Source: a virus. From it: 64,000 nt of DNA. Below the pieces are notes generated by a model that searched no databases, was not told the DNA's origin, and saw nothing but the letters and a program-made list of their open reading frames with translations. Each line of letters begins with the position of its first letter. Position 1 is the stretch's first letter. A program made the translations under genes and the position numbers. The stretch is from positions 13,088 to 77,087 of IMG/VR virus record IMGVR_UViG_3300017781_004450; one strand, written 5' to 3'. Positions 1 to 64,000 of the stretch are shown one piece after another.

Positions 1-326
1 GCTTTAAATAATTTTGTTTTATCTTCTTTGTAGTTCTCTTTTGCAAAGTCTATATAGTCTTCCATAGGTGGTTGTTCGTCTGCAATGTTTGGCCAGTTAG
101 CGTCATTAGAAAAATATTGATTATGCTTAAACCATTTGTTATCTTCGTCATCAGTTTGCCATATTGCATCTTCAGGACATTCAGGAACACACACTCCGCA
201 ATCAATACATTCATCAGGATTAATTACTAGCATGTTTTCACCCTCATAAAAACAATCTACAGGGCAAACACTTACACAGGTTGTGTGTTTACAGTTAATA
301 CATTTGTCGTCAACTACATGAGTCAT
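1..326 (-). CDS. fdxA: 7Fe/8Fe ferredoxin (FdxA-type), 3' end runs off the window edge
   Basis: Not in the ORF track. Manual translation from ATG at 326: [55 protein letters not shown]..., with two Cys clusters typical of FdxA. No stop before position 1. Confidence 0.9.
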
Positions 327-327
327 T

Positions 328-573
328 TTATACTAGCCAATTATATATAGCCCTTAATGCTAATAATAGATACATACCTTCCATTAATGCCCTAGGTATA
401 TCTTTATCTTTAATACCAAAGTAAATCCACATTGCACAACTAACTGTAGCAACTGCCCAGCCTATCCATTGTGTTTCTGGATTAGCGTCTGAAAGAATAA
501 AAGCAGCAATAATTGCAAGTAAGAAACCAACCCACCTAGGACCATCTATGTCGTGGTAGTATCTTATCTTCAT
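328..573 (-). CDS. small membrane protein, hypothetical
   Basis: 81 aa, three hydrophobic segments, coupled to the clamp loader gene. Confidence 0.65.
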
Positions 574-1484
574 AGTCTTGCTAACTTAATTAATGTTGCA
601 GCCAAGTTAATCTCTGGATCAGCAACAAGTGTATGATCTACTAGTCCTTGTTTAATAACAATTACTGCTGTGTCTTGTTTTTCTTCTTCACCGAATATTT
701 CTAAATTATCATAAAGCCAACGATAGATCTCTTCCATTTCCTCAGCACGTACTTTACCACAAAGCAGTTTACGTGCTTGTGTAATCTTACCTTCTTTAAA
801 TAGTTCAACCATTTCAAACTTCCAGTCAGCTTCACCTTCGTCACCTCTAGTAGGCGAACTTAGTTTAGTACCACTGACGTTTTGTTGCACCATATTAATA
901 CATTTACGTAAGTCTGGGTATGCTACCTTAACATAATTATCAAGTGTATCTAATTCAAACTCTATGTTTTCTTCAACAAGAATAGTTGCAACCCTTGCAG
1001 TAAATTCTGTCTGATCAATCTTCTCAATATGAAAGCCTTGACACCTGCTGTGAATAGCAGGAATAATTCTATTAGGGTAGTTACAAGTTAAAACAAATCT
1101 TGATGTGCTATGATATTCTTCCATAACACCACGCAATGCCGCTTGTGCATTAGGCGACAAGTAATCAGCCTCATCTAATAGTACAACCTTAAATGGACCA
1201 AATGGAATAGTTTGTACAAAGCCTGTAATCTTATCTCGAATTTCATCAACAGAGTTATTTCTACTAGCATTAAGTTCTAGTACATCATATCCTTCAATGC
1301 CTAGTTCATTAACAAGCATCTTTGCCATAGTAGTTTTACCGATACCGGCTGCGCCACTAAACAACAAATGCGGAATACTTTCATCTTTGACCCATGCTTG
1401 TACCTGTGCTTTCTGATGATTGTCTCTAAAAACATAATCTTCAAGTTTCTTAGGACGATACTTTTCTACCCATAACTCTTTCAT
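570..1484 (-). CDS. sliding-clamp loader ATPase subunit (RFC small subunit / T4 gp44-like)
   Basis: WVEKYRP N-terminus, Walker A GAAGIGKT, ELNAS, Walker B LLDEAD, SRC motif. Confidence 0.92.
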   Translation of the reverse strand: MKELWVEKYRPKKLEDYVFRDNHQKAQVQAWVKDESIPHLLFSGAAGIGKTTMAKMLVNELGIEGYDVLELNASRNNSVDEIRDKITGFVQTIPFGPFKVVLLDEADYLSPNAQAALRGVMEEYHSTSRFVLTCNYPNRIIPAIHSRCQGFHIEKIDQTEFTARVATILVEENIEFELDTLDNYVKVAYPDLRKCINMVQQNVSGTKLSSPTRGDEGEADWKFEMVELFKEGKITQARKLLCGKVRAEEMEEIYRWLYDNLEIFGEEEKQDTAVIVIKQGLVDHTLVADPEINLAATLIKLARL

Positions 1485-1891
1485 TCCGACTCCTTAATGC
1501 GTTTTCTCAAATTAGTTGTACTAAATGAGTGTTGTCTTTTATTATAGTGTATTTTAATATTTTTGTCAACACATATTTGTTTGGCAGTAAAGTCTTTATC
1601 TTTGTATTCTTCACCAATAAAACGTATATCTATTCCGTATGTAAGAAAAATGTCCGTTAAGTCTTTTTCGGATTCATAAGGAATAATTTCGTCAATATAC
1701 TTACAACCTTCAAGTTGTACATAACGCTCAAACACACTTTGGATTGGCTTATTCTTATTGGGTCTATCGATTGTAGGATCTGTTTGCAAACCAACAATCA
1801 TATAGTCGCAGTTTGCTCTTGCTTCTTTAAGCATAGCAACATGTCCACTATGGAACAAGTCAAATGATGATGCTGTAAACCCTCGTGTCAA
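1481..1891 (-). CDS. cytidylyltransferase (TagD/glycerol-3-phosphate cytidylyltransferase-like)
   Basis: FDLFHSGH (HxGH) motif and C-terminal RQHSFSTT motif. Confidence 0.85.
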   Translation of the reverse strand: MTRGFTASSFDLFHSGHVAMLKEARANCDYMIVGLQTDPTIDRPNKNKPIQSVFERYVQLEGCKYIDEIIPYESEKDLTDIFLTYGIDIRFIGEEYKDKDFTAKQICVDKNIKIHYNKRQHSFSTTNLRKRIKESE

Positions 1892-2292
1892 AGATCACCT
1901 TCTTGTCTGTTTTCTGAATAGTGAACATCAAACTCACCACCCGGATAACGCTTCTTTAATTTGTTAACATTCTCTGCTACGACCTCATTAGGATCCAGCC
2001 CCAATGCACGGCAACTATTGACCCAATACCAAATAATATCGCCAAGTTCTCGTTTAGCATGAAACTTAGTTTCATCGTCCATAGGTTTACCTTGAAATAT
2101 ACATTTCTTAACAATTTCTGCAAATTCGCCTCCTTCTGATGCAATACCAATAGCACCTGTCATTAATAATGAAATATTAACTTCGTCATTTAATTCATGT
2201 AAACGAGCCTGTGTATAAGCCCAATCGTTTGATTCTTCTGATGTTACTTCTTTTACAAAGTCTTTATACTTGTTTAGATCTACTGTAGACAT
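1888..2292 (-). CDS. MazG-like nucleotide pyrophosphohydrolase
   Basis: SEGGEFAEIVKK...RELGDIIWY...NVNKLKKRYP pattern. Confidence 0.85.
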   Translation of the reverse strand: MSTVDLNKYKDFVKEVTSEESNDWAYTQARLHELNDEVNISLLMTGAIGIASEGGEFAEIVKKCIFQGKPMDDETKFHAKRELGDIIWYWVNSCRALGLDPNEVVAENVNKLKKRYPGGEFDVHYSENRQEGDL

Positions 2293-2320
2293 CTATATTT
2301 CCTTTACTGTTTATTGCTTT

Positions 2321-2349
2321 ATTATATAATAGTACTTTATACTTGTCAA
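2321..2349 (-). promoter_or_regulatory. sigma70-type promoter TTGACA-17-TATAAT driving the MazG-cytidylyltransferase-clamp loader operon
   Basis: Perfect consensus on the minus strand: tgtcaa 2344-2349, attata 2321-2326. Confidence 0.85.
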
Positions 2350-2358
2350 CCCCTAAGG

Positions 2359-2364
2359 TAAATA
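2359..2364 (+). promoter_or_regulatory. late-type TAAATA box (leadered transcript)
   Basis: TAAATA followed by a short hairpin, an AGGAG SD and ATG 2403. Confidence 0.55.
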
Positions 2365-2402
2365 TTTTTAACAGCATTCGCTGGTTAACAGGAGAACAAC
2401 CC

Positions 2403-2591
2403 ATGATTAGAAATCTTTCACTAAACCTTGAAGTAGGACAAGAAATCCTTGTCGGTAAAAACAATAAACGTGCTAGAATTACGAAAATAGAGTTCCATGA
2501 AAAATCAGGGGAAGTTACAATTAATACGACCCAAGGCCCACGTAAGGCCTTGACGTTTAGATTAATGCCGGATTTAGAATACGCTTATTGA
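2403..2591 (+). CDS. small hypothetical phage protein (start revised to ATG 2403)
   Basis: AGGAG SD upstream of ATG 2403; MIRNLSLNLEVGQEILVGK..., beta-rich. Confidence 0.65.
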   Translation: MIRNLSLNLEVGQEILVGKNNKRARITKIEFHEKSGEVTINTTQGPRKALTFRLMPDLEYAY

Positions 2592-2980
2592 GCACCGAAG
2601 TCACCTGCGTCAAATGTAGCAGTGTCACCATCGCTATAATGTTGTCCCCAGTAGGCTAATTCAGGTTCAAAGTCGTCTGTACCAACAGCAAGAATTGCAG
2701 ACTTTTCAACTTTTTGTATCTCGACCTCACCTAGGTCGGGATCGTCTACCTTTATCTTTCTTGTCCAACGACCATGTTCAATTAAGATCCAATCGTTTTT
2801 TTGGTAATCGTCTTTGTTCTCAGAACCTTTATCGTAGACTTTTGCCCAACGACTTTTAACACCGTGTGCTTTTGCATCGTCAGCGGCCATGATAATACCG
2901 CCTTTAGTTTTAGTTTCACCGAAATGCATTCCGTATACTAAAACATCATCGTGGAGGGGAGTGAGTTTACCTTTGATCAT
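2585..2980 (-). CDS. GroES/Cpn10-like co-chaperonin
   Basis: LTPLHDDVLV...ETKTKGGIIM mobile-loop motif. Confidence 0.8.
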   Translation of the reverse strand: MIKGKLTPLHDDVLVYGMHFGETKTKGGIIMAADDAKAHGVKSRWAKVYDKGSENKDDYQKNDWILIEHGRWTRKIKVDDPDLGEVEIQKVEKSAILAVGTDDFEPELAYWGQHYSDGDTATFDAGDFGAQ

Positions 2981-3002
2981 TTGCCTTGTCCTATCTAAAA
3001 AT

Positions 3003-3224
3003 TTATTTTTTTCTACTTACAATTTCTTCTTTGATTGCTCTTGGATTCTGCTTATAGTAATCTGATAGAACTTCTTCTCTTGTTCTAACAATTTTTCCAC
3101 CTGCGCCTAACTCGTCGCCACGTGCATTTACTTTAGCATTACCAACTGCTGGAAGTTCTTCATTTTTGAGATTAAGTTTCTCCATGTCAACTTCCTTACC
3201 TCTCATACTTCTTACTAGTGCCAT
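3003..3224 (-). CDS. hypothetical phage protein
   Basis: 73 aa, AGGAG SD, coupled to the upstream gene. Confidence 0.7.
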   Translation of the reverse strand: MALVRSMRGKEVDMEKLNLKNEELPAVGNAKVNARGDELGAGGKIVRTREEVLSDYYKQNPRAIKEEIVSRKK

Positions 3225-3697
3225 TATATTTCTCCTTTAAAGAATTCATTTAGTGGTATATTGTATTTAATACTATCTACCTTGTGTACCCCCATTAAAT
3301 AGAGTACAAAACTAGCAACACTACTACCTCTACCAACACCCCAAACAATATTCTTTTCTCTAAGTGTATCTATTATATATGCCATCTGTTTGAGTAGCGG
3401 AAATAAATCTCGCTTCTCATACTCTGCTAGTTCTATATTTACACGTTCCACCTCAGTATCATTCGAACATTTGGCTAACAAATGTTGCTTAATGTCCATG
3501 TCTTGATATTTGTAAGGAAGGAACCAATTGGTAGAATCTATTGATTGTTTAGGAAGAGGATAGTTAAGAAACTCTTTTTCTATCTTATTTTTGTATTTGC
3601 TTAGATCATCATTGCACACACAGTTCTCAAGTATGTCAGGGCCATACTTAACTATGCCTTTAATTAGTTGATCAGTAGTATTATTCTCAGTCCACAT
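3224..3697 (-). CDS. stand-alone fragment of DNA polymerase III alpha (DnaE, GRGS palm region)
   Basis: ERVNIELAEY...IVWGVGRGSSVASFVLYLMGVHKVDSIKYNIPLNEFF matches DnaE GxGRGSxxxSLVxYxLGITxxDPxxxxLxFERF; ends before the catalytic PDIDxD motif. Confidence 0.75.
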   Translation of the reverse strand: MWTENNTTDQLIKGIVKYGPDILENCVCNDDLSKYKNKIEKEFLNYPLPKQSIDSTNWFLPYKYQDMDIKQHLLAKCSNDTEVERVNIELAEYEKRDLFPLLKQMAYIIDTLREKNIVWGVGRGSSVASFVLYLMGVHKVDSIKYNIPLNEFFKGEI

Positions 3698-3923
3698 TTA
3701 TTAGTTGATCCAAATCTTTCTCTTGTTCTTCGTCAAATTTTGCTTGTATTGCTCTCTGACGTAGTTCATTTCTATATATTGTAACAAAAGTTTGAAGTTG
3801 TGTCAACAGTTGATTGTTCCCTAAACGCTGGGCTTGGTAATATTTTTTGTTCAATTCGCTTAGTTTAAGCTCTACATCACTAGTAGATACTTCGGATAAG
3901 TTTTCTTCTAATGGATGAAACAT
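3687..3923 (-). CDS. hypothetical coiled-coil protein
   Basis: 78 aa ORF within the operon. Confidence 0.65.
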   Translation of the reverse strand: MFHPLEENLSEVSTSDVELKLSELNKKYYQAQRLGNNQLLTQLQTFVTIYRNELRQRAIQAKFDEEQEKDLDQLINVD

Positions 3924-3924
3924 A

Positions 3925-4539
3925 TTAACTAAATGTGCCCAAATGCCTCATGTAAATGAACTCTTGGCTGTGTCGCCAAACTTCAATAAACACAGGATCT
4001 GTGGTAGAAGTTAATGTAAGTGATGCTGGAAAAGCACTATCTTTCTTAATTACAGTGCCGCCTGTAGTTGTAAATGTTACTGCTCTGTCACCAACACCTG
4101 AAGCGTATAGTTCCAAAGTTACTTTACTTACTCCACCTTGTGCTGTTGTTTCTTCACCATTTGCAGGATCTCCTGCAAAGTTTGTGAACTGTAAGTTAAG
4201 TGCAGATGATGCGTTAATAATAAAATAAGAGCCAGTTTGGTAATCAATTTCTGTCGTTGTTCCGCCAACAAGTGGTACTGTACCCAAATTATTAGTTTTA
4301 TCTCTGTTATTTGCCATAACAGCTCTAGTAACTTGATTAAGTTGAAAGTCATTAATGTATGACCCACCGCCTGGATTGGATAATCTAGCGGCAGTTGACT
4401 CAAGACTAGTAATTTCAGTCTTGGCTGTGTTTAAACTTGTTTTAATAGTATCGAAATTATCCCTGAATGTTTGGGTGTCGTTATCGGCACCTGCTACAGG
4501 AAAGTTTTCGTTTATGCTCAAATAATTTATATTACTCAC
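3925..4539 (-). CDS. virion structural protein (baseplate/tail-associated)
   Basis: N-terminal FPVAGADNDTQTFRDNFDTIK coiled motif, Thr/Gly-rich beta region, follows a baseplate-like gene. Confidence 0.6.
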   Translation of the reverse strand: MSNINYLSINENFPVAGADNDTQTFRDNFDTIKTSLNTAKTEITSLESTAARLSNPGGGSYINDFQLNQVTRAVMANNRDKTNNLGTVPLVGGTTTEIDYQTGSYFIINASSALNLQFTNFAGDPANGEETTAQGGVSKVTLELYASGVGDRAVTFTTTGGTVIKKDSAFPASLTLTSTTDPVFIEVWRHSQEFIYMRHLGTFS

Positions 4540-7010
4540 GGTTTCTTTTCTCCACGTTGCGGGAATACAAAGTATTTATCCTCAATTTGTCCGTCAACTA
4601 TATCTATTATATAGCGATCTGCAACAAAGTTAATAGACTTAAAATCAAACGCTTTTTGCTTGATTCTAGCTAAAATACTGTCAGCCTTCCCTGGTTTTGT
4701 ATAACACAATACTAGTGCTTTGGTAAATCCAAGTTCATAAGTCTTTGTTTCTTGGATACTTCTCATCCATAAAGGCAAAAACTCTCTGTCTCTTTCCCCA
4801 ACAGTTTGTATTCTCTTTCTCATGTTATTTACTGAATTAGGAAAAATTCTTTGATGATCTGAATCACTAACTAACGGAATATCGCTATCAATGCTAATAC
4901 TGTCGTAACTAACAATAATTTTACTGTTAATATTGTCTTTTAGTTCTATTACTTGTGATATGCTTTTACCGTTCTTTTCAAGATCGTCAATTAGATCAAC
5001 ATAGACAACTTCATATAAAGTTGATTGTGTAGTTGGATCTTTAGCTACTGCTTTTTTAACATCGCCAAACGTAAAGCGTTTGTTATAGTGATTTTGGCCC
5101 ATTGCAGAAACAAACGTTTGTGCTGTATTACTTTCAATACCTGCAAATAGTAATGCTGTTAGTTCACTTTGTACTCCGTAATTTTTATCACCATAACGAT
5201 ATATGTCATCAGGTTTAAAAACAGTAGAGTCGGTAATAAAGTTAAACCATGATAATCTTTTCTCTTTCGTTTGTAATGCTCTAACAAGTATGTTTGAGAA
5301 TACTGTTTGATTATCAGCAACAACTTTTATTTTAAACTCTCTTAATGCTTCAGCAAAGTTTGCACCGTCTTGGGCTTTTATTGTAAACTTAAACTCTTTG
5401 TCAAACGATGTTCTTTCTTGATCAAATACTAAACTAAAATTTTTAGAACGAGTTGAAGAATCTTCGCCAGCACTATCTTTTTCATAAAATCTAGTTAAGC
5501 CTAACCCTTTATTGTCTTCAAATTGTTTTACTTTACCTTGTATAAGTCCTGTAGGCAAAAATTCTAAACCTTCAGGTAACTTTCCGCTCTCTAATGTATA
5601 TAATATTCTACCGCCGTACAGTAAACTTTTTGCTTCGACGTATAAGTTACTAGGCTCATTGGGTTTAATACTTCCTCTGTCTGAAGGAGTTATCCATTCA
5701 ATCGAACTTTCGATGTCACCAATAATATCTACATTGAATGTTCTTTCAACTGTTGAAACACCTGGTACCCAAAAATCACTATCTGTAGGCAATCTGTTTT
5801 GGTTTTGCACAGTAGCAATGTATATAATACCATCATAAACAATTGCTTCATTAACATTATAAATTCTAGTGCTACTCCAATCACCTACAAGTGTGTAATT
5901 AATTGTTGCTAAGTTTGCAGGAAAGTTTACAGCTCTCATGGTGAACTGATAGTTTTTAGTTACTGCTGCTTGATAAGGAACTTTACCAGAAAGGTCACCT
6001 GTTACTGTGTCAAGTGTAAGTCCAGGTGGTATAGCACTTGCAGTACCGTCTGGATTATTATCAACCAAGAAATAAGTTATTGTACCTGACAACGTAGGTG
6101 GATCGTAAACATCTAATGCAATAGTTACAAAGTTATTTGCTCTATACCTACCTAAGTAAGGATCTGTGATCCATAACGGTTGTCTGTTACCACTGTTGTC
6201 TGCTTGGAATAAATTTGTATCAACTTGTAGTAATGTGTTATCTGCTTTTAAAAATTCTTCAGTAACAACATAAATTTTAAATGTTCTATGTATAGCGTTA
6301 ATGCCGTCAGTGACTGCAATACTAAAAGTATATTCTCTACTTAACTTTCTAGGTATCTGACTTCCTTCTGCATAGTCAAATCGTTGTGTGTCGTAAAAGT
6401 ACGTATCAAACCCTGTTGATGTATTTTTTGCAATATCGAGAGGAACAGTATCAAAAGAATGTGTATCGTATGCACCAGTGTTAGCTGCATTGTACTCTAC
6501 AGCCTGCACAGGCTCCGTAAAACCGCTGATCTTTCCTGTTTGGGACAATGACAAGCCAGGAGGTAAAAGACCGCTGTTAGGCACCAAATAATAGCTTAGA
6601 ACCTCCCCTGCTGTAATATCTTTGTCTGTTGCTTGTAATTGAAAATCTATCTTAGAATCGTCAAGTGCAAAGTATGCTTCGCCAAGCCCGACATTTAAAT
6701 ATCCTCTTTCTGTAATCCATTCTGGAAAGTCTGCACCAGTAATTGACATACTAAATGTTCTATCCATACAGCCACCAGTAGTGTCATCTGCTCTAATAAC
6801 AAATTTCTTAGTTGTATGTTTTGTAACTTCTCCAGGCGCACCTTTGATGACACCATCGGATAATACACAGCCTGTAGGAAGTGTACCAGCAATTATAGAA
6901 AATGTGATTGGGTTAGAAGTATCTGTAGATGCCTCTATTGGAATGTTGACTGTGATCCTTTCTTCGAAAGTACCTAAGTCTCCTGCTGGCGTTATCCAAG
7001 TAATTGCCAT
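4536..7010 (-). CDS. baseplate wedge-like structural protein with repeated Ig-like (He_PIG-type) domains and a CBM5/12-like insert
   Basis: Repeated WITP/WIT...G.LP.GL.L...G.I.G units; WSSTRIYNVNEAIVYDGIIYIA...P...FW carbohydrate-binding-like motif. Confidence 0.65.
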   Translation of the reverse strand: MAITWITPAGDLGTFEERITVNIPIEASTDTSNPITFSIIAGTLPTGCVLSDGVIKGAPGEVTKHTTKKFVIRADDTTGGCMDRTFSMSITGADFPEWITERGYLNVGLGEAYFALDDSKIDFQLQATDKDITAGEVLSYYLVPNSGLLPPGLSLSQTGKISGFTEPVQAVEYNAANTGAYDTHSFDTVPLDIAKNTSTGFDTYFYDTQRFDYAEGSQIPRKLSREYTFSIAVTDGINAIHRTFKIYVVTEEFLKADNTLLQVDTNLFQADNSGNRQPLWITDPYLGRYRANNFVTIALDVYDPPTLSGTITYFLVDNNPDGTASAIPPGLTLDTVTGDLSGKVPYQAAVTKNYQFTMRAVNFPANLATINYTLVGDWSSTRIYNVNEAIVYDGIIYIATVQNQNRLPTDSDFWVPGVSTVERTFNVDIIGDIESSIEWITPSDRGSIKPNEPSNLYVEAKSLLYGGRILYTLESGKLPEGLEFLPTGLIQGKVKQFEDNKGLGLTRFYEKDSAGEDSSTRSKNFSLVFDQERTSFDKEFKFTIKAQDGANFAEALREFKIKVVADNQTVFSNILVRALQTKEKRLSWFNFITDSTVFKPDDIYRYGDKNYGVQSELTALLFAGIESNTAQTFVSAMGQNHYNKRFTFGDVKKAVAKDPTTQSTLYEVVYVDLIDDLEKNGKSISQVIELKDNINSKIIVSYDSISIDSDIPLVSDSDHQRIFPNSVNNMRKRIQTVGERDREFLPLWMRSIQETKTYELGFTKALVLCYTKPGKADSILARIKQKAFDFKSINFVADRYIIDIVDGQIEDKYFVFPQRGEKKP

Positions 7011-7024
7011 TTAGACTTCGCTCC

Positions 7025-7600
7025 CTATATGCCGCCAACATCTAAATTGATTCCTGAATCATACGTTAGTGTACCAAAATCAATATTAGATCCTTGCAGT
7101 GCTAATTGTATGGCATTTTCAAATCCTGAAGCTCCAACAGGTCCGAAATCGTATGTTGTTAAGTACTCAGTTACAGGTACAATAGTTTTAAATTTAATAG
7201 TACTACCTACAGCGGTAACTTCAATATCTTTGAAACCGTTTTCTGATTGTGGCGCACTAGTACCTTCTAGAGTAATTTGTTGATGCACGTTTGCCAACAT
7301 ACTACCACTGTCTGTATCAATTCTTGTAAATGCATCTGGTGCTGTACTAGCAACTATAATTGCCTCAGGACCTTCATCAAGTTGCATTTTAGCGCCAGCT
7401 ACTAATTTTCTAAAGTTTAAGTTCGAACCAACTTTATCTGCAAACACACTAACACCATTAGCACCTGTATTGGTTGCTGTAATTGTTAGTTCTGCTTCTA
7501 GTGTAGAGAAGTTTGTATTGACTTTCTGGAACGCTGTTCGTAGATCGTCACCTAGCCCATCGTTTACAATATTACCTATGTTTATTAATTGTACTGCCAT
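7025..7600 (-). CDS. baseplate/tail protein with T4 gp9/gp10-like N-terminal motif
   Basis: NIGNIVNDGLGDDLRTAFQKVNTNF. Confidence 0.7.
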   Translation of the reverse strand: MAVQLINIGNIVNDGLGDDLRTAFQKVNTNFSTLEAELTITATNTGANGVSVFADKVGSNLNFRKLVAGAKMQLDEGPEAIIVASTAPDAFTRIDTDSGSMLANVHQQITLEGTSAPQSENGFKDIEVTAVGSTIKFKTIVPVTEYLTTYDFGPVGASGFENAIQLALQGSNIDFGTLTYDSGINLDVGGI

Positions 7601-7609
7601 TTGTCACTC

Positions 7610-7864
7610 CTAATGTAGATCCGCCCAGCCTGCTGTACTGTCACCGTTTGCATCAGCAGCGTATCCTTGAAACTTTCCTGTTGTTGTATTATAGATCATC
7701 ATACCTAACACTGGTGTAAGTGCATCTACTTCAGTCTGTGTTAGTTGTGGTGGCCCAACATATAATTCTGTAAAGTTAGAATTAATTTTTTCAAACGCCC
7801 CACGTAGAGTATCGCCTGTTCTATCGTTTGCGGATGTTCCAATGTTTACTGTAAGTTTTGCCAT
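7610..7864 (-). CDS. small tail/baseplate protein with gp9/gp10-like N-terminal motif
   Basis: NIGTSANDRTGDTLRGAFEKINSNFTELY; C-terminus GMMIYNTTT...WADLH resembles that of 60115-61629. Confidence 0.7.
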   Translation of the reverse strand: MAKLTVNIGTSANDRTGDTLRGAFEKINSNFTELYVGPPQLTQTEVDALTPVLGMMIYNTTTGKFQGYAADANGDSTAGWADLH

Positions 7865-7874
7865 CTATCCGCTC

Positions 7875-10121
7875 CTATACCCAACCGCCGATTGCAATTC
7901 TGCCCCAGCCCGTACTCTTGCGGACATAGACATAACTGTCATCAACTCTAATTTCGCCAACTTCTGCTGCTTCTGTTTCTGAACCTGGAGCAGCACTGTT
8001 CGGTGCAATCTTACCTGTAACTGTGCCTGTTGCACCATCAATTACTACAGAAGAGTCATCACCAAATACTGAACCTCTAATATCAATAGTTGCAGTACCA
8101 TTTAGCACTGCTGCTGGTATTGTGCTGCTAACAGCGTCTATTAGTAATGTACTATCATCGCCAAACACACTACCTTTAATGTCAGTTACAGGACTTCCTG
8201 TGTACGATACTTCGCCTGTTGTAGCATTGTACATTAGCATAGTTGTACCAACTGCATTTCTAACTGGTTTAACTATAAACTCGCCTGTTTGAGTTGTGTT
8301 TAATTCAGTCTCTGTTTGGGCATTAATCACAATTGTATTTGCGTGTTGATTTAAGTGACCGGCTCTTTCACCAATTGCGATTGCATTTCCGCCTTGGCCT
8401 GATTGACCCGCTTCGTCACCAATTGCAATTGATGATGCCGCCTGGTTTGTTTCACCTGCTTGATGGCCGATTGCTACTGCTTCTTCGGCTTGTGAATTAT
8501 ATCCTGCTTGATAGCCAATTGCAACTGATCCTCCGAGTTGGGTAAGTTCACCTGCACGGTATCCAATTGCTATTGCAGCCGAACCTTGTGTTGTTTCACC
8601 TGCTTGATTACCAATTGCAATTGCATTTGAAACTTGGTTCTCTTCACCTGCTTGATATCCAATTGCAATTGCATTTGCACCTTGATTGTTTTGACCTGCT
8701 TCGTCGCCAATTGCCACGGCATCTTCACCTTGGTTTGTTTGGCCGGCCTGTTCGCCAATGGCTATTGCATCACTGCCTTGGTTTGTTTCACCTGCACTTG
8801 AACCAAGTGCAATTTTTGATTCACTTGTTCTTAAACTTGTTGTGTCTACTGCACCAACAATCTTACCTTCAACACCGTCAACTAGTAATCCTGAGTCGTC
8901 TGCAAACACTGATCCTGTAATATCAATCTTCGAATCAACTGCAATAGTAATCTTATCGTTGGGTGAATCAAGTGTAATACCAATACCGTAACCAGGTTCA
9001 AACGTTAAAATATCAGCAGTACTATCTGCTGCTAAACTTGTTTGTCCATCAACAGCAATCTGTTGGAATGTTGGAACTGCCGGAGCACCGTTTGAAACAG
9101 TCACAACACCTGTTGCAGGATCTGTTGAAACTGTAATACCAAAACCTTGTTGTACTTCTAACACACCTGTGTTAGTAAACTGCACAGCACCTGTTGTTGA
9201 ACTAACAGTAACACCTTCGCCTGGTGTTCTTCCTGTTGCTCTGCCAGGAATGTTAGTTGTGTTTTGTGCAGATGTAACACCTGTGTTAGTGAATGTTACA
9301 TTGCCTGTCGCTGAACTAACTGTAATACCTGTACTTGCAATTGCTTGTGTTACACCATCGTTAATAAATGTAATACTGTCTGCATCACTTCCTGCTACTA
9401 GTTGTACACCAGTACCACCGTAAAATGATAAAGTATCATTTGTATGATCAGCTTCAACAATGTCGCCATCATCTAAGTTGATGTATCTGAAATATCTTTT
9501 TTCTGGATCAATAATTAAGTCACCGTTAATAGTTGAACCAAATGGTAAATCAACTTTACCGCTTTCGCCTTTAACATGTGCTGTACCTAAATACAATCCG
9601 TTGTCTTCATTACCTGCTGTCGCTAGTGTTTCAGCAACGTGTACTTCTTTCCATTTATGTGTAGCATCACCTAAAACTTTTTGTGCATCGTCTGCTGGCT
9701 TAACAGAAGTTGTAAGTGCTTCTAAGTTAAGTGTACTAAATTCATTTAGTCCTTGTGTTTTACCACCTGATGCATATGCAGTAAAGCCTGTGCCATTAAC
9801 TGCTGAACTAATTCCTGCATCTGTGTAAAGAGCAAAAGTGTTACTGGTTAGTACATCCGCATAATAAGTATTACCATTTAGTTGTGTCATACCTACTACA
9901 TCTGTAATAGTTACACGTTGTCCGTCAGTAAGTCCGTGTGCTGTTGAAGTTGTAACTACAACAGGACTTGCTTGGGTCGTATTAGTAATTGTTTTTTGTT
10001 CGCCACCTGCAAGTGTTGCACCGATAGTTACAAAGTTTGCATTGACTTCATCTAATGCACTTTTAAACTTATCCCATAAAAGTGGTGGATTACCTGGCGT
10101 TATGTTTGTATTATATGCCAT
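7875..10121 (-). CDS. tail fibre / adhesin with YadA-head-like repeats
   Basis: 748 aa; FCCH-like domain (PVVVTTSTAHGLTDGQRV), ten 16-aa AIAIG repeats, three GSVFGDDS repeats. Confidence 0.75.
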   Translation of the reverse strand: MAYNTNITPGNPPLLWDKFKSALDEVNANFVTIGATLAGGEQKTITNTTQASPVVVTTSTAHGLTDGQRVTITDVVGMTQLNGNTYYADVLTSNTFALYTDAGISSAVNGTGFTAYASGGKTQGLNEFSTLNLEALTTSVKPADDAQKVLGDATHKWKEVHVAETLATAGNEDNGLYLGTAHVKGESGKVDLPFGSTINGDLIIDPEKRYFRYINLDDGDIVEADHTNDTLSFYGGTGVQLVAGSDADSITFINDGVTQAIASTGITVSSATGNVTFTNTGVTSAQNTTNIPGRATGRTPGEGVTVSSTTGAVQFTNTGVLEVQQGFGITVSTDPATGVVTVSNGAPAVPTFQQIAVDGQTSLAADSTADILTFEPGYGIGITLDSPNDKITIAVDSKIDITGSVFADDSGLLVDGVEGKIVGAVDTTSLRTSESKIALGSSAGETNQGSDAIAIGEQAGQTNQGEDAVAIGDEAGQNNQGANAIAIGYQAGEENQVSNAIAIGNQAGETTQGSAAIAIGYRAGELTQLGGSVAIGYQAGYNSQAEEAVAIGHQAGETNQAASSIAIGDEAGQSGQGGNAIAIGERAGHLNQHANTIVINAQTETELNTTQTGEFIVKPVRNAVGTTMLMYNATTGEVSYTGSPVTDIKGSVFGDDSTLLIDAVSSTIPAAVLNGTATIDIRGSVFGDDSSVVIDGATGTVTGKIAPNSAAPGSETEAAEVGEIRVDDSYVYVRKSTGWGRIAIGGWV
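8338..8817 (-). repeat. 10 x 48-bp coding tandem repeat (xIAIGxxAGxxxQxxx)
   Basis: KIALGSSAGETNQGSD / AIAIGEQAGQTNQGED / ... / AIAIGERAGHLNQHAN. Confidence 0.85.
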
Positions 10122-13100
10122 TAGTTTCTCCCTACCGCTACTTCAATTGTGCCTATATGATCACTATCATATGCTTCAATTGCTTTACCAATAATTGTAC
10201 CTGCTCGTACATCGCTATTAGCTACTGTACCAACACCATGTATGCCTGCACACACAATTAAATCACCTTTTTCAATCTTGCCAACTACTTTACAAGGTAC
10301 TCTACCTTGCAGTGCAACAAGATTTTTAAATCCAGGACAACCTGCGTACATAACATATGCTGCTCTATCTGAAACAACACCTGCTACTTTTGGATCTCCT
10401 GTTTTATTAGAAGTTGTAACTTCCTTGTCACCACCAAATACTAACACTGTTCCGACTTCGTATTCCTTGTCACCTTCGTAGTATTCTGCAAGGTCAGCTG
10501 CATAAGTTGCTTCAAACCTTGATTCACTTGGAGTTGTTCCTGTTAATGTCCAACGTCCTGTTACTGTACCTGCTGTAGTATTACCACCAGTTGTTAATGC
10601 TGTTGTAACAATTTGTGATGCTTCGACAGGTGCTAGTGATACACCGTTCTGTGTTCTAAACTTATGATAGTCGTTATCATATAAGTTTCTCTTATCTGTT
10701 GCAAGTGAACCGTTCTGTAAATATATACCACCACTACCACTTGAACCTGTATACAATCTTACGTAACTTGCAGATCCTGATGTACCATAACCTACTGATG
10801 TGTTACCGTTAATATTAAATGAGCTTGTAGCGTTCCAAATTCTTGCACTGGCATCTGCGTTACTATCTCTTTGAACAAGTTGACTTGCAGTTGCGTTAGC
10901 GGTTGCTTCGATAATACCGTAATCAACATCAGCTGTATTACTTGAACTACTGGTTCTTCTTAAGAAACCAGTTGTACTAAATTGTGTTTTCTTAACAGAG
11001 CCACCTTGATCAACAACAGTTGTCATTAATATATCTGCAGGAGCACTAGCACTTAGTAAGTTATTACCTAATACACTCTTACCAGTAACGTTTTCTAGTT
11101 TTGCTTTTGTAATTGTGCCATCAGTAAGTGTTACCCAACCGTTTGTAACAGTAAAGAATGTATTATCAAATGCTGCAATACCTTTGTCAGCTTGTGTAAT
11201 ACCGGTATCATTTGCACGTACTTGAGCATCTGACATGTTCAACTTGCTTTGTTCTATTGCAGCACTAGCATTAACATCAGCGTTATCAATTACGCCTGGT
11301 TGAATCTGTGCGTCAATTGTATTTGCAGTTGAATCAATACCTAAAGCAATATCACCTACAACAGATGCATTAATAGCATCGTTGTTATTACCTGTGAATA
11401 CAAGTATATCATTTGCTTCAAGATTGCTTAGTGTAAATTCTTGTAAGTTACCAAATGTTAAGTTTCTTAAGTTAACTACGTCTTGTGGCTGTGTTGGATC
11501 ACCAACATTGATCAGTTTAAATCCACCTTGATCAATTGGGCCTTTCATAGCCAGTGAACCGTCCAGCGCCATAAAGCCACCACTGATTGGTGGAATTAAG
11601 TTTGCTGATGTTACTGGAGCACCACCGTGTGTGGTACCAAGACGTCTTTCAATGTAAAGTCTGGTTGCGTTTTCTGTTGGTACTGTATCAACAGCGTTAT
11701 CAGTCATACCAGAGTCTGTACTAAATTCTGAAACAGGAACACCACGTTTAAATCCAATACCGTCCAAGTTACTCAATGCAATAGCTGCTGAGAACGTAAC
11801 CTGTCCTGTACCTTGGTCAACTCTAAAGAACGGTCCAACGTTGAAGTTACCAAATTGGTCTGTGGTTACATAGAACACACGTCCAACGTTTCGTTCATCT
11901 GTTTCTGTATCAGGGTTGAACGCATTAACTGATGGTCCATAAATCTCTGTTGGGTAGTTGGTATCAGCATATGATCCTGTACCAATCTCAAGTAAGTCAT
12001 GAGATGTAACACGAGTCAATGAAATTCTAATTGTTAGTTTACCATTAGCACCATCTGTTCCTCTTGCTACAGCAGATTTAACTGTATATGATGCTTCATA
12101 CTGTGTAAGACTATCTACTAATGGCCTATCAAGAGTAATCCTTGCCCAAGGATTACCAACTACGGTTTCATCTTCAAACAAGTCAATTACATAAACTTCA
12201 CCGTTGAAGTTAAATGTACTTCCTTGTACCCTTGATCTTTCCTGAGGAGCAACAGCAACAATAGCAAATGAACTATCGCCTACAGCACCTGTTGGTGTAT
12301 AGTACGAATGTGTTCCACTTTGAACACCTGTTGTATCAACTTGTACTGCGCCTGACAGTGTTGGATATGCTACACTTATTGTAAATGTGTTTGCATCAAG
12401 AACTGTGTGTACAAAGTAATGTGTACTTGTGTTAATTCCTGTTGGTAATGAACCAGTTGTTGTGAAAACAATTGGATCACCTTGTGTAAAGTTATGCGTT
12501 GTTTTTGTAATAACAGCCGGAGATGCAACAGATATTGTACAAGTTTCTGTTGTACCTGCTTTTGCTTCGCCTGGCTTGTACAGTGTTAAGTCAATATAGT
12601 TGTAGTTCTCTCTAAGCGTTGTAACAGTTAAGCCTTCAATAATAGCTGAATGTGTACCTGTACCTGTATCTGTTGTAGTTACAGGTGTCGAACCATTAAT
12701 AGCACTTGAAAGTTCAAAGTTTGTTGCGGTTAAGTTTTCTTCTCTAACCCAATAAGTTTCACCTGATGTAATTCCTGCTGGTAATGTACCTGTTGAAGTA
12801 AAGCTCAATCTATAGTTGAATAATTGTTTATGTGGTACAACACATTTAATAGTTGGTGTACCGGTCGTTAGTACTAGTGCCGCGCTTCCAGCACTTGTAC
12901 TTAAAACTACTTGATCGTATTTTGGAACACTAATAACATGATAAGTTGTACTTGCAGTTATTCCATTTGCAGTTGATCTTGGAACAATAGTATCGCCAAT
13001 AATTAATCCGTGATTCTGACTAAACGTAGCAACATTAGTAGTTGCTGTTGTTGCAGTAATAGTTGCAAGGAATGTACCTACACCTGGTGCTGCTGCTGTA

Positions 13101-16100
13101 AATTCTACTTCATAGTTACCTCTTGAATCAGCTGATGACTCAAACTGTAGAACACGATAAACATCTGTGTATTCTTGTAGTATCAAACCAGTTGATGGTC
13201 TTGTAGCAACGTCAACAAGTTCACCTGTTAACATAACCTGCGAGTTAGAACGCAACGACATTTTAGCATTGTCTGGAATAACAGCAAACAATCCATCGAA
13301 GTTACCAGTTGAGTCACTTGTTAAATTAAGTTTAGCAACACCAGCTGGCAAGTCATTAGTTGAAACTGATGTTACAGGATATCTATAAATTACATTACCA
13401 TGATCAACTTCAAGTTCTGAGTTGTTAAGTGGCGTGTAGTCGTATCCGTCAACATAAAGGAACAGTCCACCTTGTGTGTTTGCAAATCCTGCACTTGGGA
13501 AATAACTGTAAACTGTTTGTGCAAGGTCATTGTATAATGAAGTTGGTGTTGGAACCTCAAGTGGATCCGAACCATCTGCAACCAATGCATAGATACCATG
13601 TGCAGAAGAACCACCAACGGATCTAATCTGCGCACCGTTAAGTGACATGTACGATGCATAACAGTAATATGTAAACATCGAAACTGCTTCTGTTAAACCA
13701 CCGTTGGTTGCAAGTAGGCCGTAACCCATATCAGCAACCTGTGTAAAGTCATTTGATAGCATTGATCTGTTACCAGGCATCAATACTTCATAAATTCTTT
13801 CTATTGAGTGTGTTCCGCTACCAGCACTTGTTGTTGCAACTGATAAACCACCTAGTGAAGTACTAACTTGGAATGTGTTAGTTGTTAAATTAACACCTGA
13901 AACAAAGTAATCTGTACCAACAACTAATCCAGTTGGCAATGCACCTGTTGTTGTAAATCTAACAACAGCACCTTCTTGTAATTTGTGTGCTGATGAAGTA
14001 ATAACAGCAGGGTTAGCATTTGTAATTGTAGCAGTAACAGGTCCAGCAGTTCTAGTAAATGGTGTAGTTTCATCTAAGATAAATGATGCTGAAGAACCGT
14101 TCTTGTTAAAGACAAAATCTCTAACGTAGTTTACTCTGAATACTGTATCATCAACAATAAACGAACAAGGAAGTTGTGGTGTTCTGTCTAGTCCTGTTAC
14201 TTCAATTCTTGTAGGTGATGTAGATGAAGCGTGTCTAAATTGTAAGTTACCAGCAAAGCCGTCAACAAACATACCACCTGCAAACGTTTGTGCGTTTTTG
14301 GATTTTGAGAATGATGCTGATTCTTGACAGTATGGTGACTTAGCAAGGATTTGACCTTCTGGGTCAAGTACCATCATAAAGCCGCCATGCCCTTGACCTG
14401 TAACAGCTCTAATAATGTTAGCGTCATTCATTAAGAATACGTCTAACTTGTCGTTCTCTTCTGGATAGTTAACACTACCTGATCCGTCAATTACATCTTC
14501 AATAGCATCAAATAGTTCAGCAACAACTGCTTGTGTTCCTGTTTCTGCTGTAAATGATGTATCAATAATCTGTAGTGCTGTAGTTACTGTTCCTGGAAGT
14601 GCTAAGTTTTGTACAACATAATCAATTGCTAACTGCGCTCTTTCAAGTCCTGCAATTGTTTGTGAAAGTTGTGTAGTAATTGCTTTCCGACCACTTGCAG
14701 TCTGATAATATTTTAAACCTGCGGAAATAGTTCTATTATATCCGCCGTACTTCAGGTCGAATATCATAGCATCAATAATTAATCCTACATCACGTTTACA
14801 TTGTGTTTTGATATATGTATATGTGTTTGTAAATGGTGCAATGTTTCCAGCAATTTGCGTATCGATCCAATCAACAACTTCGTTTTGAATGAATGATTTA
14901 TTAAGTTTGAGAAGTGCTGCTGACTTTCTGTAAGCACCTTTATTATCAATTTTAGGGTAAACTGGTTGTGTTGAGTCTGATAGATAATGATGACCATACA
15001 ATTGCGTAGCAGTTGTCAACCCATCGATATTTGTATCTCTTCTAAATTTCTGGAATGCCCAAGGAGAACTAGAAGTTCCCGGTTTTGGCTTAATAAGAAC
15101 ACGTCTAAACTCATCACCAATGATTGCAACGTTCTGCGGTACTTTAAGTGGATAGTTTTCTTGATAAATTCCACTTTCAACAAGGACTGCAATTTGAACT
15201 TGGTTAGTAATATCACCATATGAAATAGGTTCATCAATTAAAAATGTTCCATACTTAATATCTACATCAAATATCTCGTTACCGTTACTATCTAATGATC
15301 CGTCGTGTGCAAGAATCTGCGCAAGTGCGCCTGATGTTTCGCCACGTAAGTGTAAACCTTCTCTAATATCTCTTGTTCTAAATGCTACCGGAGTATCTGT
15401 TAATACATCACCTGTGTAGTCTGTACGATATCCATCTGTTTTTAATAAGAATCTTGGCAAGTCAACTTGAACAGTTCCAACTGTTGTAAATCCACTACCT
15501 GCATCTGCAATATCAATACCAGTAATAACACCACCGGATATAACTGCTGTACCAAAAGAACCTGTTGCTCCTGTTCCTACAACACGTACAGATACTAAAC
15601 TGTAACTGTTACCACCACTGCTAATATCAACACCGTTTACTTTATATGTTACATCAAATGTAGCACCTATACCAAATGTTGAATCAGAAGTTGTAACAAC
15701 GCCGCTTGTTCCAGGTAAAACTGTGTAATCACCTTGTGCTACAAGTTTAAATGTTGTAATAGCACCTGGTGTTGTTGCTGTTGATAATACTTCAATAGTT
15801 GCATTTGAACCTGTACCACCTTGCAGTGTAATAATATCGCCTGCTTGATAGTTTGCACCTGATGCATTCATAGTAATAGTATCAACACTCATTCTTGCAC
15901 TACCAACAAATCCTGCACCTGATGAAGGTGACGTATCAATTTGTGCAAGTGTTACAGTGCCTGAGCCGTTATTAAATGTAAGTTGTTTCTTATAAGGACC
16001 AATATCGTCTAATGATTCTAATACTATTTCTTCAGCACGTTTTAATGCTGCTTCAATTGTTTTATAAGCATAAGCAAGAGCTCTACCTTGTAGTTCTTCA

Positions 16101-16774
16101 CTTACACCTACTCTTTCGTCTTGACCTGATGTAGCAACATATAGATTTACCTTACTACCAAATGATGCATTATCAACATATTGTTTAGTTGCAGCAATCA
16201 AGCCGTCATATAACTCGTCATCTGAAGGTTCTGGGCTTCTGCTTAAAATTAATGGACCAGTCATTGTACCAAATGCTACGTTTGGATTACCTGTTGACGG
16301 ATCAATAGCATCAACACCTGCTCTTGAAATCTTTGTATCTACATATTCTTTGTTTGCTGCTTCATCATCTGAAACAGGAGTATTCATATCTTTAATACGG
16401 TATGTGTTACCACCTGATGCAACAGATAAGTTACCACCTAGCTGTGGGCTAGGGTCACCTGAGATTTCACTAAACTCAGTCGCAACAATAATTTGGTTTG
16501 AATTTGAAGTATCATCTACTGTGATACCTAAACCTGCTGTAATCTGCTTAAATTGTAATCCGTCTGTTGTTGGATTAACTGCTAGTACAGCACCTTCTTG
16601 ACCTAAAAACGTAGTGGGTGTATCGTCAAGTGCAATAAAAGTAAGTTTTTCGCCAAGTCCTAGCGAGCTATATAGTTCTTTAAAATTATCATTCGTCTTA
16701 CGAAACGAATCTCTAATACTATCGCCGGTACCGTCGTTACCTATTGCGCCTATATCTACAATCTTACGTGCCAT
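10121..16774 (-). CDS. giant tail fibre / baseplate protein (2217 aa) with a C-terminal intramolecular-chaperone (peptidase G2/S74-like) domain
   Basis: N-terminal GNDGTGDSIRDSFRKTNDNFKELY; AANKEYVD/AATKQYVD fibre motifs; repeated PAVIT..H....G..V.FTTTG.LPTG modules; C-terminal ADLAEYYEGD...GTVLVFGG...VALQGRVPCKV. Confidence 0.8.
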   Translation of the reverse strand: MARKIVDIGAIGNDGTGDSIRDSFRKTNDNFKELYSSLGLGEKLTFIALDDTPTTFLGQEGAVLAVNPTTDGLQFKQITAGLGITVDDTSNSNQIIVATEFSEISGDPSPQLGGNLSVASGGNTYRIKDMNTPVSDDEAANKEYVDTKISRAGVDAIDPSTGNPNVAFGTMTGPLILSRSPEPSDDELYDGLIAATKQYVDNASFGSKVNLYVATSGQDERVGVSEELQGRALAYAYKTIEAALKRAEEIVLESLDDIGPYKKQLTFNNGSGTVTLAQIDTSPSSGAGFVGSARMSVDTITMNASGANYQAGDIITLQGGTGSNATIEVLSTATTPGAITTFKLVAQGDYTVLPGTSGVVTTSDSTFGIGATFDVTYKVNGVDISSGGNSYSLVSVRVVGTGATGSFGTAVISGGVITGIDIADAGSGFTTVGTVQVDLPRFLLKTDGYRTDYTGDVLTDTPVAFRTRDIREGLHLRGETSGALAQILAHDGSLDSNGNEIFDVDIKYGTFLIDEPISYGDITNQVQIAVLVESGIYQENYPLKVPQNVAIIGDEFRRVLIKPKPGTSSSPWAFQKFRRDTNIDGLTTATQLYGHHYLSDSTQPVYPKIDNKGAYRKSAALLKLNKSFIQNEVVDWIDTQIAGNIAPFTNTYTYIKTQCKRDVGLIIDAMIFDLKYGGYNRTISAGLKYYQTASGRKAITTQLSQTIAGLERAQLAIDYVVQNLALPGTVTTALQIIDTSFTAETGTQAVVAELFDAIEDVIDGSGSVNYPEENDKLDVFLMNDANIIRAVTGQGHGGFMMVLDPEGQILAKSPYCQESASFSKSKNAQTFAGGMFVDGFAGNLQFRHASSTSPTRIEVTGLDRTPQLPCSFIVDDTVFRVNYVRDFVFNKNGSSASFILDETTPFTRTAGPVTATITNANPAVITSSAHKLQEGAVVRFTTTGALPTGLVVGTDYFVSGVNLTTNTFQVSTSLGGLSVATTSAGSGTHSIERIYEVLMPGNRSMLSNDFTQVADMGYGLLATNGGLTEAVSMFTYYCYASYMSLNGAQIRSVGGSSAHGIYALVADGSDPLEVPTPTSLYNDLAQTVYSYFPSAGFANTQGGLFLYVDGYDYTPLNNSELEVDHGNVIYRYPVTSVSTNDLPAGVAKLNLTSDSTGNFDGLFAVIPDNAKMSLRSNSQVMLTGELVDVATRPSTGLILQEYTDVYRVLQFESSADSRGNYEVEFTAAAPGVGTFLATITATTATTNVATFSQNHGLIIGDTIVPRSTANGITASTTYHVISVPKYDQVVLSTSAGSAALVLTTGTPTIKCVVPHKQLFNYRLSFTSTGTLPAGITSGETYWVREENLTATNFELSSAINGSTPVTTTDTGTGTHSAIIEGLTVTTLRENYNYIDLTLYKPGEAKAGTTETCTISVASPAVITKTTHNFTQGDPIVFTTTGSLPTGINTSTHYFVHTVLDANTFTISVAYPTLSGAVQVDTTGVQSGTHSYYTPTGAVGDSSFAIVAVAPQERSRVQGSTFNFNGEVYVIDLFEDETVVGNPWARITLDRPLVDSLTQYEASYTVKSAVARGTDGANGKLTIRISLTRVTSHDLLEIGTGSYADTNYPTEIYGPSVNAFNPDTETDERNVGRVFYVTTDQFGNFNVGPFFRVDQGTGQVTFSAAIALSNLDGIGFKRGVPVSEFSTDSGMTDNAVDTVPTENATRLYIERRLGTTHGGAPVTSANLIPPISGGFMALDGSLAMKGPIDQGGFKLINVGDPTQPQDVVNLRNLTFGNLQEFTLSNLEANDILVFTGNNNDAINASVVGDIALGIDSTANTIDAQIQPGVIDNADVNASAAIEQSKLNMSDAQVRANDTGITQADKGIAAFDNTFFTVTNGWVTLTDGTITKAKLENVTGKSVLGNNLLSASAPADILMTTVVDQGGSVKKTQFSTTGFLRRTSSSSNTADVDYGIIEATANATASQLVQRDSNADASARIWNATSSFNINGNTSVGYGTSGSASYVRLYTGSSGSGGIYLQNGSLATDKRNLYDNDYHKFRTQNGVSLAPVEASQIVTTALTTGGNTTAGTVTGRWTLTGTTPSESRFEATYAADLAEYYEGDKEYEVGTVLVFGGDKEVTTSNKTGDPKVAGVVSDRAAYVMYAGCPGFKNLVALQGRVPCKVVGKIEKGDLIVCAGIHGVGTVANSDVRAGTIIGKAIEAYDSDHIGTIEVAVGRN

Positions 16775-16806
16775 CTACTAAGTCTCCAAGTATCTTATTC
16801 CTAATG

Positions 16807-16850
16807 TATTTAGCCAATAATTTTACAAGCCTAATGTAAAATAGTAAATA
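16807..16850. promoter_or_regulatory. divergent pair of late TAAATA boxes with an 8-bp inverted repeat between them
   Basis: tattta 16807-16812 (minus, leadered, structural operon); TAAATA 16845-16850 + 5 nt + ATG 16856; ATTTTACA-N7-TGTAAAAT at 16820-16842. Confidence 0.65.
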
Positions 16851-16855
16851 CATGC

Positions 16856-17143
16856 ATGTTCATTAAAACTGAAAAAGTACATACTCACTATAAACGGCAG
16901 AGTAAACTTGGCAAAAAACACGAATATCTTCGTGAAAAAACTGTTGTTCACCTACAGTGTGATAACTGTGATACTGTATTTACCAGGGATCTAAAAAAGA
17001 TGAACTCAAGCCGGTTGAACAACAACTACTTCCATGTGTGTACTAACTGTGATGCTAAACGTTTTGCTCAACGCAAAGGTGTAGAACAGAAACAAGTATG
17101 GGATTTGCCTGCAAACACAGACTTACCTTTATCTAAATTCTAG
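16856..17143 (+). CDS. small zinc-finger protein
   Basis: CDNC...CTNC, basic. Confidence 0.7.
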   Translation: MFIKTEKVHTHYKRQSKLGKKHEYLREKTVVHLQCDNCDTVFTRDLKKMNSSRLNNNYFHVCTNCDAKRFAQRKGVEQKQVWDLPANTDLPLSKF

Positions 17144-17321
17144 TAGATCTACTAGTAAGTTCTTTTTTTACTTTTACTATAGTTTTAGGCTTTGCATTAC
17201 TGCTACCTATATAGTCTACTAGCTCTTGTGTAGAGGTACACTTCATGTAAAAGTGTTGAGTTTCAGTTTTACCTGTGGATTTATTTCTAATTTTTTGTGA
17301 TGGTTTAAATTTTACTGGCAT
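17133..17321 (-). CDS. small basic hypothetical protein
   Basis: 62 aa, coupled to iscU by a TAATG overlap. Confidence 0.6.
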   Translation of the reverse strand: MPVKFKPSQKIRNKSTGKTETQHFYMKCTSTQELVDYIGSSNAKPKTIVKVKKELTSRSTRI

Positions 17322-17749
17322 TATTCTGGACCGTTATTGTGTTTTCTTTTTAATTTTTTATTATCCCAATTCTCTATTGCTTCTTTGATTGATTCTTCTG
17401 CTAGGATTGAACAATGTAGTTTCAATGCAGGAAGTTCTAAAGCATCTGCTATATCTTTGTCTTTGATTTGTTGTGCTTGTTCAGTAGTTATACCTGTTAG
17501 CATTTCGACAAACATGTGCGAACTTGCAATAGCACTACCACAACCATATGTTTTGAATTTTACATCTTCAATAACATCGGTGTCAGGATTAATTTTTAGA
17601 TCTAACTTCATTACATCACCACATGCAGGTGCGCCAGTCATTCCAGTAGCAACGTTTGGATCTTTAGGATCAAACCTACCAACTCCATTTGCCTCAGGAT
17701 CATGAAGTACATTTTTAAATCTGTCTACTACTTTATTACTGTATGCCAT
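17321..17749 (-). CDS. iscU: Fe-S cluster scaffold IscU
   Basis: GAPACGDVMKL, FKTYGCGSAIASS, LPALKLHCSILAE. Confidence 0.93.
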   Translation of the reverse strand: MAYSNKVVDRFKNVLHDPEANGVGRFDPKDPNVATGMTGAPACGDVMKLDLKINPDTDVIEDVKFKTYGCGSAIASSHMFVEMLTGITTEQAQQIKDKDIADALELPALKLHCSILAEESIKEAIENWDNKKLKRKHNNGPE

Positions 17750-17766
17750 AATAATTATTTACCTCG

Positions 17767-19038
17767 TTAGTGAGCGTTCCATTTAACCTTACTAAAGTCA
17801 ACACCGTCCAAATACATATCCCACAGAGGAGATAGTATTCTAAGTTTGCCAATTACATTAAGCATTGTCTCTGCAACACTATCTACTTCTTCTACAGTAG
17901 TTGTTCTGCCAAAACTAAATCTAATGCTACTGTGTGCTAACTCGTCGTCTCTGCCTATAGCTCTAAGCACATAACTAGGCTCTAAACTAGCACTTGTACA
18001 TGCACTACCACTGCTTACAGCAACGTTCTCTAATGCCATAATCAAAGACTCGCCTTCAACAAAATTAAAACTAATATTAAGTATGTTTGGTACTTTGTGA
18101 TCTAGTGAACCATTTATGTATGATTCTTCAATAGTAGTAAGTTTGCTTAACAGTCTATCATGTAGCATTTTAATATGCTGTTTGTTCTTTTCCATTTCAA
18201 GTCTTGCGTACTTGAATGCTTCGCCCATGCCTACTATTTGATGTGTAGGTAATGTGCCTGAACGCATACCTCTTTCGTGTCCGCCACCGTGTATTTGAGC
18301 TCTAAGTCTTACTCTTGGTTTCTTTCTGACATACAGAGCACCAATACCTTTTGGACCATATGTTTTGTGTGCGGATAAACTCATTAAATGTACAGGAAGT
18401 TCTTGTAAGTTAAACTCTATTTTTCCTGTTGCCTGTGCAGCATCAACATGAAACATTATTTTGTTTTCAAAACAATACTTACCAATGCCTTCTATGTCAT
18501 TGACAGTACCCATTTCATTATTAATATACATAATGCTAACAAGTATAGTATCGTCTCTAACAGCGTCTATAACCATGTCTGCTGTAACTATGCCATCTTC
18601 GTTAGGGTCTAAGTATGTAACTTCAAATCCGTCACGTTCTAATTCTCTACATGGATCTAGTACTGCTTTATGTTCTATCTTGCTTGTTATAATGTGTTTG
18701 CCTTTGCTTTGATAAAAATCTGCAATACCTTTAATTGCTAAATTATCTGCTTCGGTAGCGCCACTTGTAAATACTATTTCTTTAGGATCTGCACCAATTA
18801 ATTCAGCTACATTTTTTCTAGCCTCATCAACAGCATCGTCTGCTTTCCATCCAAAACTATGACTTCTACTTGCTGGATTACCAAATTCACCTTCATCAGT
18901 CATGTACTTGACCATGGTTTCGACTACACGTTTATCACATGGAGTTGTAGAAGCATAATCCATATAGATTCTGTTACCCGATGACTCTGCATGGGTATCG
19001 ATGGTCGCTGTGACATCTCTGTGTTGCTTATGATCCAT
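17767..19038 (-). CDS. iscS: cysteine desulfurase IscS
   Basis: [28 protein letters not shown] (PLP Lys), SSGSACTS, C-terminal LSPLW. Confidence 0.95.
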
Positions 19039-19061
19039 TAATGTATATGATTTTTTAGTTT

Positions 19062-19090
19062 ATTGTACAACAATTTAGTAATATTGTCAA
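19062..19090 (-). promoter_or_regulatory. sigma70-type promoter TTGACA-17-TACAAT for iscS-iscU
   Basis: tgtcaa 19085-19090; attgta 19062-19067. Confidence 0.75.
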
Positions 19091-19093
19091 CCA

Positions 19094-19175
19094 ACTGTAT
19101 TTATACAACACAAAAAGACTATATGTAATGATTGGTTTTTATTTTTTATGCCGGGCCTAAGTGTATAAATACAGT
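19094..19175. promoter_or_regulatory. divergent canonical T4-type late promoters TATAAATA forming a 14-bp inverted repeat
   Basis: actgtatttataca 19094-19107 and tgtataaatacagt 19162-19175; the latter is followed directly by ATG 19176. Confidence 0.7.
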
Positions 19176-19739
19176 ATGACCATAAAGTTATACAGAAAAA
19201 TAGTCATTGAAGCAGATACAGCTCGTGAAAATCTAGTGCAAGAAAAGTTGCCCTATGAGAAGAATGAGCTTGAAGTAATGAGCAGCGACACACTTGATTA
19301 TCACTACGGCAAACTTGCATCAGCGTATGTTAAAAGATACAATGATAAGGATGGCGATGATGATTTTAATTATGGCGGTGCAAAATTACATAATTTGTTC
19401 TTCCCACAGTTACAACCTGTTTCTGCAGGTAATAAACCTACAGGCATATCGCAGGAACTTATTGATAGCAACTTTGGTTCTTTTGAAAGTTTCAAAGAAG
19501 AATTTTCAAAAGTAGCTATGGGCATTCAAGGTTCCGGTTGGTTGTACTTAGATACAAAAGGACGAATCAAAACAATTAAAAATCACGGTTATAAACGTGG
19601 AATGAAAATTGCTTTGTTAGTTGACTGGTGGGAACATGCATGGGCACTAGATTATCAAGCAGATAAATCAAAGTACCTTGCTAATATTTGGAAGATTATA
19701 AATTGGTCAGTAATCAATGACCGCATACAAGGAGAATAA
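19176..19739 (+). CDS. sod: Fe/Mn superoxide dismutase
   Basis: LPYEKNEL, DYHYGK, LHNLFF, IQGSGW, DWWEHAW; start revised to the ATG just after TATAAATA. Confidence 0.9.
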   Translation: MTIKLYRKIVIEADTARENLVQEKLPYEKNELEVMSSDTLDYHYGKLASAYVKRYNDKDGDDDFNYGGAKLHNLFFPQLQPVSAGNKPTGISQELIDSNFGSFESFKEEFSKVAMGIQGSGWLYLDTKGRIKTIKNHGYKRGMKIALLVDWWEHAWALDYQADKSKYLANIWKIINWSVINDRIQGE

Positions 19740-19740
19740 T

Positions 19741-19911
19741 ATGAATCCTATTAATTGGGTAAAAGATAGACTAGAAGAAAGAACATCCTGGGACGGTGCA
19801 GTCCTTATTGGAGTTGGTGTAGTTGTTCTAATCGCAGGACCATTTGCGAAATTAGCAGCATATGCAGCAATCGGATATGGTATTTGGACACTATGGAAAA
19901 AACAGGACTAG
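19741..19911 (+). CDS. small membrane protein (two TM segments)
   Basis: AGGAG SD; ERTSWDGAVLIGVGVVVL... Confidence 0.7.
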   Translation: MNPINWVKDRLEERTSWDGAVLIGVGVVVLIAGPFAKLAAYAAIGYGIWTLWKKQD

Positions 19912-20225
19912 TTAAATTAACTCAATCAGCGGTCGATCACATGACCAAGCTGATAGACGAACAAGGTAAACCCATCGTCAGACTTCAAGTCAAGGGCGGT
20001 GGGTGTGCCGGTTTTCAGTATGAATGGTCCATGACTGAAGCCTTAGAAGAAAAAGATGAAGTAGTTGACTTACCAAACGGTCAATTTGCTATTGATCAAT
20101 TTAGTGTAATGTATGTTGCAGGTACTGAAGTTGATTTTATTAAAGAAGTGTTTGGATCCCAACTTATAATTAGAAATCCTAATGCAACGTCAAGCTGCGG
20201 CTGTGGCGAGAGTTTTGCGGCTTAG
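19893..20225 (+). CDS. iscA: A-type Fe-S carrier (IscA/HesB/ErpA family)
   Basis: VKGGGCAGFQY and NPNATSSCGCGESF. Confidence 0.9.
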   Translation: MEKTGLVKLTQSAVDHMTKLIDEQGKPIVRLQVKGGGCAGFQYEWSMTEALEEKDEVVDLPNGQFAIDQFSVMYVAGTEVDFIKEVFGSQLIIRNPNATSSCGCGESFAA

Positions 20226-21239
20226 GTCATAATCTAACAAAGCCTTACTAGCAAGATTTTTTGCCTTGCTTTCGCACATAATATCTGCCGAGTCACGGAA
20301 GGACAAAGCCCAGTCATTAACTGTATTGTTAGGATAGTAATCACTATGGGCTCTAAGTTTTTGCTTTTTGTGGCCTGCCTCTAGTAACTGTTCCATGTTA
20401 GGCATTGTGTCGTGTGCAAAGTCTTGCGGTAACCATTCGTCTCGACTGTATGAATAATGTATCACAGGTCGTACACCACGCCACGAATCTATCATGCGTA
20501 GATATCTATCGTCGGTGGGCAGTATATATTCGCCTGTGCGGACCCAGTGATGGTGTATGTCCAATACCAATGCACATGTGTCGACAAGTTCGAGGGAGGC
20601 TTCGATGCCCCACGACATTTCGTCGTTCTCGATTGTGATGCAGTTTCTCGCTTCTGGAGAAAGTCTTTTGTTAACTGCGTGTATGATACCGGCTGGACCT
20701 TGTCTACCTGATATATGGACATTGCACTTGAAGTCTTGGAAGGTCTTGCCGTATCCCATCCAGCGTATGACATCGGTGTGATATTCAAATTCTTCTATGC
20801 TCCTCTCTACAATTTCGGGGTTGTCGCTCGCAAGTACAGTAAATTGGCCTGGGTGCATCGATAGTCGGACATCGAGGGCTCTTGCCCTTTCGCCGATCGG
20901 TGCAAAGTGTTTCTCACAGTATTCGCGGACGTCTGGCTTACGCCAATAATAGCCCCAAGTAGGCTCAGTATAAACAGGAAGTACATCGCTACCCAGTCGT
21001 ACCATTCGCAACTCATCTGTCAAACTCCCTACGTACTCTATCAAATTAGCATAGCTCTGTATGTTGTGGACCATGATATCCCACAAGCGTTGTTCTGCAT
21101 CTTCACGTGTTTGCCTGTTGAGCCATTGTACTGTTGTACTGCGAGTATTTAGTGGTCGTTGGATCTCTTCTAGCAGTTTCTTCTTCTGCGTCTGATCGTG
21201 CCACATGTATTTGCAGGCAAAGCCTATTCTCTTATTCAT
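20190..21239 (-). CDS. uvsE: UV-damage endonuclease UvsE/UVDE
   Basis: RIGFAC, RLSMHPGQFTVLAS, ITIEND, LVLDIHHH, HYS, AHSDY, DIMCESKAK. Confidence 0.9.
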   Translation of the reverse strand: MNKRIGFACKYMWHDQTQKKKLLEEIQRPLNTRSTTVQWLNRQTREDAEQRLWDIMVHNIQSYANLIEYVGSLTDELRMVRLGSDVLPVYTEPTWGYYWRKPDVREYCEKHFAPIGERARALDVRLSMHPGQFTVLASDNPEIVERSIEEFEYHTDVIRWMGYGKTFQDFKCNVHISGRQGPAGIIHAVNKRLSPEARNCITIENDEMSWGIEASLELVDTCALVLDIHHHWVRTGEYILPTDDRYLRMIDSWRGVRPVIHYSYSRDEWLPQDFAHDTMPNMEQLLEAGHKKQKLRAHSDYYPNNTVNDWALSFRDSADIMCESKAKNLASKALLDYDLSRKTLATAAA

Positions 21240-21241
21240 GC

Positions 21242-21976
21242 TTATAGTATACTATCTTGTGAGGTTGATGTCAATCGTGAATCGCTTAATATTCTAAATG
21301 TTTCTTTCCAATCATTAACATGATAAATTTTTGAACGTTTAAAGTTTTGTCTTAGTGCTTCGGCAATAGGAAAGTCATTACCTGCAGGATCACAACGATC
21401 GCCAAAAAACAAAATACTATCGTCTTTATCAAAGTCTACAAGTATCTGACTTTTATCTGAACCTATAGGTGCAATGTCTAACCCTGTTTCTCCACCCACT
21501 GTTGCTCTTAAGTTCTGAAATTCTTTGTTAAACAAGTCAGCAATAAGATTTCTTTCTTTATGTTTAGTATCATACTTTGCATACAACTTACGTTCTCCTA
21601 TTGTAGCATTACGACCTACAACGCTAAAGTTTATCATACCTGGGCGTTCTTCAATATGTAGTCCTGTACGTAATGGAAACTCACTTTCCTCTAATTTGTC
21701 TAATAGGAATGTTTTAGCGTTATGTGGAAGTTTCCAATCGCTTCGTCTTACGTTTTCATTTGACTTGTATACGTCTGAACCGCTACAATTATAAGCACGT
21801 CTAGCCAAGCCGTAGATAACATTACCTACCTGTTCCACAGTTTTCTTTTTATCGCTACCTGTAACGAGATAAACTTTGTTTTCTGTGCAGAAGTCAAAAA
21901 AGAACTTTGAAAATTCTTCGTCCATCTTCTGACGACTTGGCGTCAATGTACCGTCTACATCAAATATAAACTTCAT
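21242..21976 (-). CDS. HAD-superfamily phosphomannomutase-like enzyme (eukaryote-type PMM family)
   Basis: FDVDGTLTPSR, VTGSD, IEERPGMINFSVVGR, FFGDRCDPAGNDFPI. Confidence 0.85.
   Translation of the reverse strand: MKFIFDVDGTLTPSRQKMDEEFSKFFFDFCTENKVYLVTGSDKKKTVEQVGNVIYGLARRAYNCSGSDVYKSNENVRRSDWKLPHNAKTFLLDKLEESEFPLRTGLHIEERPGMINFSVVGRNATIGERKLYAKYDTKHKERNLIADLFNKEFQNLRATVGGETGLDIAPIGSDKSQILVDFDKDDSILFFGDRCDPAGNDFPIAEALRQNFKRSKIYHVNDWKETFRILSDSRLTSTSQDSIL
21246..21274 (-). promoter_or_regulatory. sigma70-type promoter TTGACA-17-TATACT, 6 nt before the uvsE ATG (leaderless)
   Basis: tgtcaa 21269-21274; agtata 21246-21251; ATG at 21239; embedded in the 3' end of the upstream gene. Confidence 0.75.
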
Positions 21977-21981
21977 ACTGA

Positions 21982-22122
21982 TTATTCCTCTACCGGAATA
22001 TCAGTGTATAGTCTTTCGTACTGGTCCCAAAACATGTATTCGTCATACACTTGAGAACCGTATAATATTGCAAACTCTAGCAAAACTATTATAACAAGTA
22101 CTTTTATTATTGTATTAAGCAT
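21982..22122 (-). CDS. small membrane protein
   Basis: AAAGGA SD before ATG 22122; one TM segment. Confidence 0.55.
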   Translation of the reverse strand: MLNTIIKVLVIIVLLEFAILYGSQVYDEYMFWDQYERLYTDIPVEE

Positions 22123-22132
22123 AATGTCCTTT

Positions 22133-22957
22133 CTAAATTTTAGCCTTAGGATTTTTCTTTCTAAAACGATCAAACAGTTGTTTGATACGCTTCACCTTTG
22201 CAACAACATTATCTGTTTTTGCAAACTTGTGATGATTTGCATATGTAAATGCATCTTCAATATCTTTTTCAAGTTGACCAGCTTCATCTATGATAATTTC
22301 ATGATCATGTAGCATACTTCTACTAATAGGCACAAACTGTGCAAGTGGTGTTCCAGCTTTAACTAGAGTTTCTCCTTCTAGTACATGCCAAAATAATTGT
22401 ATTGGAATGGCATGCATGTACATAGGATCAACTATACCATACGCAGCCGTAAATCTTGTTTCATTGTTGTAGGTTACAGGCATTTGCATTAGTAACATAT
22501 CGTCACTTGCTTTTACACGCCAAGGCGTTTCAACTTTAACTGCTGAATTCAAGTAAGGTTTGTTTGTGTTATCAGTATCATGAGGAATAAGTGGCTCAGT
22601 TTGCCAAGGTGCATGCCAATTAATGTAATATTCCCAACCTTGTATATGGTAATTTCCTGTGCTAGGTTTTACAAACTTAAAAGGAACTTCCCAAGCAACA
22701 CCACTATCTACTCCGGGACCTGTTTTAATTACAAAATCTGCAGGAGCTCTCATGATATACCCTGACTTCATAAGTGGCTTAATACCAGGACAGTTTTTAG
22801 AAAGTTGATTGCCGCTCTCAGGCCTAACTCTACGTGTTCCAACATCATTGAATCCACGGTCTGCTTTACCAGCAGGCTCAATAGGATACAATTCTGCTAC
22901 ATTTGGATCTAAAGAATAGAAACGTAGCCAGGATTTTTTCTTTCTAAAGTTAAACAT
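22133..22957 (-). CDS. hypothetical phage protein (beta-rich, CPG...PW...GTPLAQ family)
   Basis: 274 aa ORF with its own promoter; similar in style to 62273-62995. Confidence 0.7.
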   Translation of the reverse strand: MFNFRKKKSWLRFYSLDPNVAELYPIEPAGKADRGFNDVGTRRVRPESGNQLSKNCPGIKPLMKSGYIMRAPADFVIKTGPGVDSGVAWEVPFKFVKPSTGNYHIQGWEYYINWHAPWQTEPLIPHDTDNTNKPYLNSAVKVETPWRVKASDDMLLMQMPVTYNNETRFTAAYGIVDPMYMHAIPIQLFWHVLEGETLVKAGTPLAQFVPISRSMLHDHEIIIDEAGQLEKDIEDAFTYANHHKFAKTDNVVAKVKRIKQLFDRFRKKNPKAKI

Positions 22958-22963
22958 ACTTAC

Positions 22964-22992
22964 AGTATACAGTCATTATTTCCAGTTGTCAA
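22964..22992 (-). promoter_or_regulatory. sigma70-type promoter TTGACA-17-TATACT, 6 nt before ATG 22957 (leaderless)
   Basis: tgtcaa 22987-22992; agtata 22964-22969. Confidence 0.75.
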
Positions 22993-23791
22993 CAATTAAC
23001 TTGTCTTTTACTTGTCCAGGATTTGGATCGCCATGAAATACCATGATAGAATTGTCTTTTGGAGCAACTATATCATCTCTAATAGTTTTAAACTGTCTTT
23101 GTCCGTCTTTCATATGAAGTTCAGTCTTATCTCGTATTTCCCATTTATAACTCATTACCCATTCTTCAGGCCAAAACTTAAGAACTTCTCTACAATTTTG
23201 CCAAATCCAATCTTGATCTCCATGCAGTCTTTGTGCCTGTGCCGGATTAGCCATAAAGTTATTATAAACGTGAGATTGTGTTCTTGCATTCCATGCCATA
23301 ACAGAACTATTTAGGTATTTGTAGTTTGGATGAAACTTTCTATTAAAGTCTCTAATGCCCATAAAATCATCTAACCAAACATTACATAGTTTATCAATGT
23401 TCTTATGGATAACAACATCTAAGTCCATATATAATATTCTACCTTCTAAAGGAAGAGTAGGATCAAACATGTGAACTTTATGCCACCAACCTCTTGCATA
23501 ACCTTTATTAGGTACAACAATATTGTTTACACCTTCAAGAGGTTTAGGATCGTCTGTTAAACAGTTAAAACGATATGGTACAGTAATATGCCTTGCGACC
23601 ATGTCACGTAACTTTATAACATACTCGTTTCCGTACTTGTTGCCAAAGCGTACACAAAGGATTTGTGTAACAGGTCCGTTCTCATTCTTGTCTCGAAAGT
23701 TATTTGTCTTTCGCAGTTCTTTTTCTAACCGCCTGGCAGCCTTTTGTGCTTTACGTTCTGCTTTTGTGAAGTTGTGATTTTCTAATGCCAT
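22976..23791 (-). CDS. GT-A fold glycosyltransferase
   Basis: CVRFGNKYGNEYV, GWWHKVHMF, LYMDLDVVI (DxD), NSSVM, GDQDWI, VFHGDPNP. Confidence 0.8.
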   Translation of the reverse strand: MALENHNFTKAERKAQKAARRLEKELRKTNNFRDKNENGPVTQILCVRFGNKYGNEYVIKLRDMVARHITVPYRFNCLTDDPKPLEGVNNIVVPNKGYARGWWHKVHMFDPTLPLEGRILYMDLDVVIHKNIDKLCNVWLDDFMGIRDFNRKFHPNYKYLNSSVMAWNARTQSHVYNNFMANPAQAQRLHGDQDWIWQNCREVLKFWPEEWVMSYKWEIRDKTELHMKDGQRQFKTIRDDIVAPKDNSIMVFHGDPNPGQVKDKLIVDNWK

Positions 23792-23797
23792 TCATTT

Positions 23798-24565
23798 TTA
23801 CTCAGCATGACGGACTATACTGTCAACAACAGCTTCAAAGTCATGTAAATGGAGTGCGTTAGGACCGTCACTAGGTGCATTGTCTGGATCTTGATGTACT
23901 TCTAAAAAGAAGTCTCTAATACCCAAAGCACTACCTGCACGACATAAGCCAGGAACGTAATCGCGATTGCCGCCGCTACTACTTCCATTGCCGCCTGGTT
24001 TCTGTACTGCGTGGGTTGCATCAAGAACAATAGGGGTATTATAATTACTAAGCATGTAGTCCAAGCCAGTAAAATCAACGACAAGAGTATTGTATCCAAA
24101 ACTCGTTCCTCTCTCAGTTATCCAAACTTCTTTAGCACCTGTTGTCTTTGACAGTATACTTTCAACGTCCCAAGGTGCAAGAAACTGACCTTTTTTAATA
24201 TTAACAATCTTGTCTGTAGCACAAGCAGCCTTTACTAGATCTGTTTGTCTACATAAAAACGCAGGAATTTGTAATGCATCAACTACATCGTTGTATGCTT
24301 CAGTGATGTATTGAATTTGTTCTACAGTATGTACATCAGTGATTGTGTTTACTCCAAACTCATTTTTCAATGCTTCAAAGTCGGTAAGTGTTGCGTCCAT
24401 ACCGATACCACGTATTCCTTTGATACTAGATCTATTTGCTTTATCAAAACTAGCTTTAAAGTAATAGTCAATACCGTGTTTATCACAAACACGTTTACAT
24501 TCTTTTGCAATCATTGCACTATCAGTTAGTGTCTCGTGTTGACACGGTCCTGCAATTATTCTCAT
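23798..24565 (-). CDS. kdsA: KDO 8-phosphate synthase
   Basis: IIAGPC, KASFDKANRSS, QIPAFLCRQT, KKGQFL, ERGTSFGY, DATHAVQ, SDGPN. Confidence 0.93.
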   Translation of the reverse strand: MRIIAGPCQHETLTDSAMIAKECKRVCDKHGIDYYFKASFDKANRSSIKGIRGIGMDATLTDFEALKNEFGVNTITDVHTVEQIQYITEAYNDVVDALQIPAFLCRQTDLVKAACATDKIVNIKKGQFLAPWDVESILSKTTGAKEVWITERGTSFGYNTLVVDFTGLDYMLSNYNTPIVLDATHAVQKPGGNGSSSGGNRDYVPGLCRAGSALGIRDFFLEVHQDPDNAPSDGPNALHLHDFEAVVDSIVRHAE

Positions 24566-24571
24566 AATTTA

Positions 24572-25021
24572 CTACCCTTCGTAGATTGCTGAGTTGGCAC
24601 CATGCTCTGAACACTCAACACTTACACAATAGCAACGATTATTTGTTTTTTCTCTAATCAAATTGTTTGCAAAGTTAAATGCATGTTCTGCAAATTTTTC
24701 TGCACCAACACCATCGAATTGTCTAATCTCTGCAAGTCCAAGTGTTTCTAAACGTAGTAGTTCGTCCTTCATCGGATCTACTTCGTCGATACAAGTTTTG
24801 TGATCAAAACTATCTTCAAGCCAAGCCTTCAGCGGTTTAAGTCCACCAAAGTCAACTGCCCAATTTTTATTATCTAGATCATTACATCCAAAAGTAAATT
24901 TAAATGCTAAACTATAACCGTGTAGCAAATGACAATGTGAATGATCTGCGTTCGGCTGCCTAAACACCGCACTAAGGCCAATGTTATGACCATAAGTTTT
25001 TGTACTAAAGTATTTTCCCAT
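24572..25021 (-). CDS. queD: 6-pyruvoyl-tetrahydropterin / 6-carboxytetrahydropterin synthase (QueD/PTPS family)
   Basis: HCHLLHGYS, VDFGGLK, FDHK, C-terminal EHGANSAIY. Confidence 0.85.
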   Translation of the reverse strand: MGKYFSTKTYGHNIGLSAVFRQPNADHSHCHLLHGYSLAFKFTFGCNDLDNKNWAVDFGGLKPLKAWLEDSFDHKTCIDEVDPMKDELLRLETLGLAEIRQFDGVGAEKFAEHAFNFANNLIREKTNNRCYCVSVECSEHGANSAIYEG

Positions 25022-25025
25022 ATTT

Positions 25026-25085
25026 TTATCTCCTATATATGAGCGGCAGAATTGGAAGGGTTGACGCTAAGACCTTGTTAAACAT
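25026..25085 (-). CDS. candidate leaderless 19-aa uORF upstream of queD (MFNKVLASTLPILPLIYRR*)
   Basis: ATG 7 nt after the TATAAT -10 box; its stop follows the queD SD (AGGAGA-TAA) and lies 4 nt before the queD ATG. Confidence 0.35.
   Translation of the reverse strand: MFNKVLASTLPILPLIYRR
25041..25077 (-). ncRNA. candidate preQ1-I-like H-type pseudoknot in the queD 5' leader
   Basis: CAAGG-UCUUAGCGUCAAC-CCUU-CCAAUUCUGC-CGCU: P1 AAGG/CCUU, P2 AGCG/CGCU; a GC-rich patch in an AT-rich leader. Confidence 0.4.
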
Positions 25086-25092
25086 ATTACTA

Positions 25093-25120
25093 ATTATACA
25101 CGAATTAAGATATTTGTCAA
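25093..25120 (-). promoter_or_regulatory. sigma70-type promoter TTGACA-16-TATAAT for queD-kdsA-GT
   Basis: tgtcaa 25115-25120; attata 25093-25098. Confidence 0.75.
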
Positions 25121-25728
25121 GATATTGATTTATAAAATTTTTCAAAGTGAACATTCGGCTTTTGCCATATAGGCGGAAAGTCCCATTCGTGCATATTTTT
25201 TATTGTAAAATTTTTGTGAGGATGATTTTTGAATACTTCGCCAATTTGTATTTTCCAATAACTAGGATCGATTGGATGCGTATCAGCGTCAGCATAATTG
25301 TTTGTTCCTTTGTATAAGTTATTAACTTTGTCGTTATTACCGTAAAGATCAAAACCTAACAATGTAATATTATCTGACTCAAGAGTTGCAGCAAGTAAAA
25401 CAGCATAAGGACCACTGCCCCAGTTAATAGGCTGATTATGTTTTTGTTCGTCTTTAGGAGATATGTAAGGAACAGAATTTATTCTTTTATCTTTACGAAC
25501 TTTACGGAAGTATTGATAGTTTTCACCACGGACATAAATTTTTGTGTCCTTTGTGTTCTCTCCTTCTGTTGCTTCTAACACCATACGTCTATCACAACAC
25601 ACAAGATGATCAACGACCATATCTCTATGTACTGCGTTACAACCTACTATAGTATAATGTGGATATATGTGAGCTAGATCTAGCCCCTTGCGACTTTCTC
25701 CGTTACCTAAAACTAAAGTCCCGGACAC
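25117..25728 (-). CDS. DUF115/MAF-like (sialyltransferase-like) protein
   Basis: VLGNGESR, VGCNA, DHLVCCD, GSGPYA, ITLLGFDLYG; GTG 25728 is the likely start (track gives 25761). Confidence 0.6.
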   Translation of the reverse strand: MSGTLVLGNGESRKGLDLAHIYPHYTIVGCNAVHRDMVVDHLVCCDRRMVLEATEGENTKDTKIYVRGENYQYFRKVRKDKRINSVPYISPKDEQKHNQPINWGSGPYAVLLAATLESDNITLLGFDLYGNNDKVNNLYKGTNNYADADTHPIDPSYWKIQIGEVFKNHPHKNFTIKNMHEWDFPPIWQKPNVHFEKFYKSIS

Positions 25729-25733
25729 TCCCG

Positions 25734-26549
25734 CTACCTGATTTCTCCAAACGGTGCCCATATGCCAGGGTTACCTGCTTGGATACAAACCCAACCAATG
25801 TATGACTTCTGTCTTGCTCTTGAGTTCCAGCAAATATCACCTTGATTAAAGTTACCACCTTGTGGTGCTTCAACGCCGTTGATATGAAGTGCATTGTTGA
25901 ATTTAATTGCGCCCCTAACATGTAAGTCAACTGTGCTATCTGGGTTGGAAACACCTACTGCTAGTTTGCCTCCAACAAAGCCGTCTTTAGCAATGCGTAC
26001 ATCGCCGCCAGCTTCAACAGTTAGTCTTACTTGATTGTCTGTTTTTACATCTAATTGATGGCTACCAAATGTACCAACAAATCCTTTTGTTGATTCATCT
26101 GTACCGATAATCATTTCTACGCCATCTTCTGCAATACTTACAGCCGCATTTGGCTGCTCAGTACCAATACCTAATCTATCATTATGTGAATTAAAGTAAA
26201 CGTATTGATTAATTGAAACATCACCGTCTACTACCAGTCCTCTTAATCTACCTAGTGATTTTAAGTTACTGTTTACTACACTTGTACCTAGTGTATCTAG
26301 TGTTAGTACTTCTAAGTTGTTTATTTTAACTGCTTTATTTTTAGCAAGATCAATATTCTCTGTTGAAAAGATACTCTTTGTATCTTCCATATAGGATAAT
26401 TGTTTAGTGTAGTCTTTGCCAGCCCAGAATAGGCCCTTACCGTTAATGTCGGTAGTGAATTTAATTGACTGATTTGATGCCCATCCACCGTCTGATGTTA
26501 GAGCTGATTCTAGCTCAGTTAGGGCTTGATTAAGTTTTGCATTGTCCAT
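25734..26549 (-). CDS. virion/tail-associated protein
   Basis: DRLGIGTEQP and KLAVGVSNP fibre-type motifs; TAAATA-N5-ATG upstream. Confidence 0.6.
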   Translation of the reverse strand: MDNAKLNQALTELESALTSDGGWASNQSIKFTTDINGKGLFWAGKDYTKQLSYMEDTKSIFSTENIDLAKNKAVKINNLEVLTLDTLGTSVVNSNLKSLGRLRGLVVDGDVSINQYVYFNSHNDRLGIGTEQPNAAVSIAEDGVEMIIGTDESTKGFVGTFGSHQLDVKTDNQVRLTVEAGGDVRIAKDGFVGGKLAVGVSNPDSTVDLHVRGAIKFNNALHINGVEAPQGGNFNQGDICWNSRARQKSYIGWVCIQAGNPGIWAPFGEIR

Positions 26550-26554
26550 ATTAG

Positions 26555-26560
26555 TATTTA
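26555..26560 (-). promoter_or_regulatory. late TAAATA box 5 nt before ATG 26549
   Basis: GGA-TAAATA-CTAAT-ATG on the minus strand. Confidence 0.7.
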
Positions 26561-26582
26561 TCCTTTATACAGAAAAGCCGGT

Positions 26583-27872
26583 TTATTGCACTTTCAGCAA
26601 GATTATATCATTATTTATCCGACCGTTCAGCTTTATGTCCACTGCTTTAATGTCATCTAGGAAAGATCTCAACTTGACTTTACCACTATTTTTGAAGTCT
26701 TTCAGTTGTTCTTCAGGTTTACGTAGTGTTTTTTGAATACTTTCTTTTTCGTTGAACCCTGTAATAGTTGTACCTTTTACACTCAGCCCACTACCTTCAC
26801 GTTGTTGCCCTAGCGGATCTTGTATATCTGCAACATACTTTCCTATCTTACGTGTTTTACAATTAAACACCCAAAGCTCGTTACATTTAATAATATCTTC
26901 AGGATTAATACTAGCAAGTTGATACTTGTCATCTGTTGTTTTAAATTTTAGTTTTGATACAAGTTTATCTGCACTGTACACCTTACGTTTACGTGGCTTA
27001 CGTGTTGCTTTACTTGAATCAATAACAACCTGACAAGCACCATATAATCTTTCTAGTGCTGTTAGCATGTTCTTAAGTTCTTTTTTAGTTGTAAACTCGT
27101 ATGCTTCTTGTAGTTGAGCTGCAAAATCTTTTTCTTTTTCAGTTGCATCTTTTTTCAACTTAGGAGGATTTAGTACTTCTTTAATTTCTTTAAGCTCTGG
27201 CTCATACAATCCCATAATCTTGCGAGCATGTGCTTGTGTTACTTTCATTTGAGCAAAGTGTTTTGCAAAATCAAATCCTTTAGGATCAAACTTTTTATCT
27301 TGATCACTCCACACTTCTAACCACATATCAACTTTTTCACAGGCAGCAATTGCTTGTAACTCTATACGTTCTTGAATACTAATTACACGCTTCTGTGGCT
27401 TTTCCTTTAGTTCTTCCTCTTTCTCTTCTTTGTGATCCTTACCTGTTTGTATTGCGATTTCAATTCTCCTTTCAAGAAAGTCAATTGATGATTTTAATTG
27501 GCCCATTGTTCCAGCAAGTGATTCCCAATAATCTGCTTCTTTCTGAGAAAACCTTGGAGCACCCATTGTATCCATACGTGCAACAATACCTGCAGTAATA
27601 CTAATAGCATGTTTAGGTGCAGCCTTGATCCATTTAATTTGATCTTTAGTATACTTGTCCTCTTTTTCCATCCAGGCATATACATTAGTGTATAAGTCCT
27701 CTGGCTTAAAGTTTGCATAATACCACTCGTGTGTTGCTCGACGATGCCGATGAAGTTGCTCGCCAGTCATATCTTCCCAACCGTCCCAATTAGGTTCCGT
27801 GAGCTTTGCGCCACGTTGGATCCGCGGTGCAGCTCTTGGCTTTTTCTTCTTGGTACTTTTAGGCAATGCCAT
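26583..27872 (-). CDS. conserved hypothetical T4-like phage protein (429 aa, basic)
   Basis: Long ORF with AGGAG SD; C-terminal LWVFN...SVKGTTI...KTLRKP...NGRIN motif. Confidence 0.75.
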   Translation of the reverse strand: MALPKSTKKKKPRAAPRIQRGAKLTEPNWDGWEDMTGEQLHRHRRATHEWYYANFKPEDLYTNVYAWMEKEDKYTKDQIKWIKAAPKHAISITAGIVARMDTMGAPRFSQKEADYWESLAGTMGQLKSSIDFLERRIEIAIQTGKDHKEEKEEELKEKPQKRVISIQERIELQAIAACEKVDMWLEVWSDQDKKFDPKGFDFAKHFAQMKVTQAHARKIMGLYEPELKEIKEVLNPPKLKKDATEKEKDFAAQLQEAYEFTTKKELKNMLTALERLYGACQVVIDSSKATRKPRKRKVYSADKLVSKLKFKTTDDKYQLASINPEDIIKCNELWVFNCKTRKIGKYVADIQDPLGQQREGSGLSVKGTTITGFNEKESIQKTLRKPEEQLKDFKNSGKVKLRSFLDDIKAVDIKLNGRINNDIILLKVQ

Positions 27873-27897
27873 CTCTTGCTCCTATGATAAAAATATT

Positions 27898-27926
27898 ACT
27901 ATATGATGATATATATCATTTGTCAA
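27898..27926 (-). promoter_or_regulatory. sigma70-type promoter TTGACA-17-TATAGT with a 14-bp palindrome in the spacer
   Basis: tgtcaa 27921-27926; actata 27898-27903; ATGATATATATCAT 27906-27919. Confidence 0.7.
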
Positions 27927-27951
27927 GAAAAATCTGCTCTAAACGAATTCT

Positions 27952-28620
27952 TCATGTTAGATTTTTCGCAATAGGAAATATTTCTGAGATGACCTTAGCA
28001 CACGCTACAGCAATGTCCATATGCTCTTTTTGTGTTCCATTTGCACCTCTAAGTTGAATATAATGTACCCAACTCCTAATTGTTCCATTCATGTAAAGAC
28101 GTGTTTTGGTAAGTCCTTCAGGCAGTACTTTTCGTGCTTGTTCTTTCGCAATGCCTTTCTTAATGGCCCAGTCGTATTCTTTTTTGGCTAAATGTGCGAT
28201 ACGCATTTGTGCATGTAACCAATCAAGTTGTAGTTTTTCATCTTCAACATCGATAGAATTTTGTCTATTCTTAGGATCTTGTAAACGTGCTTCACTGAAT
28301 TCAAACATTTCGCCCTGTTCTTTAGGATCAGCGTAACGTTGACTGAACTCTTGAAATGCAAAACTTCGATGACGCACAATCTGATGTGCAATATCTCTAG
28401 TTGTGTTAATTTCTAATACAGCGTTAACCATTTCTAATGGCGACCAATGTTGATGTTTGATTAGATACTTGATTAACCTCTCGCTGGTATCGTTATTAAT
28501 CTGTGCTTGTGGGTTTGATACCTTTGCACAAAATGCAATAAGTTCTTGCAAATCTGTTAAACCTTCTTCTTCAAATTCTTCTGTTGCTCGGCTATACGAT
28601 ACTAATTTTACTTCTGTCAA
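27952..28620 (-). CDS. thyX: flavin-dependent thymidylate synthase
   Basis: HWSPLE, HQIVRHRSFAFQEFSQRY, EQARKVLP, TQKEH. Confidence 0.95.
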   Translation of the reverse strand: MTEVKLVSYSRATEEFEEEGLTDLQELIAFCAKVSNPQAQINNDTSERLIKYLIKHQHWSPLEMVNAVLEINTTRDIAHQIVRHRSFAFQEFSQRYADPKEQGEMFEFSEARLQDPKNRQNSIDVEDEKLQLDWLHAQMRIAHLAKKEYDWAIKKGIAKEQARKVLPEGLTKTRLYMNGTIRSWVHYIQLRGANGTQKEHMDIAVACAKVISEIFPIAKNLT

Positions 28621-28637
28621 CTTTTTATTCCTTATGT

Positions 28638-28669
28638 AAAGTAAAGTAGGGCTACACTCGTAGCCCTAC
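28638..28669 (-). terminator. intrinsic terminator after the Hc1-like gene
   Basis: 10-bp stem GTAGGGCTAC-GAGT-GTAGCCCTAC followed by TTTACTTT on the minus strand. Confidence 0.8.
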
Positions 28670-28680
28670 ACATGGGTGGG

Positions 28681-28878
28681 TTACTGTGATACTGCTGCGC
28701 TTTTTCTAGCGTTTTTAGTATCAGTAATCTCTTTTCTACGTTCTTTTGCGGCTTTAGTTATTTCTTGTAATGCTTTACGGGCTCTGGTTCCTGCTGCGCC
28801 ATTACCGTTTTCGAACTTTTCGTTTTCTTCTAAAAACGATTCAAATGCTGCTTTTATTGCTTCTACTTGTGTACTCAT
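28681..28878 (-). CDS. histone H1-like (Hc1-family) nucleoid protein
   Basis: EKFENGNGAAGTRARKALQEITKAAKERRKE resembles the Hc1 core GNKAAxxRxRxxSxxLxKxxKxxRKE; has its own promoter and terminator. Confidence 0.7.
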   Translation of the reverse strand: MSTQVEAIKAAFESFLEENEKFENGNGAAGTRARKALQEITKAAKERRKEITDTKNARKSAAVSQ

Positions 28879-28927
28879 AATTTATGTTTCCCTTATAATC
28901 TATGCTGAGAGTCTTCTCAACAGTCAT

Positions 28928-28956
28928 AGTATATAAGCCTAGACTGCAAAAGTCAA
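28928..28956 (-). promoter_or_regulatory. sigma70-type promoter TTGACT-17-TATACT for the Hc1-like gene
   Basis: agtcaa 28951-28956; agtata 28928-28933. Confidence 0.7.
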
Positions 28957-28983
28957 CTAATAAAGTGATTAAATACGTTCATA

Positions 28984-30045
28984 ATGACACAAAAAGTTTC
29001 TGAAGTAACAACAGTTCATCTGGAATTGACAGATAAATGCCAAGCACAATGTCCAATGTGTGCAAGGAATTTCCACGGAGGTCCTACCAGACCTTTCATT
29101 AAGAACGGAGATATGAGCATTGATGATTTTAAAAAATGGTTTCCTAAACCATTTCTAGCTCAGTTACAAAACTTTTATAGTTGCGGTAATTACGGTGATC
29201 CTGCGTTTGCAAAAGATTGCTTAGAAATTTATTCATATGTTAGAGAGTGTAATCCTACTACTAGATTAGCAATACACACAAATGGTGGTATGAGAAATCC
29301 TGAATGGTGGGCAAAGTTAGCAAAGGTTATAGGAACAGTTTCGAATAGTACAGTTGTATTTGCAATCGATGGATTCAAAGGCAAACATGAATTATATAGA
29401 CGTAACACAAATTTTGATAAAGTTATAGAAAATTTAAAAGCATATATAGATGCTGGCGGCGAAGCAAGGGTAGATAGTTTAGTGTTCAAGCACAATGAAG
29501 ATGAAGCAGAAGAACTAGAAAAGTTTTTGCTAGAGCTAGGAGTCAAAGAAGTTAACTTTGTAAGCACTACACGTTTTTATGAGATGGAAAAATTTAAAGT
29601 TGTTAATAACAATCTAGAAACAGAATATTTTTTAGAGCCTGCAACAAGACAAAGATTTGCTAAACAGCCAAATGCAAAATTAATTGATTTGTTAGATACA
29701 AGTTATCTAAATCATGTTATGGAACAAGCAAAAATTAATCCTAAGTGTACTAGCGAAAAAGGTATATATGTTGATCCATACGGACACATAATGCCTTGCT
29801 GTTATATAGGTAGCGATTACTTAGAACAACCAATAGAAGAGATATTACCTATACACAAACTGCGTAATCAGAGTGTGCAAAATACAAAAGATATAATAAA
29901 CAATATAGGTTTAAACACTTGCCAGTCAGGCATATTAGACACAGATGGCATTTTATTCGGTGGAATTACTGACTACTGGGAAGGCAAAGACAAGTGCATG
30001 ACCTGTGTAAAGGCATGTTCAACTGCCATTGTGGAGCCTAAATGA
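28984..30045 (+). CDS. radical SAM enzyme with C-terminal SPASM/Twitch-like domain
   Basis: CQAQCPMC; C-terminal KC...G.IMPCC...CMTCVKAC; TAAATA box at 28970. Confidence 0.9.
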   Translation: MTQKVSEVTTVHLELTDKCQAQCPMCARNFHGGPTRPFIKNGDMSIDDFKKWFPKPFLAQLQNFYSCGNYGDPAFAKDCLEIYSYVRECNPTTRLAIHTNGGMRNPEWWAKLAKVIGTVSNSTVVFAIDGFKGKHELYRRNTNFDKVIENLKAYIDAGGEARVDSLVFKHNEDEAEELEKFLLELGVKEVNFVSTTRFYEMEKFKVVNNNLETEYFLEPATRQRFAKQPNAKLIDLLDTSYLNHVMEQAKINPKCTSEKGIYVDPYGHIMPCCYIGSDYLEQPIEEILPIHKLRNQSVQNTKDIINNIGLNTCQSGILDTDGILFGGITDYWEGKDKCMTCVKACSTAIVEPK

Positions 30046-31028
30046 ACGATTTTACTCTAATACCATTCCACAATATTGTTAAGTTTGGACAAACAACAAT
30101 GCTTCAACAGCCATTGTTTAACGTTAGTTGGATACTTGGTCGCTTCTGTAATTATAGTTGTAGTTACTGTTGGCCGTATGCAAACTCAAACGTTCCAGAC
30201 CATCAAGACTTTGAAGTATACACAAATGCAATTGATGAAATTAAACGCCAAGCAAGAGCAAATGGATTTACTGAATTTCATTTTAGTTTTAGTGGAGGTG
30301 AACCAACAGCATATAAAAAGTTTGGTGACCTTGTTGAATATTATGCTAATGACGATGAAGCAAAATATCAAAGCATACACCTTACAACTAATCTAAGCCC
30401 AGGTGAGAAATGGTGGGGAAGATTTATAGACAACACCAGCCACCTAACACGTCGTAGCATCACTGCAAGTTATCACGCAGAATTTGCAAACGAAAAAGAC
30501 TTTGGAGATAGATGCGTACAGCTCATAGAAGGAGGAGTATTTGTTACAATTAATCAAGTTATGGTTCCTGAACACTTTGAAGAATATTATGAACGTTGTA
30601 GTAGATTCGCAGACAAAGGAATTAACGTCACTCTTAAACCGCAGTCCGACCCTACCGCGTCTAGAATAGTTGACGGGTACACCGATCAGCAAATTGAACA
30701 ATTGCAAACAGGCTTTCCACAAAATTGGAAAGGTGAGCAAATCATGCAAATGTATTTAGAAGATGCTAAAGGAAACAATTATGGTTTGGATCAGGCAGAA
30801 AGAATGAATGCATTTAACTTCAATAAGTTTAAAGATTGGAATTGCAATGCAGGGTATCAAAGCTGCGTTATAAGAGGTGATGAAGTTAAGAGAGCATATA
30901 GTTGCAGCGATATCCCTTTAGGAACGCTACAGGGCGGTTTTACGCTGTTTAAGACGCCATCTAAATGCATTACTAGCTCTTGTGTAAGTAGTGCAGACAG
31001 CAAAATACCTAAATTTTTAAAAGTTTAA
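30042..31028 (+). CDS. radical SAM enzyme with C-terminal Twitch-like domain
   Basis: CNYSCSYC, SGGEP, WNCNAG...C...C. Confidence 0.9.
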   Translation: MNDFTLIPFHNIVKFGQTTMLQQPLFNVSWILGRFCNYSCSYCWPYANSNVPDHQDFEVYTNAIDEIKRQARANGFTEFHFSFSGGEPTAYKKFGDLVEYYANDDEAKYQSIHLTTNLSPGEKWWGRFIDNTSHLTRRSITASYHAEFANEKDFGDRCVQLIEGGVFVTINQVMVPEHFEEYYERCSRFADKGINVTLKPQSDPTASRIVDGYTDQQIEQLQTGFPQNWKGEQIMQMYLEDAKGNNYGLDQAERMNAFNFNKFKDWNCNAGYQSCVIRGDEVKRAYSCSDIPLGTLQGGFTLFKTPSKCITSSCVSSADSKIPKFLKV

Positions 31029-31872
31029 TTTTTTTGGTTTTGGATTTTTCAATTGGTAATGTAATTTTGTTTTCCCATTTACACAAACGACACTGCTCTT
31101 GAGGTTCTAATTGTGTTTTGATCCAAGTTTCAAACTCTTCAGGACTACACCCTAGATCTTGTTTTGCTATATCAGCAAACGGATCTTCTATTTGAAACTT
31201 TCTTGATAACTGAGGAAGTATTGCCTGTTGATGACAGCGATAAAATCTACCATCTACTAGATACATACATTGTATAGCAGGACACTTAGAATGCTGATCA
31301 TCTTTATCTCTAAGTTTATCCCAAGTTATTTTGTTACCTTTTTTAACTACAGCAGGGTTTTCGTAAAACTGCCATGCTTCTGTAATTTCACCTCTTTCAA
31401 TTCCGTCAACAACAAGTTTATAATGCCACTCACCATCTTCGTGTCTAGTATCTTTGAATCGCTCACAGGATACATCTGCCCACCTATTGTGTATCCACGA
31501 CATTACGGTGTCAAGGTCTTGTTGTGAATGTGCTGATATTTCTATTTTCCAATCACGGTCTATCCATTCAGGATACAGTTCATCAAATTTATCTAGGTCT
31601 CTCCCGTTGGTTACTACCCATTTTTTAGCATTAGGCCACATACTTTCTAAGTATGCCATCCAATCTCCTAGTGCAGGATTAGACGTAGGCTCACCACCTA
31701 TAATAAAAACTTCTTCAAAGTCGACTGTGTCTGGTAGAGCTTTTAATTTTTCTTTAGTTGTATCTGGCTTAAAATGGGTACCCCAATTTAAATGATTAAA
31801 CGTGCAACAGCTATCACACGCCAAAGTACAGGTGTGGGTTATATATACACTTAATTCAGGAAGGAGTAACAT
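31009..31872 (-). CDS. radical SAM enzyme
   Basis: CTLACDSC, GGEP, TNG, C-terminal C...C...FYRC...CRLC. Confidence 0.88.
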   Translation of the reverse strand: MLLLPELSVYITHTCTLACDSCCTFNHLNWGTHFKPDTTKEKLKALPDTVDFEEVFIIGGEPTSNPALGDWMAYLESMWPNAKKWVVTNGRDLDKFDELYPEWIDRDWKIEISAHSQQDLDTVMSWIHNRWADVSCERFKDTRHEDGEWHYKLVVDGIERGEITEAWQFYENPAVVKKGNKITWDKLRDKDDQHSKCPAIQCMYLVDGRFYRCHQQAILPQLSRKFQIEDPFADIAKQDLGCSPEEFETWIKTQLEPQEQCRLCKWENKITLPIEKSKTKKIKLLKI

Positions 31873-31877
31873 ACTCG

Positions 31878-31894
31878 TATTTATGGCTTAAATA
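31878..31894. promoter_or_regulatory. back-to-back late boxes, each TAAATA-N5-start
   Basis: 27-bp intergenic region: cat-actcg-tattta-tggct-taaata-cactt-gtg. Confidence 0.75.
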
Positions 31895-31899
31895 CACTT

Positions 31900-32505
31900 G
31901 TGAAAGTAGAACTTGAAGATATAAAATTTTGGATGGATGCAATTCGCAACAGCGAAGATCGCGACCGCACACTTGAAAGTTTTTGGGGAGGCCAATTAAA
32001 ATCTAAAGCGTGGTTGGTTGAAACACTGCAAAAACATCATCATGTTGGTAATGTTAGTTGTGTTATATTTGGCGGATGGAATGGCGTATTAGCAAATTTA
32101 TTGTTCAACAGCACAATAGGATTTAAACATATTACAAGTGTTGATATTGATCCTAAGTGTGCAGAAATAGCAAACACAATGAATAAGCGTTACGAGATGG
32201 AAGGAAAATTTACAGCAGTTACAGCAGATATGTGTGAGTATGAATATACTGATCAACCTTACATGGTCATTAACACAAGTTGCGAACACCTCACACAACA
32301 ACAGTACAACAAATGGGCAAAACGTGTACCAACAAGTACTGAAGTGATTTTACAATCTAATAATTATTTTGAACTAGAAGAACATGTAAACTGTTCTAAT
32401 AGTGTTAGCAGTTTTGAAAAAAAATCTAAATTAAAAACTATACTAGTTAAAGATGAATTAGAGTTACCTAAATATACACGTTATATGTTAATGGGAAGAT
32501 TTTAA
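31900..32505 (+). CDS. class I SAM-dependent methyltransferase-like protein
   Basis: VIFGGWNGVL, TSVDIDP, TADM, VINTSCEH. Confidence 0.75.
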   Translation: MKVELEDIKFWMDAIRNSEDRDRTLESFWGGQLKSKAWLVETLQKHHHVGNVSCVIFGGWNGVLANLLFNSTIGFKHITSVDIDPKCAEIANTMNKRYEMEGKFTAVTADMCEYEYTDQPYMVINTSCEHLTQQQYNKWAKRVPTSTEVILQSNNYFELEEHVNCSNSVSSFEKKSKLKTILVKDELELPKYTRYMLMGRF

Positions 32506-33887
32506 TGTCTGAATTAGACAAATATACAGACGCCATAGCCAAGGCCGCTGGCACAAAAACATTTTGTGTTTTACCATGGATACACTTTGCAACAAGACCT
32601 AACGGAGATATGAGATTATGTTGTTCGTCAAATGCTAGTGGTGCAGGTGGTGATCACGAAGTAGGTTTAGTTAAAATGAATCATGGCAAGCCTGCAAACT
32701 TTGGTCACGAAACTCCTATGGAAGCATGGAATAATGATTACATGAAAAATGTAAGAACCACAATGCTTGAAGGTAATATTCCTGCAAGTTGTAAAAAATG
32801 CTTTGAGGAAGAGAAGAAAGGAGTTGCAAGTAAACGTGTTTGGGAAAGTTATACTTGGATGGAAGATGGTGTTGATATACCTGAACTTGTAAGACAAACA
32901 AAAGAAGATGGCACAGTTCCTGAAAATTTAAAATATTTAGACTTACGTTTAGGACATACATGTAATATTAAATGCGTCATGTGTTCACCACACGATAGTA
33001 GCAAGTGGGTCGCTGACCATAAAAAATTAATTCCTGTATTAGAAGATCCTGAAGTTAAAAGGCAAATGCAATGGGATAGAAAAGAGTTCAATAACAAATG
33101 GCATGAAAAAGATACGTTTTGGGAAGAAATGAATGCACAGATTCCTAACTTAAAACAAGTATACTTTGCAGGCGGCGAGCCGTTAATGATTAGAGAACAC
33201 AAAAGATTTATTGAAGAAATTATCAGGCAAGGATATCAAGATAAAATACTGTTACGCTATAACAGTAACGGATTGCTAGTTGATGATGATTTGATTGAGC
33301 TTTGGTCAAAGTTTAAGAAAGTTAAATTTGCTGTAAGCATGGACGCTAGTCACGAACGTGACGAATACATACGTTTTCCTACAAACTTTGAAACTGTAGA
33401 AAAAACATTACACATGTTAGATAACACACCTGACAACATACAAACAAGTTTAGCAACAGCAATTCAAATATTCAACGTAAAACACTTACCAGACTTTATG
33501 AAATGGAAACTAGAAAGCGGCTTTAAAAAATTAAATGTTGGTGAAGTTCCAGGTGGAGTACAAATGGGCGGTGGGCTAGTTAACATGCACTTACTATACA
33601 TTCCAACATTTCTAAGTATACAAATTTTACCTAAAGAAGATAAAGAAGAAGTTAAAGAACGTTTTATGGACTTCAAAGATTGGCTATGGAAAAACTATAG
33701 ACAAGATGACGAATATTGGAAACATAATCCATATGGGTGGAAACGTTGGGAAGCAGTTCTTAATCATATGAATGCACAGGACAACAGTCACTTATTACCA
33801 GGCTTCAAGGAATACACAAATAAACTTGATGCTATACGAGGTTTAGAAGCAGCAAAGGTATTTCCAGAGTTAGCACATCTACTATGA
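32505..33887 (+). CDS. radical SAM enzyme with N-terminal SPASM/Twitch-like domain
   Basis: FCVLPW..RLCC..CKKC precedes CNIKCVMC; AGGEP. Confidence 0.9.
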   Translation: MSELDKYTDAIAKAAGTKTFCVLPWIHFATRPNGDMRLCCSSNASGAGGDHEVGLVKMNHGKPANFGHETPMEAWNNDYMKNVRTTMLEGNIPASCKKCFEEEKKGVASKRVWESYTWMEDGVDIPELVRQTKEDGTVPENLKYLDLRLGHTCNIKCVMCSPHDSSKWVADHKKLIPVLEDPEVKRQMQWDRKEFNNKWHEKDTFWEEMNAQIPNLKQVYFAGGEPLMIREHKRFIEEIIRQGYQDKILLRYNSNGLLVDDDLIELWSKFKKVKFAVSMDASHERDEYIRFPTNFETVEKTLHMLDNTPDNIQTSLATAIQIFNVKHLPDFMKWKLESGFKKLNVGEVPGGVQMGGGLVNMHLLYIPTFLSIQILPKEDKEEVKERFMDFKDWLWKNYRQDDEYWKHNPYGWKRWEAVLNHMNAQDNSHLLPGFKEYTNKLDAIRGLEAAKVFPELAHLL

Positions 33888-34888
33888 GAGAATTAATTAA
33901 AATTGCTACTACACAAGATCCTGAAACATTAGATATTAGGTTCTGGCCAACTGACATTTGTAACTTCTCTTGCGAATACTGTTTTCCAGGTAGTGTTACT
34001 AACAGACTTCGCTATCCTAAAAATATAGATACAGTAATAAAAAACTTTAGAGCATTATTTGATTATTATACATTAGCACATAATAAAACACATTTTAAGA
34101 TTAACGTTGTAGGTGGAGGCGAGCCTACATTATGGCCTCACTTTGCAAAGTTTTGTAAAGAAATAAAAGAAAATCATAGTGTTCATATACAATGTACCAC
34201 TAACGGAAGTAGAACTGTAAGATGGTTTGAAAAAAATACACAAGATGTAGATGAGTTTGTTTTAAGTTGCCATCAAAAAGATGTAGACATTGATAACTTT
34301 ATTGCAGTTGCTGATCATCTCTTTGGAAGAGGAACAGATGTAACCGCACTTATGTTAATGGATGCAACAGCGTGGGATAGATGTATCGAACTAATTGAGA
34401 AAATGAAAACCAGTAAGCAACGCTGGATTATACAAGCAAAAGAAGTAGTAGATGCTCCCGGCTACGATATAGGTAGTTACAATGATGAACAAATGAAATA
34501 CTTGCAGCAGCCAATAAAACGTGCTCCAGATTCGGATTGGATTATATCTAACCTACATAGATTTAGAATACATGAAAGTATAGCAATATATGATAACGAT
34601 GCTATAGTACCTGCAACACCAAACAAATATATTATGGAACAGGCAAACTATTTTAAAGGCTGGAAATGCAACGTTGCTATAGAAAATTTAGTTATTACAC
34701 ATGACGGTAGAGTTACAGGTAGTTGTCAAGAACAAGTATTTGCTGATGCAAATATTAGTATGTTTGCAGAGGATTTTATTTTAAGATTTAATAAAGCACA
34801 AATGGATTTAAAAACTATTATTTGTCCAAGGACTAGTTGTAGTTGTCAACCTGACACACACATTACGAAATGGAAAGTTCCTTTGTAA
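33884..34888 (+). CDS. radical SAM enzyme with C-terminal Twitch-like domain
   Basis: CNFSCEYC, GGGEP, TNG, WKC...SC...ICPRTSCSC. Confidence 0.9.
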   Translation: MRELIKIATTQDPETLDIRFWPTDICNFSCEYCFPGSVTNRLRYPKNIDTVIKNFRALFDYYTLAHNKTHFKINVVGGGEPTLWPHFAKFCKEIKENHSVHIQCTTNGSRTVRWFEKNTQDVDEFVLSCHQKDVDIDNFIAVADHLFGRGTDVTALMLMDATAWDRCIELIEKMKTSKQRWIIQAKEVVDAPGYDIGSYNDEQMKYLQQPIKRAPDSDWIISNLHRFRIHESIAIYDNDAIVPATPNKYIMEQANYFKGWKCNVAIENLVITHDGRVTGSCQEQVFADANISMFAEDFILRFNKAQMDLKTIICPRTSCSCQPDTHITKWKVPL

Positions 34889-35774
34889 GAGGGATGTCAG
34901 CGGCACAAGTACACCACTTACGAGTACAAGTTATCCAATCTTCCGGTTGTTCAAAACTACCGTCATAAATGTTACCTATACTTCCGCCAACTCTACAAGT
35001 AGCACGGTGAACTTCACCGTCCCAATTAATCATTAGGCTTTCTATACCTGCACTACACTTCCAACCTTCAAATTGATTTAGATGTTTTTTAATAACATCG
35101 TTGGCATGCATTTCTTCTTTATCGTCAATAATAACATTAGGCTTTGCTGTTGATGTTTGATTAAGTATCCATTCTAAATCTTTACCTTCATATTTTAAAT
35201 CATCAAACACATCATGGTCACCTTCTGTCCATCGTATTCGTCTTACAACATAAGGAATGCTGTGTCCGTCAAACATTGTAGCACATTCTTTTACTCTATC
35301 CATAAGTTTATGATGTGCCATTAAGTTGACTTGAAATGGCTTTTTTGTATATGCACCTTCATTTATCTGAGAAAACATTAATACAGTTTCTGCACATCTT
35401 CTCCAATGTTCATCGTCTTCTACATGCAAACTAAACACAATATGATTTACATTAAGATCACTGTAGTACTGTGCTGTCCGTGTGCCGTTAGTAGTTACAT
35501 TGATCCAATCAACACGCTGACTTGCATGATCAACAAGTTCCGTAAACTTTGGGTGTACGCAAGGTTCACCGCCTGTAAAACTTACACGCATTGATTTATC
35601 AATTTCAGATAGTGCATCAACTGCATCTAACAATACTTTAATATTTGTATGTGGGCTGGTGTTATCGTGTATTTCTGTTGGGCAGTAACTACAATCAAAG
35701 TTACAACGTTTGCCAAGGTTCCACTCAACATGAACACTATCTTGATGCGGCCATTTGCTTATTACTTTATGCAT
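34863..35774 (-). CDS. radical SAM enzyme with C-terminal Twitch-like domain
   Basis: CNFDCSYC, TGGEP, TTNG, WKCSAG...TC...CTRKWCTC. Confidence 0.9.
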   Translation of the reverse strand: MHKVISKWPHQDSVHVEWNLGKRCNFDCSYCPTEIHDNTSPHTNIKVLLDAVDALSEIDKSMRVSFTGGEPCVHPKFTELVDHASQRVDWINVTTNGTRTAQYYSDLNVNHIVFSLHVEDDEHWRRCAETVLMFSQINEGAYTKKPFQVNLMAHHKLMDRVKECATMFDGHSIPYVVRRIRWTEGDHDVFDDLKYEGKDLEWILNQTSTAKPNVIIDDKEEMHANDVIKKHLNQFEGWKCSAGIESLMINWDGEVHRATCRVGGSIGNIYDGSFEQPEDWITCTRKWCTCAADIPLTKELSIS

Positions 35775-36571
35775 TGTACACCTTTAACTTCATTATATTT
35801 TTTTAAATGTGTTATGTCAATATCTTCAATTAGATCTGCTACAGGAATCATTCCTAAATTAAAATTTTTAAATTTAAATGATTGTAACTTTATCCATAAA
35901 TTTATATAAATTTTTCTTAGTAAGTACATTGGATAAGGTATTGTAGGACCAAACTTAACCATAAAATCTGCACTATAAAATTCTTGAGGTCTTATTCCTT
36001 TGGCTACACCATCTTTGTCTTTAAAGATATCTAAAACTGTTTTTCCAACTTGACAATAATTTATGTATACAGTTCCGTGAGTCCATTGAAATGTAAAGTG
36101 TTTCATATCTTCTTGTGATAGGTTCATCACAGGTCTATCTTTAAAAGTAACTACTACTGTAGGATGATTCGTTGTTCGTAACTCTGCTTCTAATTTATGT
36201 ATAAGAATATTAAAACGCTCTACGCATTTTTGTATTTTCTTTGGAGAATTATTAAACCATTCTGTTCCTATGGTTGCTTCGCCACGTAAGTCTTCAAAAA
36301 ATTTATGCAGATAGTTTAAATCTTGTTGCATACTAGTACTATTAGTACTGATATATCGATCAATATAAACTCCACTGTGTTTTATTTCTTTAATACATTG
36401 ATTAAGTTCATCAATAAGATTATGCGTACCCCAGTTAGTAAATCTATCTATTTCGTATAATTTATAATTTTTTAAAAGTTCTTTGTGCCATTTTTTAGCA
36501 ATACTAGTATTTCTAACTTTAAATGGTATACTAGTATCTTCTTTGCCGTTTGTTAATATAAGGTTAAACAT
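35762..36571 (-). CDS. hypothetical protein
   Basis: 269 aa, coupled within a radical SAM operon. Confidence 0.7.
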   Translation of the reverse strand: MFNLILTNGKEDTSIPFKVRNTSIAKKWHKELLKNYKLYEIDRFTNWGTHNLIDELNQCIKEIKHSGVYIDRYISTNSTSMQQDLNYLHKFFEDLRGEATIGTEWFNNSPKKIQKCVERFNILIHKLEAELRTTNHPTVVVTFKDRPVMNLSQEDMKHFTFQWTHGTVYINYCQVGKTVLDIFKDKDGVAKGIRPQEFYSADFMVKFGPTIPYPMYLLRKIYINLWIKLQSFKFKNFNLGMIPVADLIEDIDITHLKKYNEVKGVQCIK

Positions 36572-37832
36572 AAGGAGCGAACTCAGGGTTGGCTGTGAGA
36601 AAGTCTTGCCCCCTAGTTTTATCTAAATTATGGTTGAATGCTATACAGTCTTGCCAATGTGTGTCGTGCATACATTTAGCCTGTAAAAAATTAATGTTGT
36701 CTTGTATTTGTTGTAGAGTAACTTTTTTAAGCAATTCATTTTCTTTTATAGCATCATAATTTAAAACTTTAGTTTTCATTGCTTCTAAGTCTTTTATTAC
36801 TTTTTCTTTTAGTTCTGGCGGCACTACTTGTGCTGACAAAGACATAGGATAGTTTACTCTATGTGAGTAAAATATAATACCCATATCATTTAAGAAATAA
36901 TCAATAACATCACAAATCTGCATAATGTTATTTGCTTGGACTGTAAAAGCGCCTACTACTCTACTTACGTTAGGAAAGCTCTTAAATACTTTTACGTTTT
37001 CTTCTACTTCACTAAACTTACCATTGCCTCTAATATATTCATATGTATCATGCAAACCATCTATACTTATATTTACTGCAACACTTTTAAACTTAGGCCA
37101 GTAGTCATGAATAGTACGTCCACCTTTAATACCTAATGTTGTGCCGTTAGTAGCATACTTAATTTCTATATTTTCTCCATACTCTGCTAGTCTATCTAAA
37201 ATTTTATAGTGGTATGGATCCATCAATGGTTCACCGCCTGCAAATTCTACACGCCTAAAGAAAGGCAATAGTTTTTCAAAACTACTCCACCAGTTATCTG
37301 AGTTATCAAACGGACCTATATACTTTCCAGGTGTATCAACTAGTTTTTCAACAGTAGGAATAAGATAGTTGTTTTCTTTTTTATAAAATTCAGTAACTTG
37401 ATTCCAATCTTTCCATTGTGTGCTATCTAATGGATTGCACATACGACACTTTAAATTACAAAGATTGTTAAGTTTTATTTCCATAGTAGGAAGTTCAAAC
37501 GGCATTGTATAATCTTCGTTTAAAGCGTCTAAAGCATCAGGGTATAAGTTTACCCTTGCTTCAGGTATTACTCCTGCTATATGACGCTGTCGTAAGCTCT
37601 CTACACCCTGATCTTCAAGATCAAAGCACGGCTTACAAACATCTGGTCGCTCGTCATTCATTACCTGGCGTCTGACTTCTTTCATCTTGTCGCCATTCCA
37701 CACTTCTTCTACTGTTTCATTTTGTATCCAACCAATTGGTTGACTACGACAGCATACCTTAATGGCTCCGTCTTCTCTTGTTGCCAAGCCTGTAAAAGGG
37801 TGCATACAAAATGTTTTACTTTTGCATGGCAT
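36564..37832 (-). CDS. radical SAM enzyme with N-terminal SPASM/Twitch-like domain
   Basis: FCMHPF..KVCC..CKPC precedes CNLKCRMC; AGGEP. Confidence 0.9.
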   Translation of the reverse strand: MPCKSKTFCMHPFTGLATREDGAIKVCCRSQPIGWIQNETVEEVWNGDKMKEVRRQVMNDERPDVCKPCFDLEDQGVESLRQRHIAGVIPEARVNLYPDALDALNEDYTMPFELPTMEIKLNNLCNLKCRMCNPLDSTQWKDWNQVTEFYKKENNYLIPTVEKLVDTPGKYIGPFDNSDNWWSSFEKLLPFFRRVEFAGGEPLMDPYHYKILDRLAEYGENIEIKYATNGTTLGIKGGRTIHDYWPKFKSVAVNISIDGLHDTYEYIRGNGKFSEVEENVKVFKSFPNVSRVVGAFTVQANNIMQICDVIDYFLNDMGIIFYSHRVNYPMSLSAQVVPPELKEKVIKDLEAMKTKVLNYDAIKENELLKKVTLQQIQDNINFLQAKCMHDTHWQDCIAFNHNLDKTRGQDFLTANPEFAPYV

Positions 37833-38553
37833 TCATTACTCCCCATTGTCTTTCTTGACACCAAAAACATTTTTTGCATGTTGGTACATACTGTCCAGGT
37901 GTGTATGTTGTATAATCTAGTCCTTTAAAAACTTCTGGATATGCATCATTGTCGCCTTCACAACTTCTAGTGATGTTTAACAGTTCAGCAATATCATTTT
38001 TTATGTATTGTTCTATAACCCAGTCTTTCTTACTTGCAACAAACGGATGGCAAACTGTTACTCCCATGTGTTCCATTATAGTATCTATAGTAGGTTCTTG
38101 TCTATCGCTCATTGCACCATCAAATTCTACATCTGGATTTAGTGTCACTGCTGCATACCAAGCATCTAAGTTTACCTTGTGTGCAAGATATTCGTTAAAA
38201 GACCTCAATATAATTCTGTTACCTGGTTTCATTTTTCCGTAGGCATCTTTAATCATAGTTGAATTAGGCTCTTCAAGTTCAGGCGGTATAAAATTAACAT
38301 GCCTTTCAAATTCAAGATCAGGAAAGTATCCCACAAACCAATCAAATACTTCTGCTGAAATATGTTCTTGCCATGGGCGTGATTTCCACATTCTAACTTG
38401 TGTGCTGATGTGTACCTTGCAGTTGTCATGTAGATTTTTGCAAATCAAGTACGCAAGTAACGCACTATCTGCTCCTCCACTTAAACTAATACCAATGTTT
38501 TTCCATTTTATATCGACTGGAATGGACACATTGTCGATCTTTATCTTACGCAT
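37816..38553 (-). CDS. QueC-like PP-loop ATP pyrophosphatase
   Basis: ISLSGGADSALL PP-loop; TRSC...CKKCFWCQER Zn motif; start revised to ATG 38553. Confidence 0.7.
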   Translation of the reverse strand: MRKIKIDNVSIPVDIKWKNIGISLSGGADSALLAYLICKNLHDNCKVHISTQVRMWKSRPWQEHISAEVFDWFVGYFPDLEFERHVNFIPPELEEPNSTMIKDAYGKMKPGNRIILRSFNEYLAHKVNLDAWYAAVTLNPDVEFDGAMSDRQEPTIDTIMEHMGVTVCHPFVASKKDWVIEQYIKNDIAELLNITRSCEGDNDAYPEVFKGLDYTTYTPGQYVPTCKKCFWCQERQWGVMNAMQK

Positions 38554-38558
38554 AACGA

Positions 38559-38602
38559 TATTTACCAAGTTTTATACGCACATATCGTAGTTCCGGTAAA
38601 TA
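38559..38602. promoter_or_regulatory. divergent late boxes, each TAAATA-N5-ATG
   Basis: tattta 38559-38564 (ATG 38553); TAAATA 38597-38602 (ATG 38608). Confidence 0.75.
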
Positions 38603-38607
38603 TGCAT

Positions 38608-39264
38608 ATGATCCAAAATACCAAATATACAGTACCTTTAGAGGTGATAGAGGGTGTAATGGGCGATGTTTACGAAATAGGAAAGTTTAATATTTCAGAA
38701 CAGACTGGCAGTTTCTTTTATGATCCTTGGCAGTTAAAACCAGAGTACTTGGGTACACAATGGGAATCTATTTGGAATAGTTTACCAGAACCTAAAGGAC
38801 AAGCTAGAATTATTATTTTAGAATCGCCTAGTTGCTATACTTCACATGCAGACATTGACAATCGATGGCACTTAAATTTATGTGGCGACGAAGCCTATCT
38901 TATTGACTTAGAAAAAGAAGAAATGTTTAAAACTGTGCTTGACGGTAAATGGTATGACATGGACGCAGGTATTCCACACACTGCAATGAATATAGGTGCT
39001 CACATAAGAGCTCAACTAGTTGTAAGAAAGTTACTACCTAAGAATATTATTAATGATCCAAAGCATGTTAGAATAACAGGCTCAGAAGGAAACGTAAGAT
39101 ACGAGTTTGATAAGTATCTAAGTCCATGGTTAAACAGAGCAGCAAACAATCAAAAAGTCATTAGCAACGTAAAAGTTGTTGAGCAAGGTATAGAGTTTGA
39201 CATTGAAGCAGGATTAGTAAATCAAATTCCTGTTCCACCAAATATGAAATTAATAACGGTGTAA
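38608..39264 (+). CDS. 2OG-Fe(II)/cupin oxygenase (Asp/Asn beta-hydroxylase-like)
   Basis: TSHADID...PHTAMN.G...R facial-triad pattern. Confidence 0.7.
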   Translation: MIQNTKYTVPLEVIEGVMGDVYEIGKFNISEQTGSFFYDPWQLKPEYLGTQWESIWNSLPEPKGQARIIILESPSCYTSHADIDNRWHLNLCGDEAYLIDLEKEEMFKTVLDGKWYDMDAGIPHTAMNIGAHIRAQLVVRKLLPKNIINDPKHVRITGSEGNVRYEFDKYLSPWLNRAANNQKVISNVKVVEQGIEFDIEAGLVNQIPVPPNMKLITV

Positions 39265-39594
39265 TACCAATAAAGTATTTGCACTAACTTCTATTACAGT
39301 TCTTCCTTTATTTTTACGTTTTACTTCTTCCATCATAGCAGTATTGCATACATGAATGGCAGCATAGTTTAGATTATGCTCTTTTACTTTTTCAATAAGT
39401 GTAGAATACTTTTGTTGCACATCACTGCTAATTGTTAAAGATTCATCGTAAATTTTTAGTAGATACCAATCACTTATGTAAAAAGCAGCGTCACTGTTAC
39501 CGTTTGTTTCTACTAGTATTTTAACATCATCAGGTATATCGTTATAACCTTTTGCGGTCTGCCTGAATTCTTTAATAGTAGCACTTTTTAGCAT
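39250..39594 (-). CDS. hypothetical protein (start revised to ATG 39594)
   Basis: TAAATA-TACTT-ATG upstream (39600-39605). Confidence 0.6.
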   Translation of the reverse strand: MLKSATIKEFRQTAKGYNDIPDDVKILVETNGNSDAAFYISDWYLLKIYDESLTISSDVQQKYSTLIEKVKEHNLNYAAIHVCNTAMMEEVKRKNKGRTVIEVSANTLLVLHRY

Positions 39595-39623
39595 AAGTAT
39601 ATTTATTATATGGAGTATTGGCA

Positions 39624-40535
39624 ATGAAAATTTTAATGACAGGATCATCTGGATTCATAGGTTCTCATTTATCCGAAAGACTAAAGAATCACGAAGTGCA
39701 TCATTTGAAAAGCGATTTGCTAGATCATCAATCAGTTGCTGGCGAAGTATTATTAGTAAAACCTGATATTATTGTTCATCTTGCTGCACGTACAGAAGTC
39801 GAACAAAGTTTTTACGAGCAGATTACATTTAGTGAAATTAATTATGTTGGCACAGTTAACTTAATTGAAACAGCAGCCAAGGTAAAAAATTTAAGAAACT
39901 TTGTGTTTGCAAGTACAATGGAAGTGTACGGGTGGCAACCTATTTCAGATGAAATTGAAGAACACGGTACACCAAAGCAATCTATAGCATTTGACGAAAA
40001 CACTGTTCCTAATCCTAATGCTCCGTATGCAGTTGCAAAGTATGGTTGTGAAAAGTATTTAGAATATGCACATCGTTGTTATGACTTTCCTTTTACAGCT
40101 CTAAGGCAAACAAACTGCTATGGCAGAAAGGATAATGAGTTTTTTGTAACTGAACAAATTATTAATCAAATGTTAACTAATCCAGACAAGTGTAACTTAG
40201 GTTATGCTGAGCCGTATCGTAATTTTATTTTTGTTGACGATATGCTAGATGCCTGGGAAACAGTAATTAACAATCCTGATAAATGTAATGACGGAAGTAT
40301 TTTTACAATTGGTCCGGATAATCCTATTAAGATTAGAGACTATGCAGAACTAATTGCTAAAAAGTTAGACTGGAAAGGAACTATCAACTGGGATACAAAA
40401 CTATTTCGTGCAGGAGAGATTTACTGGCTTAACTCTAACAATACACTAATTAAGAAAAAACTAGGGTGGGAACCAAAAGTTACATTAGACGAAGGACTTG
40501 ATAAAACTATCGAGATATGGAAGGCTATTGTATGA
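39624..40535 (+). CDS. NAD-dependent nucleotide-sugar epimerase/dehydratase
   Basis: MTGSSGFIG, VHLAA, FASTMEVYG, PYAVAK; GGAG SD. Confidence 0.9.
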   Translation: MKILMTGSSGFIGSHLSERLKNHEVHHLKSDLLDHQSVAGEVLLVKPDIIVHLAARTEVEQSFYEQITFSEINYVGTVNLIETAAKVKNLRNFVFASTMEVYGWQPISDEIEEHGTPKQSIAFDENTVPNPNAPYAVAKYGCEKYLEYAHRCYDFPFTALRQTNCYGRKDNEFFVTEQIINQMLTNPDKCNLGYAEPYRNFIFVDDMLDAWETVINNPDKCNDGSIFTIGPDNPIKIRDYAELIAKKLDWKGTINWDTKLFRAGEIYWLNSNNTLIKKKLGWEPKVTLDEGLDKTIEIWKAIV

Positions 40536-41215
40536 AATGGAACCATTACTTAAAACTTGATAGCATTGGCCGTCCTTGTATGGCACAACAAACTTATGAA
40601 CCTCTTGTAAGTGAAGATGGAAAAACATTTTGTAAGAACTACGGATTTCCAAACGAATACGCATATAGAGATATACAGCATCGACCATTGTATACAAAAG
40701 AAGTTGTTGATTGGTTTTTTCAAAACGAATTAACTTATCTTGAATTATTCAAAGATAAAAAGTATGCACCAGAGGTAAAAGATATAGATTACAAAAATCA
40801 AAAAATTTACATCAAGTGGTATGGTAAAAGTTGTAACCAAGTAATTTATGATACTGAAGTTGAAGAGTGGCCAGAGTATATGTGGCGTAGACAAATTAGA
40901 GATATAATTGTTGATCAATTTGACGAAGGTATATACAAATTAACAATGTATCCACATTGTCATTATATTACAGATTACAAACAAATGAAATGTATAGACT
41001 GGTACGGCTGTGTTCCTATTGATGATCCTTATATTGAAGAAAAGTACATGCAAGGTATTATACACGATACAGCACAATTTAGGTTAGATGAAACAGGTGA
41101 GCTTGTTGAAGACAAAATAAACTTAGAAATTATGTTTAAGCGTAGTTTAAGCACACATGTTTTATGGGGAGATCAGAATATGAGTTACATATACGAGGAG
41201 TTATTCAATGCCTAA
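40532..41215 (+). CDS. protein-kinase-like fold protein (degenerate), paralog of 45474-46166
   Basis: TFCKNY...NELTYL...APEVKDID...MYPHCHYI...KCIDWYG aligns loosely with kinase subdomains II, III, VIb and VII. Confidence 0.45.
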   Translation: MKWNHYLKLDSIGRPCMAQQTYEPLVSEDGKTFCKNYGFPNEYAYRDIQHRPLYTKEVVDWFFQNELTYLELFKDKKYAPEVKDIDYKNQKIYIKWYGKSCNQVIYDTEVEEWPEYMWRRQIRDIIVDQFDEGIYKLTMYPHCHYITDYKQMKCIDWYGCVPIDDPYIEEKYMQGIIHDTAQFRLDETGELVEDKINLEIMFKRSLSTHVLWGDQNMSYIYEELFNA

Positions 41216-41780
41216 ATTTTTTGGTAGTACACAATCTATTATTGATTGGGATCCTATTGTAAAGAAATGTATGGAATGTACTACAGGTGATAAGAATACA
41301 GTTACAAGTGTAGTTGACCGTAGCGAAGCAGAATCAGATGGTCCACTACTTCAAAGTTATAGAGATATTATAGGAACATGGCAAGGTGCTGGTTATAATT
41401 TAGAAGAAATATACTGGCATGACTACTATCCAGGTGAACATTTTGATATTGAAATACAAAATAAGTTTGCAAAACTAGTAAACGCACAGCCATTAAGAGT
41501 TTTTGTAAGCGAAGTTGATCCTGGGCGTAATGTTCCATATCATTGGGATGTCGAAGATAAAGAAGAAGAATGGTTATCATTAGGAGAGCTAAAACGTTGG
41601 GTATGCTTTATAGATAAGCCAAGGTGGGGTAATGTTCTTATACTAGAAAACCAGTGCTTCCATAATGAAATACAAGGTAGCATATATGAATGGGATAATT
41701 ATAGAAGCCATCATGCAGGAACAAGTATGGGAATACACAAACAATACCTGTTTCATTTTTTAGGAAGGCCAAACAAATGA
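41208..41780 (+). CDS. 2OG-Fe(II)/cupin oxygenase
   Basis: PGRNVPYHWD...SHHAG. Confidence 0.7.
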   Translation: MPKFFGSTQSIIDWDPIVKKCMECTTGDKNTVTSVVDRSEAESDGPLLQSYRDIIGTWQGAGYNLEEIYWHDYYPGEHFDIEIQNKFAKLVNAQPLRVFVSEVDPGRNVPYHWDVEDKEEEWLSLGELKRWVCFIDKPRWGNVLILENQCFHNEIQGSIYEWDNYRSHHAGTSMGIHKQYLFHFLGRPNK

Positions 41781-42352
41781 AAATTAGAAATGCATTAGCA
41801 ATGGGAATGACAAAGTTTTTTAGATTCTTTGCAGATACATTTTTTGCTAAAAGATATGGACACAGAGCAGTTGTACTAGAAACAGTAGCAGGTGTGCCTG
41901 GTATGGTTGCAGGCATGTGGTTGCATTTTAAAAGTTTGCGTAAAATGAAAACAGGTTTTGGTCCTGATATCAGAGAGATGTTAGAAGAAGCAGAAAATGA
42001 AAGAATGCATTTAATGTTTTTCATTGCAATTGCTAAACCTAATGTGTTTGAAAGACTATTAGTTGTGTTAGCACAAATCATTTTTATGATATTCTATTTT
42101 ATAATTTACATTATCAGTTATAGACTTGCACACAGAATGATTGCATACTTTGAAGAAGAAGCAGTTAGGAGTTATACAGACTATCTAGCAATGGTAGAGA
42201 ATGGAGAAGTAGAAAATGTTCCTGCTCCACAACTAGCAATTGATTATTACAAGATGAAAAAGACTGCTAGACTGTCAGACTTAATTAAATGTGTAAGAGC
42301 AGATGAAGAACATCACAGTAAAGTAAATCATAGGTATGCAGATGCAGATTAA
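41777..42352 (+). CDS. aox: alternative oxidase (ubiquinol oxidase, di-iron)
   Basis: LETVAGVPGMV, EAENERMHL, FEEEAVRSY, RADEEHH: all AOX iron-ligand motifs. Confidence 0.93.
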   Translation: MKIRNALAMGMTKFFRFFADTFFAKRYGHRAVVLETVAGVPGMVAGMWLHFKSLRKMKTGFGPDIREMLEEAENERMHLMFFIAIAKPNVFERLLVVLAQIIFMIFYFIIYIISYRLAHRMIAYFEEEAVRSYTDYLAMVENGEVENVPAPQLAIDYYKMKKTARLSDLIKCVRADEEHHSKVNHRYADAD

Positions 42353-42875
42353 ACATTTAGGAATATGTAACACTATTGATTGGGATAGTGTAATTGATCA
42401 ATGTGCAAGTGTTGATCCTGAATATGTAGGACCTAGCCATAAACGTGGTGATACTGTTCCTGGATTAGATCCTATATTAGATATGTGGGAACAAGCAGGA
42501 TATAAAACTGTACACGAAGGTGGCACAGCAGGTTGGGATATGTTTATTCCAGGCAAACAGTTTGACCAAAGCATAGTTGATGCTTGGAACGAGTTTTACG
42601 GATTAGACTGTAAAAATGTGTGGATAAGTAGAATACACCCAGGACGTTTTGCACCTATTCATTGGGACGTACATGACAATGAAGAAAGTATTCCTGATTG
42701 TCCTAGATATCATTGCCATATAGGTAGTCCGCAATGGGGGCATATTTTTATTGCAGGCAATGAAACATTTTATAATATTCCACAAGGTGCAACATACGAG
42801 TGGGTAGATAGAAAGATTTGGCACGCCGGAACTAATTGCGGAACAGTGCCTAAGTACATATGGAACGCATGGTAA
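42336..42875 (+). CDS. 2OG-Fe(II)/cupin oxygenase, paralog of 41208-41780
   Basis: PGRFAPIHWD...WHAGTN. Confidence 0.7.
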   Translation: MQMQIKHLGICNTIDWDSVIDQCASVDPEYVGPSHKRGDTVPGLDPILDMWEQAGYKTVHEGGTAGWDMFIPGKQFDQSIVDAWNEFYGLDCKNVWISRIHPGRFAPIHWDVHDNEESIPDCPRYHCHIGSPQWGHIFIAGNETFYNIPQGATYEWVDRKIWHAGTNCGTVPKYIWNAW

Positions 42876-43906
42876 TGGAAACAGGAATAGTACAGTGGTT
42901 CAATGACGCAAAAGGTTTTGGCTTTGTCAAGACTGATAAGGGCGATCAGATTATATGTGAGAAATGGCACATGATTAGTGAACCAAAGACTATGAAAGAA
43001 AGACAAAAGATTTCTTTTGAAAGATTTATGTACAACGGTAAAGAACACGCTGGGCAGATAACTGTTTTAGAAGATGATGCCGTTCCGTTGCCAGTATTAA
43101 ATATGGCTAAAGGTAGAATATATTGTGAAGAACCTCTTATCATAGTTTTTGACAATGCTGTCTCAGAAGACATGTGTGACGAAATTATTGCTAAACACAT
43201 TGCAGATGGAATGAATCCAGACAGCGGAAAGCAGAGCAGACAAGAAAGTTATACACAGGTAACAGAAGATGTGGAACAAAGAGGTATTAGTCTTGGTATG
43301 GATCCACATCACTATAATACTATTGCAAATTCAATTGTAGATAACTGCGGACTACAACACTCTCATATTGAAGCTATTGACATATACAATTATGATAAAG
43401 GTAGATACTTAGACTTACACCACGATTATCCTTATTTCCCTGATAAAATTAATTACTACTCTCACGGAAGCAATGATAGAGTAGGAACTGCTATACTGTA
43501 TCTTAATGATGACTACGAAGGTGGCACAACATTCTTTCCAAAGTTAAACGTTGATGTAAAACCTAAGAAAGGAAGCATGTTATACTTTAAGCAATCTTAC
43601 GATGAAGCCAAGAATTGGAGTACAATACACGAAAGTACAGTAATTAGTAAAGGAACAAAATGGATAGCCAGTTGTTTCTTTAGTGAAACAAACAGAGTAG
43701 GTTTTACAGACAGGGAGGACTTTGTGCCAGAAGAAAATCCAACATTTGATGATACATTTTACGTTAAAAAGTTTATGGATATTCAGCGAGGTAACGTAGT
43801 GCTATATCGCAAACTTAAAAATTTAGAAAACAGTAAACTACGACAGGTAATTGAAAATCATTTAGGTGACGACTTTTTCGATAATCTAGATGACCTAGTA
43901 AAATGA
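42875..43906 (+). CDS. cold-shock domain fused to a prolyl-4-hydroxylase-type 2OG-Fe(II) oxygenase
   Basis: METGIVQWFNDAKGFGFV (CSD RNP1); then HHDY...RVGTAILYLNDDYEGGTTFFP...PKKG...HES..V..GTKW. Confidence 0.8.
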   Translation: METGIVQWFNDAKGFGFVKTDKGDQIICEKWHMISEPKTMKERQKISFERFMYNGKEHAGQITVLEDDAVPLPVLNMAKGRIYCEEPLIIVFDNAVSEDMCDEIIAKHIADGMNPDSGKQSRQESYTQVTEDVEQRGISLGMDPHHYNTIANSIVDNCGLQHSHIEAIDIYNYDKGRYLDLHHDYPYFPDKINYYSHGSNDRVGTAILYLNDDYEGGTTFFPKLNVDVKPKKGSMLYFKQSYDEAKNWSTIHESTVISKGTKWIASCFFSETNRVGFTDREDFVPEENPTFDDTFYVKKFMDIQRGNVVLYRKLKNLENSKLRQVIENHLGDDFFDNLDDLVK

Positions 43907-44352
43907 AATTTTATATAGTAGGAAGCAACAAAGGATTAGGATTACATTTACGCAAAGAATTTAATTGCGTAAATTTTGATAGACCTTATGACCTTTCACA
44001 AGACATAGATGCTATATGCTCTCACATTGATTCTGACAGTGTTGTTATTTTAAACGCACACGCAAAAGGTGCTCAGATCAAATATGTAGAAGCATTAAAG
44101 GATAGATGTAGACTAGTTGTATGTGGCAGTATTGCTTCAACGTTTAAAGATTTTAGTATGCCAACATACAGTGAACAAAAGTTAGAACTTGAAAATTATG
44201 TAGTAGAGCAGTCGTTGCACAGCAAACATCCTATGCTCTATTTGAGATTAACCAGCAGCAGTTATGCCAACTATGACCTAATTAGTAATACTATTAAGTT
44301 TTGGTTAGATAACCCAGGCTTTACATTTGCAGGATACGATATAAATGAGTGA
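43903..44352 (+). CDS. short SDR-like (Rossmann) protein
   Basis: IVGSNKGLG, ILNA, CGSIAS, YSEQK. Confidence 0.6.
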   Translation: MKFYIVGSNKGLGLHLRKEFNCVNFDRPYDLSQDIDAICSHIDSDSVVILNAHAKGAQIKYVEALKDRCRLVVCGSIASTFKDFSMPTYSEQKLELENYVVEQSLHSKHPMLYLRLTSSSYANYDLISNTIKFWLDNPGFTFAGYDINE

Positions 44353-44947
44353 AAATAAAATTGTAATTACAGGACATACCAAAGGTATTGGTAAAGCAAT
44401 ATTTGATAAGTTTACAGAAGTTAGTTGTCATGAGATTATAGGTATGAGTCGTAGTAACGGTTATGACATTGAAAAAGACTTTGATAAGATTGTACAAGAA
44501 GCTACTGGTGCAGACTTTTTTGTAAACAATGCATATAGGGACGGACAGCAATTAAAACTGTTCCACGCACTTAAAGACAAAGTGAATATGATGGTTGTTA
44601 TGGGCAGCGTTAGTAGACACTATCCTGAGCTTATTCCTACAGACTATGTGCATGATAAACAAGCACTTGCAGAAGCATGTAGGTTAGAGAGTATTAATCC
44701 TAACGGCATTCCTATACTGCATTTAGATTTAAGTTTTATAGAAGGCACCGAAATACAAGGTGACGATACTACAGCGTTTTTAAGCGATTACAATACACCA
44801 TTAAATGATATTGTTGACACAATTATGTTTTGGGCACAGAAGCCTACTATAAGGCAAATTGAATTTAGGTGGAAACTAACTGAACACGTTAGAAAAGAAT
44901 TAGAACGTATTAATCCTAACTTAGACCCATCTAGGGTACAATTCTAA
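44345..44947 (+). CDS. short-chain dehydrogenase/reductase-like
   Basis: ITGHTKGIG, FVNNAY, MGS, YVHDK. Confidence 0.75.
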   Translation: MSENKIVITGHTKGIGKAIFDKFTEVSCHEIIGMSRSNGYDIEKDFDKIVQEATGADFFVNNAYRDGQQLKLFHALKDKVNMMVVMGSVSRHYPELIPTDYVHDKQALAEACRLESINPNGIPILHLDLSFIEGTEIQGDDTTAFLSDYNTPLNDIVDTIMFWAQKPTIRQIEFRWKLTEHVRKELERINPNLDPSRVQF

Positions 44948-45481
44948 ATTAGCATAAAATTTATCGGGGTGTATTTCCCAAACTGTTTGGTCAGTATGCC
45001 TGTAATGCACTTCTTTGACTTTGCTTACAACACCTATCTTAGCAAGTGTAGGAAAGTATATTGAATGTACTAAACGTTGACTTCCTTCTTTACTTTTGTT
45101 TGAAGTTGCATACACTCTACCTTTACCTTTTGTCCATTCTAAACAAGCAGGAAGCATAAACTGATCTGTCAAGTTTTGATGTTCAGCACAAAGCCTATTT
45201 GCTTTTACTAATCCGTTGTGTGGTCTTGCTTCTCCAAACGTACATACTCTTGTAAGTATTCTATATGAGTTAGGCCCCATAACATCATCAAAGGAGTGAG
45301 CTGCTACACTCCCTATTGCTTTGTCATCACTATAAAGTATCCAAGCATTCCATTCACGTTCATTGTGAAAGCAGTCGATCATTACTTTTTGACTTGCGTT
45401 ATTAACAAAGCCGCGGCGACCTGCTTCATTGTAAAACTCAGACAAGTCTAAGTCTTTGTGCCACCGTACCATCTTATGCAT
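44921..45481 (-). CDS. hypothetical protein, possibly GNAT-like
   Basis: WILYSDDKAIGSVAAH...YRILTRVC...ACLEW...VYATSN pattern; start likely 45481 or 45472. Confidence 0.5.
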   Translation of the reverse strand: MHKMVRWHKDLDLSEFYNEAGRRGFVNNASQKVMIDCFHNEREWNAWILYSDDKAIGSVAAHSFDDVMGPNSYRILTRVCTFGEARPHNGLVKANRLCAEHQNLTDQFMLPACLEWTKGKGRVYATSNKSKEGSQRLVHSIYFPTLAKIGVVSKVKEVHYRHTDQTVWEIHPDKFYANLELYPRWV

Positions 45482-46166
45482 AGATTGCTTTTGCCTTTTC
45501 CATAACTTCATCAGGGAAGTTTGTTTTAAAACTATCAAATGCTAGTAACTGTATTTGTGAATGAGGAGTATCTTTGTTTACGTCGATTCCAGCAGCTTCC
45601 ATTTTAGGAAATAAGTCTGCTTGTCTATCTTCACTGATGTGACTCATTACACTGCGTAAACTAATACCAAGATCCTGATCACTATATGTAAAGAAGTAAT
45701 TAATACTTTTTAGTTTCCCCTCAACTACAAAATAACTGCTAGGGTGCATACTGTATTTGTACAACCCCAAGTCCTTGTGTGCTTGAATAATCTCAAGCAT
45801 TTGTTCTTCCCAATTATCAACTACACTGTAGTCGTTACCTTCACAGCCTGCTAGTTCCCACATGTCAGGCCCATCAATTTTTAAGTATAATTTTTTATTG
45901 ATAAAGTCAATATCTTGTATTTCTGGCACATGCTGTGGGTACTTCATTTCCATTTGCTGTATAAAGTTAATTTCACGTAACCATTTTTCCTCCATTAGGT
46001 TAGGATCCACTACTTGATTATGCCCGCCATGATATTGTTCATCATTGTAGTACCATTGGCAAAATGTCTTTTTATCCTTACTAATCAAACTGGTGTATAT
46101 TAGATTATTTCGGCATTGACCTTTACCAGGAACTGTGTTATAATAATATTCAAAGTTGTTACTCAT
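45474..46166 (-). CDS. protein-kinase-like fold protein (degenerate), paralog of 40532-41215
   Basis: TFCQWY...REINF...VPEIQDID...HKDLGLYKYSMHPSSYFV...KSINYFF. Confidence 0.45.
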   Translation of the reverse strand: MSNNFEYYYNTVPGKGQCRNNLIYTSLISKDKKTFCQWYYNDEQYHGGHNQVVDPNLMEEKWLREINFIQQMEMKYPQHVPEIQDIDFINKKLYLKIDGPDMWELAGCEGNDYSVVDNWEEQMLEIIQAHKDLGLYKYSMHPSSYFVVEGKLKSINYFFTYSDQDLGISLRSVMSHISEDRQADLFPKMEAAGIDVNKDTPHSQIQLLAFDSFKTNFPDEVMEKAKAIYA

Positions 46167-46171
46167 AGTAC

Positions 46172-46187
46172 TATTTAACGGTAAGTA
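46172..46187. promoter_or_regulatory. back-to-back late boxes TAAATA-N5-ATG (-) and TAAGTA-N5-ATG (+)
   Basis: 26-bp intergenic region: cat-agtac-tattta-acgg-taagta-tatac-atg. Confidence 0.75.
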
Positions 46188-46192
46188 TATAC

Positions 46193-47008
46193 ATGATTAG
46201 AGGAATTGGCGGAAAGCCTTACATTAACTTAGATTCACACCTAGACATTTCGTCTTTCAAAGATCTGCATCCTGAGATTGCTAGAGGGTTTGCATTAGCA
46301 AGAGATTATGCAAAAGAAGGTACTTGGATGGCTCCTGGCTTTGAATGGAAGGATAGCAGTTATATTCTTAATTGGAAACCAATTTACAAAGCATGGGACG
46401 AGTATCAAGCATTAGATGATAACGATCCTATTAAAATCGAAGGTAACAAAATATTGCCTACAGACTTTGGCGATTACAAACAGCGTAATATATTCACACG
46501 CTATTTAAAAGCAACAATGGGTGCTAATGATCCATACATTTACTACTTCCTTTGGAATGAAGGTGACTGGAATGAACGTAACGCTGAAAGACAAAAGACT
46601 GAAGAAAGCAAATACTTTCCAGGTGTCGTAAAATGGGTAGAAGATTTACAAGCAAATAATATCATTGAACGCATTGGTAGAGTTATTTTCTTTCACTGCG
46701 ATCATAATGGTAGAGCATTTGAACACAGAGACCTAGATGCAGACAACGGAGTACACGATGATAAACAATATAGTCCGCACAATAATGAATTCATACATAT
46801 ACGCTATCGCACAAAGAGAGGATTTTATATTTGGGATCCAGAGAGCGAGAACAAACATTACTTAAACTGTAACGCTGCTTTTTGGAATGACCAAGACTGG
46901 CACGGCGGAGAAAACAGTGTAGAAGTTGAATACGGTTTACGCATTGACTGTAAATTTACAAACGATTTTAGAAAGAGGCTAGGGATTGATCATCTCAAAA
47001 CATATTAG
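46193..47008 (+). CDS. putative 2OG-Fe(II)/cupin oxygenase
   Basis: FEHRDLD...DWHGG...LRID. Confidence 0.6.
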   Translation: MIRGIGGKPYINLDSHLDISSFKDLHPEIARGFALARDYAKEGTWMAPGFEWKDSSYILNWKPIYKAWDEYQALDDNDPIKIEGNKILPTDFGDYKQRNIFTRYLKATMGANDPYIYYFLWNEGDWNERNAERQKTEESKYFPGVVKWVEDLQANNIIERIGRVIFFHCDHNGRAFEHRDLDADNGVHDDKQYSPHNNEFIHIRYRTKRGFYIWDPESENKHYLNCNAAFWNDQDWHGGENSVEVEYGLRIDCKFTNDFRKRLGIDHLKTY

Positions 47009-47012
47009 AAAC

Positions 47013-47513
47013 ATGGAGTGGATAGGTAACTTCGGTAAGGATCTAAGCAGAGACCTTAATGACCTTGTGATGATTACAGAAGGACAAGCCCGTCCTGGAG
47101 ATTGGAAACCTGTAAACGAAGTTGAAAAAGCACTTTGGGAAAAAGGAAAATCCGCACTAGATTTTAGTAAGACAATGTGGTATGTATACGAGCAACAAGA
47201 CCTACAGATAGATTTAACATTTCCTTGGGCAGACGGTAAATGTCATTGGTGGATTACTAAACTTCTACCTGGGCAAATGATGCCTATGCACACAGATCCA
47301 CATACTCATGATGATCAAAACTGTAAACGTTATTGGGTTCCTTTACAAGATTTTATTCCGGGACATGTTTTTATATACGGTAACTCAATGGTAGCAAATT
47401 ACAAGAGAGGTGATGTGTTCCAATATGAAAACTCACAAGACGAACACGGTGCTGCTAATCTTTCTTTTGTTCCAAGAATAGTATTACAGGTGACTGAATA
47501 CTCATGCCACTAA
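47013..47513 (+). CDS. 2OG-Fe(II)/cupin oxygenase
   Basis: PGQMMPMHTD...EHGAANLS..PR. Confidence 0.7.
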   Translation: MEWIGNFGKDLSRDLNDLVMITEGQARPGDWKPVNEVEKALWEKGKSALDFSKTMWYVYEQQDLQIDLTFPWADGKCHWWITKLLPGQMMPMHTDPHTHDDQNCKRYWVPLQDFIPGHVFIYGNSMVANYKRGDVFQYENSQDEHGAANLSFVPRIVLQVTEYSCH

Positions 47514-48136
47514 CAATAGGATTTTACGGAGATAGTTTCTGTTGCGAAACATCTAACCCACATAGCATTGCAAAAAGTTACGATACTTATATTGAAAAAC
47601 TAAGAAATCATCACGATGCAAAAATTACAAATTTAGGATATGGCGGAAGCTCAGTGTGGGATGTCATGTTAAAACAATTTAATGAAAGTGATGTACCTGA
47701 TATTTCTATCTTTTGCTGGACAGACTATAACAGGTTGTACGATGCTAAACTTAGAAACATTACAAAAGGCAGTATTGAAAACAAACAATGGAAGGATTAT
47801 TCTTTCAAGGATTTATTCTTTCGTAAAAAAATTAATGCAGCAGCAGAATATTTTAAACATTTACACGACTACGAAAAAGCAAGTGTTGAGCAAAAAGCAG
47901 CACTGCAATACTTTGACCTAAATGTATTAAGCAAGGTAAAAAGTAAAATAATCCATATGTGGAGTTTTGAAAAAACATATGATTGGAAACACGGAGTTGA
48001 AATAGAAACTCCTTTGTATAATTTTGTTGATCAAGACATAAAAGGGTTTGACACATGGGCAGCCAACCATATAGGTGGTAACAAAAATAATCAAGATGTG
48101 TTTGAGTTAATTAATGCCCAGCATCAGCTTTCATAG
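47504..48136 (+). CDS. SGNH/GDSL hydrolase-like protein
   Basis: FYGDSF, NLGYGGSS, C-terminal ANH. Confidence 0.65.
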   Translation: MPLTIGFYGDSFCCETSNPHSIAKSYDTYIEKLRNHHDAKITNLGYGGSSVWDVMLKQFNESDVPDISIFCWTDYNRLYDAKLRNITKGSIENKQWKDYSFKDLFFRKKINAAAEYFKHLHDYEKASVEQKAALQYFDLNVLSKVKSKIIHMWSFEKTYDWKHGVEIETPLYNFVDQDIKGFDTWAANHIGGNKNNQDVFELINAQHQLS

Positions 48137-49205
48137 TAAAGTTAATCTTTACATCAGATACTGTATCTAGTACCTTTAATAATTTGTTTTGTGCAGTTAG
48201 CCTTTGTTCTAAACTGTACTTTGCTGCTGTGCCTTCATAACAGAATACGTTAGATAAGTTAACCAATGTTTTTAGATTAACATCTAAGTAGTTTATAAGG
48301 TTCTGTTCTTCAAGCAAATTAGTATACACAAACAAGTAATCTATGCCGTCCTTACGTGGACATGTTTCTTTCCAGTAGTCTAGTGCTTTTTTATTATAAT
48401 CATAAAACACTACACGCCCTTTATCTATTAAGTCTAAGTATAGTGTTCCACTAGCAGGTAGCACAACTTGTTCATACTTTTCTGTAATGCCAGTTGTCCA
48501 TTCTGTGTTGTCAGTATGTACGAATTCTTCCTCGCAGTATTTTAATTTGTGATCAATATGTTCTTTCTGTTTTAAAAAGTCCTCTGTGCTTTCAGGATAG
48601 TAATGGCATTTGTTATTACGAATACTATCGTCAAATACAATAACAGGCAAGTTCCATTCAAATGCTACTTTTAATAGATTCCATCCATGACATCTGTTAG
48701 CATACGTAACCTGCTTGTACCCTTTTGCTACAGTTATAGGCGTATAGTCGTCGTGTATGTTGTCTACGCTGCGTTTAGGTTCTAGTTGGGTATGTACTAT
48801 GTCTTTTTCTAAAGCGCCTACTGTAGGGCGTTTAAATGCGTTGTAGGCATCCATATTAATTACATAACATTGATGATGCAGTTCATAATAAGCATTGTGC
48901 ATAGTACGATCTAATATATGTCCTGCTACAAAAAAGTCTTGTTCTACTAGTTTATCTAGTGCTTCAAAGAACGCAAAGCCGTTAATAAATTCTGTGCCAG
49001 GACTCATTACTACTGCATGTTTATAACCTTTTAGATTTTGTAATAGTTGATCTTCGTTTTTACCTATGTTTACTGTATACCCTTTGGTACGCAGATTGGA
49101 TATTGTAAAGTCAACAATATTTCTAATAGTTTGTTTAATGCTATCGTTTTTATATGTATCTATATCATCTACAATACAGAATGCTAATTTGTCATTTAAG
49201 TCCAT
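48111..49205 (-). CDS. hypothetical protein (364 aa)
   Basis: Long ORF with TAAATA-N6-ATG; the C-terminal half has Rossmann-like VFYDYN / LVNLSNVF. Confidence 0.7.
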   Translation of the reverse strand: MDLNDKLAFCIVDDIDTYKNDSIKQTIRNIVDFTISNLRTKGYTVNIGKNEDQLLQNLKGYKHAVVMSPGTEFINGFAFFEALDKLVEQDFFVAGHILDRTMHNAYYELHHQCYVINMDAYNAFKRPTVGALEKDIVHTQLEPKRSVDNIHDDYTPITVAKGYKQVTYANRCHGWNLLKVAFEWNLPVIVFDDSIRNNKCHYYPESTEDFLKQKEHIDHKLKYCEEEFVHTDNTEWTTGITEKYEQVVLPASGTLYLDLIDKGRVVFYDYNKKALDYWKETCPRKDGIDYLFVYTNLLEEQNLINYLDVNLKTLVNLSNVFCYEGTAAKYSLEQRLTAQNKLLKVLDTVSDVKINFTMKADAGH

Positions 49206-49211
49206 GACAAA

Positions 49212-49228
49212 TATTTATAGCATAAATA
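49212..49228. promoter_or_regulatory. back-to-back late TAAATA boxes (N6-ATG on -, N5-ATG on +)
   Basis: cat-gacaaa-tattta-tagca-taaata-ttggt-atg. Confidence 0.75.
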
Positions 49229-49233
49229 TTGGT

Positions 49234-49881
49234 ATGAACATCGAACTGATAGATCTTAACACATATAAAGACTTCCCTAAATTGCAGCCTTTTATTGATA
49301 GTTTTAAAGACTTTGATATTAATGCTGCGATAAAGTTTTTGGAAGATAAAAATGTCAAAGATACAGAGGATATGGATGCCGAATATTGGCATAATGCTGT
49401 CGGTACTGATACAGGAACAACATATACAAGTAATTGGATAATGCAAGAAGAGGACGAAGAATACCTCGATGATCCTGATGACTTTAAAGGTGCATGGAAA
49501 TACATAAAATTTTATTCACCTGAAGAATATATTCCAGACTTCTTAATGGAGTACTTTAAAAAGCACATTGACGCTTTGGCTTTTGATTATGAAGTTGAAC
49601 TACATAGCCTTGCAAGTGGAGCAAGAATAGAGGATCATGTAGATAAGCCAGGAGTTCCTGTAGGTGAGTCTTCTAATAGAAACTTGGTTATTAGTTTGCA
49701 ATATCCTAAAGGACTACCACCTGACACCATAGGTGTTCATGTAGACAATAAAGCGTTTACTCCAGAAGCAGCACCAATGTTTATGTTTGACTCACAGTAC
49801 CTACACGGTGCGTGGAACAACTCAGACGAGCCTTGGGTGTTTGCTGTAGTTTATATTCCTAGTGATAAGATAGATTTATAA
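49234..49881 (+). CDS. Asp/Asn beta-hydroxylase-like 2OG-Fe(II) oxygenase (start revised to 49234)
   Basis: GARIEDHVD...FDSQYLHGAWN. Confidence 0.75.
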   Translation: MNIELIDLNTYKDFPKLQPFIDSFKDFDINAAIKFLEDKNVKDTEDMDAEYWHNAVGTDTGTTYTSNWIMQEEDEEYLDDPDDFKGAWKYIKFYSPEEYIPDFLMEYFKKHIDALAFDYEVELHSLASGARIEDHVDKPGVPVGESSNRNLVISLQYPKGLPPDTIGVHVDNKAFTPEAAPMFMFDSQYLHGAWNNSDEPWVFAVVYIPSDKIDL

Positions 49882-50880
49882 TCTATTTTTTGCGTACTTG
49901 GGTAGTACGTTTTGTTCATTTTGTTTTACTTGATTAACATTTTTAGGACACATATTACAAGCATCTATATGTGAGTAGTGTGTATTATAAAAATTGTTTA
50001 TAGCGTCTTGATCGTTAAGTGTTAAGTCCACCGGTTTGTAATTTAAGTACGGCTGCCAATCTTCATCGTCTAATTGTTTTGTTTTTGTTAGTACATTTTT
50101 AAGTGTACCTAATGCTCCGCATTTGTAAACTTTCTTGTTAATTAGCATTGCACAAAAACAACTAGGACAACCATTCCAATATGATGATTCAGGATCTCCT
50201 TGATTAAACGGCCTTAATTTTCCTAAGTCATCTCTGTTATGTATTTTTTGAAAACTATGAGCTTCCATATAATATATGCCACTTTTCCCATTCATCCATG
50301 CTGCTTCGTTAGGAGACTCTTCCATGGTTAAGTCCATACCTTTTCGTCTATTAAACTCTTGCCAAGCAGCATTGCCACCTCCCAAGTTCATTATAGAAGA
50401 CCACCAACTGCTTGTAGGTTCAACTTTATCATATCCTACACGAGCTGCAAGATCGTATACATTTTCTAACATTTGATTATGCTTTGCTAAAACGTCCCAT
50501 GCTGCTACATGACTACAAATTTGCATCCATACATTATGTTTTGTAATTAACTCTACAGCAAGATCCATTACCTTTGGTTTGTTTAATGCAATACCATTAG
50601 TAGGAAAGAAGATAACTTTATCTTTTTCTTTTTCTAAACTTCGAATATGTTCAATAATTGCTATAACTGTATCTGTGTATAAGAAAGGTTCTCCGCCTAA
50701 CACACTCCAACACTCTACATTAAACTGTTGGCTAGCAAGTGTAACACTTTCTAAAATGTTATCAAGTGTAGGATCAAATTCTCCGTGTCGTATGTAGTCA
50801 CTCCTTGTATCGCAGTGATCACAAGCAAGTTGACATTTGTTGCCGTAGAATATATCTAATATTTTAATACTATCGTTCAT
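49876..50880 (-). CDS. radical SAM enzyme
   Basis: CQLACDHC, LGGEP, PTNG, C...C...VYKC...CNMCP. Confidence 0.88.
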   Translation of the reverse strand: MNDSIKILDIFYGNKCQLACDHCDTRSDYIRHGEFDPTLDNILESVTLASQQFNVECWSVLGGEPFLYTDTVIAIIEHIRSLEKEKDKVIFFPTNGIALNKPKVMDLAVELITKHNVWMQICSHVAAWDVLAKHNQMLENVYDLAARVGYDKVEPTSSWWSSIMNLGGGNAAWQEFNRRKGMDLTMEESPNEAAWMNGKSGIYYMEAHSFQKIHNRDDLGKLRPFNQGDPESSYWNGCPSCFCAMLINKKVYKCGALGTLKNVLTKTKQLDDEDWQPYLNYKPVDLTLNDQDAINNFYNTHYSHIDACNMCPKNVNQVKQNEQNVLPKYAKNRL

Positions 50881-51535
50881 TCTGTTTCCTATAACTTCTT
50901 GCTATAAGTTCCACAAATTCATCTTTACGTTTACCTGGTATACCATGTGCTATTAAGTGTATTCTAGGTGTGTTAGAATTGTTAACAAAACTATGTACGT
51001 TTCTTATATTAATTATAAAAGCCTTTCCTTCTTTGAAAGGAACAGTACCGTGTCCTTCAAGAGTCATATGACAGTCGTCTGGGTGAATAATTGCTACGTT
51101 AATAGGTACTCCAAACTCAAGCATGTCTAAATTTTCTTCACCTGGTAACTTTCCAGGAGCATCACTGTGCGGACTTATTTTGCCGCCAGGTTCAAGTTGC
51201 ATAAAACGTATTCTTCTATAGCGTTCATATGGAAACAATTCCCAAAAGCCTTTGATGCTAGGTGTATGCTCACTTATACTAGTCCATTGGTAAGGAACAT
51301 CTTCTTCTCTTTCATAGCCGTAGTTTGTCCACGCACCAGTTTTATCCACATCAATGCCATGTATGCAACTACTGTTCCAACCAGGATGTTCTCCTCCCCT
51401 GTGGTCTACAAATTTTGCAGCAGCAGTTTCCTTCTTCCATGAGTCTAAATCGAACTCCATGTCTAATTCAAGCCAACCGAAATCACTTTTATTAAGTAGC
51501 CAATCTGTAATTTGGTAATCAGTATTCATGTGCAA
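50870..51535 (-). CDS. Asp/Asn beta-hydroxylase-like 2OG-Fe(II) oxygenase
   Basis: RIRFMQLEPGGKISPHSD...VHSFVN.S..PRIHLI. Confidence 0.8.
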   Translation of the reverse strand: MHMNTDYQITDWLLNKSDFGWLELDMEFDLDSWKKETAAAKFVDHRGGEHPGWNSSCIHGIDVDKTGAWTNYGYEREEDVPYQWTSISEHTPSIKGFWELFPYERYRRIRFMQLEPGGKISPHSDAPGKLPGEENLDMLEFGVPINVAIIHPDDCHMTLEGHGTVPFKEGKAFIINIRNVHSFVNNSNTPRIHLIAHGIPGKRKDEFVELIARSYRKQNER

Positions 51536-52403
51536 ACTTTTTCAAACTTTTATCAAATGTAACAGGGATTCTAAAATCCTTTGATCCTGCTCGTTTATCA
51601 AAAGCACAAAACCTACATTGCGGTATAGGGTTATTTAAATTTTCAATAAACTTTTTAATTTCATCATATTCCCAAAACGGTGAACATGCTTTATATTGAT
51701 CTAGTAGGGGCCTAACTCTTTCCTCATAGTTAAATTGATCTTTGGAATTTGCGTATGTCATTGGTAGAGCGCACTTATACATAAGACCGCATTGTATTGC
51801 TGTACAGTCTTCTGCATAATGACAAACATCATGACTTCCTTGTATATCATCAGTATCATCTAGATATACTATTCCGTTTTTAATTTCTTTTATGGTTGAA
51901 GGGAAATATTCATCAATTAATTCAATTTCAGCAATGCACTTATCATCTTTAAAATAACGAGTAACACCATCATCAACAATTATGTTAATCTCATAAGGTT
52001 CTAAAATTTTGTTAAGAAATATTTTACCTTTATCAAAATCATTAGCACTATGCCAAAACACTATTAATTTAATATCGTTTTCTAATAAGGTTCTAGAAAT
52101 ACGGATATTTTTTTCTAAATGAAGTAATGTTCCGTTAGTGTCAACACTTACCAATGCATCTGGCCATAACTTCTTAATTTCTGTAGCCCATGTTAACAAG
52201 TCAGGGTGTACAAAAGGCTCACCACCAACAACATTTATTTCAGTAAAGCGTACTTTCTTTTGCCATTCTACAAAATGCTTTTGGTACTCTGCCCAATCAT
52301 ATACTCCACGATAATTGTATTGATTATTACTTCCACAATTGCTGCATGTTAGGTTGCATGTGTTATTGATTATAACGCTAATTGGGTCGTTGAATGCTAT
52401 CAT
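51519..52403 (-). CDS. radical SAM enzyme
   Basis: CNLTCSNC, VGGEP, DTNG, MYKC...CRFC. Confidence 0.88.
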   Translation of the reverse strand: MIAFNDPISVIINNTCNLTCSNCGSNNQYNYRGVYDWAEYQKHFVEWQKKVRFTEINVVGGEPFVHPDLLTWATEIKKLWPDALVSVDTNGTLLHLEKNIRISRTLLENDIKLIVFWHSANDFDKGKIFLNKILEPYEINIIVDDGVTRYFKDDKCIAEIELIDEYFPSTIKEIKNGIVYLDDTDDIQGSHDVCHYAEDCTAIQCGLMYKCALPMTYANSKDQFNYEERVRPLLDQYKACSPFWEYDEIKKFIENLNNPIPQCRFCAFDKRAGSKDFRIPVTFDKSLKKFAHEY

Positions 52404-52408
52404 AAGTA

Positions 52409-52437
52409 TATTTATGTGCGTATATTTAAGATAAGTA
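52409..52437. promoter_or_regulatory. divergent late boxes TAAATA-N5-ATG (-) and TAAGTA-N5-ATG (+)
   Basis: tattta 52409-52414 (ATG 52403); TAAGTA 52432-52437 (ATG 52443). Confidence 0.75.
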
Positions 52438-52442
52438 GTAGT

Positions 52443-53297
52443 ATGGTATCAATATCTCACTTAGAATGGCATGTAGCACACGCTTGTAATTTTACATGCG
52501 AAAACTGCTGTCATTTTTCTAATCATGGGCATAGTGTTCCTGTAACATATGAACAAATTGAAAAGTGGTACGATAGTTGGGCGCATAGAATAGCACCTAA
52601 AACAATAGATATACTGGGAGGTGAGCCATTACTTAATAAACGCATTTGCGATATTGTAGAACTTACACGCAAGAAATGGGATAAGCCTAGTTTAGAAAGA
52701 TTAGATATTACAACAAATGGTGTGCTATTGAATAGATATCCTGATTTACCAAAAGTACTTGCAGATAATAATTGCGGATTAAAAATATCTAAACACGGTA
52801 CCAATGCTGAATATAATGAACTTTGGAAAGGCATAGAAGCAACTGCACTAGATTGGATTGACAAATACGGAATCAATGTTGACTTTTGGAAGTCAGATGT
52901 TATTTGGTATAAAATGTATAAAGGATTTGGATCTACAATGGAGCCATATGAAGATAACGATCCTCAACAAAGTTGGGATAACTGTATTACAGGTCAAGAC
53001 TGCTGGCAAATACATGAGAATAATTTGTATAAGTGTGCTCCATTAGCATACTTGCCTATGACAGCAAAAACATACAAATTATCCAGTAAGTGGGATCCTT
53101 ATTTAAAGTACCAAGCACTTACACCAGATTGTACAGATGAAGAGCTACAAGAATTTTTTAATAGGAAAGCAGAAAGTTTTTGTGCAATGTGTCCCAAGAA
53201 CCCTAAAATATTACATAGGAAAAACGATCCTAGATTAAGTAGAAAACACTACGAACAGATACCGTTGGAGGTAGTACATGAAGAACAAATACGATAA
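52443..53297 (+). CDS. radical SAM enzyme (start revised to 52443)
   Basis: CNFTCENC, LGGEP, TTNG, LYKC...CAMCP. Confidence 0.88.
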   Translation: MVSISHLEWHVAHACNFTCENCCHFSNHGHSVPVTYEQIEKWYDSWAHRIAPKTIDILGGEPLLNKRICDIVELTRKKWDKPSLERLDITTNGVLLNRYPDLPKVLADNNCGLKISKHGTNAEYNELWKGIEATALDWIDKYGINVDFWKSDVIWYKMYKGFGSTMEPYEDNDPQQSWDNCITGQDCWQIHENNLYKCAPLAYLPMTAKTYKLSSKWDPYLKYQALTPDCTDEELQEFFNRKAESFCAMCPKNPKILHRKNDPRLSRKHYEQIPLEVVHEEQIR

Positions 53298-54213
53298 GAA
53301 ACATTTGCCTTTTGGAAATGCATTTGCTATAGCAGATCCGCTGGTTACCACGTTCTTGTCTAATCTTAACATTGACGTTACTAAAGTTACACAAGACCAA
53401 GATGTACTGAAAAAGTTTTTAGACAGATATATTGAGTGGATATCAGAAACAAAAAATAATAATGTTACAGGTTTAGAAAAATATCCATATGCTTGTTTTG
53501 CAAATGGTACGACAGAAGCATTTGAAAAGTTTTATGCAAAACATCATAAACGTAGATTTAGATTTTACAAAGGAGAATATGTATATCATAGACTAAATTG
53601 TAGGAACAACGGATATGATTGGGAGTGGTTGGATGATGCTCCTCTTGCTGGAAATGACGTTGTTATGATAAGTCTACCTTTTAGCGATACTGGCAACACA
53701 CCTAAGGATTTAGATTTGCTACTTGATCAGTGTGACAAACTTAAAATACCTGTGTTACTTGATTGTGCTTACCTCGGTGTGTGCAGCGGCATAGACTTTA
53801 ATCTTGATAGAGAATGTATTACTGACGTAACATTTAGTCTATCTAAAACACTATACTGCGCTCATGCTAGAATAGGAATGAGATTAACTAAAGAAGATGA
53901 TGACGATCCGTTGTTTGTTACAAACAAAGCAGGATATATCAATAGGGTATCAGCATATATAGGACTACAATTACTCAACAGTTTTTCGCCTGACTACATA
54001 TATGATAATTATAGAGCAAAGCAAGAACGCTGTTGTGAAATACTAGATGTAGAACCTAGCGATTGTATTCTTTTTGGCATAGGGGACAGCCGATGGAATG
54101 AGTACAATAGAGATAGAGAAACAAATAGACTAAGTCTACACAAGTACTTGTCTAATAATAACCTTGAAGATGAAATAAAAGCAATAGCAGATGAAAAAAG
54201 GCAAAATACTTAA
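53278..54213 (+). CDS. PLP-dependent fold-type I enzyme (aminotransferase/decarboxylase-like)
   Basis: NGTTEAF, PFSDTG, LLDCAY, FSLSKT...RIG. Confidence 0.75.
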   Translation: MKNKYDKKHLPFGNAFAIADPLVTTFLSNLNIDVTKVTQDQDVLKKFLDRYIEWISETKNNNVTGLEKYPYACFANGTTEAFEKFYAKHHKRRFRFYKGEYVYHRLNCRNNGYDWEWLDDAPLAGNDVVMISLPFSDTGNTPKDLDLLLDQCDKLKIPVLLDCAYLGVCSGIDFNLDRECITDVTFSLSKTLYCAHARIGMRLTKEDDDDPLFVTNKAGYINRVSAYIGLQLLNSFSPDYIYDNYRAKQERCCEILDVEPSDCILFGIGDSRWNEYNRDRETNRLSLHKYLSNNNLEDEIKAIADEKRQNT

Positions 54214-55330
54214 TTTCGAAATCCTGTGGGATACTGACGAAGGACTAGTGTCCTTGGCGGAGAAGTATATTCCTATGGATATACAAAAGGCCGCAGATGA
54301 AGGTTGTACCCACGTTGTAGGAATAGTTCTAAACGAAGGAATACTACCATTTGATGACAGCAACTTACAGCAATTTTTTAATAACTTACAAAAACAAACA
54401 ACTGAACTTGGCATTCAATTAGTAATACTATCTTCACTAGGAGAACAATTTAAAAATATTACTGTTCCGTTTGAGATACACTATTTTCCTTACCATGCAA
54501 GATTTGTTTACAACTGCTACAAAAAGTCACAACTTCCGTTGTATGATAATAAGGACAAGTTTTTGTTTCTTGGTGGTGCAGCAACTAGGTCAAACAGAAT
54601 AGGACTGCTTAGTAAGTTTTATGACGCAGGAATGTTAGATAAAGCAGAATGGAGTTTCTTTAAACCAACATATGCTGAAGATGTCAAATGGTGTAGAAAT
54701 CATTTAAAAAGATATAGCGACAAAGAATACAGCAAGTTTATTGATACCGTTGAAAGAAGCATAGACGATAGATACGATGAAGTTAAATTGTTAATTAAAG
54801 ATGCTCAAGAAACTTATGGAGATTGGCACGATATTGTAAACACAAAGTTTTACAAAAGACCTGGATATTTAACACCTAAGGTATTTGAAGATACACACTT
54901 CAGTATACTATCAGAAGGCCCTAACTTTTGGTCAGACGACTATGACTTTGTTACAGAAAAAACATGGCGTACAATTATAAACAGGCATCCTTTTATATTT
55001 GCTGGTCCCACAGAACAGTTTAAATATATAAAGTCCTTAGGCTTTAAAACATTTGAAGACTATCTTCCAATTAAAGATTATGCTTATATTCAAGATGAAG
55101 ATAAAAGGCTAGATGCTATTGTAGAAAATACAAAGTATCTACTAGACAGCCATAATAAAAATATTGCTGCTGATGTTGAATACAATTATAAGCAGTACAT
55201 GAACATAATAGAAACACAAGATAGACTGTTTGATAATTTAGAAAATATTATGGCAGTCCCGAGAAGTGAAATAAATTACTACTTGGACAACGAAGGATTA
55301 GATCATCTCATAAGGGAAAAGAATGAATAA
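54191..55330 (+). CDS. hypothetical, glycosyltransferase-like; tandem paralog of the next gene
   Basis: FLFLGG..R.NR, FSILSE, VTEKTWRTI..HPFI..G....IKSLGFKTF. Confidence 0.55.
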   Translation: MKKGKILNFEILWDTDEGLVSLAEKYIPMDIQKAADEGCTHVVGIVLNEGILPFDDSNLQQFFNNLQKQTTELGIQLVILSSLGEQFKNITVPFEIHYFPYHARFVYNCYKKSQLPLYDNKDKFLFLGGAATRSNRIGLLSKFYDAGMLDKAEWSFFKPTYAEDVKWCRNHLKRYSDKEYSKFIDTVERSIDDRYDEVKLLIKDAQETYGDWHDIVNTKFYKRPGYLTPKVFEDTHFSILSEGPNFWSDDYDFVTEKTWRTIINRHPFIFAGPTEQFKYIKSLGFKTFEDYLPIKDYAYIQDEDKRLDAIVENTKYLLDSHNKNIAADVEYNYKQYMNIIETQDRLFDNLENIMAVPRSEINYYLDNEGLDHLIREKNE

Positions 55331-56492
55331 GGGTAGAGTAATTAACTTTGAATGGATGCGTGATTATAATCATTGGTCAGCAGAAGATTTCAATGTACTT
55401 AGAACAAAGTTAATTAATAAAGAAATTGATCAAGCAGCAGCAGACGGCTGTAATATAATAGTGGGCATATACCTACTTGATGGATTCTTACACCCTAAGG
55501 CTGGACTTACAGATTTCCTTCAACATATATCTGATATCAAAGATCATGCAACAAGCAAAGGTATAGAGCAGATGTATATTGTAAGTGGGCAAGGAGAAAC
55601 TATAGAAGGATTGCCAGTTCCATTTTTCTTTTTTGATTATAATGTAAGAATGATATACAATAGTTACAAAAATACACAGCACCCTTACTATAATCCAAAC
55701 AACAATAAGTTTTTATTTTTAACAGGAATGCCTAATAGAGAAAATAGAATAGGACTTATGAGCAAGTTTTATGATGCAGGTATGTTGAATAAAGCAGAGT
55801 GGACATTCTTTCCTCCTTGGACTGAACTAGATAAAGAATGGTGTAGAAACTGTTTATCTCATTACACAGACAAACAATATAATAAATTTTTAATAGACTG
55901 CAAACGTTCTTTTGATGGAAGGTTTGAAACAGCCAAGGACTTCTATGGTTCTTATAATCAAGACACTGATATAGTTTGGCACGATGTTATTGATACTGAT
56001 TGGGTCAAAGCACCTGCACACATTGATACTAGTGTGTTTACCAATACACTGTTTAGTATAGTAAGTGAAGGTCCAAACTATTGGGACGATGACAATGCAT
56101 TTGCAACAGAAAAGTCTTGGCGTTGCTTTTACCTTAGACATCCATTTATATTTGCAGGACATCCTGATCAGTTCCAATACTTAAAAGACTTAGGCTACAG
56201 AACGTTTGAAGAATACTTGCCTATACCAGACTATTATAAACTACCGAATGAAAACGATAGAAACAATGCAATTGTAGAAAATGCAAAGTATCTATTAGAG
56301 CATAGAGAACATGACGATGACATACGTTTAGACACTGAAGAAAATTACTTGCAGTTTCTTAAGCATGTTATAACGCAGGATAACTTACTTGCCAAGTTTA
56401 AAGACGAGTTTAATATTCCTAAAGAAGAATTAGATTACTACTTCGAAGGCTTAGGATACACACAACTTATTAGGAGATTACCTAATGACTAA
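55323..56492 (+). CDS. hypothetical, glycosyltransferase-like; tandem paralog of the previous gene
   Basis: FLFLTG..R.NRIGLMSKFYDAGML, FSIVSEGPN, ATEKSWR...HPFIFAG. Confidence 0.55.
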   Translation: MNKGRVINFEWMRDYNHWSAEDFNVLRTKLINKEIDQAAADGCNIIVGIYLLDGFLHPKAGLTDFLQHISDIKDHATSKGIEQMYIVSGQGETIEGLPVPFFFFDYNVRMIYNSYKNTQHPYYNPNNNKFLFLTGMPNRENRIGLMSKFYDAGMLNKAEWTFFPPWTELDKEWCRNCLSHYTDKQYNKFLIDCKRSFDGRFETAKDFYGSYNQDTDIVWHDVIDTDWVKAPAHIDTSVFTNTLFSIVSEGPNYWDDDNAFATEKSWRCFYLRHPFIFAGHPDQFQYLKDLGYRTFEEYLPIPDYYKLPNENDRNNAIVENAKYLLEHREHDDDIRLDTEENYLQFLKHVITQDNLLAKFKDEFNIPKEELDYYFEGLGYTQLIRRLPND

Positions 56493-57402
56493 GTGTGCAG
56501 CATTTTGGAAACATACTAATATACGTGGTGATAACAGAGTATTTCCGTGTTGTAGATACAAAGCACCTGTAACAACATTTAAAGGTAGCCTTGAAGATGT
56601 ACTACAATCAGAAGAGTATGTAAAGTTAAGGAACACTGATGTGTCAACTTTATGGGAATGTTCGAAGTGTATGTATGAAGAAAAGAACGGCAAAGAAAGT
56701 TTACGCCAACGCATGAACAAAGAATATGATACTGATACTGTTGGCTTAGAATACTTAGAGATAGGCTTTGATAATATATGTAATCTAACATGTGATGGCT
56801 GTTGGAGCGAGTTTAGTTCAGCATGGGCTAAGAAAGAAACAGGAGTTGCAAAGTATACAAGTGTTGATGAAATAGAAACAGTTCCGGACACTGTAAAGAA
56901 AGTATTGTTTCTTGGTGGTGAACCTTTAATGACAAAAAGGCATCAACAGTTCCTTGAAAAGATTAATAATCCTAAACAAGTTGAAGTAATATATAACACT
57001 AACGGAACTTTCCTTTTAAAAGACGATGTTATAGAACTGTTAGAAAAATTTAAAAAGGTACACTTTATATTAAGTATTGATGCTGTCGGACCATTAAATG
57101 AAATAGTTCGTAGTGGAAGTAAATGGCCTGACATACTAAAATTTATAGAACAAATTAAAAAGTTAGGATATGGACTTGAAGTTAACAGTGTATTACACTT
57201 GAACAATTGGCATGGTATTGCTGATTTAGAAAAGTTTGTTAACAGCATTACTCCCATATGGACAGTTAATGTTTTAACATATCCAAAGCGTCTTAACATT
57301 ACTAACTATACAAACAAGCAAGAAATAATAGACTTAGTCAAGCAAACAGAGATACCAAACAAGGAATATGTTGTTAACCATTTATCGCAATCAAATGTAT
57401 AA
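56485..57402 (+). CDS. radical SAM enzyme with N-terminal SPASM/Twitch-like domain
   Basis: KCAAFW..FPCC..CSKC precedes CNLTCDGC; LGGEP. Confidence 0.9.
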   Translation: MTKCAAFWKHTNIRGDNRVFPCCRYKAPVTTFKGSLEDVLQSEEYVKLRNTDVSTLWECSKCMYEEKNGKESLRQRMNKEYDTDTVGLEYLEIGFDNICNLTCDGCWSEFSSAWAKKETGVAKYTSVDEIETVPDTVKKVLFLGGEPLMTKRHQQFLEKINNPKQVEVIYNTNGTFLLKDDVIELLEKFKKVHFILSIDAVGPLNEIVRSGSKWPDILKFIEQIKKLGYGLEVNSVLHLNNWHGIADLEKFVNSITPIWTVNVLTYPKRLNITNYTNKQEIIDLVKQTEIPNKEYVVNHLSQSNV

Positions 57403-57410
57403 CCACCCGA

Positions 57411-57416
57411 TAAATA
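57411..57416 (+). promoter_or_regulatory. late TAAATA box (leadered) for the amidinotransferase operon
   Basis: TAAATA 27 nt before ATG 57444, with an AGAAGG SD-like element. Confidence 0.6.
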
Positions 57417-57443
57417 TACACACATAATAGAAGAAGGCAAAAA

Positions 57444-58496
57444 ATGAAAGTATCGACACATAATCACTGGGATCCCTTAGAAGAAATAGTAGTTGGAATC
57501 GCTGACCATGCAAGAGTTCCTACTGTAGATCGTAGCACAATGAGCATGAGCTACACTAATCACCCAATGGATTTAATTAAGCCTTTAGAAGGTGAGTACC
57601 CAGAATGGCTTATTGATGAAGCCAACGAAGATTTACAAGGGTTAAGTGATGTACTAACCAAAGCAGGTGTAAAAGTACATAGACCTATTCCAATTGATCA
57701 TAGCGTAGAGTTCAGTACACCTGAATGGAAAACAACAGGTTGGTACACATGGTGCCCGAGAGACTTATTGCTACCTATGGACAACTTAGTTATTGAGACT
57801 CCAAGTGCATGTCGTGCAAGGCAGTATGAAACTAGAGCATATAGAAATGTGATGTTTGAAGCAATTGAAGATGGTGTTGAATGGATTTCTGCTCCTAAGC
57901 CTATACTACCAGATGAAGGTTATCAGTTTGAAGATATAGATGGTAAGCCTAGTTTACTAAACTTAGAACCGATCTTCGATGCACCTAACTGTGTGCGTTT
58001 AGGTAAAGACATATTATTCCAAATTAGTAACACAGGTAACCACTGGGGATTAAAATGGCTACAAAATGTATTAGAGCATAGAGGTTATCGTATACACCCT
58101 GCAGAACATATTTACAGTTACGGTCACTTCGACAGTACAATAGTACCTTTACGTCCTGGATTAGTATTACTAAACAGTTCAAGAGTAACCGCAGAAAACT
58201 GTCCTAGAGTATTTGAGAAGTGGGATAAAATTTGGTTTGATGATTGTATTGCACAAGGAAGTAAAATACCTGGAGGTGTTGCTCCTTGTAGCCCGTACAT
58301 AGGAATGAATATTTTAAGTGTTGATCACAATACTGTATGTGTAGATGACACACAAGAACCTTTGATGAGAGAATTAGACAAGCACGGTATTACAAGTGTA
58401 CCTATACGCTTTAGACATGCTATGACACTTAGTGGAGGATTGCACTGCGCTACACTAGACTTGCGTAGAAAAGGGGAGTTAGAAGATTATACATGA
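57444..58496 (+). CDS. amidinotransferase (glycine / inosamine-phosphate amidinotransferase, StrB1-like)
   Basis: HNHWDPLEEIVVG, CPRD, FDAPN, HFDST, GGLHCATLD (Asp-His-Cys triad). Confidence 0.9.
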   Translation: MKVSTHNHWDPLEEIVVGIADHARVPTVDRSTMSMSYTNHPMDLIKPLEGEYPEWLIDEANEDLQGLSDVLTKAGVKVHRPIPIDHSVEFSTPEWKTTGWYTWCPRDLLLPMDNLVIETPSACRARQYETRAYRNVMFEAIEDGVEWISAPKPILPDEGYQFEDIDGKPSLLNLEPIFDAPNCVRLGKDILFQISNTGNHWGLKWLQNVLEHRGYRIHPAEHIYSYGHFDSTIVPLRPGLVLLNSSRVTAENCPRVFEKWDKIWFDDCIAQGSKIPGGVAPCSPYIGMNILSVDHNTVCVDDTQEPLMRELDKHGITSVPIRFRHAMTLSGGLHCATLDLRRKGELEDYT

Positions 58497-58993
58497 TCAA
58501 GTTCGAGAAGAACATATCGGATTTCTGGTCCCAAGATCTTAAAGATTTTAAGTTTGCTGTTCTATCACCATTAACACAAGCTCAACGAGATCATTGGTCT
58601 CACCCTAATTACATCAATGAGCTAAACTCGTTAGAACAAGCATTTGACAATGACCTCCCAGAGTATTGGCCAAGGTTTATGGAAGAGTTGAATATTACCA
58701 ACGGAACAGTTTCGTGGACAAATATTGCTCCAGGTAATGTTGTTCCTGTACACACTGATAAATTTTATAAGTTAAGAAAAAAGTACGGTGTTGAAAGAGA
58801 CGAATGCATTCGTTACCTAATGTTCTTGCAAGATTGGGAAATGGGCCAAATGGTAGAGTTTGAAGAAAAAATTCTTACTAGATGGAAAAAGGGAGATGTA
58901 TGGAGTTTTGGGATTGATGATTCACATTGTGCCGCAAATGCTACACAAGATAATTTTATAACTTGCCAAATTAACACATTCGAAAGGAAGTAA
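58493..58993 (+). CDS. 2OG-Fe(II)/cupin oxygenase
   Basis: PGNVVPVHTD...SHCAANA. Confidence 0.72.
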   Translation: MIKFEKNISDFWSQDLKDFKFAVLSPLTQAQRDHWSHPNYINELNSLEQAFDNDLPEYWPRFMEELNITNGTVSWTNIAPGNVVPVHTDKFYKLRKKYGVERDECIRYLMFLQDWEMGQMVEFEEKILTRWKKGDVWSFGIDDSHCAANATQDNFITCQINTFERK

Positions 58994-58995
58994 CT

Positions 58996-60123
58996 ATGGA
59001 ACTAACTTCATTGCAGAAGGAATGGAATAATTGTACACTAGAATACGATCTAGAAAAATTCAACTGGCCTGCATGGGCGTTAGGTGTTGTACAAGAAGTA
59101 ACACCACAAGTTACTAAACTAGAAACATTACACGAAGTACTATCTCCTAAAGAAATTGTAACTGTTAGTAGGCATGTACAAAATGCATGTAGTCGTAAAG
59201 ACTTTATGGAACGCTTTGATGCTTTTGTTGCTGAATATATTCCGCAGCGTATCGACAATAAAAGATATATGATTCAGCGTCAAGGAACTTTACGTGTGGT
59301 TATTCCTAATCAAGCAAGTGTAGGACGAAGACTTGCTTTCCATCAAGGTATCTTTGTAGGTAATGGCAGAGGGTGTAGAACTATATGGACACCGTTTACA
59401 GAAGCACGTGGTACTAACACTATGTGGATGGTAGATGTAGAAAACAGTAGAAGAATTACAAAACAAATTATGGCTGAAAAATGGAGTTTGGAACAGATAG
59501 AAGATGAATGTTTAAAACATGCGTTTCCTATTACACTAAAGCCAGGACAAAGCCATTTGTTCTTTCAAGAGATGTTACATGGTAACGTAAACAACGAAGA
59601 AGGGTATACACGGGTAAGCATGGACATGCGTATCCTTATTGAAGGTGAAGAATACGGTAGAAGACATCCAGGTGGATTTATGCGTTTGCCAGGCGATCAC
59701 GAAGTTGCTGGGGAAGCAGACTATACAGGAAAGAGTGCTATAACATATGCAGGCTGGAATAGTAAGTTTTCAAATCAAATTCCGTTACCTATGCAAAGAG
59801 CAATCATTGAGCCATACTGCGTTAAAAACAAGATTGAATATACAAGTTACGAATTTGAAAACGAACACCTAGACTGGATGCCTGGTTTAGAGTTTTATAT
59901 TAATGAACAACCAGATGTTATTGTGCTATGCAGTATCTATTCGATGACAGATGATGTTGAAAGACGCAAAGAGCTTTTTAATCTAGCATTAGAGAAAGGT
60001 GTTGAACTACACTTTGCAAATGAACTGTGTTCTATAAAAACAGTTAATGACCTTGACAAAATTGAAACTTATCTCAACTTTGCTGTTGCTAAAAAAGATC
60101 CTTATGTTTGGGAATTAGTGTAA
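58996..60123 (+). CDS. StrG/PhyH-like oxygenase fused to an LIC12192-like ('sporadic carbohydrate cluster') domain
   Basis: TLRVVIP..AFHQG..TIWTP..LHGNVNN...RVSMDMR; C-terminus IPLPMQRAIIEPYC...IVLCSIYSM...LHFANE. Confidence 0.6.
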   Translation: MELTSLQKEWNNCTLEYDLEKFNWPAWALGVVQEVTPQVTKLETLHEVLSPKEIVTVSRHVQNACSRKDFMERFDAFVAEYIPQRIDNKRYMIQRQGTLRVVIPNQASVGRRLAFHQGIFVGNGRGCRTIWTPFTEARGTNTMWMVDVENSRRITKQIMAEKWSLEQIEDECLKHAFPITLKPGQSHLFFQEMLHGNVNNEEGYTRVSMDMRILIEGEEYGRRHPGGFMRLPGDHEVAGEADYTGKSAITYAGWNSKFSNQIPLPMQRAIIEPYCVKNKIEYTSYEFENEHLDWMPGLEFYINEQPDVIVLCSIYSMTDDVERRKELFNLALEKGVELHFANELCSIKTVNDLDKIETYLNFAVAKKDPYVWELV

Positions 60124-61629
60124 GTCTACCCAACTACTACCAGCATACGCTTGTATCTTAGTAGTATCTGTATTATAAATCATTTGACCGTTAACTGCTG
60201 TAAGAGCATTACGTTGTGCTGTTGTATATGATTTAAGTTGAGCTGGACCACCAAATATTGCTTCTTGCTTAGAGTTTATTACTAATGCTGACGTTGGTGT
60301 ACCTGCTGCGTTAGATGTAAAGTATTCTAATTTACCTGGTACAATTCCTGTACCAATAGTTCCTTCTGCACTTGCTACAAGTGCTGCTGCTGTTACGGAT
60401 GTATTTGCTGCGTCATGTCCAAAGTAGAACATACTCATAATCTCATCACCTGATGTAACAGTAGTTTGAGCACCATGTGAACCACGTGATCTTTCAAATA
60501 CCATTGCTGGTCCAAGTGCTGTGTTTACTGCACAGTTGATATTCATTAAAGAGTAATCATCGTCAGCGTTACCATCAGTAAGAATTTGAATACCTGCTTT
60601 TAAACTTGAAGTTGAACTTGTTCCTGATAAAACAACAACCTTACCATTAACATTTTCTGCTGTAGTTGTTGTGTTATCCACGTCCCCTGTGATTCTACTA
60701 GCAATACCATCTACTAGTATTGTACTATCATCACCTGATACTGTACCTTTTAAGTCACCAAAGAACGTATGGGCTGTAACAGTATTTTCCATACCATTAA
60801 CAATTACAGAACTGTTGTCACCAAATACGCTTCCTTTTAAGTCACCGTTTATTGATGCTGCTGTAACTGATGTTCCACTAATTGCGTTTGCACTAATAGA
60901 GTTGTTTGAAGTATTAACAATTGTGCTAGAGTCATCACCAATGATGTTTGCGTTTACGTTTGCTCCCGGTTCTGCAACACCGCCAAGTGTTAGTCCACCT
61001 ACTGTTGAACCTGCTGGAAGTTCAATAGCGCCACCGTTGTTTGTAATATTTGCACCATCAACTGATACACTGTTTTTAACATAAACGTTATTAAACATTG
61101 TGCCAGGTGCACCAACGTTATGTGTGTCTGCTGTACCAGGTACAATGTTATCTTTAACTGTGCCAGATAAGTTAATAGCACCTTCTACTGCGTTTACTAG
61201 TATAGTTGAGTCATCGCCAAATACAGAACCATTGTAGTCTGCTACAATTTTACCTTCAACAGTCAAGTTGCCATTAATTGTGCTGTTTCCAGTTACGTTC
61301 AATCCACCACTGCCAGTAATGTTGAATCCGTTTAAGTCTAAATTCTGTAGCAACTGCGGTTGATTTGCTGTTGCGGAAATTGTGTTGCCCCCATCGCTAT
61401 ATGTAAAACTAATACCTGTATTAGGGCCTGCTACAAGCATATTAGCAACTGCGTCTTGTGCATCTTCTGCATTAAATCCAGTTACTGCTTCTAAGTCTTT
61501 TAGTAAGGTTGTTCCGTCACCTACGTACAGTTTTGCTTGGTCTGTAATCCAAACCAACTCACCTGCTTGTGGTGCAGTTGCGAGCGTCTGGCGTTCAGCA
61601 TCGGTTCCTCTTCTTATCTGTAATGGCAT
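60115..61629 (-). CDS. tail fibre-like protein with Mtd/hyaluronidase-type N-terminal domain
   Basis: MPLQIRRGT...GELVWITDQAKLYVGDG; four GSVFGDDS-like repeats; C-terminus GQMIYNTDT...WVDLH. Confidence 0.75.
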   Translation of the reverse strand: MPLQIRRGTDAERQTLATAPQAGELVWITDQAKLYVGDGTTLLKDLEAVTGFNAEDAQDAVANMLVAGPNTGISFTYSDGGNTISATANQPQLLQNLDLNGFNITGSGGLNVTGNSTINGNLTVEGKIVADYNGSVFGDDSTILVNAVEGAINLSGTVKDNIVPGTADTHNVGAPGTMFNNVYVKNSVSVDGANITNNGGAIELPAGSTVGGLTLGGVAEPGANVNANIIGDDSSTIVNTSNNSISANAISGTSVTAASINGDLKGSVFGDNSSVIVNGMENTVTAHTFFGDLKGTVSGDDSTILVDGIASRITGDVDNTTTTAENVNGKVVVLSGTSSTSSLKAGIQILTDGNADDDYSLMNINCAVNTALGPAMVFERSRGSHGAQTTVTSGDEIMSMFYFGHDAANTSVTAAALVASAEGTIGTGIVPGKLEYFTSNAAGTPTSALVINSKQEAIFGGPAQLKSYTTAQRNALTAVNGQMIYNTDTTKIQAYAGSSWVDLH

Positions 61630-61669
61630 ATTCTTTTAAACTCCTGGCAATATTCGTTTCTATACTTAG

Positions 61670-61675
61670 TATTTA
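61670..61675 (-). promoter_or_regulatory. late TAAATA box (leadered, AGGAG SD) for the tail fibre gene
   Basis: tattta 61670-61675; ctcct 61641-61645. Confidence 0.65.
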
Positions 61676-61703
61676 TGCCTGTACGCTTATTCGTGCATAA
61701 TTC

Positions 61704-62276
61704 CTAAGTTGTGATTTCAACGTCTGCTGCTATTATATATCTATATTTATCACTTTGTGGCGCCGCGGGCCGATGCCAGTATTCGCTTGGGTATATTAAC
61801 CACGTATATTCGTCAGGTTTGACAAAGAATTTACCGTCATTATCGGGTCCGTTAGGAGCGAATTCTGTACCACATAGGTCTTTGTTCTGTACATCATCAG
61901 GTATTTCTAAGTACATAATACCGCTCATGTTTTTAGGCTCTGGTTTATGTTGATGATGGTGCCAAAGTCTTTCTCTATCTTCTGCACCTTCTTTATTTGT
62001 CATAAAACTCCAGGCTTGCATGTTACCTACTTGAACTTCACGTCCAAAGTACATAAACACACTAAACAAGAAGCTCATACGATACTTTAACCATAGCGGC
62101 TCTGGTCTACTAAAGATGTTTTCCTTTGTTTGATACTTAGGACTATTCTCCCAATAGTTACCACTCTCAATGATATGCTTAACAATAGCAATAGCATTCT
62201 GATTATCTTCAGCAGTTATAGTACTGCTAAAGTTAAACTTTTTAAATATTTCGTTTTGATCTATAACATTATTCAC
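61704..62276 (-). CDS. putative 2OG-Fe(II) oxygenase
   Basis: WHHHQH...SGIMYL...GTEF...YPSEYWHRP...RYIIAAD. Confidence 0.65.
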   Translation of the reverse strand: MNNVIDQNEIFKKFNFSSTITAEDNQNAIAIVKHIIESGNYWENSPKYQTKENIFSRPEPLWLKYRMSFLFSVFMYFGREVQVGNMQAWSFMTNKEGAEDRERLWHHHQHKPEPKNMSGIMYLEIPDDVQNKDLCGTEFAPNGPDNDGKFFVKPDEYTWLIYPSEYWHRPAAPQSDKYRYIIAADVEITT

Positions 62277-62995
62277 TGCACTATTCTTTTCTCTATTTGT
62301 TTCAGAATAAGTGATTTCATTCTACTATCTTTAAACCGTTTATACCTATCTGCTAACGGCACCCAAGATTCCCAACTAGTTGCTGTACTACATGCAACTG
62401 AATAGCGTTTAAGTTCTTCATTCATCTTAAAACGCACAAATTCTATAGGACGATCTGTGCCAAAACTAAAATAGCACAACGGCTCGTCTTTCTTAATTGT
62501 AAACTTTGATACATTAGGATCTAACATAAACTCTACATTAACAGCTCTAAACCATCTGCCAACATCATACCTTCCAGGTACAACAGTTGCAGTCTTTTGC
62601 CAAGGTGAATTATCAAACCACGGAGCAGTTAATGTACAATCTAGTTCGTCTGCTTCTGTAAAGAAGATGTAACGTAAACCATATTCTAAAAGTGTTTGAT
62701 CTTTTAGATTAGGTCCACGCACAACATTAGCAAATACACCTTGTTGTTTTTGAGGAGGGATTAAGTTTCCGTTGTCAAACTCAAAAGTAGATGTTAACGG
62801 ATTATTAAAAACAAGTGTATTCTTTGCTAGATTTTTATATGCAGGACAATAAAAGAAACTATCGTATTTGTCAATATCAGTCTTACGTTTGTATGACTTA
62901 TCAAATACAGTAGTAGGATCAGAATATAGCATATTCCAATCGATTCTACCTGCTTCGTAATCAGGCGCCCAGTATACTTTTAGGGCTTTAGCCAT
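62273..62995 (-). CDS. hypothetical phage protein
   Basis: 240 aa; CPA...PGRYDVGRWFR...DEPL. Confidence 0.7.
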   Translation of the reverse strand: MAKALKVYWAPDYEAGRIDWNMLYSDPTTVFDKSYKRKTDIDKYDSFFYCPAYKNLAKNTLVFNNPLTSTFEFDNGNLIPPQKQQGVFANVVRGPNLKDQTLLEYGLRYIFFTEADELDCTLTAPWFDNSPWQKTATVVPGRYDVGRWFRAVNVEFMLDPNVSKFTIKKDEPLCYFSFGTDRPIEFVRFKMNEELKRYSVACSTATSWESWVPLADRYKRFKDSRMKSLILKQIEKRIVQ

Positions 62996-63550
62996 TTACA
63001 GTAGTCCTTCTTGACCTAATACTGCAACGTTATCGTCTGTAATAGGAATCTCTGTCTTAACCATTAGTTCAAAGATTTCTTCTTCTAGTTGCTGTCTATT
63101 AATTTTTAAATTTGCTAACTCTGCTTTTGCTTGTTTGATTTGATCTAAAGAAACAACACCAGTTGAAACACTGCCTGTTACTTCTTTTAGATATCCTGCA
63201 AGTGCATCAGGATCTGTAAGCGGAACTGCTTTTGCAATTTGCTCTACCTGTGTAATCCTGTTATCAACAAATCCAATCTTTGCTTGTGCTGTAGTAATAC
63301 CACAACCTGCATTTGCTTGTGCAATTAGTGCCGCAATGTTATAATAGATAGTTAATAGTTTATTCCTACGCTCATCAGTCTTAAACAATAACTCGTTTGA
63401 GTCTTGTAAAGTTTTTACAATATCATCGTCTGTATTAACTTCTTTTGAAAACTCAAGAGTAATTGCATCAATATAACGCTTAATATTATTCTGTAAGTGT
63501 GTTGCTTTGCGGATGTTCATTTGCATCTGCTCGGTTGTTTTCTCTTCCAT
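62996..63550 (-). CDS. hypothetical coiled-coil protein
   Basis: 184 aa, GAGGAAGAG purine tract upstream. Confidence 0.7.
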   Translation of the reverse strand: MEEKTTEQMQMNIRKATHLQNNIKRYIDAITLEFSKEVNTDDDIVKTLQDSNELLFKTDERRNKLLTIYYNIAALIAQANAGCGITTAQAKIGFVDNRITQVEQIAKAVPLTDPDALAGYLKEVTGSVSTGVVSLDQIKQAKAELANLKINRQQLEEEIFELMVKTEIPITDDNVAVLGQEGLL

Positions 63551-63836
63551 ATTGCTCTTCCTCCTCTTGGAATCGTTTTGCCATTAATTCATCTTCAGCA
63601 CTTTTAATTTTACCGTTATAATGATCTTCGGTATAAAGCCCTAGTGCGATTTCCTTAATTGCTATTGTTGTTGTCTTTTGCCCTTTCTGATATTCAACTA
63701 CTGGTTTGGATCCCTGTTGTATTTCTCTTGCTCTTTTACTTGCCATTAAAACTAGCAAGTGTTGTGAATTTACTAAGTCGTGTGCCTGCTGGTGGTATCC
63801 GTATGCTTCTATTTGTTTATCATCAAGATCAGCCAT
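63486..63836 (-). CDS. rpoZ: RNA polymerase omega subunit homolog
   Basis: VNSQHLLVLMASKRAREIQQGSKPVV...KTTTIAIKEIALG matches RpoZ V.NRF.LVL.AA.RARQL..G..P.V....K.T.IAL.EI..G. Confidence 0.78.
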   Translation of the reverse strand: MADLDDKQIEAYGYHQQAHDLVNSQHLLVLMASKRAREIQQGSKPVVEYQKGQKTTTIAIKEIALGLYTEDHYNGKIKSAEDELMAKRFQEEEEQYGRENNRADANEHPQSNTLTE

Positions 63837-63872
63837 TAATTATCCTATCGTTATTATTGTTAATATAGTACA

Positions 63873-63901
63873 AGTATAACATATACCAATCTGGAAGTCA
63901 A
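63873..63901 (-). promoter_or_regulatory. sigma70-type promoter TTGACT-17-TATACT for the rpoZ-like operon
   Basis: agtcaa 63896-63901; agtata 63873-63878. Confidence 0.72.
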
Positions 63902-63905
63902 CACC

Positions 63906-64000
63906 TTATTTTGCTATAAGTTTTACATCCCATGCCAAAATAGTTCTACTTCCTTGGCCTTTCCACGGATAAACTGTGTGTGGAATATAACTTGGAAATA
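63906..64000 (-). CDS. C-terminus of a putative 2OG-Fe(II) oxygenase (partial)
   Basis: Manual translation ...FPSYIPHTVYPWKGQGSRTILAWDVKLIAK*, a typical FPS.L.H.V.P.....R C-terminal motif. Confidence 0.65.
   Translation of the reverse strand, partial: FPSYIPHTVYPWKGQGSRTILAWDVKLIAK

Follow-up and report, generated by a model that had tools for sequence, protein, structure and literature searches.

A 31 kb island of radical SAM enzymes and iron oxygenases beside a probable tail-fibre gene in an uncultured marine giant phage

Gene content of the island

IMGVR_UViG_3300017781_004450 belongs to an uncultured marine giant phage, a jumbo phage with PA5oct and Atu_ph07 among its kin, and the contig is a fragment with a completeness of ~21%. 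In the window (the whole stretch of 64,000 nucleotides that was analysed), a 31 kb island flanks a probable tail-fibre gene and contains 38 genes (g01-g38, Table 1), nearly all of which code for soluble enzymes, including 11 radical SAM proteins and ~10 iron oxygenases. Such an enzyme island had been described in an earlier note made from the letters of the DNA, and this observation was confirmed by Pfam, NCBIfam, motif and PDB/fold comparison.

Table 1. Features of the island and its surroundings (positions in the window)
Feature	Position	Strand	Assignment	Evidence
IscU, IscS, Fe/Mn superoxide dismutase	17321..19739		Outside island, 10 kb upstream	PF01592 E 2e-38; PF00266 E 3.3e-86; PF02777 E 2.6e-24
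g01	28984..30045	+	Radical SAM, 353 aa	PF04055 45.5 bits; CX3CX2C at residue 19; TAAATA box at -14
g02	30042..31028	+	Radical SAM, 328 aa	PF04055 48.6 bits
g03	31009..31872	-	Radical SAM, 287 aa	PF04055 30.1 bits, barely above cut-off 29.5; box at -11
g04	31900..32505	+	Putative SAM methyltransferase, 201 aa	PF13649 22.6 bits, below cut-off 27
g05	32505..33887	+	N-terminal-twitch radical SAM, 460 aa	NF033640 394.3 bits, cut-off 170
g06	33884..34888	+	Radical SAM, 334 aa	PF04055 45.3 bits
g07	34863..35774	-	Radical SAM, 303 aa	PF04055 54.1 bits
g08	35762..36571	-	MUG113/T5orf172-like, probably mobile endonuclease insert	PF13455 20.9 bits, below cut-off
g09	36564..37832	-	N-terminal-twitch radical SAM, 422 aa	NF033640 327.4 bits
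g10	37816..38568	-	PP-loop ATPase, QueC-like, Cys4 site	phrog_1550 E 3.7e-7; Pfam QueC only E 0.024
g11	38602..39264	+	Cupin Fe(II)/2OG oxygenase-like	Invariant H82xD84...H126; PF05118 E 0.14 only
g12	39250..39648	-	Function unassigned, hydrophobic N-terminus	Maximum hydropathy 1.91 at residue 2
g13	39618..40535	+	Extended SDR, NDP-sugar type	PF16363 E 2.7e-41; PF01370 E 8.8e-39
g14	40517..41215	+	Protein-kinase-fold-like	Paralog of g22; weak kinase matches of profile A11
g15	41208..41780	+	Small cupin oxygenase-like	Invariant HxD...H
g16	41777..42352	+	Alternative oxidase/PTOX-like di-iron oxidase	PF01786 E 1.5e-67; one hydrophobic segment
g17	42336..42875	+	Small cupin oxygenase-like	Same family as g15
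g18	42860..43906	+	Cold-shock domain + 2OG-Fe(II) oxygenase fusion	PF00313 34.4 bits, PF13640 45.1 bits, both above cut-offs
g19, g20	43903..44947	+	Short Rossmann-like paralogs	26% mutual identity; adh_short E 0.0048, g20 only
g21	44921..45538	-	Function unassigned	Conserved in 6 loci
g22	45474..46166	-	Protein-kinase-fold-like	Paralog of g14; box at -11
g23	46193..47008	+	Asp/Asn-hydroxylase-like cupin	Invariant H178xD180...H237
g24	46986..47513	+	Small cupin oxygenase-like	Aligned with g15/g17/g37 family
g25	47504..48136	+	Function unassigned	Counterpart only in locus L084
g26	48111..49205	-	GT-A glycosyltransferase fold + class I methyltransferase fold fusion	AF2 model, pLDDT 88.5
g27	49234..49881 (start read at 49234)	+	Asp/Asn-hydroxylase-family cupin	PF05118 25.9 bits, cut-off 22.6
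g28	49876..50880	-	Radical SAM	PF04055 39.1 bits
g29	50870..51535	-	Asp/Asn-hydroxylase-family cupin	PF05118 35.3 bits, above cut-off
g30	51519..52403	-	Radical SAM	PF04055 38.3 bits
g31	52416..53297	+	Radical SAM	PF04055 42.8 bits
g32	53278..54213	+	Fold-type-I PLP enzyme-like, putative aminotransferase	PF00155 27.3 bits, cut-off 19.7, residues 89-206 only
g33, g34	54191..56492	+	GT-B-fold glycosyltransferase-like paralogs	44% mutual identity
g35	56485..57402	+	N-terminal-twitch radical SAM, 305 aa	NF033640 186.7 bits, cut-off 170
g36	57444..58496	+	L-arginine:amine amidinotransferase, StrB1/AGAT family	GGLHC, H228, D230 invariant
g37	58493..58993	+	Small cupin oxygenase-like	Aligned with g15/g17/g24 family
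g38	58996..60123	+	2OG oxygenase + LIC12192-like domain fusion	TIGR04324 77.8 bits (cut-off 150), TIGR04323 46 bits (cut-off 55)
g39	60115..61629	-	Probable tail fibre or receptor-binding protein, right island border	PF18454 Mtd_N 31.1 bits

All 11 radical SAM genes scored above the PF04055 cut-off, a six-frame search again returned 11 of 11, and exactly one CX3CX2C motif was present in each protein. Their starts agreed with those read previously (the higher coordinate for minus-strand genes), that of g31 being 52416 or 52443. A comparison of the twitch-family N-terminal domain with solved chains matched only the BtrN twitch domain (E 1.2e-3), and we know of no member of this family with a known reaction. 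g05 has 292 IMG/VR relatives and g09 has 2801 homologs at E<=1e-5. No named close relative was found for g01 or the non-twitch families g02/g06/g07 and g03/g28/g30/g31, for which all NCBIfam scores were far below cut-offs; the paralogs of g03 are g30 and g31.

The 10 oxygenase-like sites were all supported, with unequal strength, as Pfam cut-offs were exceeded only by g18, g27 and g29. g15, g17, g24 and g37 form one family, in which HxD...H is invariant across 22 sequences, and hhalign linked it to the g11 family (89% probability). PF05118 was carried by 11 of the 30 Atlas clusters nearest to g23, and PDB and hhalign searches with this protein gave no support. Both g38 matches to 'sporadic carbohydrate cluster' families (TIGR04324, TIGR04323) were below cut-offs.

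The amidinotransferase, SDR and PP-loop assignments were also borne out. The g36 profile (A9) matched PDB 1bwd over its full length (E 4.5e-79); all PDB matches of g13 (48/48) were nucleotide-sugar SDRs, and it has the motifs STMEVYG and YxxxK; in g10, SGGADS and C203...C231xxC234xxC237 were invariant in 12 sequences. The glycosyltransferase-like genes g26, g33 and g34 could be upheld at the level of fold only. In the AF2 model of g26, residues 1-220 resembled PBCV-1 A64R (Z 10.3), with the LH3 glycosyltransferase domain also aligning, and residues 214-364 resembled EgtD and NodS (Z ~9). Glycosyltransferases made up 44 of the 50 matches listed for the g34 model (pLDDT 70.9; best Z 9.4). Other previously proposed functions fared less well. 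The PF00155 score of g32 and its invariant S187xxK190 argue weakly to moderately for a PLP enzyme, and a PDB search gave no match; the putative methyltransferase g04 likewise had no PDB match, in addition to its low Pfam score; and the kinase-like assignment of g14 and g22 is weak, with 17 of 20 PDB matches (E 1e-3 to 0.4) having the protein-kinase fold.

Profile searches gave no family match for g12, g21 or g25. Hydropathy analysis of the island proteins located hydrophobic stretches in g16 and the g12 N-terminus only, and Pfam and NCBIfam profiles of flippase, polymerase and Und-P transferase families matched none of the island genes.

Borders, promoters and relatives

The g39 product has a Gly/Thr/Ala/Asn-rich repeat sequence and a dN/dS of 0.53. 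The proposal that the island ends at a tail-fibre gene was supported in that this protein is fibre-like (Mtd_N, repeats), but its identity as a fibre falls short of proof. Of the 39 genes, 10 have a TAA[AG]TA box that starts at -15 to -9, as do 9 of 15 operon heads; at random positions the mean was 0.26, and the highest count in 2000 trials was 3. The box also occurs at -38 of a gp10-like baseplate gene, and the island might be expressed late by analogy with T4. RNA-library contigs were also seen; DNA carry-over is possible in these, and they are no indicator of timing. The claim that the island lacks sigma70 promoters does not hold strictly: a site with 12/12 consensus positions lies at 35820-35792, before g07, and there are two 11/12 sites. 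Total numbers of sigma70-like sites did not exceed those in shuffles (65 vs 85 +/- 10; 63 vs 62 +/- 9). The upstream sugar-supply genes (PMM, KdsA-like and GT8-like) have sigma70-like promoters, and they were absent from the flanks of 80/80 relatives.

At least 80 IMG/VR loci carry the island core (80-93% identity), where its genes are shuffled and accompanied by additional paralogs. The core genes co-occur across many relatives. Each of g02, g04, g05, g07, g09 and g10 was present in 41-80 of 80 loci (g02 in 63 and g07 in 62), and g04 accompanied g05 in 79. By comparison, orthologs of g13 were found in only 7/80 loci, g08 in only 4/80, and the right half (g31-g38) in only 3 related loci. Values of dN/dS were 0.03-0.35 in 24 island genes (0.04-0.13 for g02, 0.05-0.09 for g05), and the island genes are under purifying selection. 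UDP-glucose/GDP-mannose dehydrogenase was present in 3 of the 7 relatives' islands scanned, which further held an SDR, a PfkB fragment and a mannose-6-P-isomerase-type cupin. In one locus (L073), a gene for a gp9/10-like protein is located immediately 5' of the island.

A g29-like gene adjoined a g26-like gene at 13/27 phage and 2/2 bacterial places, and in locus L100 the two were fused in one 808-aa frame. This fusion and adjacency suggest that the hydroxylase and the glycosyltransferase may be functionally coupled. Homologous clusters also occur on Bdellovibrionota chromosomes, and at 5/7 bacterial places a g32-like gene lies within 1.5 kb of a g36-like gene, beside twitch radical SAMs.

A possible tailoring pathway and its alternatives

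The g13 SDR, three glycosyltransferase folds, StrB1-type g36, the g38 families, and the UDP-glucose dehydrogenase and SDRs of relatives all point to sugar or aminocyclitol chemistry. We consider the chances about even that the island is a mosaic, cytoplasmic pathway for sugar/aminocyclitol-type tailoring and glycosyl transfer. In such a pathway, sugar carbons would first be oxidised or rearranged by the SDR and by radical SAM enzymes that work as BtrN-like alcohol dehydrogenases, epimerases or C-methylases, after which g32 might convert a keto group to an amine and g36 the amine to a guanidine, with arginine as donor. Amide or amidine formation by g10, methylation by g04 and the g26 C-terminal domain, hydroxylation by cupins and possibly phosphorylation by g14 and g22 could follow, and the product would be attached by g26, g33 and g34. 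Shuffling of cassettes among relatives may generate diversity of decoration.

Several observations count against this pathway. No named close relative anchors g01 or the non-twitch radical SAM families, and the glycosyltransferase assignments are at fold level with middling Z values (9-10), the confidence of the g34 model being only moderate. g13 and g31-g38 have a narrow distribution, a perfect sigma70-like site lies within the island, and the sugar-supply genes combine sigma70-like promoters with absence from relatives' flanks.

The acceptor is probably the phage's own virion, i.e. tail fibre or baseplate proteins. This target is favoured by indirect facts: the solubility of the enzymes, the lack of export genes and the position of the island within the tail module. 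The gp9/10-like neighbour in L073, the fibre-like right border and the box shared with the gp10-like gene also place the island on the virion side. The earlier interpretation, which had ranged from virion decoration to a small molecule and hypermodified DNA, is partly supported: the chemistry could be narrowed, and virion decoration is only indirectly favoured. Remodelling of the host envelope is one rival. A second rival is an aminoglycoside-like small molecule: Bdellovibrionota clusters L090 and L086, which have the radical SAM, PLP and amidinotransferase set and no recognisable glycosyltransferase, fit a small molecule and a glycan equally. PF05118 also includes protein and lipid A hydroxylases, and the cupins are therefore no pointer to sugars; direct protein modification is a third rival and DNA modification a fourth.

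With regard to known systems, the statement that such a cluster has no known product agrees with the literature searched. Clusters of this kind have already been noticed in print, in papers that give counts for radical-SAM-rich phage modules but no function (Timms 2010, Nishimura 2017, Zaragoza-Solas 2020). As in Nishimura 2017, the phage IscU, IscS and superoxide dismutase would probably supply and protect the Fe-S clusters of the island, and together with the alternative oxidase they might sustain its Fe-S enzymes in an oxic host.

Enzymes encoded in the island

The island (genes g01-g38) and the fibre-like gene on its right border (g39) are 39 genes densely packed on both strands. Neighboring island genes overlap or are separated by gaps of about 12-42 nt, the exception being one 364-nt gap at the left border. 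An earlier note had described this stretch as an island of tailoring enzymes, and our analysis confirmed the observation: 11 radical SAM proteins, an SDR, an amidinotransferase, glycosyltransferase (GT) folds and cupins were found. Family searches assigned no function to g12, g21 and g25.

All 11 radical SAM proteins scored above the PF04055 gathering cut-off (30.1-54.1 bits against 29.5), and each has exactly one CX3CX2C motif, which occurs in none of the remaining 28 proteins. A six-frame search of the whole contig returned the same 11 matches over the cut-off and none further, so the number given in the earlier note was borne out. Three of these proteins (g05, g09 and g35, with 394.3, 327.4 and 186.7 bits) are members of the NCBIfam family NF033640 (N_Twi_rSAM), whose curated cut-off is 170 bits; this family thus covers 3 of the 11. 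The other eight are non-members (23.9-42.7 bits or unlisted) and fall into the paralog groups g02/g06/g07 and g03/g28/g30/g31, plus g01, and their best named NCBIfam matches are far under every curated cut-off. The NF033640 members keep N-terminal C...CC...CxxC cysteines in addition to CX3CX2C; their twitch auxiliary-cluster domain is N-terminal. Pfam SPASM matches were located at residues 21-99, 9-69 and 4-62 of the three proteins, and C9, C27, C28, C66 and C69, preceding C125/C129/C132, were invariant in an alignment of the family. When a profile of this domain was compared with solved chains, BtrN was the sole match (E 1.2e-3). As BtrN is an aminocyclitol dehydrogenase, this suggests alcohol oxidation as a possible role of the N-terminal-twitch family, on which our literature searches found no study. 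A radical SAM protein with an N-terminal HMPTM-type zinc ribbon (PF23545), a type absent from the window, was observed in two loci of relatives (L035 and L069).

Ten genes encode HxD...H cupin-oxygenase-like proteins. The earlier note had counted about ten, and all ten found support. Three of them (g18, g27 and g29) exceeded Pfam cut-offs (PF05118/PF13640). The other seven (g11, g15, g17, g23, g24, g37 and g38) were under these cut-offs and were assigned by motifs, one profile-profile link in hhalign, Atlas or sub-threshold TIGR04324. The HxD/E...H triad is invariant in the g15/g17/g24/g37 family (22 sequences), in g11 and in g23, and is also present in g27; hhalign gave a probability of 0.5% when the g23 and g11 families were compared.

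The product of g16 is an alternative oxidase (AOX)/PTOX-like protein (PF01786, E 1.5e-67), which in this non-cyanophage lies among genes for oxygen-sensitive radical SAM enzymes; its orthologs were seen in 2 of the 80 phage loci listed. Membrane-like segments were found only in g16 and at the N-terminus of g12. Genes for IscU, IscS (NifS-type cysteine desulfurase) and an Fe/Mn superoxide dismutase are clustered 10 kb upstream of the island. These genes and the island AOX would be in keeping with a requirement for assembly and protection of numerous Fe-S enzymes. The same Fe-S supply role was proposed for marine T4-like genomes (Nishimura 2017, PMC5332604).

Several other genes are related to sugar metabolism. 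g13 is an extended nucleotide-sugar SDR (PF16363, E 2.7e-41) with STMEVYG and YxxxK motifs, and its PDB matches at E<1e-10 were NDP-sugar epimerases, dehydratases, reductases or decarboxylases in 48 of 48 cases. A profile of six g36 homologs matched the amidinotransferase StrB1 (PDB 1bwd) with E 4.5e-79 over positions 3-353 of 355, and SxtG, HsvA and AGAT made up its six remaining PDB matches, whereas the single g36 sequence was under the Pfam cut-off (PF02274, 12.8 bits vs 22.8). C335 (in GGLHC), H228 and D230 of g36 are invariant in 6 sequences and are candidates for the catalytic Cys-His-Asp triad of amidinotransferases. In g10, the SGGADS PP-loop is invariant and cysteines are arranged as C...CxxCxxC in the manner of QueC, and no TIGR QueC match (i.e., no QueC equivalog) was obtained with it. 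g32 is PLP-enzyme-like, g04 is a putative methyltransferase under the Pfam cut-off, and g14 and g22 show weak likeness to the protein-kinase fold.

Three genes (g26, g33 and g34) are GT-like at the fold level. In the model of g26 (pLDDT 88.5), residues 1-220 adopt a GT-A fold and residues 214-364 a class I methyltransferase fold. The top match of the GT-A part was the glycosyltransferase domain of PBCV-1 A64R (PDB 2p72; Z 10.3, rmsd 3.5 over 159 residues, 9% identity), and the GT domains of LH3, COLGALT1 and Mimivirus R699 aligned with Z 9-10. Many GT-A and nucleotidyltransferase entries were among the fold matches; sugar nucleotidyltransferases have the same fold. D99 and H151-D152, candidates for a DxD-type metal and nucleotide site, are invariant in g26. 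g33 and g34 are 44% identical and gave no matches to Pfam GT families. In a comparison of the g34 model (pLDDT 70.9) with 48,161 chains, made without Foldseek, 44 of the 50 matches listed were GT-B glycosyltransferases (best Z 9.4, a middling value, with 269 residues aligned), in agreement with an Atlas lead to GT10. For g26, g23, g10, g32 and g04, nothing usable came out of profile searches of the PDB.

Coordinates of features in the window and, where a locus is named, in loci of relatives
Feature	Positions	Strand	Remark
157-aa frame	3224-3697	-	Matches DNA polymerase III alpha NTPase domain at positions 19-95 only
2217-aa protein and adjoining 748-aa protein	10121-16774	-	T4 gp9/10 N-terminal domain (2217 aa); Gly/Thr/Ala-rich (748 aa)
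IscU, IscS and superoxide dismutase genes	17321-19739
Sigma70 sites, at least 11/12	19062-27926		Directly before IscS, UvdE, 274-aa gene, PTPS and 429-aa gene
PTPS/QueD-like gene	24572-25021
Hairpin	28646-28669		10-bp, GC-rich, with T run; after the 65-aa gene
86-aa frame	28676-28936	+	Rejected as precursor
65-aa gene	28681-28878	-	Lys/Ala-rich; between ThyX and island (left-border gap)
Island and g39	28984-61629	both	39 genes
Divergent junction	31873-31899		Back-to-back TAA[AG]TA
g08	35762-36571		MUG113/T5orf172-like
TTGACA-17-TATAAT	35792-35820		Perfect; in g08 3' end, ahead of g07
Divergent junction, g10/g11	38569-38601		No TAA[AG]TA at -9 to -15
g16	41777-42352		Alternative oxidase/PTOX-like
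Divergent junction	46167-46192		Back-to-back TAA[AG]TA
Divergent junction	49206-49233		Back-to-back TAA[AG]TA
Divergent junction	52404-52415		Back-to-back TAA[AG]TA
Radical SAM with zinc ribbon	L035:494-1636
Radical SAM with zinc ribbon	L069:19964-21016
Array of twitch radical SAMs	L132:7992-17273		Bacterial locus
SDR, twitch radical SAM and methyltransferase genes	L162:7420-17560		Cultured Ralstonia phage RsoM2USA

Promoter-like boxes and relatives of the island

The hexamer TAA[AG]TA was found 9-15 nt ahead of the start codon in 10 of the 39 genes and at 9 of the 15 operon heads, against a mean of 0.26 for random positions; in the window the box has the form nWTAARTAy. Divergent operon heads are about 12-34 nt apart, with one box per side at 11-14 nt from each start codon, except at the g10/g11 junction, which has no box at -9 to -15. 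Boxes this close to the starts in such narrow junctions would imply mRNAs that are leaderless, or have very short leaders, and carry no Shine-Dalgarno site. The same hexamer precedes the gp10-like gene at -38 and, as TAAATA, IscU at -12. Among orthologs, the presence of a box tracks operon-head position and not gene identity (g04, 2 of 44 and g23, 8 of 12 distinct upstream sequences).

T4-type late promoters have the consensus TATAAATA and are read by a gp55-type sigma factor. The full 8-mer is rare in the 64 kb window, occurring once on the plus and twice on the minus strand. The earlier note had reported late-type boxes at almost every operon head and had seen no sigma70 promoter inside the island. 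The boxes stood at the heads just counted, but with sigma70-like sites inside the island and the full TATAAATA rare, "late" timing is a reasonable analogy to T4, not a result. Inside the island, g07 is preceded by a perfect sigma70-like site, and two further sites match at 11/12 positions, so the second claim does not hold literally, although these sites are not in excess over shuffled sequences. Six near-consensus sigma70 sites are present in the flank at 17-29 kb, five of them ahead of same-strand genes. This flank, with PMM, GT8-like, KdsA-like, PTPS and ThyX genes, looks from these sites like a block of its own, transcribed by the host polymerase. In four RNA-labelled runs (three studies), contigs covered 29, 23, 17 and 23 of the 30 bins of 28900-48800. 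These contigs are of low depth, may stem from DNA carry-over, give no readable strand, start or timing, and are no proof of transcription.

The source record is linear, 77,087 bases long (the window being bases 13088-77087), and 21% complete as estimated by CheckV; in agreement with this estimate, near-identical g09 proteins were found on contigs of up to 313 and 356 kb. The nearest cultured relative of the clamp loader is PA5oct (55%), followed by Atu_ph07, Phosso and RsoM2USA, all jumbo phages. It follows that the phage belongs to neither the pelagimyophages nor the cyanomyophages, and a pelagimyophage identity, which we had considered, was dropped. No tRNA was detected in the window by ARAGORN. 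The window has gp9/gp10-like baseplate genes, one of which encodes the 2217-aa protein; this giant baseplate or fibre protein and the adjoining 748-aa one are candidate acceptors of decoration. The 157-aa polymerase-like frame may belong to a polymerase gene that is split or interrupted. g08 splits the g09-g07 pair, is present in 4 of the 80 relatives listed and looks like a mobile endonuclease insert.

We detected 292 relatives of g05 in IMG/VR; the 80 listed are 80-93% identical. Conservation of the neighborhood, a check proposed in the earlier note, was evident in these 80 loci: within 10 kb of g05, g04 was present in 79, g02 in 63, g07 in 62, g09 in 50 and g10 in 41, forming a recurrent core, and g11 in 28. 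Gene order and strand vary, and extra radical SAM paralogs come and go. The right half of the island (g20-g38) was found in 3 loci only, two of which have no g25, g27, g30, g33 and g38. In five related records (16-44% complete), radical SAM matches numbered 6-15 per record. The flanks of the 80 loci contained none of the 13 genes, from ThyX to IscU, that precede the island in the window. dN/dS against orthologs was 0.03-0.35 in 24 island genes and 0.53 in the fibre-like g39; thus, the island enzymes are kept by selection while the composition is fluid. A g29-like gene is adjacent to a g26-like gene at 13 of 27 phage places, and relatives' islands contain UDP-glucose dehydrogenase (3 of 7 loci scanned) as well as an SDR, a PfkB fragment and a mannose-6-P-isomerase-type cupin. 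For g09, 2801 homologs were obtained at E<=1e-5, the best 120 all at least 79% identical. No matches were obtained when 21 kb of the island were searched against the phage collection with Megablast, and only 4 cultured or single-cell records (24-25% identity) came up in a tblastn search with g05. The cultured Ralstonia phage RsoM2USA (344 kb jumbo) has, within 10 kb, three genes with hypothetical annotations that encode a twitch radical SAM, an SDR like g13 and a methyltransferase like g04.

When one genome per prokaryote species was scanned, 77 loci were obtained, 59 of them with Bdellovibrionota-type names. Twitch radical SAMs of bacteria form tandem arrays on the chromosome, with rpoD, nuo genes and mfd as neighbors. 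One locus (L132) has up to seven matches in 17 kb, and four to seven N-terminal-twitch paralogs lie amid housekeeping genes (nuo, mfd) in this locus, L110 and L116. In six loci (L086, L087, L090, L091, L100 and L127), twitch and g01/g02-like radical SAMs occur together with g32-like and g36-like genes, and all of these except L127 also have a g29-like hydroxylase. In L100, a single 808-aa frame combines a g29-like hydroxylase (39% identity) with a g26-like GT-A domain (27%), a fusion which argues that hydroxylation and glycosyl transfer may share one substrate. Island genes were also seen on 2.6-33 kb contigs of a Crocinitomicaceae MAG (L085, L096 and L101) and a Thermoplasmata MAG (L128). Those on L085, L096 and L128 (2.6-5 kb) are about 54-75% identical to the phage's, in phage order in L085 and L128, and the four contigs are probably phage DNA misbinned into cellular MAGs.

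Proposed sugar-type tailoring and its alternatives

We rate the chances as about even that the island encodes a pathway of sugar-type tailoring and glycosyl transfer. The named chemistry points to sugars because of the NDP-sugar SDR, the three GT folds (one fused to a methyltransferase), the carbohydrate-cluster families of g38, UDP-glucose dehydrogenase and the like in relatives, and g32 and g36, which might act as an amine-to-guanidine pair. Since every enzyme is soluble and the island yielded no genes for export, a polymerase or a lipid carrier, the acceptor should be cytoplasmic. This, together with the position of the island in the tail module, makes virion proteins our first choice. The earlier note had proposed decoration of virion proteins or a virion glycan, synthesis of a small molecule, or DNA hypermodification; its interpretation finds partial support and is narrowed to sugar-type tailoring, with the virion as a candidate target.

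A more speculative proposal, which we regard as possible though on balance doubtful, is that the N-terminal-twitch family and two companion radical SAM families form a new sugar/cyclitol-editing toolbox. With the StrB1-type amidinotransferase, it would supply both giant marine phages and predatory Bdellovibrionota with a heavily tailored glycan, or an aminoglycoside-like glycoside, that bears guanidino groups and a positive charge; the phage would carry it on its fibres or release it. In this scheme, the radical SAM enzymes would carry out oxidation, epimerisation and C-methylation at unactivated carbons, and cassette shuffling would generate hypervariable decoration, a viral counterpart of O-antigen diversity made by radical chemistry in the oxic ocean. 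Because the lineage is abundant, as judged by g09 homologs, any new chemistry of this kind, whether of a glycan or of a metabolite, would be common in sea water. If true, this would be the first function for NF033640, a family common to phages and Bdellovibrionota, and would explain the IscS/IscU-type Fe-S assembly genes in marine phages. If the target is the virion, it would bear on giant-phage host range, adsorption, and immune or defence evasion.

We consider it unlikely that the enzymes instead remodel the host envelope, altering the LPS/capsule sugars or lipid A of the infected cell, e.g., against superinfection. PF05118, which presumably includes the lipid A hydroxylase LpxO, matched three island genes; Kdo-hydroxylase-like and sulfatase/EptA-type genes occur in Bdellovibrionota clusters, and the homologous bacterial clusters are chromosomal. 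Upstream of the island, the window contains genes of KdsA-like, PMM, GT8-like and cytidylyltransferase type; however, these LPS-type genes belong to the sigma70-like block that is missing from the flanks of the 80 relatives listed, and the island has no membrane-bound enzyme, flippase, polymerase, ligase or Und-P transferase. The GT-rich host recognition cluster (HRC) of pelagimyophages is read in this way, with mention of radical SAM cassettes (Zaragoza-Solas 2020, PMC7029224), but our phage is not a pelagimyophage.

Equally improbable in our view is a free small molecule resembling aminoglycosides, namely a guanidinylated glycoside of aminocyclitol or aminosugar type, with the host, competitors or rival phages as its targets. 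Aminoglycoside biosynthesis uses PLP, kinase, methyltransferase and GT enzymes, and the PLP, kinase-like, methyltransferase and GT genes of the island agree with this logic. The best solved match of g36 is a streptomycin enzyme, SxtG was matched too, and the twitch domain matches BtrN of butirosin biosynthesis. In addition, the bacterial clusters hold radical SAM, PLP, amidinotransferase and hydroxylase genes without an obvious GT. On the other hand, the island is embedded in the tail module, has no exporter, resistance or regulatory gene, and no inositol/cyclitol synthase was seen; its content varies between close relatives (L082 is one of the loci without g25, g27, g30, g33 and g38), which is unusual for a fixed metabolite. 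A similar trio (aminotransferase, radical SAM and amidinotransferase) in a cyanophage is named "antibiotic synthesis genes" in a 2025 paper (PMC12801897).

It is less likely still that cupins and SPASM/twitch radical SAMs directly modify residues of a virion protein or ribosomal peptide, with GTs glycosylating hydroxylated residues in the style of collagen hydroxylysine. The Asp/Asn beta-hydroxylase family, the prolyl-hydroxylase-type domain of g18, the alignment of g26 with the collagen-type GTs LH3, COLGALT1 and Mimivirus R699, the hydroxylase-GT fusion, and many weak NCBIfam matches of the radical SAMs to peptide maturases would be consistent with this. However, (GXY)6 collagen-like runs numbered zero in the window and 84 phage loci, and collagen-like acceptors were dropped. 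No RRE or leader-peptidase family matches were obtained, and the NDP-sugar enzymes and the amidinotransferase are left unexplained. There also seems to be no room for separate precursor genes: the island genes abut or overlap, no free small frame was found between them, and the 364-nt gap is taken by the 65-aa gene, although overlapping or distant precursors may exist. The 86-aa plus-strand frame opposite this gene was rejected as a precursor, being hydrophobic and spurious.

Finally, hypermodification of phage DNA or RNA by part of the island, to evade host defences, is the least probable reading: although g10 is QueC-like, a PTPS/QueD-like gene lies upstream, g18 carries a cold-shock nucleic-acid-binding domain, the fold matches of g34 include both the alpha- and the beta-glucosyltransferase of T4 (Z 7.4-7.8) and Campylobacter phage CP220 is described with 11 radical SAMs (PMC2853527) and fully ADG-modified DNA (bioRxiv 10.1101/2023.04.13.536721), searches for QueE and QueC equivalogs were negative (best 36 bits vs a cut-off of 260), FolE was absent from the window scans, and the deazaguanine pathway would account for at most one of the 11 radical SAMs. 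PF00303/PF01702 were found in 0 of the five related records, but with records only 16-44% complete and models that divergent DpdA3-type enzymes may escape, this result carries too little weight to speak against DNA modification.

Comparison with known systems

Sugar-type tailoring beside tail genes is a known kind of phage island, and radical-SAM-rich modules are in print as gene counts. The version run by 11 oxygen-sensitive radical SAMs and about ten oxygen-requiring oxygenases has no characterised product, as the earlier note had supposed. CP220 and CPt10 encode 11 and 12 radical SAM proteins, with a swappable five-gene module and a putative glycine amidinotransferase (Timms 2010, PMC2853527), and the marine EVG TARA_ERS488813_N000010, a 183-kb T4-like genome, has 12 radical SAM genes beside Fe-S assembly genes (Nishimura 2017). 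As far as the available portions of these papers go, the numbers per phage and, in marine genomes, the Fe-S assembly genes are alike, but the counts come without a pathway, our phage is PA5oct/Atu_ph07-like, and the likeness is one of description only. In the portions at hand, these two accounts, the pelagimyophage study (Zaragoza-Solas 2020) and the cyanophage paper (PMC12801897) assign no product.

The HRC is described as a large hypervariable island of the structural module by tail fibres, whose GTs, LPS-type sugar genes and radical SAM cassettes vary among close relatives (Zaragoza-Solas 2020, PMC7029224). By definition, it is flanked by VrlC and gp14 in T4-like phages of SAR11 and cyanobacteria, whereas the island studied here, in a window where VrlC and gp14 were not identified, belongs to a jumbo phage of another group and, unlike the HRC as so described, has more radical SAMs and cupins than glycosyltransferases. 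The island would work like the HRC and is not a member of it.

With regard to chemistry, the island resembles the streptidine and butirosin pathways in the match of g36 to StrB1, the match of the twitch domain to BtrN (4m7s) and the PLP gene nearby. The StsC/StrB1 and BtrN steps follow the logic alcohol to ketone to amine to guanidine. The differences are that no cyclitol synthase was found and that the twitch domain is N-terminal here and C-terminal in BtrN. With regard to the acceptor, the top fold match of the g26 GT-A domain is the A64R domain "involved in the glycosylation of the major capsid" (2p72). At 9% identity, this likeness is at the fold level only. A methyltransferase domain is presumably part of A064R as well. 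Virus-encoded glycosylation of capsid and tail occurs in mycobacteriophages, and the island is like such virion glycosylation systems in that soluble enzymes are encoded beside structural genes.
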